Source of the DNA: Cetorhinus maximus
Lineage: Eukaryota
Assembly (NCBI RefSeq): GCF_964194155.1
Contig: NW_027597768.1
Coordinates: 1 to 64,000, forward strand
DNA length: 64,000 bases
Direction of reading: 5' to 3'
In this document: piece by piece, positions 1 through 64,000 of the stretch
Numbering within the stretch: the first letter of the stretch is position 1
How the letters are laid out: each line of letters opens with the position of its first letter
The notes under the pieces: model-generated
The model's database searches: none
Told to the model about the DNA's origin: nothing
The model's input: only the letters and a program-made list of their open reading frames with translations
Position numbers and translations under genes: made by a program

Positions 1-40
1 CCCCTCCCCCCCCCTCCCTCCCCTCCTCCCCCCTCCTCCC
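1..40. repeat. C-rich low-complexity (CCCT)n tract
   Basis: Directly visible ccctc repeats. Confidence 0.85.
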
Positions 41-230
41 TATTTTTAAGCCTAGTTCTAGATTCCCTATCAGAGGAAAACATCCTTCAGCATCCACCCT
101 GTCAAGCACCCTCAGAATCTTACATGTTTCAGTAAGATCACCTCTCGTTCTTCAAAACTCCAATGAGTATGGGCCCAATGTGCTCAACGTTTCCTCATAA
201 AATAAACCCCCTAATCGCAGGAATCAGCTG
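41..230 (-). mobile_element. CR1 LINE ORF2 3' fragment
   Basis: Similar to the CR1 copies at 13730-13920 and 52640-52830 (catccaccctgtcaagc...agatcacctctc). Confidence 0.75.
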
Positions 231-289
231 AGAGAAGCTGAACTGCTTCCAATGCAAATCTGTCCCTGCTTAACTAATCCTGGACCAGG

Positions 290-420
290 CAGCAGGAGGA
301 GAGAATGTTGTGAACTTGTGTCCTGGACTGACAGGGATGGATTTTGGAAACTCCTTTTACAGGGGGTTAGAAGGACAGGATTTACACACAGCAAACTCAA
401 ACCAACAGAAAAGCTGTCTC
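290..420 (+). other. Orphan copy of the ZNF-cassette intron end, splice acceptor and exon start, with no fingers following
   Basis: ctggactgacagggatggattttggaaactccttttacAG|ggggttagaagg...gatttacacacagcaaactcaaacc matches acceptors at 54042 and 63148 and the reverse of 20090-20185. Confidence 0.65.
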
Positions 421-959
421 CACTGAAATTCAAACCTTGACTGAATATTATGACATTTATAATCTCCTGTGCAGCAAGTTAGAAAATGTGAAGATTACCA
501 GATTTTTCTCTGACTCCAGTGTTTCTGATATCTTTCCAGCTGCAGACTCCAGCAGGAGATTTTAAATTTGGAAACAGTGAAATTGTTTCAGAGGTGAGTA
601 TTATTGAGCATTCATCTACCATTTAGATCTCTTAGTGCTGTGTTCTGATTCCATAGCTTTGGGGCTGGTGTGGATCCTTTACTGTGGATCTGAATTGCTG
701 TTTCACCCCTGCCCTCGCCAATCACCTCTCTGTCACTCTGCCATTGTCTAACTTCCCCTGCCTCTAATAATGGGTATATTTTAACCATATTTGGTATTTT
801 ACTGTTATTTCTGCCAACCGTGTCTACATGAGGTTTTCACTGCTGCCCAACTCTTGTCTATACACCGCTGATCTACCAGCTTTATCTTCCCTTGGTCAGG
901 AATTGTCTTTCCTGTATTTCTCTCCCACTTCTGAGCTTATATTAACTGTCAAATTCTGC

Positions 960-1110
960 TTCATTTGTATTCACTGTAATTCATTCTTTACACCCTGAAA
1001 CATTGACTGCTTTCCCCTCTCCACAGTTACTGCCTGATCTGCTGAATATTTTGAGCATTTGTTCTTGATATTTCATATTTCTAGTAGCTGCAGTATTTTG
1101 TTATTATGTT
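960..1110 (+). mobile_element. Decayed Penelope-like terminal fragment
   Basis: gaaacattgactg...ctctccacag...ctgctgaatattttgagcattt...gcagtattttg resembles the Penelope end at 30160-30300 (reverse). Confidence 0.55.
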
Positions 1111-1839
1111 ATTTCAGACATCGCTCACAGAACTGAGTCTAGAAATGCAGACGGACCGATTAAGAGCTGGTTTCTATCTCTCAGGGTGTGTGTTGGTTGC
1201 AGCAGTTGGTCTCTAGCCTCCAGTGTTGGTCCTTTTTCATCAAGTCATAGAATCATTGAATGATGACAATACAGATGGAGGCTATTTAACCTGTCATGCC
1301 CATGCAAGAGCAAATCAACTAGTCGCAGTCTGCTGCATTTTCCTCATAGCTGAGGAATTTTTTTTCTCTTCATGGCCTTATCCAATTGAAAGCCTTTGTT
1401 GCATCAGTTTGAGCTGGAGTGGAGATGGAGGAGAAGCTGCTGGGTTTAACCCCAAGGACTTTGGAACCCAGTCGGACCCAGCAATTTCCATTGTGAAATT
1501 GTCGAGAGAGGTAGATTCCAGGAGAGATCAGGTTGCTAAACAGACACTGTCCATACAATGTAAAGGGATATTGTTTTAGGAGCAAATATTTATGTAGATG
1601 CTTTTAATCTATTTTACAAAAACATATTTAAAAATTTATTCTTGGGATTTGGGTGTCATTAACAAGACCTGTAGCATATATTGCCAAACCCCAGTTACCT
1701 GTGGGGAAGATGATGTTTGACCTTCTTGAACCGCTGCAGTCTGTGTGGTGAAGATGCTCCCACAATGATGCTAGGTAAGATGTTACAGATTATTCACCCA
1801 GCAATGGTGAAGGAATGGTGATATATGTCCAAATCAGCA

Positions 1840-2900
1840 ACAATAATTTGTATTTATATAGCACCTTTAATGTATTAAATGTTCCAAGGCATTTCACGGA
1901 AATGTTATGAAGCAACATTTGACACCAAGCCTCACAAGGAGATATGAGGGCAGGTGAACAAAAGCTTGGTCAGAGAGGTAGGTTTTAAGGATTATCCTAA
2001 CATAGGAAAGCGAAGTAGTGAGCAGGAGAGATTTAATGAGGAACATCCAGAAGGAACTGCAAGAACAGCCACTGATGGTAGAATGATCCATATTGACCGG
2101 AATTAGAAGAGAGCAGATATCTTGGAGGGTTGTGTGTTTGGAGGAGATTACAGAGATAGGGAGGGGCACGACCAGGGAGGATAACAAGGATGAGAATTTT
2201 CAAATTTAGCTGCTTCTTAAATGGGAGCCTTTGTAGGTCAGTGAGCACAGGGAGGATGGGCGTCTTGGTGTGATTAGGCACACGGGCAGCAGAGTCTGGA
2301 ACAACCTCAATATCACTGGGAAGTTGAATGTGAGAGGCCGGCAACAGTGCAGTAAGTCCAGAAATAACAGAAATAGGGATGATCACAGCCACAGAAGGAT
2401 TTGAAAACAAGGACGACAGTTTTAAAATTTCAGTGCTTATTAAGCAGGAGCCTTTATAGGTCAGTGAGCACAGGGTGGTGGGTGAAAAAAACTTACTGCA
2501 AGTAAACACACGGGCAGCAGAGTGTTGTATCACCTCAAGATTACAAAGAGGGTGAATGTGGGGGGCCAGCCTGGGGTGTGTTAGGATTGTTAAGTCTTGA
2601 GGAAATAAAACAATGGATGAGTGTTTCAGAAGCAAATGATCTGAGACGAGGGTGGAGTCGGGCAATGTTACTGAGGTGGAAATTGGTGGTCTTGATGATG
2701 ATGTGGATATGTGGTCAGAAGCTCATCTCAGGGTCAAACACTACACCAAAGTTGTGAACAGTCTGGTTCTGCCTCAGACAGTTTCCGGGGAGAGGGATGG
2801 AGTTGGTGGTTAGGGAGTGGAGTTTGTAGCAGGGACTGAGGACAATGGCTTTGGTCTTCCCGATATTTAAATGGGAGGAAATTTCTGCTAATTCGATCAG
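1840..2900 (-). mobile_element. L2 LINE ORF2 3' part and tail, with internal tandem duplication (~2180-2310 vs ~2390-2540)
   Basis: ORFs 2033..2665 and 2715..2951 give L2-like IQHSAARV / PILPVLTDLQRLPFKKQLNLKILIL / LNIGKTKAIV...VHNFGVVFDPEMSF. Confidence 0.8.
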
Positions 2901-3428
2901 GGTGCTGTGTGACTTGGAGGGGATCTTGAAGTTGATGGTGTTCACATACACCTGCCACCCTGGTCTTTCTGGTTGATGCAGGTTGAGGTTTTTGGAATTT
3001 TTGTCAAAGTTCTGGCCAAGTTGTAGACATATAAAATCCCTCTCCTTCAGCCCCTGCCTCTCTTGCCCCTCTCACGCTCTGTCCTCCTGTGGACACTAGA
3101 GTCTTGTGAGACCCAGACCGGGTGGCAGGTTCACTTCCCTGAAGGACATTAGTGAATCAGTTGGTTTTTTACGACATTCCAGTAGTTTTCATGGCCACTT
3201 TTCCCTGGTGTCAGCCGCACAAATTACCGGATTCATTCAGCTCAATTTCACAATCTGCCTTTGTGTTTTACTGGTTTCACTCTCACTCCCTTTTTATCTG
3301 TTTTAAATCAATTTCACAGGATATTAGAAGTGGAGGATTTGCAGTTGGGAAACTCAAACCAAACATCACATCAGGATCTGACGGAGTCGTCCAATTTATT
3401 GTAACCCGAATATCATCGGATTTTAAAC

Positions 3429-4301
3429 ATGGAAGGAAAAAGTACCATCCACAATAGAGAGAAACCATGGAAATGTGAGGACTGTGGGAAGGGATTCAGT
3501 TACCAGTCTAAGCTGGAAACTCATCGACGCGCTCACACTGGGGAGCGGCCGTTCACCTGCTCTGAATGTGGGAAGGGATTCACTCAGTCGTCCACGCTGC
3601 TGACACACCAGCGAGTTCACACTGGGGAGAGGCCGTTCACCTGCTCCAAGTGTGGGAAGGGATTCATTAATTTAACCAACTTGCTGACACACCATCGAGT
3701 TCACACTGGGGAGAGGTTGTTCAGCTGCTCTGAATGTGAGAAGCGATTCACTCGGTCAGCTGACCTGCTGACACACCAGCGAGTTCACACTGCGGAGAGG
3801 CCATTCACCTGTTCTGAATGTGGGAAGGGATTCACTCTGTCATCTGACCTGCTGACACACCGACGAATTCACACCGGGGAGAGGCCATTCACCTGCTGCA
3901 TGTGTGGGAAGGGATTCACAAGATCATCCCATCTACTGAGACACCAGCAAGTTCACACTGATGAGAGACCTTTTAAATGCTCGGACTGTGACAAGTGCTA
4001 TAAAAGTTCTGAGGACCTGATGTCCCATCGACGTGCTCACACTGATGAGAGACCATTCAGGTGTTCTCACTGTGGGACTGGGTTCAGGCGATCATCTGAC
4101 CTCATTGCACACCAGCGCATTCATACTGGGGAGAGGCCTTTCATCTGCTCAAAGTGTGGGAAGGGATTCACTCAGTCATCCAACCTGCTGAGACACCAGC
4201 AAGTTCACAATGGGAAGAGACCATTCACCTTGTCCTTGTGTGGAAAGGGATTCACTCAGACAGCCACCTTTCTAACATCCCATCGAGTTCTCACTGAGTG
4301 A
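3429..4301 (+). CDS. Tandem C2H2 zinc-finger protein, 9 intact fingers plus 1 degenerate (class A, MEGK start); decayed fingers continue to ~4607
   Basis: 290-aa ORF with C-x2-C...H-x3-H and TGERP linkers; acceptor ttcacAG at 3319; family 3'UTR with AATAAA ~4732. Confidence 0.85.
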
Positions 4302-4819
4302 CAGAAGGGATTCACTCAGCCATCCTATTCGCTGAAACAACAGCAAGTTCACAGTGTGGAGGGACATTTAAATGCCCATATCATGGGAAATCCTACAAAG
4401 GTTCCCGCAAGTGATATCCAATCAAAATGTTCACATCGCCAGGAACTGTTCAGGTGCTCTCACTTTAGAACTGGGTTTAGGATTTCATCTCAACTCACTG
4501 TACACCATAAACTAGTGAGTTCATAGTGGGGAAAGGCCGTTCACCTGCTGTGGGAAAGGATTTTCTCACTTATCCCACCTGCTAGTCACTAGTGACTTCA
4601 CAAGTAACTACAGAAATTGAATTTTGCTGTTAATCACATCCAGGACTGAACCATGTTCATTGAGATCTGTTGGTGCTGATGTTCATCAACACCAGCCCTG
4701 TTATGGGTGTTAATATTGAGGATAAATGTCAAATAAATCAGCACTACATTACATAGAGTATCAATTATTTTTAATATCTCTAACTCACGTTAGTTCCTTT
4801 TGAAGGTTTGTCCCTCTCC

Positions 4820-5560
4820 CCTGTCTCCTCCATCCTCAGCACCAACAACAAGTATGAGGAGCTCATTGAGCTTCTTTGTCACTAAGATTGAGACAGTCTG
4901 ATCAATTGCCTCTGCTGCTTCTCTCCCTCCCACTATCCCACTGGGCCATACTGCCTCTAAAGTTCTCCCTTTTCCGAGTCCTGAACCTTCATATTTCTCT
5001 AGTTTCCCTCCCATTTCCTCTCATGCCCCCCCAGGGATCATCTTGTCCATGAGACCTATTTCTGCTCCATCAACCCTATTCCCTCAAAATTCCTGACCAC
5101 CCAACTTCCCCATGTATACTGACTTTCTTAATGGTTCTCTCTTTAAATACTGCCCCTCTTTCCTTCATATCTGCCATCATCACCCCCTCCTCAATAAAAA
5201 CAATCCTTCACCTCAGCCGTTGTAAACTACTGCCCCTTCGCACCACCCTTTCCTCTTCAAGGTCTTTCTTACCTCCCAAATCCATGCCCCTCTTTCCTAC
5301 AACTCAATCTTTGAATCCCTCCAATAAGATTTCTGTCTCTGCCATAGTATCCAAACAACCCTAATTGAAGTCACAAATTACATCTTATTTGAGTGTGACA
5401 AAGGTAAACTACCCATCATTGTCCTTCCTGGCCTGCCTGCAGTCTCTAACATCATTGATCAAACCATCCTCCTGCAATGTCTCAGCACTGTTATTCAGCT
5501 GGAAGGGACTGCACACTCCTGATTCCTTTCTTATCTATCTAATTGTCATCAGAGGATAAC
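4820..5560 (+). mobile_element. L2 LINE ORF2 fragment
   Basis: FFVTKIET-like motif and degenerate RT N-terminal region; homologous inverted piece at 7380-7590. Confidence 0.65.
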
Positions 5561-6035
5561 CTGTAGAAACTGTGATTGTTTGAGTTATATTTTTACACAC
5601 TTGCTCACTTAGTAAGTGATCAGGTGTTAATGAACTTTGACAAAATGTTCTGTTATCACGCTCATAATGACCGCATCTTGCAAACCAAGTCTTTCTAATT
5701 ACACCAGCCCTTTTGGATAAAATCCAAAGAGAAGAGTAAAAATTTACAGTCCACCGAGCAAGCTCTTAGTCGTAAAACAAAATCTGATACTTCCCATTAA
5801 AATGCAAAGCATTATTGACCAGCTGTGGATTGCTCTGTTTCAAATTTATTGAAACAGACGCATTGCCAAGATTGGCTAACAGATCCATTGCTGGATGATG
5901 CGGATTGGGAGATGGATTTTGGCCTTTCTTATTTTGCAATCCTTATGTGATCAGAATCTCCTCCTCACTTCCCCAGATGCAGAGAAAGAAAAACTAAGAC
6001 TGGGCCTCCAAAGGTGGCCGGGTCACCCACAATCC

Positions 6036-6450
6036 CGTGCGTCTCAGAAACCGCTCTATCTGCCGCGGGTTGGCGGGCAGTTACGCGCATGCTCGAAGGG
6101 TCCTGGCCTCTTTGAGGTTGTTCCCGGAGAGAAGCCGGAAGCGGCGGATAGTGAGAGTGGAGAATGTTCATTGTTTAATATTCGGCTCTGGGGCCGCACT
6201 CGGGATTTGTAAACCCCGCCACCCCCCCCCCCCCCCCACCCCGGGGTTTATTAACCCGCTCCCGACAGTGACCTCTCACCTGACAGCTCACAATGCCCGG
6301 CTGATTGAAGGCAGCTCCGGACCAATAGGAGAGGAGGCAGGATTGGAGGACCAAATAAGGAGCGGCTGATCCTCTAACCAATCGGAGAGAACGAGGGGGC
6401 GGGCCTGAGCCTGGACCTCCCTGATTGGCTGAAATTCCGCATCATTTTGA
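6036..6450. promoter_or_regulatory. CpG-rich promoter: NRF1-like, ETS, GC box and CCAAT motifs
   Basis: acgcgcatgctc ~6083, ccggaagc ~6135, ccaat 6322 and 6378, attgg ~6424, gggcggg ~6397. Confidence 0.65.
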
Positions 6451-6779
6451 AAACTGATTTGTCTAAAATTCCAGTGCCCGGTGTAAAACATTAAAGATGA
6501 TTTGTTGTTCTGAGCTGCATTATTTGGTAGAATTAGAGTGAAGGAGTGGGATTGATCCACAGCCTGAGTCACCAGTTTGAGGACAAGAGGAGAGAGAATC
6601 TGGAGAGGAGAAAAGAATAAGTTGGAGACTGGACACTGAATCTGGAACAATGAGCAGAGAGGGAGAGGAGTGTGTGGGACAGAGATTTATAGAATTGTGG
6701 GAATGAAAGGGGGGGGTGGAATGTTCCATAGAAACTAGAATTGTCTGTTCTGAATTTCTATACTGTATTTACAGTGATA

Positions 6780-7380
6780 ACTTCTGTAAACTCCATTTAC
6801 ATGGGGTTAGAAGGGGAGGATTTGCAGGCAGGAATCTCAACAAGATCTTATGCAATCACTTCATTCATATATGGTCAGCTTCCAATTAGGAAACGAAAAA
6901 TAATTAGATAAAAGCAAAATACTGCAGTTGCTGGAAATCTGAAACAAAAACAAAAATAGATGGAAAAACTCAGCAGGTCTGACAGAATCTGTGGAGAGGA
7001 ATACAGTTAACGTTTTGAGTCTGTTTGACTTTTCTGATGAAGAGTCATACGGACTTGAAACGTTAACTGTATTCCTCTCCGTAGATGGTGTCAGACCTGC
7101 TGAGTTTTCCAGCTATTTTTGTTTTTGAAGGAGAAATAATTGTTTGTTTTGCCTGTGCATTTAAATTATCATTGAAATTGGAAAAGTACTGAGACACACG
7201 TATCAAAGTGAGAGTCTTTCAGTGAACTGTGTGTGGAAAGAGCTTTAACCAGTTTCACAGCCTGATAAAACCACAACAATCAAAGTGTGGAGAAACCACA
7301 CATAAGTTGTGTGTGGACAAGGCTTCAATCGATCATCCAACCTGGAGAGACACCAAGAAACTTGCACCATGGAGAAATCA
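6780..7380 (+). pseudogene. Truncated ZNF cassette: leader fingers up to MEK, then replaced by L2; acceptor AG mutated to AT; Penelope hairpin inserted
   Basis: CGQGFNRSSNLERHQETCTMEK followed by non-ZNF sequence; tttacAT at ~6801. Confidence 0.75.
6905..7126. mobile_element. Penelope-derived inverted-repeat hairpin with hammerhead core (7034-7066, +)
   Basis: Arms 6946-7030 and 7043-7126 are reverse complements; CTGATGA-AGAGTC-ATACG-GACTT-GAAA-CGTT. Confidence 0.75.
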
Positions 7381-7704
7381 GGTATGATAGATCAGAAAGA
7401 AACAACAGAAAGTTGCAAGTCAGGGCTAGGACAATGGAAAACTTCAGGGACAGCTGGGCCAGGTGGGCTAGTGGAAGGGAGGGAAGCAGCAGAGGCAGCT
7501 GATCGGATTGTCTCAATCTTAGTGACAAAGAAGCTCCATGAACTCCTCACATTTGTTGTTGGAGGGGAGGATGAAGGAGACAGGGGAGAGTTAAAACCCG
7601 TCAAAAGGATCTAACTTGTGTTAGAGATATTAAAAAGAGACTCAATACACTGTGTACTTAACGCAACATGATTTATTTGACTTATATCAGCAAGTTAATT
7701 GCCA

Positions 7705-8085
7705 TAATAAAAACTGGAAATGCTGGAAATGGTCAGCAGGTCTGACAGCGTCTGTGGAGAGAGAAACAGACTTAACATTTCAAGTTCACATGACTCTTTA
7801 GAGCTAAAGAGAAGTTGAAATGTGATGGAATTTATACTGTTTAAGGGGGCTGGAGCAAGTAAAGCAGGATAGGTCAGCAACAGGTGGAGGCTAAGGAGAG
7901 ATAGACAAATATGTCATGGACAAAAGACAAAGGGAGTGTTAATTGCAGTGGTGAAGACTAAAGAATGTGCTGATAGTGGCACAAAGGTAAGAAGGCAGAA
8001 TGTGTGAAGAGCAGAACAAGGGTCAGCATTCTGTGAAAGAACAACATAGAAACAAGTGACAGATGGCCTGTTGGGGGGAGGGGGA
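7705..8085 (-). mobile_element. Penelope terminal fragment inserted in ZNF 3'UTR
   Basis: Similar to 30190-30530 and 37400-37780. Confidence 0.75.
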
Positions 8086-8198
8086 GACGCCATAACTGGG
8101 CTGGAGTTTATTAACATCAGCAGAAACAGACCCCAATGAACAAAGTTTATTGTCACATAGTCTTGTATGTGGTTAACATCAAAATTCAATCACTGTTG

Positions 8199-8900
8199 TT
8201 ACTCATGAACTCGTTGGTGTTTCAGCAGGTCAGGTGACTGAGTGAATCCCTTCCCACACTTGGAGCAGATGAAAGGTCTCCCTCCAGTGTGCACTTGATG
8301 GTGTGACAGCAGGCTGGATGACTGAGTGAATCCCTTCCCACAGTCAGAGCAGGTGAACGGCCTCTCTGCAGTGTGAAGTCGCTGGTGTATCAGCAGGACG
8401 GATGAGCGAGTGAATCCCTTCCCACAACCCATGCAGGTAAACGGTCTCTCCCCAGTGTGAATTCACCGGTGCGTCAGCAGGCTGGATGACTGAGTAAATC
8501 CCTTCCCACACTCAAAGCAGGTGAATGGCCTCTCCCCAGTGTGAGTACGTCGGTGTGTCAGCAGGTGGGATTTAACTGAGAATCCCTTCCCACACTCAGA
8601 GCAGGTAAACGGCCTCTCCCCAGTGTGAACCCGCTGGTGCGTCAGCAAGTCAGATGACCGAGTAAATCCCTTCCCACACTCTGAGCAGGTGAATGGTCTC
8701 TCCCCAGTGTGAACCCGCTGGTGTGTCAGCAGGTTGGATGACTGAGTAAATCCCTTCCCACACTGGGAGCAGGTGAACGGCCTCTGCCCAGTGTGAATGC
8801 GTCGATGAATTTCCAGCAAAGACGGGGTTATGAATCCCTTTCCACAGTCCCCACATTTCCACTGTCTCTCCCCACTGTGAACGGTGTTTTTTCCTTCCAT
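8199..8900 (-). pseudogene. C2H2 ZNF (class A), 8 fingers with an in-frame TGA in finger 5 (8463-8465); could encode a 4-finger truncated protein
   Basis: ORFs 8463..8900 and 8199..8432 are in the same frame; CAC CGG TGA ATT CAC. Confidence 0.8.
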
Positions 8901-9254
8901 TTCAAAATCTGATAATATTCAGGTTACGATAAATTGGGTGACTCTGTCAGATCCTGATTTGATGTTTGATTTGAGTTTCCTGACTGAAAATCCTTCCCTT
9001 CTAATGCCCTGTGAAATGGATTTAAAATAGAAAAAAAGTGTGAGGGAGAACCCAGATAAACAGGTTGTGAAATTGAGCTGAATGAATCTGGCAATTTGTG
9101 GCACTAGCAAAAAGTGGCCATAAAAGCTGCTGGATTGTAATAAAAACCGAACTGGATCAGTAATGCCCTTCAGGAGGGAACCTGCCATGCCTGATCTGGG
9201 CCCACACAAGACTCTGGTCTCCATAAGAGGAGGCTGATAGAAAGAGAGAGAGAG

Positions 9255-10395
9255 AGAAGCACAGAATTGTTACAGTGCAGAAGGATTCCATTTGGCCCAT
9301 CATGTCTGCACTGGCTCTCCGAATGAGCATTTCATCTAGTGCCTTTCTCCTACCTTCTCCCGTAACCCTGCAGATAGTTTATTTTCAAATAATCATCTAA
9401 TTCCTTCTTGGATACTTTTATGGATACTCCAACACAATCTCAGGCAGTGCATTCCAGACCCTAACTACTTGCTGTGTGAAAAAGTTTTTTCTCATATAAT
9501 TTTTGCTTCTTTTACCAATCAGCTTAAATCTGTGTCCTCTGGTTCTCGATCCTTCTGCCAACGGGAACAGTTGCTCTCTGTCTATTCATGCTTTTCAATA
9601 CGTCTATCAAATCTCCTCTCAGCCTTCTTTTTTCCAAGGAGAACCATCCCAACTTCTCCAATCTATCTTCATAACCGAAATCTCTCATCCCTGGATCCAT
9701 TCTTGTAAACCTCCTCTGCACTCCCTCCAGTGCCTTCACATCCTTCCTGAAATGCAGTGCCCAGAATACTCCAGCTGAGGTCTAACCAGTGTAGTACACA
9801 AGCTCAGCATAACCTCCTTGCTCAAGTATTCTGTGCCCCTATTAATAAAGTCCAAGATACCATATGTGCTATTAACTAATCTCTTAAACCGTCCTGCCAC
9901 CTCTAATGATTTATGCACATAGACACCCAGGTCCCTTATGCTTCTGCACCCCCTTTGGTGTTGTACCCTTTATTTTATATTGTCTCTCCAAGATTTTCCA
10001 AACGAAATGCATCACCTCAGACTTCGCTGCATTAAATTTCATCTGCCATTATTCAGCCCTTTCCATTAACTTGTCTATGTCGTTTTGAAGTTCTATGCCA
10101 TCCTCCTCACAGTTTACAATGCTTCCAAGTTTTGTATCGTATGTAAGTTCATAATATTGCTGACTATACACCAAGGTTTAAATCATTTATCTGTCAGGAA
10201 AAACAAGGGTTCCAATACCGACCCCTCGGAAACTCCACTACAAATCTTCCTCCAGCCCGGAAAACATCCATTAACCATTACTCTTTATTTCCTGTCATTC
10301 CGCCAATTCTGTATCCATGTTGTTGCTGTCCGTTTTATTCCATGAGTTATAACTTTTCTCACAAGTCTGTTGTGTGACACTGTATCAAATGCCTG
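9255..10395 (-). mobile_element. CR1 LINE RT/3' fragments
   Basis: ALEGVQRRFTRM, LVRPQLEY, AFDTVSHNRL motifs. Confidence 0.85.
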
Positions 10396-10439
10396 GAAAG
10401 AGGTGGAGAAGCAGCAGGCGAAGTTGTTTCTAAGAGGCG

Positions 10440-10925
10440 GGACTGGAGGACTGATGAAGTCATCTAGTTCTCCCACCAATCAGAGTGCCTGTTAAGGGCG
10501 GGGTTTGCAGAACTAAGTGGGCGGGGCTGAGCGGTGAACCCCCTCTGGCTGCCTGGCCCAGTATTGCCCCTTATAAATATGGCGGCTGCACATTGCCCCC
10601 TATGAAGATGGCGACCGTGAACCCGGGGCCACCAACCGGAAATGCCGCCCCGAAGTGTGGCCAACGCATGACAAGTAGGTTCCTTTTCTGGTACTTGAGG
10701 CCTCCACTGGGTGTTTATCAAGCCTTTCCACCCATTCCGCCGCCTCCATTATCCTCCTACAATCGACTGTTACTCACCTGTTGCAGAGTCGAGATGACTC
10801 CCTCCCGGCGCCTTCAGCACCCACAATACGCATGCTCTAGCCACAACCCGGTAATGCGCCTGCGCAATGGCCTCCTGCAGTGAGTATAGGGCATATTCTC
10901 TTTCGACGCGAATGCTGGGTAAGAA
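10440..10925 (-). promoter_or_regulatory. CpG-rich promoter/first exon, likely for the ZNF at 8199-8900
   Basis: tgcgcctgcgca ~10855, acgcatgctc ~10828, reverse donor CAG|GTGAGT ~10777, YY1-like aagatggcg ~10605, ccaat ~10477. Confidence 0.65.
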
Positions 10926-11044
10926 CCCCGCCATTTAAAGGCGATATTGTTGAAATGAAAATTCCGTTTAGTGATCCAATTACGACTGGGGCCATAGGGC
11001 CAAGATATAAAATTATTAAAACAATTAGTATAGAATACTAAACT

Positions 11045-12480
11045 TAAAAGAAGTGGCTGCAGAGAGTCGATCCATCATTTATAATCCTCCAAAATTCCTC
11101 AAATTCTGGAAAGGTCCTAATGGTTTGGAAACTAGCTAATGTAATATCGTTATTCAAGAAAATATGGAGACAGAAGCAGGAATTTTCAGGGCCATTAGCC
11201 TAACATGCGTCATAGGGAAATTGCTAGAATCCATCATTAAGGAGTTTATAGCACGATACTTAGAAAATCATAACGTGATCAGGCAGAGTCAATATGGCTT
11301 TGTGACGGGAAATCATACTTAACTAATTTATTAGAGTTTTTTGAGGGAGTAACAAGCAACGTGGAAAAAGGGGGAGCCTGTAGATGCGGTGTACTTGGAT
11401 TTCCAAAAGCCATTTAATAAGGTGCCACATCAAAGCTTCCTACACAAGATTAGAGAACATGGTGTAGAAGATAAAATATTAGCATTGGCGAAGGCTGGTT
11501 AGCTAACAGGAAGCAGAGAGTAGGGATAAATGGCTCTCTTTCAGGATGGCAAGATGTGACTACTGGAGTGCCACAGGGTTCAGTGCTGGGGCCTCAACTT
11601 TTATAATCTGCATCAATGATTTGGATAAAGGGACTGAATTTATGGTTTCTATATTTGCCAATGACACCAAGATAGGTAGATCTTAAAAGAAGTGGCAGCA
11701 CAGATTGCAGATACATTGGTTATAGTCTTCCAAATTTCCTTAGGTTCTGGAAAGGTTCCCACGGATTGGAAAATAGCAAAAGCAACATTGTTATTCAAGA
11801 AAGGAAGGAGGCAGAAAGCAGGAAACGAAAGGCCAGTTAGCATAACATCTATCATAGGGAAAATGATAGAATCCATTATTGAGGAGGTTAAAGCAGGATA
11901 CTTAGATAATCAAGATTTGATCAGGTAGAACCAACATGGCTTTGTGAAAGGGAAATTGTGTTTAACTAATCTGTTAGAGTTTTTGATGAAGTAACATTCA
12001 AGGTGGATACAGGGAAACCAACAGATATGGTGTACTTGGATTTGCAGAAGGCATTTGATAAGGTGCCACATAAAAGGTTGTTGCACAATATAAAGGCACA
12101 TGGTGTAGGAGGTAACATATTAGCATAGATAAATGATTGGTTGGCTAACAGTAAGCAGAAAGCAGGGATAAATATGTCTTTTTTGGATTGGCAAGCTGTA
12201 ACTAGCGGAGTGCCACAGGGATCATTGCTGGGTCCTCAACAATTTACAATCTACATCAATGATTTGGATGAAGGGTCCGAATGTATGGTAGCTAAATTTG
12301 CTGATGACATGAATAGAGATAGGAAAAGAAGTTGTCAAGAGGAAGTCGAGAGTCTGCAAAGTTATATGGACAGGTTAAGTGCGTGGGCAAAAATTTGACA
12401 GATGGAGGATAACGTGGGAAAATGTGAACTTGTCCACTCTGGCAGGAAGAATAGAAAAACAGTCTTCAATACAAGTGGAG
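11045..12480 (+). mobile_element. Two tandem CR1 RT fragments
   Basis: VPTDWKIA, RPVSITSIIGK, SGVPQGSLLGP, KFADD motifs; equivalent region appears twice (from ~11045 and ~11680). Confidence 0.85.
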
Positions 12481-12619
12481 AGCAGAACTCAGTAGTACAG
12501 AGGGCTCTGGTCCTCGAACCCATTCTGCCATTTAATAAGATCATGGCTTATCTGATTTTGGCCTCAACTTCACGTTCCAGCTACCCCCGATAACCTTTGG
12601 CTCCCTTGTTAGTCAAGAT

Positions 12620-13592
12620 TAGCCAAGTTCCTCAGGGTAGTGTCCTAGGCCCAATCATCTTCAGCTGCTTCATCAATGACAGACCTTCCATCATAAGGTC
12701 AGAAGTATGGATGTTCGCTGATGATTGTACACTGTTCAGAACCATTTGTGACTCCTCAAATACTGAAATATCCATGTCCAAATGCAGCAAGACCTGCACA
12801 ATATCCAGGCATGGGCTGACAAGAGGCAAGTAACACTTACACCATACATCTGCCAGGCAATGACCATCTCCAACAAGAAAGAATCTAACCTCTAGATTCA
12901 AGGGCATTACCATCAGTGAATCCCCCACTGTCAACATCCTGGGGATTACCATTGACCACATCATTGAAGATATAAATACTGTGGTCACAAGAGCAGGTCA
13001 GAGGCTTGGAATCGTGTGGCAAGTAACTCAACTCCTGACTTCCCAAAGTCTGCCCACCACTGACAAGACACAAGTCTGGAGTGTAATGAAATACTCCCCA
13101 CTTGCCTGGATGAGTGCACCTCCAACAACACTCAAGAAGCTCGAAACCATCCAGGACAAAGCAGCCCGCTTGATTGGCACCCCATCCACATACATTGACT
13201 CCCTCCATCACCTAAGTACAGTGGCAGCAGTGTGTACCATCTACAAGATTCACTGCAGAAACTTACCAAGGGCTCCTTAGGCAGCACCTTCCATACCCTA
13301 TAAGTGATCTAGAAGGACAAGGGCAGCAGATAGATGGGAACACCACCACCTGGAAGTTCCCCTCCAAACCACTCACTATCCTGACTTAGAAATATATCGC
13401 CTTTATTTCACTGTTGCTGGGTCAAAATCCTGTAACTCCCTCCCTAACAGCACTGTGGGTATACCTACGCCACATGGACTGCAGTAGTTCAAGAAGGCAA
13501 CTCACCACCACCTTCTCAAGGGCAATTAGGGATGGGCAACAAATGCTGGTCTAGCCAGTATCACCCACATCTCATGAATGAATAAGAAAAAA
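12620..13592 (+). mobile_element. CR1-group (Crack-like) LINE 3' end with tail
   Basis: VPQGSVLGPIIFSCFIND...MFADD, LETIQDKAARLIG; tail gggcaattagggatgggcaacaaatgctgg...cccacatc...aatgaataa. Confidence 0.75.
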
Positions 13593-14260
13593 TCTACTAC
13601 TGCCTTTAAAATATTCATTGACTCTGCCTCCACTGTTCTCTGGGGAAGAGAGTTCCAAAGATTCACAACCGGCCGAGAGAAAAAAATTCTTCTCATCTCC
13701 ATCTTAAATGGGAGACCCCTTATTTTAAAATGTGCCCCCCTCGTTCTAGTTTCTCCCACGAGGGGAAAGATCCTTTCAGCATCTACCCTGTCAAGTCCTC
13801 TCAGGATCTTATATGTTTCAGGAAGATCACCTCTCCATTTTCTAAATGCCAATGGATACAGGCCCAGCCTGTCCAACCTTTCTTCATAAGATAACCCCCT
13901 TCATCCCAGGAATCAACCAAGTTTACCTTCTCTGAACCGCTTCTAATGCAATTATATCCTTTCTTAAATAAGGAGACCAATACTGTACACAGTACTCCAT
14001 ATGTGGTCTCACCAATGGCCTGTAGAACTGTAGTGAAACATCCCTACTTTTATATTCCATTCCCCTTGTAATAGGCAACAACATTCCATTTGCCTTCCTA
14101 ATCGCTTGCTCTACCTGCAGACTAACCTTTTCTGATTCATTTACCAGGGCTCTGTCTCTCTGCCTCAGAGCTCTGCGGCCTCTCTCCATTTAAATAATAT
14201 TCTGCTTTTCTATTCTTCCCGCCAAAGTGGCAAGTTCACTTTTCCTACATTATACTCCGT
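13593..14260 (-). mobile_element. CR1 LINE 3' fragment
   Basis: ORFs 13526..13876 and 13923..14189 (RGDLPETYKILRGLDRVD, LVRPHMEYCVQYWSP). Confidence 0.85.
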
Positions 14261-15311
14261 TTGCTTGTCCACTCTCTCTAAATAGAAGAGGTTCTATACA
14301 AATAGTATATTTTTATCCTGATATATAAATATACTTACATATAAATAGTTGAGTTACATAAATATGTGAGGCTCCAGAACTGATGCCTGAGGCACTCCAC
14401 TCATCACAGCTTGTCAACCTGAAACAGACCCACTTATTGCTACACTCTGCTTCCAGTTAGCTAACCAATCCGCTATCCATGCTAATATGTTGCTCCCTAC
14501 ACCATGAGTTCTTATTTTGTGTCGTAACCTTAGTGGCATGTCACCTAATAATTCTCTGGGTATTGGTGGATGGAGTTGCAGAGGGCAATTGAAGCAGGAC
14601 GTGAGGAGAGGAAACCATATAAAAGTTCACTCATGATCTTTAGGGAAGGAAATCTGCCATCCTTACCTGGCCTGGCCTACACGAGACATCAGACCACAGC
14701 AATGTGGTTGACTCTTAACTACCTTCAAATGGCAATTAAGGATGGGCAACAAATGTTGGCATTGCCTGCAATATCCATCCCAGGAAATATATTTTAAAAA
14801 GGAGTGACAAATGGATATTCTTCAGACTATCCAGTTCTCTCCCAGGGTTGGTGTTTTGACCATTGCTCTTCTCAATATAAAGGAATGATCGGGTTTCGCT
14901 TTATGGGTTTAAAATCAAAATCTCCAGATGATTTTACAATAGGAAATGGGCAGAACAGTGAAGAGGAATATAAGTGACTCACTGTGAATACACAGGTTAG
15001 TAACTGGTGCAGGTAACATGTCAGACTATATTTAACACACAAAATATGAGGTGATATATTTCCTGAATTAAAAAGCTAAAATATTCACTAAATGCTTATG
15101 GTTTAGAAGGACTGGAGAAATAGAACAGTAAAGACAGGGAAGATTCTAGTTTACATTTTCTTATTAATAAACACACTGAGGAGGTTTCATGTCAGCAACT
15201 TTAATACCTTCTTAAGAAATACAGAAATAAAGCAATGAGCAAATTCACGTTCTCTACTCTATCTTATATTGTTCCATCAATCTGAGTAAACATCCAAGTC
15301 CCAAGTGTCAC

Positions 15312-17265
15312 AGAGAGTCATAGAGGTTTACAGCACAGAAGAAGGCCCTTCGGCCCATCACATCTGCGCCAGTCAAGCAAGTATCGAACTATTCTATTCC
15401 CATTTTCCAGCACTAGGCCCATAGCCTTGTATGTATGGCATCGCAAGTGCACATCTAAATACTTTTAAATGTTATGAGGGTTTCTTCCTCTACCACCCTT
15501 TCAGGTGGTGAGTTCCAGATTCCCACCACGCTTTGGGTGAAAAATTTCTTCCTCACATCCCCTCTAAACCTCCTGCCCCTTACCTTAAATCTATGCCCCC
15601 TGGCTATTGATCCCTCCACCACAGGGAAAAGTTCCTTCCTGTCTACCCTATCTATGCCCCTCATAATTTTATACACCTCAATCATGTCCCCCCTCAATCT
15701 CCTCTGCTGCAGGGAAAATAACCCCAGTCTATCCAATCTCTCCTCACAACTAAAACTCTCCAGCCCAGACAACATCCTGGTAAATCTCTTCTGCACTCAC
15801 TTTAGTGCAATCACATTCTTCCTATAATGTGGATTCCAGAACTGCACACAATACTCTAACTGTGGCCTAACCAGCATTTTATACAGTTCCAGCATAACCT
15901 CCCTGCTCTTATATTCTATGCTTTGGCTAATAAAGGCAAGTATCCCATATGCCTTCTTATCCACTTGTCATGCTATCTTAAGGGACCGGTGGACATGCAT
16001 ACCAAGGTCACTCTGATCCTCAGTACTTCCCAGGGTCCTACCATTCATCGTTTATTCCCGTGCCTTGTTTGCATCACCTCACACTTATCCGGGTAAATTC
16101 CATTTGCCACTGATCAGCCCATCTGAACAGCCTGTCTATATCCTCCTGTTATCTAAGGCTATCCTCCTCACGATTTACCAACCAACCAATTTTCATGCCA
16201 TCCGCGAACTTACTGATCAACCCTCCTACATTCAAGTCTAAATCGTATATATATACCACAAACAGCAAGGGACCCAACACCGATCCCTGTGGAACCCCAC
16301 TGGACACTGGCATCCAGTCACAAAAACACCCCTCGACCATCACCCTCTGCTTCCTGCCACTCAGCCAATTCTGGATCCAATTTGCCAAATTGCCTTGGAT
16401 TCCATGGGCTCTTATCTTCGTTATCAGTCTCCCATGCGGGACCTTATGAAAAGCCTTGCTGAAATCCAAGTAGACTACGTCAAATGCATTACCCTCATCT
16501 ACACACCTGGCCACCTCTTCGAAAAATTCAATCAAATTGGTCAGACATGACCTCCCCTTAAAGAAACCATGCTGACTGTCCTTGATTAATCTCTGCCTCT
16601 CCAACTGTAGATTAATTCTGTCCCTCAGAATTGCTTCCAATAGTTTCCCCACCACTGAGGTTAGACTGACTGGCCTGTTGTTCCCTGATTTATCCCTTCC
16701 TCCCTTCTTGAATAATGGTACCACATTGGCTGTCCTCTGGCACTTCTCCTGTGGCCAGAGAGGAATTGAAAATTATTGCCAGCATCCCTGCTATCTCCCC
16801 CCGTGCCTCACTCAACAGCCTGGGATATAATTCATTCGGGCCTGGAGATTTATCTACTTTTAAGCCTGCCAGACCATTTAGAACCTCCTCCCTTTCAATG
16901 CTAATTTCTTTAATTATATCACAGTCCTTCTGCCTGATTTCCATACCCACGTCGTCCCTCTCACTTGTGAACACCGACTCAAAGCATTCAAACCCTACCT
17001 ACTTCTTCTGGCTCCACACACAAATTACCACTATGGTCCTTAATGGGTCCTACTCTTTCCCTAGTTATCCTCTTACTCTTAATGTACTTGTAAAATAACT
17101 TTGGATTTTCCTTTATTTTATCTGCCAATGTTTTTTCATGCCCCCTTTTTGCTCTCCTAATCTCCTTTTTAAGTTCCCCCCTACACATTCTACATTCCTC
17201 TTGGGCTTCCGCTGTTTTGAGCCCAGGGTATCTGCCATAAGCCTCGCTTTTTCTCTTTATCCAAT
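15312..17265 (-). mobile_element. CR1 LINE, 5'-truncated, RT to 3' UTR
   Basis: ORFs 16149..16724 (DFSKAFHKVPH, SGVPQGSVLGP, KFAD), 15455..15796, 16690..16974, 16988..17275. Confidence 0.9.
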
Positions 17266-17924
17266 CCACAGTCACTTACATGGTCAGCCAGCTGGATGGA
17301 ACCTCGGGCACCCTGAGCTTGATCTCCGGTATCTTCAGTCCTGATTGCCCCCTTACATCAGAACCCTCCACTTTTGTACTCTGTAGTGATCCAGCTCTGG
17401 CCCCTGACTCTTTGTCTCCTCTGTTGGGTTTTGGCAGGAAGTGAGGAAAAGACAGCTGGAATTTCTCTAATCCGTGACTTACAAGGACACCTTCCCTCGT
17501 TCCCAGCAGTTATTTTTCTTCAGTAATTTTCTCATTCTCCCTAAACTCCCCTGCCTACTCGTAATTCTGTTATTTCTTATAGTTTTACAATTATAGGTAT
17601 AAACATCACAGATGATAATCTAATCGATTCCATTCCTCACTTTGTTTACATTTCTGCTATGGTTAATAACAGACAAACTCTGTCCTTTCCCCTGATCTGA
17701 TTAGAGTTTCCAATGAGTCGATTCTGTGGAATGAAATGTCTTCTCAGTGTTTCCGTGGTGACCTGTCTGCAGTGAAGAGTCTGTTTGAGTTCCTAACTCT
17801 GACTAAACTTCTCTATCCCACAATATACGTTCTAATCAGACATTGGATGTCAATGTATTTTAGTCATGTTGTGTTAATATCTCTAAAACCTACAAGGGAT
17901 TCAGAGACACAAACTTTTAACAGT

Positions 17925-18330
17925 GGGAGGACAAGTTGGTAAAGTGGTTAAAAAGCAAATGGGATCCTGGGTTTTATAATTCGGGGTGTAGAGTTCAAAA
18001 GGACAGAGGTCATGTAAACCTGTGCAAATCATTGGCTAGGCTGCGGTTAGAATATTGAGTCAAGTTTTGGGGATCTTACACCAGGAAGGATGTCAAGGCC
18101 ATGGAGAGGGTACAGAAGAGAGTCACAGAGAAGTCCCAGGGAAGAGAGGCTTTAGTTATCAGGAGAGATTAGAGAAACTGGGCTCTTTTCATTAGAACAA
18201 AGGCTGATTGGAGATCTGAGGGAGAGGTTCAACATTTCATCAGGTAAATGAGGAAAAACTGTTTCCACCAGTCGGTGAGTCAGTAACTAGAGGACATCAA
18301 ATTCAAATCATCACCAAAAGACTCAGAACC
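17925..18330 (+). mobile_element. Old CR1 3' fragment
   Basis: Degenerate aggaaggatgtcaaggccatggagagggtacagaagagagtcac and aactagaggacatcaaattcaaa. Confidence 0.6.
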
Positions 18331-18569
18331 AGGAATGAGATATGGAGCAGTCTGTACAATAATGTCCAGGACACTCACTGCCCCTCCGGCTCTCTGTCTA
18401 CACTGTCCCATCAAACACTCCGAGGGCAGGTACACGGGTGTGTTACTGATACCTCCCCAGGGTATCCGGGCAAGGAGAGGCACTCTAGAAGGTAAGGGGA
18501 GCTGGAAGCTGTCCATGAGAGTGGCCAAGGTTCTGAGAACTGGAAAAATCCAAAGTAATGATGAGGTGT

Positions 18570-18995
18570 TAGCCATGGCTCAGAGTTTGCATTCTCATGT
18601 CTGAGTCAGGAGGTTGTGGGTTCAAATCCACCTCTAGAATTTGAACATAAAATCTAGGCTGACATTCCACTGCAGTACTGAGAGAGCCCTGAAATGTATG
18701 AGGTCCTGTCTTTCAGATGAGACTGAACGGGCAGGTGTAAGAGATCCATTGGGGCTATTTCAAAGAGCAGGAGATTTCTCCCCAGATTCTTGGTCAATAT
18801 TTGTCCCTCAATCAATATCACTAAAGCAGACTATCTGGGTATTATCAACTTCTTGTCTGTGGGATCTTGCTGTGTACAAATGAGTTGCTGTATTTCCTAC
18901 ATTCCAACATCGACTGCACTTCAAAGGAATTTCATTGGCTGTAAAATGCTTTGGGACATCCTGATGTCATGAAAGGCTCTGCAGAAATACAAATC
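18570..18995 (+). mobile_element. Deu-domain SINE (SacSINE1/AmnSINE1-like) with tRNA-like head and L2-like tail
   Basis: gcagtactgag...ctttcagatgaga...gagcagga...atatttgtccctcaatcaatatcactaa...ggctgtaaaatgctttgggacatcctga, recognised from memory of the family. Confidence 0.7.
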
Positions 18996-19265
18996 CTACT
19001 TTAACAGAGGAGAAAAGGCCCAAAAATGGAACAGTCAAGAACAGGATTTCAATTAATCTTCTCTTATCCTGGAGAAGACAAATATTCCACACACTGTGTT
19101 TGACACCAAGCTGGTTTATTTGATGTTTATCCAGAATATTAATCTCCAGCCCAGTTATTGGGGTCATTAACATCAGCAGAAACAAACACCAAGTATCAAA
19201 ATGAACATGGTTCAGTTCTGGATGTGACTAACAGAAGCAATAATATCAAGATCGAAACCCTGCAT

Positions 19266-19685
19266 TTACTTGTGAACTCGCTGGTGTCTCTGTAGGTGGG
19301 ATTAATTAATGAATCTCTTCCCACATATGGAGCAGTTGAATGGCCTCTCCCCAGTGTGAACTTGTTGGTGTGTCAGGAGGCTGGATGACTGAGTGAATCC
19401 ATTTCCACACACAGAGCAGGTGAACGGTTTCTCCCCAGTGTGGATACGTTGGTGTGTCAGCAAATCTGGTTTTCTTTTCAAGCTCTTCTCACAGTCAGAA
19501 CATGTAAACGGTTTATCAGAATGAACAAGTTTGTGTGTCTGAAGGCAGGACAACCGAGTGAATCCCTTCTCACACATGGGGCAGGTGAACGGCCTCTCCC
19601 CAGTGTGAGTGCATCGATGAGCTTCCAGGTGGGATGGGGAACTGAATCTCTTCTCACAGTCCCCACATTTCCACGGTTTCTCCAT
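19266..19685 (-). CDS. Short C2H2 ZNF, 4 intact fingers; fifth finger cut by TAA (19302-19304); possibly a pseudogene
   Basis: ORF 19302..19685 [10 protein letters not shown]; the frame continues SHLQRHQRVHK* to 19266; leader 19690-20050. Confidence 0.65.
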
Positions 19686-20399
19686 GGTGTTGATGTCCTT
19701 GTGCCTCTCCAGGTTGGATGATCAGTTCACACTTCGACCAGACACAGAACACGTGTACAGTCTCTCCCCACTGTGAATGGTGTGATGTTTCCTCAGGCTC
19801 TGTGACTGGTTAAAGCTCTTGCCACAGTCAGTGCACTGGAACACTCTCACTCGAGTGTGTGTGTGTGTGTCTCGGTGATTTTCCAATTACACTGATGTTT
19901 GAAATCTTTTCCTGCAGCCAGAACAGACAAACATTTCTCCTTCCAGATTCAAAGGCCGTGATATTCAGGTCCTTATGAATCGAGTGACTCTGTCAGATCT
20001 TGATATGATGCTTGGTTTGAGTTTCCTGTCTGTAAATCCCCCTGTTTAAGGTTTTTACAAAAACAATCACCAAGGACAGAACAAACATTTCTCTTGCTTT
20101 GCGTTTGCTGTGTGTAAATCCTCTCCTTCTAATCCCTGATTTTGAGTTTCCAAAATCAACCACTGTCAGCCCAGGATACAAACCCTGAATTATTATTTGA
20201 AGGGGAAGGATGAACAGGGTTACAGGGAGAAGGCAGGGGAATGGCACGAGGTGAATTGCTTGTTCGGAGAGCTAGCACAGACATGATGGGCTGACTGGCC
20301 TCCTTCTGTGCTGTAACCATTCTGTGATTCTGTGAAATTCACAAATTCTCTCCTGTTTCCTGGCCCAGGATGATCGTGCGTGCGCCCTGCTCCACACTG

Positions 20400-20700
20400 T
20401 TCCCCTAACCCGGGCCTGTCACTGGGGAATGCCGGACCAGTGCAAACATGGATTTGGGGTTTGTGGCCTACAGAAAGTGTTTGTGAAGCATCCTCACCCT
20501 CCCGCCGGCTCCATCACTCCCTCTGTCTCCCCTCGACTGCTAACCGACTGCAGATACGAAAAACAAGTGCCATCCATGGCCATTACTCACACTGCACATG
20601 CTCCAAACCCTGTCTGAAACTGTGCCTGTGCACTGGTCTCCTGTGGTGTAGATAGGGGACATTCCCCACCGTGGGGAACGCTGGGCAAATGTCCCGTCAC
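20400..20700 (-). promoter_or_regulatory. CpG-decayed copy of the cassette promoter
   Basis: Reverse strand reads tgcacaggcacagt...ggagcatgtgcagtg, versus tgcgcaggcgcagt...ggagcatgcgcagtg at 53360-53400. Confidence 0.6.
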
Positions 20701-20867
20701 TGGAGGTCCCAGTTTGTGAATAGTCATTTTGTTCTGTGATGGGTGGAGGTTCGGGCTGGAGGGCCAATCAATATAATGAGGAGCAAAATTATACAGAAGC
20801 CCAAGTGCACAGACCCTCCATTATCCACCAGAAGGAATGGGGGTTAGTGAAGAATCGAGGGTCCCCC

Positions 20868-21225
20868 AAACAGCAGAAATAACAGCAAAATCTAACCCCG
20901 ACAGTCAGATGTGAACTCACTGTTGTCTCAGCAGGTCGGATGAACGAGTGAATCTCTGCTCACACACACAACATTTAAACAGCTTCTCTCCAGTAACAAT
21001 GCACTGAACCATTTGATCTTTTTAAACTGGGATGTTAACAGGTGGGAAAACTGGATGAAATCCCTTCACCTCTGTGAAGTTTCTGAACCGTTTCTCAGTG
21101 TGTCTGTCCTGCCGTGTCAGTAAATGGAGTGAGCAAGTTTATCCTTTTCCTCATGCAGTTGGTGAACACCCTCTCCCTGGCAGGACTGGACCAAGTTTCC
21201 AGCTCAGATGGGCAACTGAATCCGC
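20868..21225 (-). pseudogene. Highly degenerate ZNF remnant with family stop/3'UTR motif
   Basis: Reverse reads ...ttcactcgttcatccgacctgctgagacaacagtgagttcacatctgactgtcggggttagattttgctgttatt. Confidence 0.65.
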
Positions 21226-22353
21226 CCGCAGTCAATATCAACAACAGCTTGCATTTGTATAGCGCCTGCACCATCCTGTTCCGATGACAATCTGCTCAAT
21301 GGTTGTAAGATGGCTACATGTTGGTAACAGTTATTCAGGTGAAACTGAATACACTGTGTTTGAGCAGCAGTTTACAAAGTACAAAGAAGAATTTGATTCT
21401 GCACTATTGTCCATTGGGATGTAGGAGGGGCCTCATTTCTCTGATTCACATTCGTGTTTAAGCCAATTTGGAGCAGTGACCTTCCTGACCTTTCCAAACT
21501 GAGAATGACTCAAACCCACTGGGATAAATCCCCAAACCTGGAATCACAGAAAAATCCATCCAATCATCGATCTCCTATAGTCCCATTCTAGCCAATCATT
21601 AGCCTAGTAGGTTCTGTCTCTGGGAAGTGTTCCTGAGCCTCCCCCTATCGGCTTTTCACCCTGGGCTTGAGCACAAACGCAAACTGGGTGTCTGTTTCCA
21701 TGGTGCTGAGGTAACCCAGGACCTTCATGGTGACGAGTGTTCTAACTGTGTCAAAGCTCAATGCTGGAAATTAGCAACAAGGATTTCTAATTGATAATAT
21801 TCCCCAGGTTTACAAGAGCTCGCTGTATTTCCACAATCAAAGAAGAACTTCCGCTTGTTCTTTCCTTGGGATAATAAGGGAGTTTATACAACACCAAATC
21901 TACTTCTCACACATTCAAAACCTTGAGGCAGTAGAAAGTCCAAGGCAGTGCATCTCATTGCAGAGAGAATCTATTCAGAGAAATGTTTCTGACCATTTAA
22001 CGCTTGCAATCCTAATTTCTCAAAATACCCTCAACAGCCCCATATTCTTACACAGCTCTCACTGTTCATTAATGTTTAACATGATCAGTCTCTCCTCAAT
22101 CTTCCTATCGAAGTGTATCACCTCACATTTTTCTGTGTTGAATTTTGTCAGGCTTTGTGTCTCCCCAATCCAGCAGCCTGTTGATGTCCTCTTGAAGTTT
22201 CAGCAGGTTATTTGTAATTGTAAAGCTCTTCTCAGTCAGAGCATTTGCAACGTCTTTTATCAGAGTGAAGATGTTGATGTGTCAAGAGGTGGCTGAACAA
22301 GTAGATCCCTTCCAACACATGGAGCAGATTAACAGCAGCAGTAAGAGCCTCCT

Positions 22354-22944
22354 CTAGATGTGCACACGCTGGTGTCTCAGCAGATGTGATGAATGAGTGA
22401 AACCCTTTCCACAGATGGAACAGGTGAATGGTGTCTCTCTATTGTGAATCCCCTGGTGTGTTAGCAGCCTGGATGAAACAGTGAATCCCTTCCCACACAC
22501 CAAGCAGGTGAACAGCCTCTCCGCAGTGTGAACTCGCTGATGTGCCAGAAGGAGGGATGAGGAAATGAATCCTTTCCCACACTCGAAGCAGGTGAATGGC
22601 TTCTCTCCGGTGTGAACTCGCTCGTGCGTCAGAAGACGGGATGAAACAGTGAATCGCTTCCCACAGACAGAGCAGGTGAACGGCCTCTCCCCAGTGTGAA
22701 CTCACTCGTCTGTCACAAGATGGGATGCACAACTAAACCCCTTTCCACATACAGAACAAATGAATGGTCTCTCCCCAGTGTGAACTCGCTGATGTGTTAG
22801 CAGGATAGATGACTGAGTGAATCCCTTCCCACACACGGAGCAGGTGAATGGCTTCTCCTCAGTGTGAGTGCGTCGATGAGTTTCCAGCTTGGATGGGTAA
22901 TTGAATCCCTTCCCACAGTCCCCACATTTCCATGGTTTCTCCAT
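22354..22944 (-). pseudogene. C2H2 ZNF, 7 fingers, in-frame TGA in finger 3 (22702-22704); further decayed fingers at ~22200-22330; leader to acceptor ~23310
   Basis: [23 protein letters not shown]; GAC GAG TGA GTT CAC ACT GGG; frame continues to TAG at 22354. Confidence 0.8.
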
Positions 22945-23629
22945 GGCGTGGATGTCCTTGAGTTTCTCCAGGTTGCATGACAAGCTGAAGCCTTGTCCAC
23001 ACACAAAACACGTACACGATTTTTCCCCGCTGTGAATAGTGTGATATTTTTTCAGGCTGTGTAACTGGTTAAAGCTCTTTCCACAGTTAGTTCACTGCAA
23101 CACTCCCACTCAGATATTTGTGTCTTGGTGCTTTTCCAATCACATTGATGCTTGAAATCTTTTCCCTCAGGCAGAACAGACAAACATTTCCCTTTCCATA
23201 TGCAAAGGCCAATGATATTCAGGTCCTGATGAATCCAGTGACTATGTCAGATCCTGATGTGATGTTTGGTTTGAATTTTCCATTTGCGCATCCTCCCCTT
23301 CTAATGCCCTGTAAAAGGAGTTTAGCAAAGTCAACAATAAGTACAGGGTGAAAATTCAGAACAGACAATTCAAGTCACTATCGAACATTTTTCCCTCTCT
23401 TGTTCCTCCAAAACTGTAAATCCCCATCCTACACACTCTCCCTCCTCCCTGGGCTGATATTCAAAACCATCTCACCATCTCTGCCATTTCCCAGTTATCT
23501 CCCTCCCTCCCTCTACTCTGGCTAGGTTCAGTTCTCTGGTGCCTGTGTGGAAAGTTGGAATAAAATCAACGAATTAATGATTTTCTCTCATGGTCACTGG
23601 GACCCTGAAGCTCTGCCCACTTTATTCTA

Positions 23630-24030
23630 GCCCCCAAATTACCAGATTCATTCAGCTCAGTATCACAACCTGCCTTTCTGTTTTTCTGATTCCCTCACAC
23701 TCCCTTGTCCTGTTTTAAATTCATTTTTCAACGTGTTGGAAGAGGTGGATTTACAGACGGGAAACACAAACCGAACATCACATCAAGATCTGACAGAATC
23801 ATGAGGACCTGAATATCATCGGCCTTTGAACATGGAAGCAAAGGGACCCGTTTCCAGCCTGGATAAACCGTATACGTGTTTTGTGTGTGTGGCCGAGGCT
23901 TCAGCTCTTCTGCCCGAAGACAAAACCAGCGCAGTCACACTGGAGAGAAACTGGAAATGTGGGGACTGTGGAAAGGTTTTCAGTTACCCATCAGAGCTGG
24001 AAATTCATCGGTGCAGTCACACCAGGGTCA
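23630..24030 (+). pseudogene. Class-A-like ZNF fragment lying inside the intron of the opposite-strand ZNF
   Basis: Upstream sequence matches 3220-3430; MEAK...[24 protein letters not shown], then stops abruptly. Confidence 0.7.
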
Positions 24031-24134
24031 CACTTACCACAAACAGAGCAGGCAGCCCTGTTTGTCCTTCCACAATCAGATGCAGATGATACCCAGGTCC
24101 TGGTGACTTGAGGGACTTACGTCCTTGGCTTGCT

Positions 24135-24727
24135 GCATTGTTCCAGTGAAGCTCAACGCAAACTGTAGGAACAGCACCTCATCTTCCGACTAGGCACTTT
24201 ACAGCCTTCCGGACTGAATATTGAGTTCAACAGTTTTAGATCTTGAACTCCCTCGTCCATCCCCACCCCCTTTCCGTTTCTTACCCCTCCTTTTTGTTTT
24301 TTCCAATAATTTATATAGATTTTTCTTTTCCCACCTATTTCCATTACTTTTAAATGTATTTCCACCCATTGTTTATCTATACCTTTTATGCCCTTTTAGT
24401 CTTATTTCACCCCACCCCACTAGAGCTATCTGTACCTTGCTTGTCCTGCTCTCCACTTAATTAGCACATTCTTTTAGATAATATCACCACCTTCAACACC
24501 TCTTTGTTCTTTTGTCTGTGACATCTTTTAGTTATCTCCTCCTATCACTGCTTGCTTGTCCCAACAACCCCCCCTTCTCCCCCCCCACCCTTAAACCAGC
24601 TTATATTTCACCCCTTTCCTATTTTTACTTAGTTCTGTTGAAGGGTCATGAGGACTCGAAACGTCAACTGTGCTCTTCTCCGCCGATGCTGCCAGACCTG
24701 CTGAGTTTTGCCAGGTATTTCTGTTTC
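24135..24727 (+). mobile_element. Penelope element 3' part (GIY-YIG C-terminus and terminal repeat with variant hammerhead core at 24635-24667)
   Basis: Matches the reverse of 30200-30790; CTGTTGA-AGGGTC-ATGAG-GACTC-GAAA-CGTC. Confidence 0.8.
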
Positions 24728-24789
24728 TGACTTGCTCAGATCCTGATGGGATCTTTGGTTTGAATTTCCTGGGTCCAAATCCCATCATC

Positions 24790-25250
24790 CCTGTCGCCGC
24801 GCATGCGCCCGGCTGCACACCCTCCCTTCTCAAGATGGCGGTGCGGCTGTTACCCTCGGGTCTGTCATCAGAAACCCCTCAACTGCTGTTCCACTTGTTG
24901 GAAACATGGGATATGGGAGCCTACATGAGGTGTTTCTGAAGCCTCCAAGTCCACCCGCCACCTCTATTCCTCTCCTGCCTCAAGTCATCCCCCCCCCACG
25001 GATTCAACAGGACATCGTCCAGCACCCGCACTGCGCATGCTCCAATCTCTGCCCCATAACACGCATGCGCCGGGGCGTGCGATTAGGGCCCCGCCCCTCA
25101 TTCACTCCGATTGGTTGGAGGACCAGCAGCCCCAACTCGGTCCTCCAGCCCCGCCCCCTCTCTTCCTATTGGTCCGGAATCACCATCCGCCGCTTCCGGC
25201 TGCTCTGCGGCACCAAACTGAACCGGAGGCCCAATTGGGAAATGGTGGTT
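24790..25250. promoter_or_regulatory. CpG-rich, probably bidirectional promoter
   Basis: gcgcatgcgc ~24799, caagatggcgg 24831, cactgcgcatgctcc 25029, acgcatgcgc 25061, attgg ~25110 and ~25168; lies between divergent ZNFs. Confidence 0.7.
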
Positions 25251-25723
25251 ATTTCCGTTCATTTAACATCACTGCTAAAGTCAATGAAGGTAATTTGTTG
25301 TTTTGAGGCAAAGTATTTGGTAGAATTAGAGTGAAGGAGTGGGATTGATCCACAGCCTGAGTCACCAGTTTAAGGACAGGAGGAGAGAGAATCTGGAGAG
25401 GAGAAAAGAATAAGTTGGAGACTGGACACTGAGTCTGGAACAATGAGCAGAGAGGGAGAGGAGTGTGTGGGACAGAGATTTATAGATTTGGAGGAATGAG
25501 AGGGAAAAATGTTCTATAGAAACTAGAATTCTCTGTTCTGAATTTATATATTTAATACCACATGGACTGCAGCAGCTGAAGAAGGCAGCTCACCACCACC
25601 TTCTCAAGAACAACTAGGGATGGGCAATAAATGCTGGCCCAGCCAGCAAAGCCCACATCCCGTGAATGAATAAAAGAAAATATCTTGTATTTACAGTGAT
25701 AACTTCTGTAAACGCATTTTACA

Positions 25724-26125
25724 GGAGGTTAGAAGGGGAGGATCTCACTGTCACTTGATTCAGCAGAACCTGAATATCACTGGCCTTTGAATGAGGAAGG
25801 GTAAACGTTTGTCTATTCTGTCTGTGGAAAAAGATTTCAAACATCACTGTGACTGATAAAGCACCAAGACATTCACACACCCGAATGAGAGTGTTCCAGT
25901 GCACTGGCTGTGGAAAGAGTTTTAATCCGTTACACAGACTGAATAAAAATCACACCATTCACAGCAGGGAAAAATCATTCATGTGTTCTGCTTGTGAACA
26001 AGGCTTCAACTGATTGTCCAGCCTGGAGAGACACAAGGACATCAGGTCCTCTGAGAAACCATGGAAATGTGGGGACTGTGGGAAGGGATTTATTTCCCCA
26101 TCAAAGCTAGAAACTCATCAACGCT
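25724..26125 (+). pseudogene. First, tandemly duplicated ZNF leader plus partial WKC finger
   Basis: [25 protein letters not shown], then restarts into a second leader at ~26126. Confidence 0.7.
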
Positions 26126-26328
26126 CTGTCTCTTTCTGACATTTTTAAACATCAATGTGAATGGAAAAACACAGAGACACGCACCCCTGACTGCGAGTGT
26201 TTCAGTGGATTGACCGTGGAGGGAGCTCTAACCAGTTACACAGCCTGAAAAAATATTGCACCATTCACAGCAGAGAGAAGCCGTACACATATTCTGTGTA
26301 CAGATGAGGCTTCAGCTGACTGGCGAAC

Positions 26329-27177
26329 ATGCAGAGACACAAGGACACCTGCACCATAGAGAAACCGTGGAAATGTGGGGACTGTGGGAAGAGATTCCGT
26401 TCCCCATCTGCACTCGAAATTCATCGACGCATTCACACGGGGGAGAGGCCATTCACCTGCTCTCAGTGTGGCAAGGGATTCAATCACTCATCACATCTGG
26501 TTACACACAAGCGAGTTCACACCGGGGAGAGGCCGTTCACCTGTTCCGTGTGTGGCAAGGGATTCACTCAGTCATCACACCTGCGGTTGCACCAACGCGT
26601 TCACACTGGGGAGAGGCCGTACATCTGCTCCGTCTGTGGGAAGGGATTCAGTGAATCATCCACCCTGCAGAACCACAGTGTTGTTCACACTGGGGAGAGG
26701 CCATTCACTTGCCCCGTGTGTGAGAAGGGATTCACTCGGTTAACCAACCTTCTGTGGCACCAGATAGCGCACACCGGAGAGAGACCATTCACTTGCTCCG
26801 TGTGTGGGAAGGGATTCACTCGGTCAACCAGCCTGCGGGCACACCGACGTGTTCATACTGGAGAGAGGCCATTCTCCTGCTCTGAATGTGGGAAGGGATT
26901 CCCAAATTCATCCAGCCTATGGAAGCACCGGCGAGTTCACACCGGGGAGAGGCTGTTCTCCTGCTCTCTGTGTGGGAAAGGATTCACTGAATCATCCAAC
27001 CTGCTGAGACACCAGCGTGTTCACACTGGGGAGAGGCCTTTCACCTGTTCTGAGTGCGAGAAGGAATTTGCTGATACATCCAGCCTGCGGAAGCACCGCC
27101 GAATTCACACAGAGGAGAGAGCCCGTTCACCTGCTCTGAGTGTGCGAAAGGATTCATGGAGTCATCCAACCTGCTGA
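26329..27177 (+). CDS. C2H2 ZNF, 9 intact fingers; frameshift ~27120; array cut by an LTR at 27231
   Basis: 282-aa ORF; out-of-frame fingers continue to 27230. Confidence 0.75.
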
Positions 27178-27230
27178 GACACTATTGCAGTCACACTGAT
27201 TACAGGCCCTTTCGATGCTCTGACTGTGGG

Positions 27231-29265
27231 TGTTAATTGTATCAGCTGTGGTTACATATACATAGGTGAAGGGAATTGATTGGATGGTTACTTGAGCACA
27301 GATAAAAAGAAACTTACTGGCATGGAGTGGAGTCAGGAGTTATATAACTAAAGTTTCACTCTGTGAATAAGTCTATACCAAGTAAAGACTGGCTCCAGTT
27401 TCTTTCTTCACCATAAGGCTGTCATGGTAACAGATTGCTTGCCTAATGGCGAAGGATGGAAACTAAACGGAAATAAAATTTTGGACAAAAGCTTCCAATC
27501 CTAGTAATTTTTGTGAGAAATGGCTGAAAGCAATTGTCAGGGTCAGATACCCAGCCTGTTCTTGGAGTCTGAGCCATACAACCAGTGGAAGAATGAAGTG
27601 GATATGTGGACACGGGTTATGTCCCAACCAAGGAGGGAACAAGGTCTGGCCTTGGCACTGTCACTTCCTAACAAAAGTAAAATCAGAACAGAAGAATTTT
27701 GTGAGCTGGATGCCTGTCAGTTGGATATCGATGAAGGTTTGGATCTTCTATTCGGGTTCATTGATAATATTTACAAGAAAGCCTGTGAGCATAATCGGAC
27801 TTTGACAGGTTTTGAATGAGGGCGAAAGCACCTTTAACAGATCTGGATTGGAACAGCACTAATAGGTGAATGGGAACAATTAACAAGTGTTTCAGGATTA
27901 ACTCAAAATATGATTATGAGCCAAACTGCCCAAAGTGGAAAATCAGGGTCTTCAAAGTGACTCATGACACAGAGAATTCTGAGGCTGAAGATCATGACAA
28001 TTATCACTCTGAAGGAATTGTACTCGTCACAAAGAGTTTTGGTCCATTTCTGAGTATATTGTTCACAGACGCTTTCAACTGTGCTGTGTTAGATAGTGGC
28101 TGCACCTCGACAGTATGTGGATCAGATTGGTGAAGATGTTACCCAGATTCACCTCGTGGTGAAGATGGACACAAGGTTAAGGAGGGTTCAACTTGTTTAG
28201 GTTTGGGTGATGTCACACATTGAAGCCACTAAAAAGAGTGGTGATTCCATGCAAAATATCTGGATTCAGCCACTTTATCAGGACTGGTGTAGTCTTTTGT
28301 GAGATCCCCTCACTGTTGAGTAAACCTTAGGTAAAAGGCACAATTGCAACTGGACATGAATCAAGATAAGACAACTGTTTTTGGAAAGTCAGTGAGTCTG
28401 CAGTTTACTCAATCAGGGCATTATCGTATCCCTTTAACAATACCTGCTGTTTCGAATCAGAGTGTTTGAGAAAGATTAATGGAATCAAGTGATAAGAATC
28501 AGCGAGAAGAAAAGCAAATTGTCTTAAAGCTACAAAGACAGTTTGCTCACCCTTCTTGTCAAAGATTAAAACTCCTGCAGGGTGGTTGATGAAGAGCATA
28601 CGAGCCTCATAGAAGAGATTAATGCAAGGTGTGAAATCTGTAAAAAGTATCGGAGGACACCGTCACATCCTATTGTAAACCTTCCCTTGGCATGTGACTT
28701 GAACAAGTTAGTTGCCATGGATCTAAAGGTATGGGACAAATTCAGAAATATTTTCATTCTACACTTTATGGACATAGTAACTCGATTTAGTGTTTCTCTC
28801 CTAACACATGGCAAGGACAAAAGAGTGATTATAGACCAAGTCATGGAGAAATGGATAGGGACTAGACCTGGGGCACCAGCTAAGTTTCTGACTGATAATG
28901 GAGGGGAATTTGCTAATGAGTTTAGAGACATGTGTGAAAACATGAACATTATGTTCATGAACATCACAGCTGAAAGTCCTTTCAGCAATGGACTCTGTGA
29001 AAGGAATTACGCGGTGATCAATGAAATGCATAAAATCTTAGCTGATCAGCCAAACTGCAAGTTGACCACTGCACTGGCATGGATGATTCATGTAAAGAAT
29101 TCACTTCAGATGGTTGGAGGGTATAGTCCCTATCAATTGGTCTATGGGAGAAATCCCAAATTACCCTCTGTGCTGGGCGATAGCCCTCCTGCTTTAGAAA
29201 GCACAACAATTAGTTCCAATTTTAGTCATCAATTATCAGATTATTTCATGAAAAGAACTGCTTGA
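27231..29265 (+). mobile_element. Ty1/copia (GalEa-like) LTR retrotransposon, 5' part: LTR 27231-27424, PBS, gag, protease, integrase; RT missing
   Basis: TG..CA LTR followed by TGGTAACAGA; gag YNQWKNEVDMW; protease AVLDSGCTSTVCG; integrase AMDLK...LTDNGGEF...SNGLCER; integrase directly follows protease. Confidence 0.75.
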
Positions 29266-29373
29266 ACTCAGAAATTATTGGGAATCCTAGCTATGGGTGT
29301 CTCATCATGTAATGCTTTGTACAAAATAAGGAAAATCATATTCTTTCTGTTTCGAAATATTGTTTGTGGCTAT

Positions 29374-30150
29374 TGTTAGGATCCCAGTCGAGACCATTAA
29401 CTTTTAAAGAGAAATTCGAATACCCAGTGATTAACTGAAAGAATTACGCCACAAGATTCCATATTTTTAAACAAAAACAAACTTTACTATGTATATAAGA
29501 GAAAAGAAAATTAAAAACCAGCACAATGAACTTAACACGATAGTTAATAAAAACTTATACTATTAACCCAGTTCTACTTTTTTAACTTCCCCCCCACCCC
29601 TAACACATGAATTCATTTATATTTAACGATATTTTGAAGGTTCATTCACTTCTGTTCCTGGGACCATCCCAAAGATATGTCAAAGCTCTCCAGAATTCTC
29701 TTTAATTCTCCTCAGTATTCCAGCTGTTCTCCAAGTTCCAAGATTTTATGGTGGTCCTTCCATTAGCTTTTGGCTAAACAACCCTCCAACTTTCCTTTAA
29801 GACCTCAAAACTGTGGACTCCTCAGTCCAAGCGTGGGATTCAACGCCTTTTTGCTGAGGGATTTAAACATTAGGAACACCCCTAGTTCCTAATGGCCCTA
29901 TAAGTTTCCAGCTGGTTCACACCTCCTGGTCCCACAGCTGGCTGCGTCCAAGCGAACTGCAGACTGCCTGCTTTCTGTGAGAAACACGCAGAATTCCAAC
30001 CAAGGCTCCACCCTGAATCACTTATCCCCATGGTAACAGAGACCAGTTGGGATGTCCAATTGATATTTAAATTAATTAACTTTTAGCTTCAAAACCAAAG
30101 CTTTTTTCCCTGAGGTCTGCATAAAGAATTCACCTCTCTAACAAAGACAG
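29374..30150 (-). mobile_element. Probable LTR relic, possibly continuing at 31610-32055 beyond the Penelope insertion
   Basis: Reverse strand ends ...gtaaagtttgttttt...gggatcctaaca, an LTR-like end; no coding support. Confidence 0.35.
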
Positions 30151-30159
30151 GATAATAAT

Positions 30160-31605
30160 TAAGATAAAAGCAAAATACTGCGGATGCTGGAAATCTAGAA
30201 CAAAAACAAAAATACCTGGAAAAGCTCAGCAGGTCTGACGGCATCTGCGGAGAGGGATACAGTTGACATTTCGAGTCTGTATGACCCTTCATCAAACTAA
30301 GAAATATAGAAATGAGGTGAAATATAAGCTGGTAGAGGGGGGTGGGACAGGTAGAGCTCGATAGGGGGGCAGTGATAGGTGGACGCCAAGAAGAGACTGC
30401 CAAAGATGTCATAGACAAAGGGGCATTGACGGTGGTGATATTATCTAAGGAATGTGCTAATGCAGATGTTAAGGGTAGAAAGCAGGACAAGCTAGCAGCA
30501 GATGGCCCTAGTGGGGGTGGGGTGGGGGGAAGGGGTCGAAATGGGCTAAAAGGTGGAGATAAAACAATAGATCGAAATAAATTTAAAAATAGGTGGGAAA
30601 AGAAAAATATATTTGTAAAAAAATTATAAATTATTGGAAAAGGGGGGATCGGAAAGTGGGTGGGGATGGAGGAGAGAGTTCATGATCTGAAATTGTTGAA
30701 CTCAATATTAAGTCCAGAAGACTGTAAAGTGCCTAGTCGGATGATGAGGTGCTGTTCCTCCAGTTTGCATTGAGCTTCACTGGAACATTGCAGCATGCCA
30801 AGGACAGACATGTGGGCATGAGAACAGGGTGGTGTGTTGAAATGGCAAGCGACAGGGAGGTCTGGGTCATGCTTGCGGACAGACTGAAGGTGTTCTGCAA
30901 AGCGGTCACCCAGTCTGCATTTGGTCTCTCCAATGTAGAGGAGAGTGCTTTGGGAGCAGCGAATGCAGCAGACTAAATTTAGGGAAGTGCAAGTGAAGCA
31001 CTGCTTTACTTGAAAGGAGTGTTTGGGCCCTTGGACGGTGAGGAGGGGGGAAGCAAAGGGGCAGGTGTTGCACCTTCTAAGGTTGCGTGGGAAGGTGCCG
31101 TGGGAGGGGGCTGAGGTGTAGGAGATGATGGAGGAGTGGAACCGGAGGGTACAATCCCTGCGGAAAGCCGCCAGTGTGGTGGGGGGGGGTGAAGGGAAGA
31201 TGTGTTTTGTGGTGGCATCATGCTGGAGTTGGCGGAAATGGCAGAGGATGATCCTTTGAATGCAGAGGCTGGTGGGGTGATAAGTGAGGACAAGGGGGAC
31301 CCTATCATGGTTCTGGGAGGGAGAGGAAGGTGTGAGGGCGGATGCACAGGAGATGGGCCGGACACGGTTGAGGGCCCTGTCAACCACCATGGGTGGAAAA
31401 CCTCAGTTAAGGAAGAAGGAAGACATGTCAGAGGAACTGTTTTGGAAAGTGGCATCATCAGAACCGATGCGACGGAGGGAAAAGAACTGAGAGAATGGGA
31501 TGGAGTCCTTACAGGAAGCGGGGTGTGAGGAGCTTTAGTTGAGGTAGCTGTGGGAGTCGGTAGGCTTGTAATGAATATTGATGGATAGTCTATCACCAGA
31601 AATTG
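30160..31605 (-). mobile_element. Penelope-like retroelement (RT C-terminus, GIY-YIG endonuclease, terminal repeat)
   Basis: ORF 30680..31390 VPLVLTYHP...CNTC...YIGETKCRLGDRFAEH...GLN; degenerate hammerhead at ~30262-30296. Confidence 0.9.
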
Positions 31606-32944
31606 TCAGGACAATAATTGTCAGACCCAATGTCTCCAGGTCTCCAGCTAAAAGAGCCCACCTGCCGTTTTACAGTTCTTACCCTTTGAGCTTTGGCTTC
31701 TTAAATCAACATGGGCCACACCTTGTGATTGTGAATTCCCTTAGGGTGTTTTTGTCAGATTCTCAGCCCAGGTTTTCCAATTATCGTACATTTAAAAAAA
31801 ATCCAATTCCTAAACTAAAAGTTATATTTCTAAAACATGAATTATGAAACTAGATATTCACAACACCTTCCTCAGGAAGAAATGAAAATGTCTCACCCTC
31901 GTAATATCCTATTTAGAATATTACAACTTACAACCTGCTGTACATCTTAACAACAGCCATATCTTATCGAATGGCGGAGCAGGCTCGAGGGGCCAAGTGG
32001 CTGACTCCTGTTCCTGAATCCTATGTTTTCCTATGTTTAACTATCTTATAACATGCAATACACATAATAATCCCTCCAATGTCCACTTCAAATTCACAAG
32101 TCTATCTTGATAACAGCACATTGCTGAATTCCATGTCCAGGAATCACATTCCACTGAAGATGTGAAATATTACAGCTTGCAGTGTTTTCTGAAAGTTTTC
32201 TTCTTACAATAATTATAGTCCAAAGTTCCTTCTGCAAAAGGAGAGCCCTCATTGCTGTTCATATGTGTATTTTCAATTTCAGTTTGAAAATCTGTTTGTT
32301 CAGAGTTCACCCTTTGAGCTTTATTTTCTTCCATGTCTGTAGTTTCTCCATTGTTTAAATCCAAAAGGAATATCCCAGTCAATTCCACATTTAAAGTGTC
32401 TTCTTCTTGTTCAGTTGGAGGTGGAACTTTTTCATTTTTCAGTTCATTTCCCAGACTCAAACATTTTGTATTCTCTTTTTGAGACAACAAGTTCAGAAAG
32501 GCTTCTTTTTGTGGCAACAGCTCGTTCCTTCATTGGTCAAAATCTTCTTTAGCCATTTTAAGAATGTTGTTCAAATGCTTTTAATGTTCAAGTAAAAAGG
32601 TTTGATATTCCTGTTTTGAGTATATGGGATCTTGGGCTTCAGAAACAGAGGTATTGAGAACAAAAGTGGGGAAGTTATGCCAATAGTTTATAAAGCTCTG
32701 GTGAGGCCACTATGAGAGTCCTGAGTCCGGTCCTGGTCACTACACTTTAAGAGGATGCGAGGGTCCTTGAGAGGGTGTAGAGGAGATTTACCAGAACGGT
32801 TCCAGGGATGAAGGATTTTTACAAGTTTAAGTTGGAGAAGCTGGGATTGTTCTTCTTGAAGTAAAGGAGGCTGAGGGGAGTTTTGATAGAGGTGAACAAG
32901 ATTATTGCAGGTTTAGATAAGGATGGGTGGAGGCTCGTGTGGAG

Positions 32945-33230
32945 CATAGTGGTATTGTCACTGGACAATACCACTATTCCAGACACCCAGGGTTTGGGTC
33001 TGTGGACCTGGGTTTGAATCCCAACACAGCAGATGGTGAAAATTAAATCAAACAAAAATCTGGAATTAAAAGTCTGATGATGACAACATCTGGTTCACTA
33101 ATGTCCCTTAGGAAAGGAAATCTGCTGTCCTTACCTGGCCTACGTGTGACTACAGACCCACAGCAATGTGGTTGACTCTTAAATGTCCTCTGAACAAGGG
33201 CAATTAGGGATGGGCAATAACTGCTGGCCA
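32945..33230 (+). mobile_element. tRNA-derived SINE sharing its 3' tail with the Crack-like LINE (other copies 14620-14795 +, 55895-56230 -)
   Basis: Head agtggtattgtcactgga...ggtttgaatccca; core ggttcactaatgtcccttaggaaaggaaatctgc; tail gggcaattagggatgggcaataa. Confidence 0.7.
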
Positions 33231-33544
33231 AGCCCTGTGCTGTAGACCCAATGGAACAGAGACAAATGTATTTACTTGAGACCTATCTGTAGTGGTAGAA
33301 AAAACACTATTTACTATCCAGGATAAAATAGATATTCTACATCAGCTTTTGTGAGTCAGTTCAGTGGAAACATGCACTCCCAGGCTAAAAGAGCATCAGC
33401 CCACTGGAAGCAAAGTCATGAGACCGGCCAGTCCAGCAGAAAGAAACACTCAGGCCCTCCCACTTCATCAATCGTCAGAATGAACATGGTTCTCTCCGGG
33501 ATGTGACTGACGGCAGCAATAACAGCAGAATCCAACCCCTGTTA

Positions 33545-34300
33545 TCATTTGTGAACTCGCTGATGTTTCTGAAGGTAGGTTGATCGACTGAATTTCTTCC
33601 CACACTCAGAGCAGGTGAACAGTCTCTCCCCAGTGTGAAGATGCTGGTGTCTCAGCAGGCTGGATGAATCAATGAATGCTTTCCCACACTCAGAGCAGGT
33701 GGGTGGCCACTCCCCGGTGTGAATCCGCTGGTGTGCCTTCAGGAAGGACGACCGACTGAATCCTTTCCCACACTCAGAGCAAGTGAATGGCCTCTCCCTG
33801 GTGTGAACTCGAAGGTGTATCCGCAGGCTTGATGAATCAATGAATGCCTTACCACACTCGGAGCAGCTGAACGGCCTCTCCCCAGTGTGAACTCGCTGGT
33901 GTATCCGCAGGTTGGAGGAATGAGAGAATCCCTTTCCACAATCAGAGCAGGTGAACGGCTTCTCCCCAGTGTGAACGCGCTGGTGTGCCTGTAAGTGAGA
34001 TAACCGACTAAATCCCTTCCCACAATCAGAACAGGTGAATGGCCTCTCCCCGGTATGAATTCGCTGGTGTGTCAGCAGGTCGGATGAAGTAGTGAATGCC
34101 TTTCCACACTCAGAGCAGGTGAACGGCCTCTCCCTGGTGTGAATTCGCTGGTGTCTGAGCAGGTGAGATGAATGAGTGAACCCCTTCCCACATTCACAGG
34201 TAAATGGTCTCTCTCCAGTGTGGCTGCGTTGATGAATTTCCAGCTGAGATGGGGATCTGAATCCATTCCCACAGTCCCCACACTTCCATGGTTTTTCCAT
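33545..34300 (-). CDS. C2H2 ZNF, 9 fingers (second has an atypical C-x-C spacing)
   Basis: 251-aa [13 protein letters not shown]...HQRVHK*; family leader and 3'UTR present. Confidence 0.85.
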
Positions 34301-35039
34301 AGTATGGGCCTCCTAGTCTGTCTTCAGGTTCGTTGATCAGCTGAGGCGTCCACATATAGCACATGTACAGTCTCTCCCAGCTGTAAATAGTGATGTTCTT
34401 ACAGGCTGTGTAACTGGTTAAAGCTCTTGCCACAGTCAGTGCACTGGAACACTCTCACTCGGGTGTGTGTCTTCGTCCTTTCTCAGTCACACTGATTTTA
34501 AAATCTTCTGAAGCGCACAGAACAGACAAAGTTTTCTCCTTCAAGATTCAAAGGCCGATGATGTTCAGATCGCGCAATAATTGAGTGACTGCCAATTCTT
34601 CACTTGATGTTTGGTTCGATTTTCGTCTCTGTAAATCCTCCTCTTCTAATATCCTCTCAAAGGAGTTTATAAAAGTCAGCGCCCTCAGTCCAGGATAGAA
34701 ACTAGAATTACCTGTTCTTAATTTCTCTGGAACATTATTTCCTTTCTTACTCCCCAAGCGCTGTAAGTAGCTGCCCCCACACACACTCCCTCCATTAGCT
34801 GGAGTGTTTAGTACAGTTTTGGTCTCCTTACCTAAGGGAGAATATACTTGTCACAGGGGGAGTTTAGCAAAGGTTCACCAGATTAATGCCTGCGGGGTGG
34901 GATTTTCCTATGAGGAGAAATTGAGGAAACTCGGCCTCTATTTTTAGAGTGTGTGAAGCTAAAAACAAATGTTGTGCTGTTTAAAATCAAACTACAGGAC
35001 TTGGAAGAAAATGAGGGGAAAACATGTAAACTCCACTCC

Positions 35040-35400
35040 CTCAGCTGGCAGCGCAGGCGCAGAAAGCGCTGCTGTCCGGAGCAGGCGCAGTGCAGTTGCC
35101 GCCAGCGGTCGCTCGATCTCTTTTTGAACCAGCCAACCGCCGTAGACAGAGGGCGGGGGGAGGGGGAGTTCGCCGAGCGACTTCTCCCTCTGGCCGGAGC
35201 CGTCAGCCGGTTACCTGGAAACCTTGTCTCGAGGAGGTGCAGGCGGAAGGGGGAAAAACGGGTGGGGGCGGGGCTCCCGTGTCCGCGCGCCTGGCCTGCA
35301 GACTGGAACCCGAGGACGTCACCGCGGAACAGAGTGATTCCTATTGGCTGATTCGGTGAACGTTCCATTGAGGACGTCACAATGCGAAAGGTGGACAATC
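35040..35400. promoter_or_regulatory. CpG-rich promoter between divergent ZNFs
   Basis: gcgcaggcgca 35051, gagcaggcgcagtg ~35079, CRE-like gacgtca ~35315 and ~35373, attgg ~35344. Confidence 0.65.
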
Positions 35401-35709
35401 AGCTTCAAACCAAAACTTCCTCCTCTGGGCAACATCTGTGAGGAAATCAATGTTTTTACTTCGATTTGTTTTTTAATTCTGGGGTTTAATTATGGACTTG
35501 CAGGAACTGAAGGGAGAGGAAGTGAATCCAGGGAGGGTGCAGACTCTGGAAAGGTTGGCCCAGGTCTCTTTCTCTTAAAATCATTGCCATTCTTTGTTCC
35601 CTCAACTTGACACATTAATTTGTCTGGTTGAAAGGTTGGTCTCTTTCCTAATGTTCACAATTAAAGGGTTGATTTCCCCAGGAGATGGCTGACATTTAAG
35701 ACTACAAGC

Positions 35710-38380
35710 TAGTAAGGTAGGACATGAAAGCGTGAGGTGTTACATTTTGGGAGGACGACAAGGCAAGGGAGTACACAAGAGTGGTAGGACCCGAGGAAGT
35801 AGAGGATCAGAGGGACCTTGGCGTGCATGTCCATCAATCCTTGATGGCAGCAGGACAGGTAGTGGTTAAGAAGGCATATGGGATACTTGCCTTTATTCAA
35901 CAAGGCACTGAATACAAGAGCAGGGAGGTTATGGTGGAGATGTATAAAGTGTTAGTTCGGCCACATCTGGAGTACTGTGTACAAAATCAGCATGGTTTCA
36001 TCAAGGGGAGGTCATGCCTGACAAATCTGTTAGAATTCTTTGAGGAGGTAACGAGTAGGTTAGACAAAGGAGAGCCAATGTATGTTATCTACTTGGACTT
36101 CCAGAAGGCCTTTGACAAGGTGCCGCACAGGAGGCTGCTCAGAAAGATAAGAGCCCATGGTATTAGAGGCAAGGTACTAGCATGGAAAGAAGATTGGCTG
36201 TCTGGCAAGAGGCAGCGAGTGGGGATAAGGGGGTCCTTCTCAGGATGGCAGCCGGTGACTAGTGGAGTTCCGCAGGGGTCAGTGTTGGGACCACAACTTT
36301 TCACTTTATACATTAATGATCTAGATGAAGTAAGTGAGGGCATCCTGGCTAAGTTTGCAGATGATACAAAGATAGATGGAGGGACAGGTAGTATTGAGGA
36401 GGCAGGGAGGCTGCAGAAGGATTTGGACAGGTTAGGAGAATGTGCAAAGAAGTGGCAGATGGAATACAACGTGGGGAAGTATGAGGTCATGCACTTTGGT
36501 AGGAAGGAATAGAGGCATAGACTATTTTCTAAATGGGGAGAGAATTCAGAAATCTGGAGTGCAAAGGGACTTGGGAGTCCTAGTCCAGGATTCTCTTAAG
36601 GTTAACTTGCAGGTTGAGTCGGTAGTTCGGAAGGCAAATTCAATGTTGGCATTTATTTCGAGAGGACTAGAATATAAAAGCAGGGATGTGCTGCTGAGGC
36701 TTTATAAGGCTCTGGTCAGACCACATTTAGAATATTGTGAGCAATTTTGGGCCCCGTATCTCAGGAAGGATGTTCTGGCCCTGGAGAGGGTCCAGAGGAG
36801 GATCACGAGAATGATCCCAGGAATGAAAGGCTTAACATATGAGGAACGTTTGAGGACTCTGGGTCTATACTGGATGGAGTTTAGAAGGATGAGGGGGGAT
36901 CTGATTGAAAGTTACAGAATACTGAAAGGCCTGGATAGAGTGGACGTGGGGAAGATGTTTCCATTAGTAGGAGAGACTAGGACCCGAGGGCACAGCCTCA
37001 GAGGAAAGGGAAGACCTTCTCGAACAGAGATGAGGAGAAACTTCTTTAGCCAGAGAGCGGCTAAAGAAGGCTGCTTCATTGCCAGAGAAGGCTGTGGAGG
37101 CCAGGTCATTGAGTGTATTTAAGACCAAGATAGACAGGTTCTTGATTGGTAAGGGGATCAAAGGTTACGGGGAGAAGGTGGGAGAATGGGTTGAGAAACT
37201 TATCAGCCATGCTTGAATGGCGGAGCAGACCTGATGGGCCGAATGGCCTAATTTCTGCTCCTATGTGTTATGGTCTTATGGTCCTGGTCAGCACACTGTA
37301 GGAAGGATGTGATTGCGCTTGAGAGGGTGCAGAGGGGATTTGCCTGGGTGTTGCCTGGACTGGAGCATTTCAGCTGTGAAGAGACACTAGATAGGCTGGA
37401 ACAAAAACAAAAAATGCTGGATAAACTCAGCAGGTTTGACAGCATCTGTGGAGAAAAAGACAGAGTTAATGTTTCGAGTCCGTATGACTCTTCTCCAGAG
37501 CTAAAGGGATGTAGAAATGTGGTGAAATAAATACTGTTTAAAGGAGGTGTAACAGGTGAAGCTGGATAGAAAGCCAGCGATAGGTGGAGGCAAAGGAGAG
37601 ATTGCGAAAGGTGTCATAAACAAAAGGTCAAAGGGCTGTTAATAGCGGTGGTACTGGCTAAAGGAGGTGCTAATGGAGACATGAAGCGTGGAAAGCAGAA
37701 TGTGATAATGGCAAGACCAGGGTAAGCACTCTTGAAAGTGACAGATGGCCCTAGTGTGGGTGGGGTGGGGGGAGGGGACGGTGGTGGGAAAAAAAGATCA
37801 AAAAGGCTAAAAGCTGGGGATAAAACAATGAATAAAAATGGAAATAAGTTTTAAAAATAATAGTAATGAAAATAAGTGGGAAAAAAGATATCTAAATAAA
37901 CAAATAAAAATCAAGAAATAAAAGTGATAGTAAAAAAAAGGGGATCAAAAAGGGGTAGATAGGCTGGGGTTGTTTTCCTTAGAGCAGAGAAGGCTGAGGG
38001 GGGACCTGATTGAGGTATACAAGATTATGAGGGGCACAGATAGTGTAGATAGGAAGAAACCTTTCCCCTTAGTGGAGGGGTCAGTAACCAGGGGGCATAG
38101 ATTTAAGGTAAGGAGCAGGAAGTTTGGAAGGGATTTGAGGAAAGCTTTTTTCACCCAGAGGGTGGGGGGGTTTTGGAACTCACTGCCTGAGAGGGTGGTA
38201 GAGGCAGGAACCATCACAACATGTAAGAAGTATTTAGATGAACGCTTGAAATGCCATAGCACACAAGGCTATGGGCCAAGTGCTGGAAAATAGGATTAGA
38301 GTAGATAGAGGCTTGATGACCGGCACAGACACGATGGGCTGAAGGGCCTCTTTCCGTGCTGTAAAACCCTATGACTCTAT
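35710..38380 (+). mobile_element. Nested complex: outer CR1 3' end interrupted by an inner CR1 (~35985-37280) and a Penelope fragment (37400-37955, -)
   Basis: Outer LEYCVQ|(F)WS motif is split by the inner RT; the Penelope piece is flanked by TAGATAGGCTGG at 37388-37399 and 37956-37967. Confidence 0.85.
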
Positions 38381-39031
38381 TTCTTGGATATAGATTGTGT
38401 ATGTCTAGTATTAATATAGTAAATGCTACATTTTTATGGTTCTTTAATAAAGTACATTTATTATTATTTCTAGTTTTCCTATATAGTACTGTATATATTT
38501 CCAGTCATTAAGGCACAGAAGTTGTCCATTCAGCAAGTTGAGTCCATGCTGACTCTCTGTAGAGCCCCGTTCCCCTTGTATATCAAGAGAGGAAAGAATA
38601 AGCCAAAGCAACTAGAATTGGCTGTTCTGACTTTTTGTCCTATACTGACAATGATGGGTTTTGTAAATGCTTTTTACAGTATTTTAGAAGGAGAGGATTT
38701 GCAGACAGAAATCTCAAAACATCACATCGTAACCTAACAAAGTCACTTGATTCACTGGGATGTGAAAAACACTGGCCTTTGAATCTGGAAGGAGAAATGT
38801 TTGTCTGTTCTGTCTGCTTCAAAAGGTTTTAAATATCAGTGTGACTGGAAAAGCACCGAGACACACACGCCTGACTGAATGTGTTCCAGTGTACTGACTG
38901 TGGAAAGAGACTTAACCAGTTATACAATCTGAACAAACATCGCACCAGTCACAGCAGTGAGAGACTGTTGTCTGTCACATTATCTGTGTGGGGACGAGAC
39001 TTCAACTCATTGTCGAATCTGGAGAGACACC

Positions 39032-39874
39032 ATGGAGAAACCATGGAAATGTGGAGACTGTGGGAAGGGATGCAAAACCCCATCACAGCTGGAGATTCAT
39101 CTACGCAGTCACACTGGGGAGAGGCCATTCACCTGCTCTGAATGTGGGAAGGGATTCACTCAGTCATCCACCCTGCAGAAGCACCAGCGAGTTCACACTG
39201 GGGAGAGGCCGTTCACCTGCTCTGAGTGTGGGAAGCGATTCACTCAGTCATCCAGCCTGATGGCACACCACATCACTCACACCAATGAGAGACCCTTTAA
39301 ATGCTCTGACTGTTTGAGTGGCTTCAAAAGTGCGGCAGATCTAAGGGTCCACCGACGCATTCACACTGAGGAGAGACCGTTCAGCTGCTCTTACTGTGCA
39401 AAGAGGTTTACAACGTCATCCAACCTTTGGACACACCAACGCATTCACACTGAGGAGAGACAATTCAGTTGCTCTTACTGTGCAAAGAGGTTTACAAAGT
39501 CATCCAACCTTTGGACACACCAATGCGTTCACACCGGGGAGAGGCCGTTCATCTGCTCTGAGTGTGGGAAGGGATTCACTCAGTCTTCCAACCTGCGGTC
39601 ACACCAGCGAGTTCACACCAGGGAGAAACCATTTGCCTGCCCTGAGTGTGGGAAGGAATTTATTCAGTCCTCCAGCCTGCGGGCACACCAGCGAGTTCAC
39701 ACCAGGGAGAAACCATTTGCCTGCCCTGAGTGTGGGAAGGAATTTATTCAGTCCTCCAACCTGCGGGCACACCAGCGAATTCACACTGGGGAAAGGCCGT
39801 TCACTTGCTCCGTGTGTGAGAAGGGATTCACTCGTTCATCACACTTACTGAGACACCAGCGAGTTCACGAGTGA
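39032..39874 (+). CDS. C2H2 ZNF, 10 intact fingers
   Basis: accATGg MEKPWK within ORF 38957..39874; acceptor at 38679; 3'UTR AATAAA ~40138. Confidence 0.9.
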
Positions 39875-40189
39875 ATACAGGGGTTGGATTCTGCTGTTGT
39901 TGCTGCTGTTAATCCAGGACTGAACAATGTTCATTCTGACAGTTGGTGAAGTGGGAGGGTCGGAGGGTTTCTTTCTGCTGGACTGGCCGGTCTCACAACT
40001 TTGCTTCCAGTGGGCTGATGCTCTTTGAGCTTGGGAGTGCACGTTTCCACTGAAATGATCTACAGAAGCTCATGATGTATACATATTTCACCCTGAATAG
40101 TAAAGAGTGTTTTTCCTACCACTACAGTTAGATCTAAAATAAATACATTTGTCTCTGTTCCATTGAGTCCACAGCACGGGGCCAGGCCA

Positions 40190-40660
40190 GTCAGCACAAT
40201 TGTCTATGTCAGTATTTATGCTTCACATGAGCCTCCACCCACCCTCATCTCCCCTCATCAGCATATCCTTCTATTCCTTTCTCCCTAATGTATGTATCTA
40301 GCTTCACCTTAAAAGTATTCATACTATTCACCTCAACCACTCGCTGTGGTAATGAGCTCCACATTCTCACCAGTTGCTGGATGAAGATGTTTCTCATGAA
40401 ATCCCTATTGAATTATTGAACCCCTTTATAATCTTAAAGACTTCCATCAGGTCACCCTTCAGTCTTCTCTTTTCTAGAGAATAGCGCCCCAGCCTTTCAT
40501 GAGGGGTAAATGCTCTCAGTTCAGGTATTATTCTGGTGAATCTTTGTTTCCCCTCCTCCAGTGCCTTATTTCCTTTCTCGAAATGGAGATCACAAATGTT
40601 GACCATCCTCCCAGTGTAATTGAACCATGGTTCTGAACATAAACTCCGTGTTTTTCATTC
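40190..40660 (-). mobile_element. Old CR1 3' fragment
   Basis: QRFTRIIPELR...SLEKRRLKGDLMEVFKIIKG. Confidence 0.75.
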
Positions 40661-41512
40661 TATCCCTCTAGAACGCCCTACATATGGGCTCCACATTCAA
40701 GGAAATTTGCAAAGTTCTTAGGGAGTCTGGAGCGAGGATTTACGATATTGCCACCAGGGATGAGGGACTTCAGTTAGTTGGAAAGACTGGAGCAGCTGAA
40801 ATCTCTCTCATTAGATCATTGAGTCATTAGTGTAGGCAATGGGGCCATTCAGCCCATCGAGTCCATGCTGGCTCTCTGTAGAGAAAACCTGTCAGTCCCA
40901 TTGCCCAGTCCTATCCCTGTAGTGCTCCAGGTTCATTTCCCTGACGTGCCCATCCAATTTCCATTAGAAATCATTCCATCATCTCTGCTTCTAGCACACT
41001 CATAGGAAGTGGGTTCCAGGTCATTACCACTCACTTTAAATGTACACAAGGATCACAGAGCACAGAAGGAGGCCATTTGGCCCATCGTGTTCATGTCAGA
41101 TATTTGAGAAACTACCCAGTTAATCCTAGAACCCTGCAATTTTATTTTCCTTTCAAGAATCTGCCCAATTCCATTTTGAAAGATAGAGTCCAATCTGCTC
41201 TCTGCACCGTTTTCAGGCAGTGCGTTCTACATCACAAAAACTCGCTGTGTTTCAACGCAAATAATTCAGGATGCAGCATGTTTGGATTTTCACAAGAGTG
41301 ATTGAAATGTTGTCAAAGACAAGGTTATTGCACAAAATTAAGACTCAATCCATATTATTTTGATGTGCAGACAAAATGTAATATATCCAAATTTGTGGAC
41401 AATTGGAAAAAATTGCATTTCTTTGCACCTTGCACCACCACATGACCTCCTACAGCGTTTTACAGCCAATGAAGTACTTCTGAAGTCTAGTCACTGTTGT
41501 AATGTATGAAAC

Positions 41513-42629
41513 TGTAGGTAGGCCTGGGTAGCTAAATTTAGTTTTAAAAATCAATCACTTTCACACTGTATTCACTGTTATAGGTAACAAGGTTAAGGAA
41601 GCCATTTTAAGCTCTAACGTGTCTGGATCTTTATTTTTTTAATCATAAAAACTGTATCAACATAAATGTTTCCAGAACCTGCAGCCCCAATGTTTAACAA
41701 AGAAATTCTTTTCTAATTTTGATAAGTTATAGGACATCATATTCTGCCAAAGTTCAGTTCAAGAAGGCTCATTGTTCAATCCAATCAAGATTAGTAAGAA
41801 ACTATTGTCTTCTGCAAACTGTCTTTTTGAACCACTCATTCTTGTATCAACCAAATCTATGAATTAAATATTACTGTATTAATTAGCTACCAGTCAGTAA
41901 CAGCTGATTGAATAAGTAGTGAGCCTTAATTGAATTACAATTAATAAATCAATTCTGAATCAGTCATTATAGTAAAAGACTGAGTTTTATTTGCTGTAAA
42001 ACTGTAAAACTTTAATTGCTGTGTTTGTAAAGAATGTGCAATGAAGATAAATGTACTGGCAAGAGAGACCTTCAAACCCTGATAAGCCTCAACATTTCGA
42101 ACTGTATAAGGGATCACATAGAATAAGATAAAGGGATCGTATGAAACAGTTCTATTGTATTCCTGTCTAAGATAATGAGAGAAGGTGGTGTAAGTAATTT
42201 GGGATCCAATTAAATTAACCAATTGTCATGTTACAACAAGCCCCACTTTGACATGAGGTAATTGTCACATTGGACATAAAAGTTGAGGTTCTGAAGGTCT
42301 TCCTTGCTAGCCAAGTATGAAGATTCCCCAGGCTGAGTTCCAAGAAAATTACTGTCAAAGAAGGAGCCAGACTCGCGAAGCTGAATTCCATAAGAATTGC
42401 TGTCAAAGAAGGAGCCTGAGAGGGTTATACTTTTATGGACTGATCACCACATGAGGTTGCAAAGTTATTATTTTAAAGTTGTGAAGTAAACCTTTTTCTT
42501 TTAATAAACTTCTTTTAAATTTACAATCCATAGAACTCTGCCTTTGCATTAATTGTCAAAATTCTTGTCTGAACCAAAGTGAATTCATTAATTGGCAAGT
42601 TGGGGGTGGCTGAAATCGATTAAGTTACA
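41513..42629 (+). mobile_element. Possible solo LTR between two Deu-SINE tail fragments (41410-41512, 42668-42810)
   Basis: TGTA...TACA ends, AATAAA ~42503; no target-site duplication found. Confidence 0.35.
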
Positions 42630-42811
42630 GATCATAAGATGAGGTAACACAAAACTTGAATTTAAAAACTTGCATTTTTAAGGGCCGTTCACAACCACAA
42701 TACATCCCAAAGTGCTTTACAGCCAAGGAAGTACTTTTTGTAGTGTAGTCACTGTGTAATTTAGGAAACATGGCAGTCCCTGCTCTTCTCTGAAATTGTG
42801 GCCATGGGGAC

Positions 42812-43893
42812 TTTTTTTTTTTTTTGTAAAAATATACTTTATTCATAAAAATCTTCAATCACATTCAAAACCATTTCAAAAACAACATTACAAGGGTACA
42901 ATCCAGGTTAAACTTTTACAAAATGTATCACCAGGTGCATCAGTACAAACAATATTACAGTCATTTACAGCCTTTCATTTTGATCTGTACATCCCGAGGG
43001 GCTCTAAACAGTTCCCAGTCTCTCGGTGCGCTGTGGTAGAAAGGTCTTAGACAGCGACCCTTCCCCATTGCGCCTTTGCGGCAGCTGCCCCAAGCTTTAG
43101 TGCGTCCCTCAGCACGTAGTCCTGGACTTTGGATTGTGCCAGTCCGCAACAATCGGTCGGGGACAAATCTTTGTGCTGGAAGACCAACAAGTTTCGGGCA
43201 GACCAAAGCGCGTCTTTCACCGAGTTGATGATCCTCCAGCTGCAGTTGATGTTTGTCTCGGTGTGTGTCCCTGGGAACAGCCCGTAGAGCACAGAGTCCT
43301 GTGTCACAGAACTGCTCGGGATGAACCTCGACAGCAACCACTGCATCTCTCTCCAGACTTTCTTTGCAAAGGCACAATCCACAAGGAGGTGAACAACGGT
43401 CTCTTCCCCACCACAGCCACCTCGAGGGCATCGTGCAGAGGGGGTGAGACTCCTGGCGTGTAGGAAGGATCTGACGGGGAGGGCCTTTCTCACCACCAGC
43501 CAAGCTACGTCTTGGTGCTTGTTGGAAAGTTCTGGCGATGAGGCATTCTGCCAAATGACTTTGACAGTCTGCTCGGGGAACCATCCCACAGGGTCCACCC
43601 TCTCCTTATCCCTCAGGGCCTCTAGGACGTTACGTGCTGACCACTGCCTGATGGACTTGTGGTCAAAGGTGTTTTTCTGCATAAATTTTTCCACCAGGGA
43701 CAGGTGGTACGGCGCGGTCCAACTACTTGGAGCGTTCCGCGGCAGCGTGGCCAGACCCATCCTTCGCAACACCGGGGACAGGTAGAACCTCAGCACGTAG
43801 TGACACTTGGTGTTTGCGTACTGAGGGTCTACGCACCGCTTGATGCAGCCGCACACAAAGGTGGCCATCAGTATGAGGGCGATGTTGGGCACG
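42812..43893 (-). mobile_element. Tx1/L1-clade LINE 3' end with poly(A)
   Basis: T-tract 42812-42826; ORF2 C-terminal zinc knuckle AWLVVRKALPVR...CPRGGCGGEETVVHLLVDC; GC-rich and uninterrupted, so probably young. Confidence 0.85.
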
Positions 43894-44074
43894 TTTGTTG
43901 CAATCTCCTCCATCACCTTTGTTTTAATATAATGTGAAGATTTCTGCCTCACACATCTCCACTGGAACGGATCCTCCCTTCCAACAGAGAAGGATGAGGT
44001 CATAAAGGTGCGGCAGTAGATGGGACTTTCCGTGCTTGAGCAGTTCAGCTGGAATTCCATCCTTGCTGGTGTCT

Positions 44075-44320
44075 TCCTGCTTGCTAAGCAATCAATGTTG
44101 TGCATCTGATAGGCTTTGCTTTTTGCTTCAATGACAGATGTCATCTCTGCTGAGCAGGTCTCAAAACAGTCTTTGTTGTGGGTTCCACCTTTACCAAATG
44201 TTGCTGCTGCTGTTAGAAATTATTGAACTCAGCGACTTCCAAGCTTCATCAATATCAATGTTGATTGATGAAGCTTTTATTGATGTGCCTGTAAAATAAT
44301 TCACTGTTTTATTTAATGTT
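44075..44320 (-). mobile_element. RTE-like LINE fragment (EN-RT spacer)
   Basis: With one frameshift reads AWKSLSSII..AAATFGKGGTHNKDCFETCSAEMTSVIEAKSKA. Confidence 0.5.
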
Positions 44321-44877
44321 CCTCTATAATTCAATTTCAAAATGGAGGTGCCGCTGTGAAGAATGTCACTGTGAAGAATGTGAAAGTCAGTAAGAATTGT
44401 CATCAAGGATTAATCAGCACTTTCTAATGGGAGATGTAAATCAGTGGAACTGTTCAGACACTGAATTGTAGTTTTTGCAAATACCAATTTAGGGTTGAAG
44501 TAAAAGTTCATAATTTTATTGTAAATGAGTTCCTGTTGAGAGTTCTTGAATTAAGGGGAAAGATCACAGATGGTGCTTTTAAAAAGGGACACTGCAGCCC
44601 TGAAGATCAGTAACATAGCCAGAACATTAAACTCCAGCCAGTTATAGGGGCTGTTACAGACTATCAGTCCTGGATGTGAGTTTTTTTTATTCATTCATGG
44701 GATGTGGGCATCTTTGGATAAGACAACATTTATTGTCCATCCCATATTAACAGCAGCAATAACAGCAGAATCCAACCCCTACAGTCATTTGTGAACTCAC
44801 TGGTGTGTCAGCAGGTATCATAATGAGTGAACCCCATCCCACACAGAGCAGGTGAATGGTCTCTTCCTAATGTGAAG

Positions 44878-45849
44878 TCATTGGTTTGCACTGTGGGTGG
44901 ATGACTTCCTGAACCTCTTCCCACTAGAAGTGCAGCTGAATGGCTTCTCCTCAGTGTGACTTCGCTGGTGTCTTAGCAGGCTGGATGATTGGGCAAATCT
45001 CATCCCACACACAGAGCAGCTGAACAGCCTCTCCCCGGTGTGAACTCGCTGGTGCAACATGAGACTGGCTGACTGAGTAAATCCCTTCCCACATACGGAA
45101 CAGGTGAATGGTCTCTCCTGAGTATGAACTCGCTGGTGTGTCAGCAGGTTGGATGACTGAGTGAATCCCTTCCCACACACAGAGTAGATAAATGGTCTTT
45201 CGCCAGTGTGACCTCGCTTGTGTACAGTGAGACTAAATGGAGACTTGAACCTCTTTCCACAGGAAGTGCAGCTAAATGGCCAATCCTCAGTGTGAACTCT
45301 CTGGTGTAACATGACACCAGCTGATTGAGTGAATCCCTTCCCACACACGAAGCATGTGAATGGCCTCTCTCCAGTGTGAACCCGTTGATGTGCGACGAGG
45401 GTGGAAGAATGCCTGAACCTCCTTCCACAAGAAGTGCAGCTGAATGGTCTGTCCTCAGTGTGAATTCGCTGGTGTAACATAAGGCCGGCTGACTGAGTAA
45501 ATCCCTTCCCACACTCAGAACAGGTGAACGGTCTCTCCCCAGTGTGAATGCGTTGATGAGTTTCCAACAAGCATCGATAATTGAATCCCTTCCCACAGTC
45601 CTCACATTTCCACTGTTTCTCCATGGTATGGGTGTTCTTGTGTCTCTCCAGGTGGAAAATCAATAAAAGCCTTGTCCACACAGAACAAGTGTATGGTTCC
45701 TCCCCACTGCGAATTGTGTGATGTTGTTTCAGGCTGTGTAACTTGTTAATTCTCTTTCCACACTCAATGCACTGGAACACTCTCACTCGGGTGTGAGTGT
45801 GTCTTGGTGCTTTTCCAGTCACACTGGAAAAGAAAGAACAGACAAACAT
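44878..45849 (-). CDS. C2H2 ZNF, 7 intact fingers from MEKQWK (ATG 45624) plus degenerate ones; the leader is open in frame from ATG 45849
   Basis: ORF 44878..45867 (the track's start codon is TTG); decayed last finger and family 3'UTR at ~44790-44600. Confidence 0.75.
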   Translation of the reverse strand: MFVCSFFSSVTGKAPRHTHTRVRVFQCIECGKRINKLHSLKQHHTIRSGEEPYTCSVWTRLLLIFHLERHKNTHTMEKQWKCEDCGKGFNYRCLLETHQRIHTGERPFTCSECGKGFTQSAGLMLHQRIHTEDRPFSCTSCGRRFRHSSTLVAHQRVHTGERPFTCFVCGKGFTQSAGVMLHQRVHTEDWPFSCTSCGKRFKSPFSLTVHKRGHTGERPFIYSVCGKGFTQSSNLLTHQRVHTQERPFTCSVCGKGFTQSASLMLHQRVHTGERLFSCSVCGMRFAQSSSLLRHQRSHTEEKPFSCTSSGKRFRKSSTHSANQ

Positions 45850-46269
45850 TTCTCTTTCCACATCCAAAGGCCGATGATATTCAGGTCCTGATGATTGAAT
45901 GACTGTCAGATGTTGATGTAACGTTTGGTTTGAGTTTCTCGTCTGTAAATCGTCCTCCTTTAATTGTCCTGTAAAATGCGTTTACAAAAGTCATCACTCT
46001 CAGTGCAGGAAAAGATCGTAACAGACAAATCAAGTTTTTGTGAAACAATTTTCTTCTTATGTTCCCCCAAAACTGAAAATTCCCGTCTCACACACTCTCC
46101 CACACCCGTGCTGAAGTTCCAACCCATCACACTATCTGTTACCATTTCTTTCTTCCACTCCCAATTTTCCCCCTCCCTTTACTAAGCCTGGATTGTTTTC
46201 CAGCCCCTGCACACAGACTGAGAATAAAATTAATGAATCAATCATTTTCTCTCCTAGTCACTGGGACCC

Positions 46270-46800
46270 CGAAGCCACGCCCTGCGTCACCAAGATGACC
46301 CATCATTCCCCCGCTCCAAGCGCAAACAAGATGGCGGCCGTAAACACGGGCTTAATCCGGGAAAAAGCCCCGCTGCAAACGCGGCATCTGCAGGTCTTTT
46401 GTCGGATTTCGCGGCTTACACCGGGTGAACAGAGGCCGCCCAACCGCCGGTTCCCCTCCCCCGCTGCCGAGCGACAAGCAAACATCTCCCCAGCATCAAC
46501 ACTCACCCTGCGCATGCTCGGAACACTCAGTGGAACCGCGCATGCGTTCAGGTCTTCTGTTGTGAGGATAGAGGACTTTCTCCCCCGCTCGGAATGCTGG
46601 GTATAGGCCCCGCCATTGGAACTATCCATCAATTTATGATTATTTCTTCGCAGTTGCTGAGGCTGCGCTCGTTCCGCTCAGCTTCTGGGAGCCGCACCGC
46701 GCATGCTCAGCGCATTTCGACTGTTTCCGGGGGCGGGACCTTCCCGCATCTGCGCAATGCGGCCACTCTGTCAGAGATAGGTCGTATTTCCCTGCGCCGT
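46270..46800. promoter_or_regulatory. CpG-rich, probably bidirectional promoter
   Basis: YY1 caagatggcggc 46327, reverse donor actcacc 46501, NRF1-like tgcgcatgctc 46509, cgcgcatgcg ~46537, cgcgcatgctc ~46699. Confidence 0.7.
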
Positions 46801-47974
46801 GTATTCTGGATATTAGGGACCGTCATTTATATGTTTAGCGGAGGGAAAGTTCATGTGTCGTAATCATTGAATAATAGAACAGCATAAAGCAGTGATCATT
46901 ATCCACTCCCACTCCCTGCCAGTCTCTCGTAAAATGAATACGTTCATAACAATAATTCATTTGACTATTTTTAAATGGTTTTCTTTTGTTTAAAAATAAT
47001 GTTCATCTAATTTTAATTTTTAACTCGGATTCATGGCCTCAATGTTTTTTTTTCATCCTCGCAACCCCTGAATTCCATCTGGCTGTGTAATATTGGCCAG
47101 TGGTGATTGATTGTGCTGGGAATCAATAGGATGTGGAGCTCAGAGGCCAGTGGACCAAGGGAAGCAGTGAGTTCTGTAACAAATTGCCTGGCTGGAGCGC
47201 TGGAATCTGAGTTAACCAGTCAAATGAGTCAGTGTGAACCCCTGGTAAACAATTTATCTTTTAAAAAGTAACTCAATTTTATTTTATTAACAAAACCGTT
47301 TAACTTTTGTCTGCATTTTGTTTTTCTGGAGCTCCTATTATGAGTGTCATGCTCTTCAGTGCCAAGTGGACCACGTTTTTAAAGATCATTCATTTCCCCC
47401 TTTCCACGTTGCTGTTAATTAAAGATGCAAATATTGATTCCCCCTTATTGTGCAACAATTTGTGATACTTAGAAGGATAAATCCCACCCTTCTACACATT
47501 TATTTATTAAAGAAACATCTTTCCTGTAATTACTGAACCACATTCTATACTGGGAGAAATGCCTCGTGGCTCCAGCCTTGAAAGTTCTCATCCTTTTGTT
47601 CAATCCCCTCCATGGAGTCACCCCTCCCTATCTCTGTGACCTCTTGAAAATTTATTATGAAGAAGCTGTTTTTGGCATCAGAATGCAGCTCAAGTTGGCA
47701 TAAGAACCAGAGGTGACATGAGGAAAAATATTCTGACATGAGTTGTTATGATCGGAATCCCACTGCCTGAAAGGGTGGTGGAAGCAAATTCAATTGTGGC
47801 TTTAAAAGTCAGAAATTCTTGAATTGGTAAAAATTGCATATCTACAAGGAAAGGGCAGGAAAGTGGAGCCAGCATGATGGGCTGAAGGGCTTCCTTCTGA
47901 ATTGTACAATTCTCTGATTTTGTGAATACAATGTTCCTCCGATTCTGATTTCTTCCTCCCCAAAAATCCACTCA

Positions 47975-48500
47975 CAGATGTGCAGTTTGGGTTCCTCCAG
48001 GGCCACGCAGCTCTAGATCTCATTACAGCCTTGGGACAAACATGGACAAAAGAGCTGAATTCTTGAGGTGAGTTGAGATTGGCTGCCCTTAACATCAGGA
48101 CAGCATTTGACTGAGTGGGATCGAGGGTCCCAGTAAAACTGAATTCAATGGGAACCGGGATGGAAAGTTCTGCCTGAAATAATACGTTGCACGAAGGAGA
48201 ACGTTGTGGTTATTGGAGGTCAATCATCTCAGTGCCAAGACTTGCTGCAAAGTTCCTCAGGGTAGTGCCGAGGCCTATTCATCAATAATCTTTCCTCTGC
48301 CATAAGTCAGACTTGGAAATATATCAGCGTTGCTTCGGCATCACTGGGTCCAAATCCTGGAACTCCCTTCCTAGAAACATCTACACCATGTGGACTGCAA
48401 CGATGGCTCACCATCAACTTCCAAGGACAATTTGGGATGGACAACAAACGCTGGCCTTGCCAGTGACGCCCACATCCCGTGATCAAATTATGACAAGGAA
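47975..48500 (+). mobile_element. Decayed Crack-like LINE fragments with tail
   Basis: cctcagggtagtg, gggtccaaatcctggaactcccttcc, and a tail as at 13400-13590. Confidence 0.6.
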
Positions 48501-48777
48501 ATAAACTGGATTTCATTGTTCTGAATTTCCATCCTGCACTGACTTTTGTAAACTCCTATTATATGATAGTCATTTGGAAGGATTTGCAGGTGGGAAACTC
48601 AAACCAAACACCTCATCAAAATCTGACAGATTCACTCAATACATCAGGCGCTGGATATCATTGAATCTTCAATATAGAAGGAGAATGTTTTGAACAATTG
48701 CACAGCCTGAAAAAGCATCGCACCTTTCACAGTGGGGAGAAACTTTGTGTAGATGAGGTTTGAACTGATCATCCAAC

Positions 48778-49144
48778 ATGGACAGCCACGAGGACACCGG
48801 CACCACGGATAAACTGTGGAAATGTGGGGACTGTGGGAAGGGGTTTGTTTCCCCATCAAAGCTGGAAATTCATCGACGCAGTCACACTGGGGGGGAGGCC
48901 ATTCACCTGCTCTGTGTGTGGGAAGGGAATCATTAATTCATCCAACCTTCTGAGACACCAGTACATTCACACTGAGCAGAGTTCAGTCGTTTGCTCTGTG
49001 TGTGGGAAGGCAATCAGCCATTCATTGAACTTTCAGAGATGCCAGCAAACACACAGTGGACAGTGGCCGTTCACCTGCTCCGTGTGTGGGAGGGGATTCA
49101 CTCAGTCATGCTCCTGGCTGTCATATCAGCGAGTTCATAAGTGA
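48778..49144 (+). pseudogene. Degenerate 4-finger ZNF with frameshift after finger 1 and collapsed leader
   Basis: [37 protein letters not shown], then an expanded G-run shifts the frame; His ligands lost in fingers 3-4. Confidence 0.75.
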
Positions 49145-50664
49145 CTGTCGGGGTTGGATTCTGCCGTTGTTGCTGCTGTTAATCATGTTCATGATTGAAT
49201 CCTTTCATGCTGACAATTGGTGTTTGTTTCTGCTGATGTTAATAAACCACATAATTGGGCTACTGTTTAATATTCTGGGTAAATGTCAAATCGTTGTCAA
49301 GCTTTATTTTAAATACATTTTATGTAGATTTTTGTCTTTCACACCTGAGTGTTTAGCATCACCTGGTTGCAGCTCAGTAAGGGTAACCTGAGGGAGGATC
49401 ATACGACAGGAACAGAATTTCAGCCTGAACACGATCCTTCAGTGTCAGAATGAGAGGGACAAATGCCACTTTCGTCTTTCTTGTCTCTCAAGAAATGCGT
49501 TCCAGCCACTTCTATGCAGTATGCACAGCCTAATGGTGACCAAAGCCAGGTAGTGTGGAGTCAAAGGTCACATACAAAAATGCATTGAAAATCATAAACT
49601 CCCTGTTAGTCTAACCCTCTGATATCTGCTTTGTAACAATCGTGTTTCAAAGCTCTGAGGCACAGAGCAGATGGCTCCTTTACAAATGTGATTGTTCAAC
49701 CTGAGTCAGGAAGACTGAAAATGTGTTGTTAAATCAGAGATTGGTGTAAAAATCTGTTAACTGCTGGTACAATTATACAACATTCATTTGATCTTCAGAT
49801 ACAGAAGGACTTACAGCGTGTTTCCATAAATTCCTTATTTTATTGATGTTATATACCAGGATTTTATTGCAGTCTTCCGCAGGTTTAGCTCTACCCCGCA
49901 ATTTACTAATCAATAAATTAATAAATATATCACTTAATTACTTCATCGTGTCATTGTTCAGTCAGCTAACGAATTAAAGCTTTAATGAACTATGCTACAA
50001 ATATTTGTTAATTGCGAATTCTTACCTGTGATTTACTGTAATTCTGCTCCCAAGTTTTAAAATTGGAGCTCTGATTTCTGAGTCCAAATCGTTTATATAA
50101 ATTCTGAATAACAGTGGTCCCAGCATTTCTCCCTGTGGAACATCACGTCCCACCTTTTACCAGTCTGAGTAGCTACTCTTAACCTCTTCTCTCTGTTTTC
50201 TGTTTTGTAACTAGCTTGTTATCCACAACAGCATGTACAATCTACAAGGTGACCAAGATGCTGTGTGGAGTGAAGGACCAGGAAGCAGAATGGGTGGATA
50301 GATGGCTACAAAACCGAAATGAGAGGGTTAGATTTACAAGGAGTTTGCCGTGATCTTTCCATCCATTCTGCTCTGTGTACTGACCTTCACCGAGACCATC
50401 AATGGAAAGGGAATTAGCATCATGTGTACTGCCAAGTGGAAAGTAGAGGCTGCAATTTACCAAGGATGTTGTCCTGTGTTCTATACTATCTCCCACCAGG
50501 GCTGATAACCCAGGGTGGCAATAGACAGCTCATTGTTAACAATTTGCGTTTGCTTCTGTCCCAGGTGTTCTTCAATATTGATTTAAAGTTCAGAGAAACA
50601 TAGAAAATAGAAGAAGGAGAAGGTCATTCAGCCGTTCAAGCCTGCTCCACCATTCAATATGATC

Positions 50665-52440
50665 AGGGAAAAGAATAGGTCTCATAAGGGACAAAGGGGG
50701 CAATCTATGGGTGGAGCCAGAGGACATCGCTAGAGTGTTGAATGAATACTTCATGTCCATCTTCACCCAAGAGAATGAGGATGAAGGTATTGAACTTGGG
50801 GAGAGAGACTGTGAGGTCCTTAAGCAAATTGATATAGGGAGTGACAAGGTATTGGAGATGTTGGCAGGCTTAAAAGTGGACAAATCTCCAGGTCTGGATG
50901 ATTTATGTCCCAGACTGCTAAGGGAGGCAAGGGAGGAGATCACAGGGACTCTGACACAAATTTTTAATTCCTCTCTGGTCACGGGGGAGGTGCCAGAGGA
51001 TTGGAGAACAGCCAATATGGTTCCGCAATTTAAGAAGGGTTGTAGAGATAAGCCAGGGAAATACAGGCCAGTGAGTCTCACGTCAGTGGTTGGGAAACTG
51101 TTGGAGAAAATTCTGAAGGAGAGAATCTATCTCCAATTTGGAGAGGCAAGGTTTGATCAGGGATAGTCAGCATTGCTTTGTCAGAGGGAGGTCATGCCTA
51201 ACAAATTTGATTGAAGTTTTTGAGCAGGTAGATGAGGGTAGTGTAGTTGATGTAGTTTATATGGATTTGAGCAAAGCCTTTGACAAGGTCCCACATGGGA
51301 GACTTAGAAAGAAGGCAAATGCACATGGGATACAGGGTAATTTGATAAGGTGGATTCAAAATTCGCTTAGTTGTAGGAGGCAGAGGGTGATGACAGAAGG
51401 ATGCTTTTGTGACTGGAAGCCAGTGTCCAGTGGCATACCACAGGGATCAGTGCTCGGTCCCCTATTATTTTTCATTTATATAAATGACATAGATAACTAT
51501 GTGGAGGGTAGGATTAGTAAGTTTGCGGATGACATAAAGATTGGCCGGGTGGTTAACAGTGAGGTTGAGTGTCTTGGGTGACAGGAAGATATAGATGGGA
51601 TGGTCAAATGGGCAGATAAATGGCAGATGGAATTTAAACCTGAAAAGTGTGAGATGATACACTTTGAAAGGAGTAATTTGACAAGGAAGTATTCAATGAA
51701 CGGCATGGCACTAGGAGGTTCTGAGGAACAAAGGGACTTTGACGTGTGTGTCAATCGATCTCTGAAGGCAGAGGGGCACGTTAGTGGGGTGGTGAAAAAG
51801 GCATATGGAACACTTGCCTTTATCAATCGAGGCATAGATTAAAAAAGTAGGGAGGTCATGTTGGAGTTGTATAGAACCTTGGTGAGGCCACAGCTGGAGT
51901 ACTGTGTGCAGTTCTTCTCACCACATTATAGGAAGGATGTGATTGCACTGGACGGGGTGCAGAGGAGATTCACCAGGATGTTGCCTGGGATGAAACATTT
52001 AAGTTATGAAGAGAGGTCGGATAGATTTGGGTTGTTTTCGTTGGAGGAGAGAAGACTAAGGGGCGACCTGATCGAGGTGCACAAGATTATGAGGGACATG
52101 GACAGGGTGGATAGGGAGCAGCTGTTCCCCTTATTTGAAGGGTCAGTCACAAGGGGGCATAAGTTCAAGGTGAGGGGCAGGTGGTTTAGGGGGTATGTGA
52201 GGAAAAACTTTTTTACCCAGAGGGTGGTGACAGTCTGGAATGCACTGCCTGGGAGGGTGGTGGAGGCGGGTTGCCTCACATCCTTTAAAAAGTACCTGGA
52301 TGAGCACTTGGCACGTCATACCATTCAAGGCTCTGGGCCAAGTGCTGGTAAATGGGATTAGGTAGGTAGGTCAGATGTTTCTCATGTGATGGTGCAGACT
52401 TGATGGGCTGAAGGGCCTCTTCTGCACTGTGATTCTGTGA
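50665..52440 (+). mobile_element. CR1 LINE, 5'-truncated, RT to 3' tail
   Basis: ORFs 50711..51166, 51138..51581, 51600..51842, 51858..52361; inserted within an opposite-strand CR1 end (50595-50665 / 52441-52930). Confidence 0.9.
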
Positions 52441-53309
52441 TCATGGCTGATCCTCTGTCTCAACGCCATAATTCCACTCTCTCCCCATACCCCTTGATGC
52501 CTTTAGAGTCTAGAAACCTAAGCATTTCCTTCTTAAATATATTCAGTGACTAGACCTCCACAGCCTTCGGTTCACCGCTCTCTGCTTGAAGAGGTTTCTA
52601 CTCATGTCAGTTCTAAATGTCCTACCCCGTATCCTGATATTGTGACCCCTTGTTCTAGACCCCCCCAGCAAGAGGCGACATCATCCCTGCATCCAGCCTG
52701 TCCAGCCCTGTCAGAATTTTACTCGTTTCAATGAGATCACCTCTCATTCTTCTAAACTGCAGTGAATACAGGCCTAGTCGGCCCAATCTCTACTCATTCG
52801 ACAATCCTGCCATCACAGGAATCAGTCTGGTGAACCTTCACTGCACTCCATCTTTGAAAAGTATATCCTTTCTTAGGTAAGGAGACAAAAACTACACACA
52901 ATACTCCAGGTGTGGTCTCACTGTACAGCTGCAGTAACACAAGGGTTGAATTGGATGGCCAAAACTTCTCGCAGTCCCTGCAGGGTCATGTTTAGTTGAA
53001 TTTCTGGAACATTGTGGCCCTCCTCCCCGGTATTATTCGGGTTGATTGGTGTGAGGCAAAATGTTATTTGCCTGATCGATCAGGTAGTGCCCCCATGTGT
53101 GCCTGTGAGTATGTGAGTGGGTGTCTGTGTGTGTGAGTGATGTGTAAAACCTGACATCTGTGCAACCAGACCCCACTTATTTAGTAAGAACATGCAGTGT
53201 CTGTTGTTTTCCAGATCCCTTCCTTTCCCCTGACTATTATCCTCAGGTAGTACACAAATTCCTTGTGCACATCGTCCTCCAGCGCACCCATTGTTCCCAT
53301 GAATCACCC

Positions 53310-53620
53310 GAGCAGTGAGATGGAGCATGCGCAGTGCGGCTGTTGAGGCCGGATAGCAGTGCGCAGGCGCAGTGTCGGGAAGTCTGGAGCATGCGCAGTG
53401 CGATTGATGGCCTTGCGGGTAGAGGCGCCTGCTTGTCCCGGAGAAGCGGAGTCAGAGCGAGGCGGTGGGTGGGAGGATTTGGAAACACTTTGTGGATCCA
53501 CAAACCCTGAGGAATAATTATCAGCTCCTGGTTTGCAGCTGCGGGGCTTCTCCCTCCCGGGAACAGGCCCAGGTTAACGGCCGCCATCCTGGGTCAGCGA
53601 GTGGAGGATGGTTCACATCA
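53310..53620 (+). promoter_or_regulatory. CpG-rich promoter/first exon of the ZNF at 54403
   Basis: tggagcatgcgcagtgcg twice (53321, 53385), tgcgcaggcgca 53360, YY1-like gccgccatc ~53580. Confidence 0.7.
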
Positions 53621-54402
53621 GAGGATGGGGGAGGGGGGACAATAAATAAGAGGTTACACTTTGCGCTCAAATCAATGAGGATCTGATCTGTGGGAAGGAA
53701 GGAAACCCTGGGAGGTGGGCGGGGAGGATTCAGAAACACCCGCTGGAGGCCCCGAACCCCCAATAAGACTCATTGATTTTATTGTCAGTCTGCAGACAGG
53801 AGCTGGAGAACTGAACCCAGGCAGAGGAGAGGGAGGGAGAAAACTGGGAGTGGAGGAAAGAAATGGTGGAGATGGTGAGATGGGTTTGGATTTCAGCCCA
53901 GGGAGGAGGGAGAGTGTGTGGGATGGGGATTTACAGCTTTGGGGGAACAAGAGAGGAAAATATGTTCCATCGAAAGTAGAATTGTCTTTTCTGAATTCTG
54001 TCCTGGACTGACAGTGATGACCTTTGCAAACTCCTTTTACAGGTTAGATGAGGGTTTGCAGATGGGAAACTTGAAGCAAACATCACGTCAAGATCTGACA
54101 GAGTCACTCAATTCATTTGAACCTGAGCATCATCGGCCTTCGAATGTGGAAGGATAAATATTTGTCTCTTCAGTCGGGGAGGGGGAAGATTTCAAACATT
54201 TGTGTGACTAAAAAAGCGGCAAGACTCACACACCCGAGTGAGAGTGTTCCAGTGCACTGACTGTAGAAAGATCTTTAACCGGTTACACAGCCTGAGAAAG
54301 CATCACATTGTTTGTAGTGGGGAGAAACCATAAACGTGTTCTTTATGTGGATGAGACTTCAACTGATCATTCAGCCTCGAGAAACACAAGGATACCGGCA
54401 CA

Positions 54403-55161
54403 ATGGGGAATCCGTGGAAATGTGGGGACTGTGGGAGGGGATTCAAATGCCCATCCACGCTAGAAACTCATCGACGCAGTCACACAGGGGAGAGACCATT
54501 CACCTGCTCTGTGTGCGGGAAGGGATTCACAGAATTATCCAGTCTCCAGTCACACCAACTCATTCACACTCAGGAGAAGCCATTCAGCTGCACTTTCTGT
54601 GGAAAGAGCTTCAGGCAGTCAGGCACTCTCATTACACACCGGCGAGTTCACACAGGGGAAAGGCCGTTCACCTGCTCTGTGTGTGGGAAGGGATTCACTA
54701 AGTCATCCAACCTGCTGACACACCAGCGAATTCACACTGGGGAGAGGCCATTCACCTGCACTGTGTGTAGCAAGGGATTCACACGGTCATCCCACCTGCT
54801 GATACACCAGCGAGTTCACACTGGGGAGAGACCGTTCATCTGCTCCGTGTGTGGAAAAGGATTTACTGATTCATCCTGCCTCCTGTCACATCAACAAACT
54901 CACACTGAGGAGAGACCGTTCAGCTGCACTTACTGCGGAAAGAGGTTCAGGAGTTCATCACACCTCATTGCACACCAACGAGTTCACACTGGGAAGAGGC
55001 CGTTCACCTGCTCCGAGTGTGGGAAGGGATTCACTAAGTCATCAAACCTACTGACACACCAGCGAGTTCACACTGGGGAGAGGCCGTTCACCTGCTCCAA
55101 GTGTGGGAAGGGATTCATTAATTCATCCAAACTTTTGGCACACCAGCGAGTTCACAAATGA
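54403..55161 (+). CDS. C2H2 ZNF, 9 intact fingers
   Basis: 252-aa ORF; acceptor at 54042; family leader and 3'UTR. Confidence 0.9.
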
Positions 55162-56519
55162 CTGCAGGGACTGGATTATTCTGTTAATCACATCCAGGAC
55201 TGAATCATTCTGACAGTTCAGCTTTGGTTCTGCTGAAGTTAATACCCCCGGTAACTGGGCTTGATCTTAGTATTTGTAACTGTAGCTAATTGTGTTCTAG
55301 GGGCTGCAATTTTTAAGAACTGCTGTCTGTGACCTTCCCTGTAGTTCAGGAACTTGCATTAGTCGTTAGTTCAGAACAATATTATGAACTTTTTCTTCAA
55401 TCCTAAATTGATCTTTGGTACGAACTCTACAATTCAGTGACTGAAAGGTTTCACTGATTAACATCTCCATTTAGAAAGTGCTGATTAATCCTTGCTGACA
55501 ATTCTTACTGACATACATATTACACACAGTGACAACTCCATTATCCACCAGAAAGAAGGGGAATGAGAATTGGTGGAGAATCAAGAGTCCCCAAATATTA
55601 CCCCTCCCGTCTGGTACAGAAATCCCTCGAGTGGGAATGGAGACAAGTCCAATCCATGTCACGGGCTGTAGGAAATCACCATCTATTAACCGTAAGAAAT
55701 CTTAAGTAAGTTGTTGACTATTGTAGAAATAACTCTCTTTCTTATGAAAAAAGACTCCATAGCAGCTTGGTGCTGACAAGCATGGATAGGGCTGTTGTCT
55801 GAGGACATGTCTCTAGCACAGGCCCTGAAGCAAGACATTTCTAACCCTGATACAACTGGATCCCATGACCCAGATGTAAAGCAGCTGTCTGTTTTTTTTA
55901 AATTCAATTCATTCATAGGATGGAGACGTCGCTGGCTCAGCCAGCATTTATTGCCCTTGTTCAGAGGGCATTTTAAGAATCAACCACATCACTGTGGGTC
56001 TGGGGTCACATGTAGGCCAGACCAGATAAGGACAGCAGATTTCCTTCCCTAAAGAACATTAGTAAACTAGATGAGTTTTTTATGACAATGATTTCATGGG
56101 CATCAGTTTTTTTTTAATGAATTCAAATTTCACCATCTGCCATGGTGGGATTCAAACCCAGGTCCCCAGTGCATTAATCTGGCACTCTGGAATACCAGTC
56201 CAGTGACAATACCACTACTCCACCACCTCCCCAATGACTGTGTAAAGGTTAACACAGGCTCTTGAGAGGAAAAAAAAATCTCTTTGACTAGGAAGAAAAT
56301 TCCATACTGATCCATATTGGCTCCAGTACAACACCCACACTTTGGCACACACCAGCAAACTGTTGAGAAGAGACCGCTGCCATCAGCTACAGAGCCCAGC
56401 ACTTACTCTGCATCATCCATCTGTTTGTTCTCCGGGACAGTAAACTGTTCTCACTCCATCAGCTTCAAGGATCTCTTTCTGAAAGGGCTCCAGCCATGAG
56501 TCTGTAGCATGTGGGGTGT

Positions 56520-57300
56520 TTATGACACTATGGCAATGACCTGGGACAAGTTGTTTCAACATTCCCATAGGTCCACGAACAGACCCGTGATAACTCCACT
56601 AGCACCCACGAAGAGGAAGACCCTTGCCTGGCCAGAAATCTGGACCATCCAGGAACTTCATGCCAGGAAGGGATGACCCGGTGCATTGTCCTAATTGTAA
56701 CCGCCTGGGCCACTATGCCCGTCACTGTCATGATAGGTGCAGTAAGGAGACTGACATTAACAGTGAGTCCTGCTTTCCCCCTCCCCCTGCACAGGTGAGT
56801 CCTGATCCTGTTGATCAGTGGCTGGAAAGAACGGAGGCAGCGATAGAGACTAGGTGAATTAGTAACAGAGTTTTGCTGGCTGTCACAGTGTATCAGGTAC
56901 CCCAGGCACATATCTCCAGACTCCCAGTGACTTCAGTAGGGCTCCCACAGAGTTGTTTCCCCTCTCTGACAGATAGTGGAAGACCGGTATTCTGCACTAT
57001 TGATAATGAAGGCCATCAATAATCCACGATCTTCCTCCTGACCCCATGAAAGGTGTGCCCCAAGTTTTATCAGGCTTTGCAGAGGAGTACGAACCCGTCA
57101 CCTCTGATGATCCTGAGGTCCAGGCAGTTCTCGAATCTGTGCCAGGTGCATTCACATGGTTGTGGAGACATGACCAAACCGGCAGATATTAGCAGACTGA
57201 TACATCCTCCCATGAAGAAGTGTCCTTACCCTGCTGAGAGTATACCATACATTCGAAACACCGTCCAGTCATTGTTAATGCAGGGCATTGCTCGCAAATC
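56520..57300 (+). mobile_element. Decayed retroviral/Gypsy-like gag-pol fragment
   Basis: CCHC knuckle CPNCNRLGHYARHC; RT N-terminus-like PPMKKCPYPAESIPYIRNTVQSLLMQGI. Confidence 0.55.
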
Positions 57301-58437
57301 TCAAAGATTCAAAAATTCTTTCAAGGAAGAAGCTAAAAAATTTGGAACCAATTGGCATTTAAGCGAAAATGCCACCAACTTAGGTGCTGAGAGAAGTGAA
57401 ACGTTATAATTACTCAGTGAAAGTAAATCTTTAAGTACGAATTACAATGCACTTGTACAATTGTAAAAGGCATTGAAAGGTTTGCTTCATGGAAGAAACA
57501 CTTTAGGTTTCAAGTTATGTTTCAGAGTTGAAACATAACCAGTGGGAAGCTCCACCTCCTTTAACTCTTGTTGGTCTAAGAAGGTTGAATCTTTTGTTTA
57601 ACAGTAAAAGCTAACTTTTTAAATTTTATTTTTCCTCAGTTTTAACACAGTCATTTGGAAAAATACTTGCAGAGAATCAAACAAAAGAATAAAATTTGGG
57701 CAAAGATAAAAAAAATGATTAGAAAAATATGGTAGTTTCATTTATGTTTGATCTGAAGAAGTTATGTAACGTTTCCACAATTGTGCACATTTGAGAATGT
57801 TTGCTCTGTGCTTTTGCAAACATGCAGAAAAGTTAACCCTTTCCAATGACGTGATGTTTTGAACTAAAAATTTGGCTTTATCCCATTTGTTATCTTTAAA
57901 GACAAAGTACTTGAGAATGGGAGTTATCTCCAAACTGATTGCAAGTACCTCGACTTCTTTCTCTGATCCAATTACACCATATTATGAGAATATTAAATTG
58001 GATGGCAAAGTTCCTCCATGGCTCATGAATGTGATAGAATGGTAATTAATGCGATGCCCCACATAGAATAAAAGATAGAGTAAATTATACCACCAAATGG
58101 GAATTGGAATAACCCCCTCTCCCTACCTTGGGTATAGTTCAATAGAATAGATCAATCTGGTAGCCATGTACATTCTAGTGAAACTCAGAGAAGTTTCGAT
58201 GGGATGAGTAAATTGATAGCTTTCTTTGTTTGTATCCTTGCCTCTGAACTGTTAAGAAAACTGCATTTGATAGTCTGGCCACTACCCAAGGCATCAGAAC
58301 CATAAGCAAAGATCTTCAGTCAGATGCCCCGTTTGATCTTTCAATAAGATCACCTGAAAGTTCAGGAGTGGTTTGTATCAGGTGGAGCATATGTGGCATG
58401 ATACTAACATACCGATGTGAGTGTGCAGGTGTGATTT

Positions 58438-58759
58438 GTAACGTTTGAAAAAATTCCGAGGAGACTGCGACCTCCAGCCATGGAGATCAGCTTCCCCCCG
58501 ATCCAGGACTAGTAAACCATCCCGAGGAGACTGTCACCTCCAGCCATGGAGATCAGGTTCCCCCACCACATATCTCCATCCATTTGTCCACACAGGGACC
58601 AGTAAACCATTCTCACCTGTTACGGGTTGTATGTTCTTTCTGCCTATTTAACTGATGTATCATATCTAAACTGTTGCTTCTTAATAAAATGCTTTAAGAT
58701 CACCTAGGACTTCGACCCACTTTTTGGGTAATCTGTGAATCCCAGAGTAAAATCTTCCA
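58438..58759 (+). mobile_element. LTR-like segment with an internal ~65-bp tandem duplication
   Basis: TGTA...CA ends, AATAAA ~58683, ccgaggagactg..acctccagccatggagatcag at ~58457 and ~58522. Confidence 0.45.
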
Positions 58760-58819
58760 CTCGTCCATGAGAGTAACCGAAGGCATGAGGACTGAAATAA
58801 TCTGGAGTAATGATGAGGT

Positions 58820-59270
58820 GTTAGTTGTGGCTCAGTGATTGTATTCTTATATTTGAGTTAGGGGGTTGTGAGTTCAAATCCACATCCAGAAACATGAGCA
58901 TAAAATCCAGGTTGATATTTTGATGCAGTACTGAGGGAGCACTGCACTGTCAGAGGTCCCATCTTGCAGATGAGACATTCAACTACGGCCCCATTTGCCC
59001 TCTCAGTTGGTGTAAAAGTTCCAATAGTGTTATTCCAAAGAGCAGGGGAGTTCTCCCTGGTGTACTGCTTCATATTTATCCCTCAACAAATATCACTGAA
59101 CAGATTACCTGGTTAAAGTCACATTTCTATTAGTGGAAAGTGGCTGTGCATAAATTGGCGACTGCACTTTCTCCATTACAGCAATGACTACGCTTCAAAA
59201 GAACTTAATTGGCTGTAAAGCACTTTGGGACATCCTGATGTTGTGAAAGGCGCTATATAAATACAAGTTT
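58820..59270 (+). mobile_element. Deu-domain SINE (SacSINE1-like), same insertion context as 18570-18995
   Basis: gcagtactgagggagcactgcactgtcagagg...gaaaggcgctatataaatacaag; flanks match those of the 18.5-kb copy. Confidence 0.75.
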
Positions 59271-59521
59271 CCATTAACAAAGGAGAAAAGGCCCAAAAAT
59301 GAAACAGGCGGTAACAGGATATCAATCAGTCTCCTCTTATCTTAGAGAAATCAAGGACTCGAACACTGTGTTTGACACAAAACTGATTTATTTAACCTAT
59401 ATCCAGAATATTAAGCTCCAACCTAGTTACAGAGATTATTAACATAAACTGAAACTCCAGCTGTCAGAATGAACATGGTAACAGCATAACACATAATAAC
59501 AGCAGAATCCAACTCCTGCAG

Positions 59522-60364
59522 TCACTTATGAACTTGCTGGTGTCTCAGCAGGTACGATGAACAAGTGAATCCCTTCCCACAGACGGAGCAGGTGAATGGT
59601 CTCTCCCCAGTGTGAGTGTGTCGGTGTCTCTGCAAGTGAGATAACTGAGTGAATCCCTTTGCACACACGGAACAGGTGAATGGCCTCTCCCCAGTGTGAA
59701 CTCGCTTGTGATTCAGCAGGGTAGATATCTGAGTGAATCCCTTCCCACAGGCGGAGCAGGTGAATGGCCTCTCTCCAGTGTGAGTGCGCTGGTGAATCTG
59801 CAGATACAGTTTGCCTTTAAAGCTCTTCCCACAGTCGGAACATTTAAAAGGTCTCATGTCAGAGTGAACTCGCTGGTGTCTCAGAAGGTGGGCTGAAATG
59901 GTGAATCGTTTCCCACACTCAGAGCAGGTGAATGGTCTCTCCCCAGCGTGAGTTCTCTGGTGTTTCAGCAGGCTGGATGACTGAGTGAATCCCTTCCCAC
60001 ACACGGAGCAGGTGAACGGCCTCTCCTCAGTGTGAATTTGTTGGTGCATCAGCAAAACCTTTTTGCTTTTAAAGCTCTTCTCACAGTCAGCACATTTAAA
60101 AGGTCTCATGTCAGAATGAATAAGATGGTGTGACGTGAGGTCGGTTACTTGACTGAATCCCTTCCCACACTTGGAGCAGGTGAATGGTTTCTCCCCAGAG
60201 TGAGTTCTCTGGTGTTTTTGTAAGCTGGATGACTGAGTGAATCCCTTCCCACATACGGAGCAGGTGAACGGTCTCTCCCCGGTGTGACTGTGTCAATGGA
60301 TTTCCAGCACGGACGGGGATCTGAAGCCCTTCCCACAGTCGCCACATTTCCACGGTTTCTCCAT
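59522..60364 (-). pseudogene. C2H2 ZNF, 10 fingers with an in-frame TGA in finger 1 (60293-60295); downstream ORF 59522..60109 keeps 7 fingers
   Basis: ATG GAG AAA CCG TGG...ATC CAT TGA CAC AGT CAC; otherwise one continuous frame of 843 nt. Confidence 0.8.
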
Positions 60365-61699
60365 GATGCCAGTGTCCTCGTGTCTCTCCAGGTTGAATGA
60401 TCAATGGAAGCCTCGTCCACACACAGAACACGTGCACGTTTTCTCCCCGCTGTGAATGGTGTGATTTTTTTTTCAGGCTGCGTAGCTGGTTAAAGCTCTT
60501 TCCACAGTCCGTGCACTTGGACACTCTCACTCGGATGTTTGTGCGTCTGGGTACTTTTCCAGTCACGCTGATGGTTGAAATCTTTTCTGAAAGACAGAAC
60601 AGACAAACATTTCTCCTTCCGCATTCAATGGCCAATGATATTCAGGTCCTGATGAACCGAGCTTTTCTTTCAAATCTCCTTTCTCTCATGTACTCATCTA
60701 GTTTCCTTTGAAAGCAACTAAGTTACTTCACCTCAACTGCTTCCTGTGGTAGTGAATTTCACTTTCTAGCTACTCTCTGACTAAAGGCATTTCTCCTTAT
60801 TTTCCTGTTGGTCTTTTTAGGAACTATCTTGTACATATGGTCCTGGTTTTTGATTCCCCCCCACATGGAAACATTGGCTCCACTTCTACCCCGTACAACC
60901 CATTCATAGTTTAAAAAATCCTCTGGCAGGTCACCGCTAAGCCTTAACTTTTCTAAAGAACAAAGCCCTATCCTGTTAATTTTCCCAATAAATGTAATCG
61001 CTCAGTTAGGATATTATCCTTAAAAATCCTTTGTGCAGAAGCTCCAATGCTTATTTGACTTAATTGTATGGAGACCAGAAATACCTACATGGTCCTAAGC
61101 AATTTGAACAATATTTAATTATTTCTTAATCTGGTACCCCTGGAAATAAATCCGGGTCTTTTGTGAACATTTTGAATTGATTTCCTGACTTGCAATAATG
61201 TTTTTCATTATTCATCTCTTTCCAGAGATTGCATTTCTCTTCTTCTCCATTCAGTTTCTTATTCACTAAGGTCTAGGTAATGTTTGTATTTTTGCTCCCA
61301 AGGTACATCATTGCATATTACACGAACATATGGGCAATGAGCAGGAGTCGGCCATTCATCCCCTCGTTGTTGAAGTTCATTTGCCACTTAACTGCCAGTC
61401 TGCAGGTGTTCTAATGACTTCTTGTATTATATTAGTGTTAGAAATGCTGTTTGGCATCAGCTGCCAATATTTTCATTGTTCCCAAGTCCCGGTCAGTAGT
61501 GTAAATTATGAATAACGGTGTTGGATCACCACTTTGAACCTTCTTCCAATCTGAAATTGCGAGTGGATGTGGTGGTGATTGCATAGATTGCATCAGGGAG
61601 GAGGGTCCAGACATTCGGGTTTCTACATAATAAAGTGTTTATTTAATGTATTGTGCCTCTCGAACTGATCTTAATTGGGATGCCGAAACATTACATTCT

Positions 61700-62450
61700 C
61701 TGCCCGCAATTCAACCTATCAATGGCGGCTCATTTACCCAGAACAGCCAGCGCTCCAGAAGATCCCCTATCAATGACTATAGGAGTCCAGTGCGCAGGTG
61801 CAGTGTGGGTGTGCGCTCTGAGCATGCTCAGTGTCAGTCATGGTGACAGAGTGAGGAGGAGCGGACGGTTTGGGAGGCGGGAGGAGATTGTGAGCACAGG
61901 GTAGGAATGGAAACCGCGGCTGTACTGGGAACTGGATCAACTTCTGGGGTAGGCCTGAGACCCCGAATAAGAGGCCCGAAACCCCGCGTTTACCGCGCGG
62001 TGACAGGCCCGGGGACAGCGGGCTCACTGGCCGCCATCTTGCGAGTCGGGGCGGGGCGGATCCGGGAGGCGGGGCTTCCTCCCCAGTGACAGACCCGGGT
62101 TATTAAAACAAAAATTGCAGGAAAAACTCGGCAGGTCTGACATCATCTGGGAAAAGAAAGACAGAGTTGACATTTCGAGTCCGTATGACTCTTCTTCAGA
62201 ATTGAAGAGAAGTAGAAATGTGGTGAAATATATATGTTAAAGGGCGGGGCGGTGGGGGGGGGTGCGGCGTGGGACTGGTGAAGCTGGATAGGAGGCCAGT
62301 GATAGGTGAAGGCAAAGGAGAATCCGATTACCCGGGCAACAGGCCGCCGCCATCATGGGAGAGGAAGGCGGGGCTTGTTCAATGAGGGGGCTCTTGGGCG
62401 GCCATCTTGGTGAGGTAAGAGGCAGTGGGCGGGGACTCAGGGACCCATTG
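61700..62450. promoter_or_regulatory. CpG-rich promoter between divergent ZNFs, interrupted by a Penelope fragment (62100-62320, -)
   Basis: tgcgcaggtgcagtg 61791, gagcatgctcagtg 61820, YY1 gccgccatcttg 62030, ggcggccatcttg 62397. Confidence 0.65.
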
Positions 62451-62488
62451 GCCTGTGCAGCATTGTAAGATGGAATTCACTTCCCCAG

Positions 62489-62702
62489 AACAAAAACAGA
62501 ATTACCTGGAAAAACTCAGCAGGTCTGGCAGCATCGGCGGAGAAGAAAAGAGTTGACGTTTCGAGTCCTCATGACCCTTCAACAGAACTCGAAACGTCAA
62601 CTCTTTTCTTCTCCGCCGAGGCTGCCAGATCTGCTGAGTTTTTCCAGGTAATTCTGTTTTTGTTTTGGATTTCCAGCATCCGCAGTAGTTTTTTGTTTTT
62701 AT
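62489..62702. mobile_element. Penelope-derived near-perfect hairpin with target-site duplication
   Basis: Arms ~62489-62566 and ~62587-62666; flanks ttcacttccccag (62476) and ttcacttcccag (62703). Confidence 0.8.
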
Positions 62703-63510
62703 TTCACTTCCCCAGAGATCAGTGAAGGCTGGGTCATTGCACATTTTCAAGGCTGAGTTAGCTGCATTAATTTTTGATCCACAAGGCAGTCATGGGTTAT
62801 GGGTGCGAGGAGAAATGTGGCGTGAAGGCCAGAATCAAATCAGCCATGATCTCACTGAGCAGGCTTGATGGGCCGAATGGCCTCTGCTGCTGTTATTTCT
62901 CACAATCTTATGAAGGTGGGCTGCTTCAGCGAGCGGAGTGCATGTTTGGCCATCTTGTTGGGGAACAGAGAATTGGTGGAACTTCAGCATCCCAGTCATC
63001 AGGAGATAAGAGGGGAACGTATGTGAAACAGGGTGTTAAACCTTCGGGGAACCAAGAGAGAAAAAAATGCTTCATAGAAACTAGAATTTTTCACTCTGAA
63101 TTTCTGGTCTTTCCTGACAGCGCTAACTTTTGTAAACTCCTTTTACAGCATATCAGAAAGGGAGGATTTGAAAATGGAAAGCTCAAACCAAACATCACAG
63201 CAAGATCTGACAGAGCCACTTGTTTCATCAGGACCTGAATATTATCCGCCTTTGAGTGTAGCAGGAGAAATGTTTGTCTGTTTACCCGTGGGAAAAGATT
63301 TCAAGCATCAGTGTGACTGGAAAAGCACCAAGACACACACACCCATGTAAGCATGTTCCAGTGAATTGACTGTGGAAAGAGTCTTAACCAGTTAAACAAC
63401 CTGTAAAACATTACCCCATTCACAGTGGAGAGAAACCACACACATATTCTGTATGTGGATGAGGCTTCAACTGATCATCCAATCTGGAGAGACACAAAGG
63501 CACCCACACT

Positions 63511-64000
63511 ATGGAGAAACCATGGAAATGTGGGGACTGTGGGGAGGGTTTCAGTTACCCTTCTGAACTGGAAATTCATCGACGCGCTCACACTGGGGAG
63601 AGACCATTTACCTGCTCCAATTGTGGGAAGGGATTCACTCAGTCGTCCAGCCTGCTGACACACCAGTATGTTCACACTGATCAGAGACCTTTTGAATGTT
63701 CTGACTGTCAGAAGAAATTTAAAAGCAAAAAATATCTTCTCAGACACCAACACATTCACAGTGGGGAGAAGTCATTCACCTGCTCCATGTGGGAAGGGAT
63801 TCACTGCTACATCTAACCTGCAGAAACACCAGCGAGTCCTCACAAATGAAAGACCTTTTAAATGCCCAGACTGTGGGAAGTGCTTTAAAAGTTCTGGGGA
63901 AGTGATATGCCATCAACGTGTTCACACAGACGAGAGACCGTTCAGATGCTGTCACTGTGGGACTGGGTTCAGGCGATCATCTGAACTCACTGTACACCAG
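63511..64000 (+). pseudogene. C2H2 ZNF, 3 fingers then a 2-nt deletion frameshift (~63790); array continues past the window end
   Basis: TGC TCC ATG TGG GAA GGG in place of ...ATG TGT GGG AAG; downstream KCPDC and RCCHC fingers are in another frame (could also be a sequencing error). Confidence 0.75.

What the first reader, a model, noticed from the sequence alone, without database searches (positions are those of the whole stretch)
3090..64000. KRAB-less ZNF 'cassette' family undergoing birth-and-death in a transposon-saturated cluster
Seen: about 14 copies in 64 kb share homologous parts (promoter, intron end, acceptor, leader, first finger, post-stop sequence), while finger number (4-10) and recognition helices vary. 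No KRAB/SCAN/BTB-like exon was recognised. Known: tetrapod KRAB-ZNF and cyprinid FiNZ-ZNF clusters have this organisation and repress transposons. Inference: this may be an independent chondrichthyan TE-surveillance system whose effector is not a classical N-terminal domain.
Basis: partly seen in the sequence, partly recalled or inferred. Interest (0 to 1): 0.8.

Follow-up and report, generated by a model that had tools for sequence, protein, structure and literature searches.

The report
Shark chromosome of effector-less zinc fingers
This shark DNA is one slice of a whole chromosome packed with thousands of duplicated gene-regulator genes that encode only DNA-gripping fingers, with no known silencing domain, so if they police transposons they must recruit their partner some other way.

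Summary
The cassettes are real: the window holds 14 first fingers and 16 shared acceptor/leader copies; 4 of the 14 keep a start-to-natural-end frame. The window samples a 65-Mb contig (G000:C24) estimated to carry about 5,200 cassettes (bootstrap 3,600-6,900), about 1,400 reaching their natural end; 13 control regions had none.

'KRAB-less' is now positively supported. An in-frame stop lies within 20 codons upstream of the first finger in 34 of 40 lineages, and the leader is non-coding (19 of 21 intact genes frameshifted). The proteins are fingers only.

Base-contact codons give omega 1.4-1.9 between old lineages (above 1 in 5 of 6 first-finger models) but 0.19 among recent duplicates. The first finger has its own conserved surface, shared by sharks and rays.

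Not supported: transposon density is no higher than genome background. Expression, splicing and transposon targeting remain unshown.

Wells et al. 2023 already counted shark ZNF expansions, but ten searches found no description of this architecture. Verdict: new variant of a known kind.

The parts
3320..3428 (+). Type A leader after the shared acceptor; in-frame TAA at 3402, 9 codons before the ATG
3429..4301 (+). Type A gene, open frame, 9 canonical fingers plus a decayed tenth
6747..7380 (+). Cassette fragment: acceptor (6747-6868) and decayed fingers (7123-7380) split by an inverted-repeat insertion; keeps CGA where most type B copies have TGA
8205..9027 (-). Type A cassette, 8 fingers, premature stop after finger 4 (pseudogene)
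10567..10946 (-). Promoter/first-exon element (predicted), about 1.5 kb upstream of the 9027 acceptor
19272..20088 (-). Type B cassette, ATG 19685, in-frame TGA at 19724, premature stop in finger 5
20358..20711 (-). Promoter/first-exon element (predicted) with a donor-like site
22354..23362 (-). Type B cassette, ATG 22944, stop after finger 2 (pseudogene)
23713..24086 (+). Type A fragment, one finger, truncated
24782..25141 (-). Promoter element lying between divergent cassettes (23362- and 25681+)
25681..27196 (+). Truncated type B cassette (to 26136) followed by a second one with ATA in place of ATG, 9 fingers, then a frameshift
33545..34300 (-). Intact type B gene, 251 aa, 8 canonical fingers plus one lacking a residue; in-frame TAG at 34315
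34301..34653 (-). Non-coding leader (acceptor near 34654) containing three decayed fingers
34750..35500 (.). CpG island with NRF1-like motifs between the divergent 33545 and 39032 genes
39032..39874 (+). Intact type B gene, 280 aa, 10 fingers including two recent tandem finger duplications; leader from about 38680, in-frame stop at 38930
44878..45968 (-). Type B cassette, ATG 45624, 248 aa, 7 canonical fingers, decayed 3' end; the one lineage of 40 whose leader frame is open back to the acceptor
46281..46630 (-). Promoter/first-exon element between divergent cassettes (46020- and 48520+)
48520..49256 (+). Type B cassette without ATG, frameshift after finger 1 (pseudogene), post-stop element 49142-49256
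53306..53638 (+). Promoter/first-exon element with tandem NRF1-like motifs and a YY1-like motif (motif names recalled)
54043..54402 (+). Non-coding leader; family-wide in-frame TGA at 54364, 13 codons before the ATG
54403..55161 (+). Intact type B gene, 252 aa, 9 fingers
55159..55257 (+). Shared post-stop 3' element, non-coding
59522..60761 (-). Type B cassette, 10 fingers, stop inside finger 1 (pseudogene)
61712..62093 (+). Promoter element between divergent cassettes (60761- and 63096+)
63149..64000 (+). Type B cassette, ATG 63511, frameshift after finger 3, cut by the window end
28570..29265 (+). Interspersed element: integrase core fragment (rve)
30680..31402 (-). Interspersed element: GIY-YIG endonuclease fragment (weak match, Penelope-like by recall)
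43047..44219 (-). Interspersed element: LINE C-terminal zf-RVT fragment; other RVT_1 fragments at 16152-16772, 35736-36509 and 50663-51578

Best explanation
An elasmobranch family of tandem C2H2 genes that fills a 65-Mb chromosome and renews itself by segmental duplication, finger gain and loss, and pseudogenisation. Each unit has a CpG-island promoter, a short non-coding first exon (inferred), a shared acceptor, a 5' leader made of a former coding linker and decayed fingers, and an ORF of fingers only. SHOWN: copy number and spread, non-coding leader, in-frame stop before the start codon, purifying selection on the fold, excess change at contact codons between old lineages, stasis among recent duplicates, and a distinct conserved first finger. 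INFERRED: the proteins are sequence-specific DNA binders whose repertoire diversifies against changing repeat sequence, most likely retroelements (about 0.55). Lacking a KRAB or FiNZ box, they recruit a common co-repressor through the invariant face of the first finger (about 0.35 overall), as Kipferl's fourth finger binds Rhino.
For: Scale: 43 leader hits in 26 of 54 C24 samples versus 0 in 13 controls; extrapolation 5,189 (3,620-6,878), with 12 of 43 reaching a natural end, giving 1,448 (724-2,413); 513 exact matches of a 32-nt first-finger motif, only 4 listed before C24. No effector: in-frame stop within 20 codons of the first finger in 34 of 40 type B lineages and within 60 in 39 of 40; within 14 codons of the start in 10 of 11 type A. 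Leader frameshifted in 19 of 21 intact genes, with mismatch by codon position 0.12/0.12/0.15. The 4 KRAB matches in the genome are on C34 and C22, none on C24. 0 of 35 named shark or ray family proteins carry KRAB, SCAN or BTB in their listed domains. Selection: finger 1 contact omega 1.9 (p=0.008), last finger 1.75 (p=0.02), finger 2 1.5 (p=0.08). First finger: D, P and E at three non-contact positions in 24, 23 and 22 of 26 genes, versus 23, 6 and not among the top four of 219 later fingers; omega 0.13-0.17 there versus 2.4 in the last finger. The signature occurs in 18 of 176 fetched proteins, 17 from named sharks or rays and 1 unnamed, none from named bony vertebrates or invertebrates. Context: ZNF and retroelement numbers correlate across animals independently of accessory domains (PMC10547256); precedent for a single finger as adaptor (PMC11245307).
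Against: No binding, expression or repression data. Repeat density is not raised locally. Contact omega falls to 1.39 (p=0.23) with empirical codon frequencies; only 21 genes from 14 lineages; gene conversion is not modelled. Among recent duplicates contact codons are conserved (7 non-synonymous versus 14 synonymous changes, omega 0.19, p=0.0002), so there is no sign of a fast current arms race in these families. The four 'surface' positions were chosen after seeing the data, and W, C and H conservation is partly built into my search patterns. Only about a quarter of copies look intact. In three batoid database models the homologous leader is open and lacks the shark start codon (P0037, P0067, P0123), so rays may keep a longer N-terminus.
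Confidence: 0.5

Rival explanations
1. Finger-only proteins act as passive blockers: they occupy repeat or promoter sites and exclude activators or position nucleosomes, without recruiting a co-repressor. The first finger is conserved for folding, N-terminal capping or stability.
For: No effector domain at either end; P at helix position +1 and W in the first strand could be structural.
Against: The conserved D, E and R are charged and lie at positions that vary freely in later fingers; the signature persists from sharks to rays.
Confidence: 0.18
2. The repertoire serves something other than transposon control: ordinary gene regulation, satellite or centromere binding, RNA binding, recombination or immunity.
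For: No local repeat enrichment; contact residues are stable among recent duplicates; C24 samples also hold Ig V-set, GPCR and tRNA genes. Wells et al. note that whether TE silencing is the primary role of ZNFs is open.
Against: Contact-codon omega above 1 and thousands of short-lived copies fit a moving target; shark ZNF counts scale with retroelement counts in the table rows seen.
Confidence: 0.2
3. A hidden effector exists: a rare isoform using an acceptor between the stop and the ATG, stop read-through, or a separately translated short upstream ORF of about 30 codons.
For: AG dinucleotides lie between the TGA and the ATG; one leader frame stays open for at least 29 codons in 19 of 28 intact genes; 1 of 40 type B and 1 of 11 type A leaders are open; a Mustelus model joins an upstream exon in frame (P0171).
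Against: Those AGs have weak T-rich tracts (T fraction 0.23 versus 0.49 at the shared acceptor). The short-ORF stretch has no codon periodicity (p=0.53) and a net frameshift in 10 of 28. The post-stop sequence is not under coding constraint. Database N-termini share no motif.
Confidence: 0.07
4. Mostly non-adaptive: an unstable region amplifies by unequal exchange, and few copies matter.
For: About three quarters of sampled copies are broken or fragmentary; 92-99% identical blocks recur across C24 and unplaced contigs.
Against: Structural codons in intact recent duplicates show 1.5 non-synonymous versus 15.5 synonymous changes and contact omega 0.19; conservation across sharks and rays.
Confidence: 0.05

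Closest known systems
Cyprinid FiNZ-ZNF family on zebrafish chromosome 4q (Wells et al. 2023, PMC10547256)
   Same: Lineage-specific family of hundreds of tandem C2H2 genes concentrated on one chromosome together with immune and RNA genes; positive selection on fingers; array in one exon.
   Different: FiNZ genes have a conserved 28-aa N-terminal domain in an upstream exon. Here an in-frame stop blocks any upstream exon at the shared acceptor, copy number is several-fold higher, and TE repression is untested.
Sarcopterygian KRAB-ZNF clusters (TRIM28 system)
   Same: Clustered birth-and-death evolution, TGEKP-type linkers, variable contact residues, one finger exon behind an acceptor; TRIM28 has been reported in elephant shark (PMC8292531).
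   Different: No KRAB box on C24; the KRAB matches in this genome lie elsewhere and look PRDM9-like (resemblance recalled).
Metazoan tandem-ZNF expansions counted by Wells et al. 2023
   Same: The shark expansion is in their table (for example S. canicula 3,586, C. carcharias 1,851, A. radiata 1,223, C. milii 475 ZNF ORFs).
   Different: Their main text never mentions sharks; no gene anatomy, effector status or first-finger signature was seen in the parts I could search.
Kipferl (Drosophila ZAD-ZNF) binding Rhino through its fourth finger (PMC11245307)
   Same: A single C2H2 finger within a DNA-binding array serves as a docking site for a chromatin protein.
   Different: Kipferl is one ZAD-domain gene; no homology is claimed, and no partner is known for the shark first finger.

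Membership tests
KRAB-ZNF | N-terminal KRAB-A box joined in frame to the finger exon | tested here: not met
   No KRAB match on C24 or in the window among 150 of 152 candidates scored; in-frame stops and frameshifts in the leader
KRAB-ZNF | Tandem C2H2 array with canonical linkers in one exon, in clusters | tested here: met
KRAB-ZNF | TRIM28 recruitment and TE repression | not testable with these tools
   Needs interaction and chromatin assays
FiNZ-ZNF | Conserved 28-aa acidic N-terminal domain from an upstream exon | tested here: not met
   No coding constraint upstream of the ATG. I did not search with a FiNZ profile; the test is structural.
FiNZ-ZNF | Positive selection at base-contact residues | tested here: inconclusive
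   omega 1.4-1.9, significant in 5 of 6 first-finger models, but 0.19 among recent duplicates
FiNZ-ZNF | Expression at genome activation and TE de-repression on knockdown | not testable with these tools
   No run on record as RNA held the stretch
SCAN-ZNF | SCAN domain upstream of the fingers | tested here: not met
   None in window ORFs; none of the best 150 of 4,987 genome candidates on C24 (partial)
BTB-ZF or ZAD-ZNF | BTB or ZAD domain upstream of the fingers | tested here: not met
   No such Pfam hit in 5 cassette proteins and 26 other window ORFs or in the listed domains of 35 shark/ray family proteins; not searched genome-wide

The most novel reading that the evidence does not exclude
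Sharks and rays run a third vertebrate ZNF-based genome-defence system in which the effector box was lost and one specialised zinc finger (the W-K-C first finger) became the universal co-repressor dock for over a thousand fingers-only proteins encoded on a dedicated chromosome.
Probability: 0.3. Interest if true: 0.82.

Novelty: new variant of a known kind. Interest (0 to 1): 0.6.

Why it matters
How vertebrates without KRAB-ZNFs aim silencing at transposons is an open question. Cyprinids use FiNZ, and cartilaginous fishes have some of the largest ZNF counts without a described family. Showing that the shark proteins are fingers only turns this into a direct test: either the first finger is the effector dock, or binding alone suffices. 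The shared leader also offers one family-wide knockdown target, and the anatomy would correct gene models that currently fuse cassettes with TE and intergenic sequence.

Tried and rejected
RNA evidence: no RNA holder listed. Four runs guessed to be RNA, from related organisms and 3 studies, were laid on 33100-47200. Contigs about 95% alike cover 34243-35019 and bridge the predicted acceptor of the 33545 gene unspliced. None of the 15 joints shown (918 hidden) is a GT..AG joint from a first exon. This is inconclusive for expression and for splicing.

Stop-codon read-through into the conserved post-stop peptide frame: rejected. Codon positions are flat (0.14/0.13/0.17), there is a second stop within two codons in 3 of 21 and a frameshift in 4 of 21; one row was mis-anchored.

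A conserved upstream micro-ORF: unsupported (one search used a wrong anchor 25 nt upstream). Head-to-head pairing as a rule: not enriched (tandem 11, divergent 9, convergent 8). Local TE enrichment: not seen.

A search with the decayed leader of the 45624 gene found 1 protein among 16 candidates, a toad ZNF. The Atlas gave only generic C2H2 clusters. Rfam found nothing in the window. Two look-ups of earlier findings were empty.

Only 20 of 100 planned extra cassette regions could be fetched, so the selection tests rest on 21 genes. No structure or complex prediction was run, and no binding motifs were predicted.
Full report
Observation. The window is G000:C1710:1-64000 in a 4.0-Gb genome. It holds 93 C2H2 matches, 14 W-K-C first fingers, 16 copies of an acceptor plus leader, six CpG-rich promoter-like elements and nine copies of a post-stop element. 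Four cassettes run from ATG to a natural end: 3429-4301, 33545-34300, 39032-39874 and 54403-55161. One more (45624) is open but decayed at its end. The rest carry stops, frameshifts or truncations.

Scale. Leader searches gave 2,726-3,470 first-look candidates, mostly on contig C24, which is 65.16 Mb long. In 54 evenly spaced 10-kb samples of C24 there were 43 leader hits in 26 samples, against 0 in 13 samples of other contigs. That extrapolates to 5,189 cassettes (bootstrap 3,620-6,878). Twelve of the 43 reach a natural end (8 with a start ATG), giving about 1,450 (724-2,413). A 32-nt first-finger motif has 513 exact matches; the first 100 are listed in contig order and only 4 precede C24. 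The 33545 locus has a copy at C24:11.07 Mb identical at 3,395 of 3,418 bases, so the window may be partly an alternate haplotype. The 54403 gene has no such collinear copy among its best hits, so the contig is a mosaic of recent segmental duplications.

Birth and death. The three named genes have 16, 10 and 16 near copies including themselves. Among those analysed, 1 of 9, 2 of 10 and 3 of 16 are broken, and the 39032 family has 7, 8 or 10 fingers.

Anatomy. A roughly 370-bp CpG-rich element carries tandem NRF1-like motifs, a donor-like site and a YY1-like motif (names recalled). It usually lies within 2 kb upstream of an acceptor, with 23 hits in the C24 samples and 0 in controls; the model was built from the six window copies. 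The acceptor AG is kept in 23 of 28 intact genes. Two types follow. Type A starts M-E-G-K and usually has one finger before the W-K-C finger. Type B carries three decayed fingers and starts M-E-K-P, where the ATG occupies the place of the G in a TGEKP-type linker; 33 of 40 lineages have ATG there, 22 in an ACC-ATG-G context. That both the stop (CGA to TGA) and the start (ACG to ATG) arose by CpG decay is my inference from copies that keep CGA or ACG.

Is there an effector? Ninety-two type B cassettes form 40 lineages at 90% identity. An in-frame stop lies within 20 codons of the first finger in 34 of 40, and within 60 codons in 39 of 40. Type A has a stop within 14 codons of its start in 10 of 11. 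The type B leader is frameshifted in 19 of 21 intact genes and shows no codon periodicity; synonymous change in finger 1 runs at about the leader's rate (scale 3.35 per codon). An upstream exon therefore cannot be joined in frame through the shared acceptor. Internal AGs have weak tracts, and a possible short upstream ORF shows no periodicity. The post-stop sequence is non-coding. KRAB matches four places in the genome, three on C34 and one on C22; the two C34 boxes I read look PRDM9-like (resemblance recalled). The best 150 of 4,987 SCAN candidates are dispersed, with none on C24. None of 35 named shark or ray family proteins lists KRAB, SCAN or BTB; two of them may not be independent of G000, and many are fused gene models. 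Caveat: three batoid models keep the homologous leader open without the shark start codon, and one Mustelus model joins an upstream exon. The leader was probably coding once, and rays need their own test.

Selection. I fitted a codon model to 21 intact type B genes (44 thinned at 97% identity). Omega at positions -1, 2, 3 and 6 was 1.9 in finger 1 (p=0.008), 1.5 in finger 2 (19 genes, p=0.08) and 1.75 in the last finger (p=0.02). Variants for finger 1 gave 1.91, 1.76, 1.81 and 1.72 (p 0.008-0.048), and 1.39 (p=0.23) with empirical codon frequencies. The very low omega at C, H and W is partly built into my filters, and finger homology is secure only for finger 1. Against a fast arms race, four recent families show 7 non-synonymous and 14 synonymous changes at contact codons (omega 0.19, p=0.0002). 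A fifth, older family shows 51 against 15. Specificity appears to be held in the short term and changed between older lineages.

The first finger. It differs from later fingers at non-contact positions: D in 24 of 26 versus 23 of 219, P in 23 of 26 versus 6 of 219, and E in 22 of 26 where later fingers mostly have L, Q, I or M. Omega at four such positions, chosen after inspection, is 0.13-0.17 versus 2.4 in the last finger. A signature pattern matches 18 of 176 fetched proteins: 17 from named sharks and rays (Heterodontus, Mustelus, Scyliorhinus, Chiloscyllium, Rhinoraja, Hemitrygon and one other shark) and 1 unnamed. No chimaera protein came up, which is not evidence of absence.

Transposons. 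LINE, integrase and GIY-YIG fragments lie between the cassettes. Shared-repeat coverage is 0.30 in the window, 0.23 across C24 and 0.28 in controls. Saturation is the genome's background and gives no support to a TE role.

Mechanism. Most likely these are sequence-specific DNA binders whose repertoire tracks changing repeats, with the conserved first finger recruiting a shared co-repressor. The anatomy and selection are shown; targets, repression and docking are inferred. Precedents: ZNF-retroelement coupling across animals (PMC10547256, passages); Kipferl's fourth finger binding Rhino (PMC11245307, passages); PRDM12 fingers and G9a (PMC10759634, start of abstract in a listing only). TRIM28 has been reported in elephant shark (PMC8292531, passages).

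Prior description. Wells et al. list shark ZNF ORF counts in a supplementary table and use catshark in their code (supplementary files 3-5 were not searched and may show shark clusters), but the main text has no mention of sharks. The whale shark paper notes loss of KRAB-box families in cartilaginous fishes (PMC8455134, passages). The Squalomix tandem-gene survey has no main-text hit for zinc, ZNF, C2H2 or KRAB (10.1101/2025.06.08.657570; figures and supplements not seen). A review places KRAB-ZFPs in sarcopterygians only (PMC10380595, passages). Ten searches found no description of this family's architecture; subscription journals are largely outside the library.

Verdict. A real, large and apparently undescribed variant of the lineage-specific tandem ZNF kind. 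It is not a KRAB-, FiNZ-, SCAN- or BTB-ZNF member. It probably works like them in target recognition, by an unknown effector route. Interest 0.6.

Noticed in passing
G000:C34:9.12-9.40 Mb (L139, L140): Three near-identical KRAB-A exons over the Pfam cut-off; the two I read resemble the PRDM9/SSX type (recalled), which suggests PRDM9 paralogues.
   Followed up: partly
L049-L064 (C24, 46-64 Mb), also L011, L014, L028: 19 tRNA calls in 10 of 54 C24 samples, 16 of them beyond 46 Mb and one called tRNA-SeC in L061, against 0 in 14 other samples.
   Followed up: no
L018:4204-4794, L023:1184-1858, L020:8521-9693, L048:3-581: Ig V-set (weak) and rhodopsin-type GPCR ORFs on C24 among the ZNF cassettes, recalling the mixed content of zebrafish 4q.
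   Followed up: no
window 6965-7108 and 62485-62668: Near-perfect palindromes (70-nt and 90-nt arms, 4-nt spacer, 87-93% complementary) of a short interspersed repeat; the first interrupts a cassette leader.
   Followed up: partly
window 11043-12332: Tandem duplication of about 650 bp (77% identical) in a LINE-derived stretch.
   Followed up: no
window 6494-6762 and 25287-25550: 90% identical intron-end segments of two cassettes 19 kb apart, a recent local duplication or conversion.
   Followed up: no
genome-wide: 4,987 SCAN-like candidates dispersed over many contigs, many with stops, consistent with LTR-element capsids (origin recalled) and not with SCAN-ZNF genes.
   Followed up: no
L078:4829-5293 (C22:29.32 Mb) and C10:89.0 Mb: A few cassettes lie off C24; the one examined is a broken type B copy.
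   Followed up: partly
L129:812-908 and L130: Cassettes with a duplicated first-finger unit in tandem, useful for testing whether one or two docking fingers matter.
   Followed up: no
P0078 (database protein): A sawshark gene model fuses histone H2A with this cassette, hinting at histone genes next to the cluster in that species.
   Followed up: no

What the first reader, a model, noticed from the sequence alone, without database searches (positions are those of the whole stretch)
3460..63600. Conserved atypical first finger (W-K-C-G/E-D-C...P-S-x-L-E-x-H) as candidate effector module
All 14 readable copies begin the array with the same distinctive finger: Trp instead of Phe/Tyr before C1, an acidic GD/ED knuckle, usually Pro at helix +1 and always Glu at +5 (e.g. 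3429, 19685, 22944, 26360, 34300, 39032, 45624, 54403, 60364, 63511). It never recurs internally although other fingers are duplicated freely. Inference: a protein-interaction or corepressor-recruiting finger that stands in for KRAB.
Basis: partly seen in the sequence, partly recalled or inferred. Interest (0 to 1): 0.7.

Follow-up and report, generated by a model that had tools for sequence, protein, structure and literature searches.

The report
Lead finger of shark zinc-finger family
A cluster of shark zinc-finger genes shares one unusual lead finger, inherited from an old shark-and-ray gene; it still looks like a DNA-reading finger, with a few fixed surface residues that might also bind a partner protein.

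Summary
The motif is real: 14 copies, W/K/D/E+5 in 14 of 14, Pro+1 in 12 of 14, none among 76 internal fingers. The window is a KRAB-less C2H2 gene cluster of a lamniform-type shark. The finger is not ancestrally first: 12 of 14 copies have dead fingers in front (omega about 1), eight start at a Met standing where the linker has Gly, other sharks keep an in-frame finger ahead of it, and a conserved shark/ray gene carries the same helix as an internal finger with Tyr, not Trp. Its base-contact sites diversify between paralogues as fast as finger 2's (helix +3 faster than all 331 non-coding control pairs), so it probably reads DNA. It shares only 54% DNA identity with internal fingers, which can explain why it is not shuffled inward. 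Overall it is not clearly more constrained than finger 2. What survives of the effector idea: Glu+5, knuckle Asp and Pro+1 are nearly fixed across sharks and rays, off the base-reading positions. A dual DNA-plus-partner role is open (about 0.25); a pure KRAB substitute is unlikely (about 0.07).

The parts
3468..3536 (+). lead finger of gene 3429-4301 (short MEGK-type cassette, preceding finger deleted; 9 canonical fingers, open)
   Evidence: orthologue in Carcharodon XP_041031536
8793..8861 (-). lead finger of gene starting 8900 (MEGK type; stop after 4 canonical fingers)
19605..19673 (-). lead finger of gene starting 19685 (stop in finger 5)
22864..22932 (-). lead finger of gene starting 22944 (stop in finger 3)
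23952..24020 (+). lead-type finger behind a frameshifted preceding finger (MEGK type, truncated gene)
26062..26130 (+). truncated lead finger, first copy of a local tandem duplication; no ATG
26368..26436 (+). lead finger of gene 26329-27177 (ATG 13 codons upstream; 9 canonical fingers, open)
   Evidence: orthologue in XP_041031536
34220..34288 (-). lead finger of gene 34300-33545 (8 canonical fingers plus one shortened, open)
39044..39112 (+). lead finger of gene 39032-39874 (10 fingers, open)
45544..45612 (-). lead finger of gene 45624-44878 (7 canonical fingers, open)
48817..48885 (+). lead finger of a gene frameshifted after finger 1
54415..54483 (+). lead finger of gene 54403-55161 (9 fingers, open)
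   Evidence: AlphaFold model of fingers 1-3
60284..60352 (-). lead finger with an in-frame stop at helix +8
63523..63591 (+). lead finger of gene starting 63511 (frameshift after finger 3)
54158..54402 (+). example of the block of three dead fingers (A, B, C) before the start codon; homologous blocks begin at 19934-, 23187-, 25805+, 26153+, 34533-, 38797+, 45849-, 48686+, 60610-, 63270+
   Evidence: stops, frameshifts, omega 1.06
54029..54157 (+). acceptor-like pyrimidine tract and AG, then a decayed spacer that was once in frame with the fingers; shared by the cassettes
   Evidence: splicing not shown
53201..53600 (.). CpG island upstream of gene 54403; two putative RNA runs have contigs beginning at 53471
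   Evidence: RNA status is a guess of the tool; weak hint
6791..7375 (+). 15th cassette: spacer and dead fingers, broken just after the start codon, no lead finger

Best explanation
The finger is the inherited 5' anchor of a whole-gene cassette that multiplied in elasmobranchs, and it works as the first DNA-reading finger of each protein. Shown: it descends from a finger that is internal in an older gene; in most copies here the fingers in front of it died and translation can start at a Met that replaced the linker Gly, which left it first; its DNA is too unlike the internal repeats (54% identity) for the unequal crossing-over that copies them. Inferred: helix +3 and -2 were retuned after each gene duplication to change target sequence, as in other poly-zinc-finger families; the fixed Trp, Asp, Pro-Ser and Glu mainly keep the fold and helix start of an end finger. 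How these KRAB-less proteins affect transcription is then not explained by this finger (steric blocking, or an effector not seen here).
For: Dead upstream fingers: omega 1.06, ligand codons 1.27, in 11 copies. In-frame finger ahead of it in 8 of 37 signature-selected and 6 of 36 Trp-selected fingers of other sharks. Conserved gene in Rhincodon, Stegostoma and Mobula, and a Scyliorhinus paralogue, carry the NYPSELETH helix as an internal finger with Tyr. Contact sites -1/+3/+6: non-synonymous rate 2.19 [1.49-3.37] times non-coding, omega 3.0, p 6e-5; finger 2: 2.39; no difference, p 0.86. Against an empirical null of 331 non-coding base pairs, +3 exceeds all (p 0.003) and -2 has p 0.042; the same sites in dead fingers B and C are not fast. 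+3 is Glu, Lys or Gln in 29 of 36 relatives, residues that read T/5mC, G and A (PMC12264921). Identity to internal fingers mean 0.54, maximum 0.67, against 0.70 (maximum 0.97) among internal fingers. Canonical linker and fold; model matches DNA-bound arrays (TM 0.93 to 1mey). Non-contact constraint not clearly above finger 2; invariant non-ligand codons 4 vs 3.
Against: Glu+5 is acidic in 36 of 36 Trp-selected fingers and in skate-type fingers with a different hairpin, while +5 varies freely in other fingers; fold stability alone is a weak reason for that. Of the three classical contacts only +3 is individually fast; -1 is mostly Tyr/Ser and +6 Thr/Ile, poor base readers, and +10, not a contact site, is also fast (p 0.009). 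Pro at +1 occurs in a known spacer finger (HIC2 ZF2, PMC12264921). The tree is star-like with weak support, 8 of 14 copies are broken genes, and gene conversion was not tested. No binding data.
Confidence: 0.6

Rival explanations
1. Dual role: the finger reads DNA through +3/-2 and also offers a fixed surface (Glu+5, Arg+8/+9, knuckle Asp, in sharks Trp) to a common partner such as a corepressor or another finger, so the family carries its effector inside the array.
For: E+5 35 of 36 (D 1), knuckle D 35 of 36, Pro+1 33 of 36, R+9 33 of 36 across shark and ray proteins; same helix kept in skate-type lead fingers with another hairpin (P0018, unnamed P0229); kept after loss of the finger in front; no KRAB/SCAN; of three N-terminal fingers lost or kept across subtypes this is the one always kept. 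Precedent: REST's finger recruits CoREST and 50 human repression domains overlap C2H2 fingers (passages of 10.1101/2022.08.26.505496).
Against: The residues were picked because they are conserved; within the window each invariant codon has p about 0.09 against non-coding pairs and finger 2 has nearly as many. Third positions of the first ten codons are also slow (0.43), so part of the invariance is at DNA level. In the conserved shark/ray gene all fingers are conserved, so it does not single this one out. The dead fingers A and C also have Glu at +5 in most copies.
Confidence: 0.25
2. One reading: a finger that has left DNA and serves only as a KRAB-like effector module.
For: Atypical helix (Tyr/Ser at -1, Pro at +1, Thr/Ile at +6); Zfp568 ZF1, which has Thr-Pro-Ser at the helix start, makes inter-finger contacts according to a figure legend of PMC12264921; family lacks KRAB.
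Against: Diversification concentrated at +3 and -2, equal to finger 2, is not expected of a surface binding one shared corepressor; canonical linker to finger 2; internal position and Tyr in the older gene; net charge still positive (+1.7 vs +2.2).
Confidence: 0.07
3. No special protein function: the signature is founder sequence kept by slow substitution, CpG-avoiding mutation bias, gene conversion between gene starts, or a DNA/RNA-level constraint around the start codon.
For: 8.8% of non-coding base pairs are invariant too; synonymous rate 0.73 overall and third positions 0.43 in the first ten codons; broken copies keep the signature 8 of 8.
Against: Non-synonymous rate at W/K/G/D 0.08 [0.01-0.26] is below even the local third-position rate; Pro/Glu kept across sharks and rays with different hairpins and different start codons; immediately adjacent dead finger C evolves at 0.95.
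Confidence: 0.08

Closest known systems
Lineage-specific poly-C2H2 gene clusters under positive selection at helix -1/+3/+6 (Emerson and Thomas 2009, PMC2604467)
   Same: Tandem paralogues, birth and death, canonical linkers, fast contact residues.
   Different: Elasmobranch family; whole coding region is fingers only; one fixed lead finger and dead fingers in the leader.
KRAB zinc-finger genes of sarcopterygians
   Same: Clustered; acceptor-like site, spacer, then all fingers in one exon; CpG-island promoters.
   Different: No KRAB match; spacer is decayed and out of frame; start codon lies inside the finger exon.
FiNZ-ZNF genes of cyprinids (Wells et al. 2023, PMC10547256) and KRAB-like ZNFs of ray-finned fish (PMC11603059)
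   Same: Large non-KRAB family in a fish lineage defined by a shared N-terminal hallmark; plausible role against retroelements.
   Different: Their hallmark is a non-finger domain; here it is a complete C2H2 finger whose contact sites vary. No repression data here.
C2H2 fingers that recruit or dimerise: REST C-terminal finger (CoREST), IKZF C-terminal pair, Drosophila CGx-Phi single fingers (PMC12774644)
   Same: Show that one C2H2 finger can be an effector.
   Different: Those stand apart from the DNA-binding array (recalled for REST and IKZF; abstract for CGx-Phi); this one is joined to finger 2 by a canonical linker and has no extra strand.
Conserved elasmobranch gene annotated ZNF696/697-like (Stegostoma P0301, Mobula P0304, Rhincodon P0005)
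   Same: Same helix, knuckle Asp and Glu+5, preceded by a finger with the same helix as dead finger C.
   Different: Internal finger, Tyr instead of Trp, whole array conserved between shark and ray.

Membership tests
Classical DNA-binding C2H2 finger | C-x2-C-x12-H-x3-H spacing with hydrophobic core | tested here: met
   Cys, Cys, Leu, His 14 of 14; second His 13 of 14 (one truncated); ligand/core omega 0.04
Classical DNA-binding C2H2 finger | beta-beta-alpha fold and canonical linker into a tandem array | tested here: met
   pLDDT about 90, helix 17-28, TM 0.93 to 1mey; a model, not a structure
Classical DNA-binding C2H2 finger | Specificity residues diversify between paralogues | tested here: met
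   +3 and -2 fast; -1 and +6 not individually
Classical DNA-binding C2H2 finger | Measured base-specific binding | not testable with these tools
   needs SELEX or ChIP
KRAB-ZNF / SCAN-ZNF | KRAB or SCAN domain N-terminal to the array | tested here: not met
   Profiles built from fetched proteins hit 153 and 63 of 339 proteins, 0 of 58 chondrichthyan-type ones, nothing in six frames of the window; Pfam none. Exons outside the window and divergent ancestral KRAB are not excluded.
FiNZ-ZNF | FiNZ domain before the fingers | not tested
   No FiNZ profile on hand; open frames leave only 4-13 residues before the finger, too few for a domain unless spliced in
Effector C2H2 finger (REST/IKZF type) | Separated from the DNA-binding array | tested here: not met
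   Canonical 28-residue spacing to finger 2 in 11 of 12 copies that have one, the twelfth frameshifted in the linker; 29 of 36 relatives
Effector C2H2 finger (REST/IKZF type) | Conserved surface outside the base-reading positions | tested here: inconclusive
   E+5, knuckle D nearly fixed across species but not beyond finger 2 overall within the window
Effector C2H2 finger (REST/IKZF type) | Binds a corepressor or represses when tethered | not testable with these tools
   no shark corepressor sequences or assay available

The most novel reading that the evidence does not exclude
Sharks and rays, lacking KRAB, built a large zinc-finger family whose only shared element is one finger that both reads DNA and, through a fixed Pro-Ser-x-Leu-Glu-x-His-Arg-Arg helix face, docks a common silencing partner; everything N-terminal to it was dispensable and repeatedly lost, making it a third, independent solution beside KRAB and FiNZ.
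Probability: 0.2. Interest if true: 0.75.

Novelty: new variant of a known kind. Interest (0 to 1): 0.36.

Why it matters
Cartilaginous fishes lack the KRAB families (PMC8455134 passage) yet carry clustered poly-finger genes, and how such finger-only proteins act is open. This finger is a usable marker for the family across sharks and rays and gives a sharp test: +3 swaps for DNA reading, Glu+5 and Trp mutants for partner binding. If only the best explanation holds, it is an ordinary case of a divergent edge repeat in a birth-and-death family, with a neat record of fingers turned into leader sequence.

Tried and rejected
No whole genome is held, so all DNA tests rest on 14 copies. Homodimer prediction of the finger: no verdict, not used either way. 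Pfam, PDB sequence search, fold search and ESM Atlas gave only generic C2H2 matches. The two profile searches were dominated by long multi-finger proteins, so the 36-37 relatives are a small, biased sample, many from stitched Heterodontus gene models; no holocephalan protein appeared, which is no evidence of absence. A search with the N-terminal part of P0005 found shark and ray orthologues but no clear bony-vertebrate one among 319 candidates. Sequencing runs: no holder on record as RNA; laid contigs showed no splice joint among the 15 joints listed of 296 and cannot show starts or levels. An upstream coding effector exon was sought: none found; the N-terminus of Scyliorhinus P0323 is in frame with the spacer but part of it weakly matches window DNA at 55875-56066 outside any gene (E 0.006), so it may be a mis-called leader. 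Read-through of the shared TGA codons in dead fingers was dropped because frameshifts and omega about 1 show the block is non-coding. The p value printed for dead finger A alone is an optimiser artefact and was not used. Earlier scan notes: nothing by place or sequence.
Full report
Setting. The window holds a cluster of C2H2 zinc-finger genes on both strands among retroelement fragments. Two genes (3429 and 26329) have near-identical orthologues in a Carcharodon carcharias gene model, XP_041031536, so the source is most likely a lamniform shark (inference). No genome is held.

Observation. There are 14 W-K-C-(G/E)-D-C fingers. W, K, knuckle D and E+5 are 14 of 14, Pro+1 12 of 14; among 76 internal fingers W and E+5 are absent and Pro+1 occurs once. 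In 5416 fingers of 282 other fetched proteins W occurs 6 times and Pro+1 with E+5 7 times. The acidic knuckle is not distinctive (32 of 76 internal fingers). Six copies have long open arrays, eight are truncated or frameshifted.

Anatomy. Each copy is a cassette: acceptor-like tract, spacer of about 40 codons, then fingers. In 11 copies one to three further fingers (A, B, C) lie between spacer and the Trp finger; they carry stops and frameshifts and evolve neutrally (omega 1.06, p 0.69; ligand and core codons 1.27). In eight of them the first possible start next to the finger is a Met where the standard linker has Gly; two have a Met 13 codons up, inside dead finger C; one has none. Three copies are of a shorter type starting M-E-G/A-K; one has a frameshifted finger before the Trp finger, two have lost it. 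In other sharks this short type usually keeps that finger in frame: 8 of 37 fingers selected by signature, 6 of 36 selected by Trp alone (many of the rest are gene models that begin at the Met or are stitched). So first position is a derived state reached more than once.

Origin. Whale shark, zebra shark and devil ray share a gene whose array is nearly identical; its second tandem finger has the helix NYPSELETH, knuckle Asp and Tyr in place of Trp, and follows a finger with the helix of dead finger C. A Scyliorhinus paralogue has the same pair and a spacer 40-51% identical to the window's, in frame. Sawfish has the Trp form (P0051); a skate protein and an unnamed similar one have the helix with another hairpin (P0018, P0229). 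The old signature is therefore Pro+1, Glu+5, Arg+8/+9 and Asp, not Trp and Gly, and it predates the shark-ray split (a few hundred million years, recalled).

Selection. I fixed a tree with branch lengths from 490 upstream non-coding columns (star-like, weak support) and fitted codon rates relative to it. Ligand and core codons 0.03. All 13 non-contact, non-ligand codons: 0.39 against 0.63 for finger 2; the difference is marginal (p 0.051 for rate, 0.55 for omega). Contact codons -1/+3/+6: 2.19 [1.49-3.37], omega 3.0, p 6e-5; finger 2 2.39. With an empirical null of 331 non-coding base pairs in the 11 long-type copies, +3 is faster than all (p 0.003), -2 p 0.042, +10 p 0.009, -1 and +6 not significant; each invariant codon has p 0.09; finger 1 has four invariant non-ligand codons, finger 2 three. 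Third positions of the first ten codons are slow too (0.43; finger 2 0.68). Across species, selected on Trp only, +5 is Glu 35 and Asp 1 of 36, knuckle Asp 35 of 36, Pro 33 of 36, while +3 is Glu 12, Lys 9, Gln 8; the next finger varies at +5 and at the knuckle but has its own near-fixed residues. Between orthologues of the window and Carcharodon 1 of 54 contact residues differs: specificity changes between paralogues and is then kept.

Why it never moves inward. Its DNA is 54% identical to internal fingers (maximum 67%), which are 70% identical to each other (17% of same-gene pairs at 80% or more). Low identity should exclude it from unequal crossing-over (inference). It did duplicate once together with its dead upstream block (26062/26368).

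Structure and domains. An AlphaFold model of fingers 1-3 is a canonical three-finger array (pLDDT 90.8; TM 0.93 to 1mey). No KRAB or SCAN in six frames of the window or in 58 chondrichthyan-type proteins, with working positive controls; Pfam finds only finger families and nothing in eight open frames at CpG islands. Contigs of three putative RNA runs of relatives cover the CpG island from about 53471-53521 and one bridges dead finger C and the start of the Trp finger; this is a weak hint that the dead fingers are leader sequence.

Mechanism. Most likely (0.6) the finger is the first DNA-reading finger, retuned at +3 and -2, and its fixed residues serve fold and helix start. A dual role with a partner-binding face is the main rival (0.25), since Glu+5 lies outside the five base-reading positions and is kept through loss of the neighbour and change of hairpin. 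A pure effector (0.07) fits the fast +3 badly; DNA-level inertia alone (0.08) does not explain cross-species retention.

Literature seen. PMC12264921: abstract passage, sections 11 and 12, figure-legend passages (five specificity positions, which map to helix -2, -1, +2, +3, +6; Glu, Lys, Gln read T/5mC, G, A; Pro at helix start in spacer HIC2 ZF2). PMC2604467: passages (positive selection at -1, 3, 6). PMC10547256: abstract, introduction, term search with no hit for cartilaginous, catshark, Chondrichth or Scyliorhinus in the main text; supplements not read and may list shark counts. PMC8455134: passages (KRAB among families lost in cartilaginous fishes). PMC11603059, PMC10380595, PMC8096226: passages. 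10.1101/2022.08.26.505496: passages. PMC12774644: abstract and outline. Eight full-text searches listed no paper describing this family or finger; the library lacks most subscription journals, and the proteins are in public annotation under generic names.

Verdict. Observation confirmed, interpretation partly supported. A new variant of a known kind: a KRAB-less elasmobranch poly-finger family with a fixed lead finger that probably still reads DNA. Interest 0.36; 0.75 if the dual role (0.2) holds.

Noticed in passing
window 54158-54402 + and homologous blocks (e.g. 19934-, 38797+, 45849-, 60610-): Dead finger A begins with ATG in several copies and has a stop 15 codons on in all 10 copies that hold it, i.e. 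a shared short upstream frame; the four intact long-type genes have 2-5 ATGs between acceptor and start, which could damp translation.
   Followed up: partly
window 26329 + and 48778 +: Two copies lost the linker Met and have a Met 13 codons upstream inside dead finger C; the Carcharodon orthologue of the first has it too.
   Followed up: partly
window 3429-4301 + and 26329-27177 +: Contact residues are almost fully conserved with Carcharodon orthologues (1 of 54 differs), though paralogues differ strongly.
   Followed up: yes
P0005, P0301, P0304 (Rhincodon, Stegostoma, Mobula): A gene with a nearly identical finger array in sharks and a ray looks like a conserved founder-type member of the family; no clear bony-vertebrate orthologue found.
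   Followed up: partly
P0176 residues about 1776-1830: In one Carcharodon paralogue finger 2 carries a copy of the lead finger's helix start, with Lys in place of Glu+5.
   Followed up: no
P0323 residues 189-239: Scyliorhinus paralogue keeps the spacer open and in frame behind an acidic N-terminal region; may be a coding ancestor state or a mis-called leader.
   Followed up: partly
first ten codons of the lead finger, all copies: Third codon positions are unusually slow (0.43 of non-coding; Cys TGT 28 of 28, Asp GAC 14 of 14), perhaps CpG avoidance, conversion or a constraint near the start codon.
   Followed up: partly
ends of genes 8267-, 19334-, 33613-, 39806+, 49076+, 55093+, 59590-: Terminal finger, stop and first part of the 3' region are shared as well, so both ends of the cassette are fixed.
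   Followed up: no
window 6001-6300, 10601-10900, 24901-25300, 35001-35400, 46201-46800, 53201-53600, 61701-62300: CpG islands upstream of the cassettes, several between divergent genes, with YY1- and NRF1-like patterns (patterns recalled).
   Followed up: no
window 28570-29262 +: Integrase core (rve, E 3e-8) of an LTR retroelement behind gene 26329; the same stretch follows the orthologue in the Carcharodon model, so the insertion is older than the species split.
   Followed up: no
window 16152-16772 -, 35736-36509 +, 50663-51163 +, 43050-44219 -, 30683-31402 -: LINE-type reverse transcriptase fragments, a zf-RVT match and a weak GIY-YIG match (E 0.009) between the genes.
   Followed up: no
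12 of 76 internal fingers, e.g. 3978+, 39302+, 60094-: A second recurring finger type with Lys/Arg at helix -2 is interspersed in the arrays and is also present in the conserved shark/ray gene.
   Followed up: no
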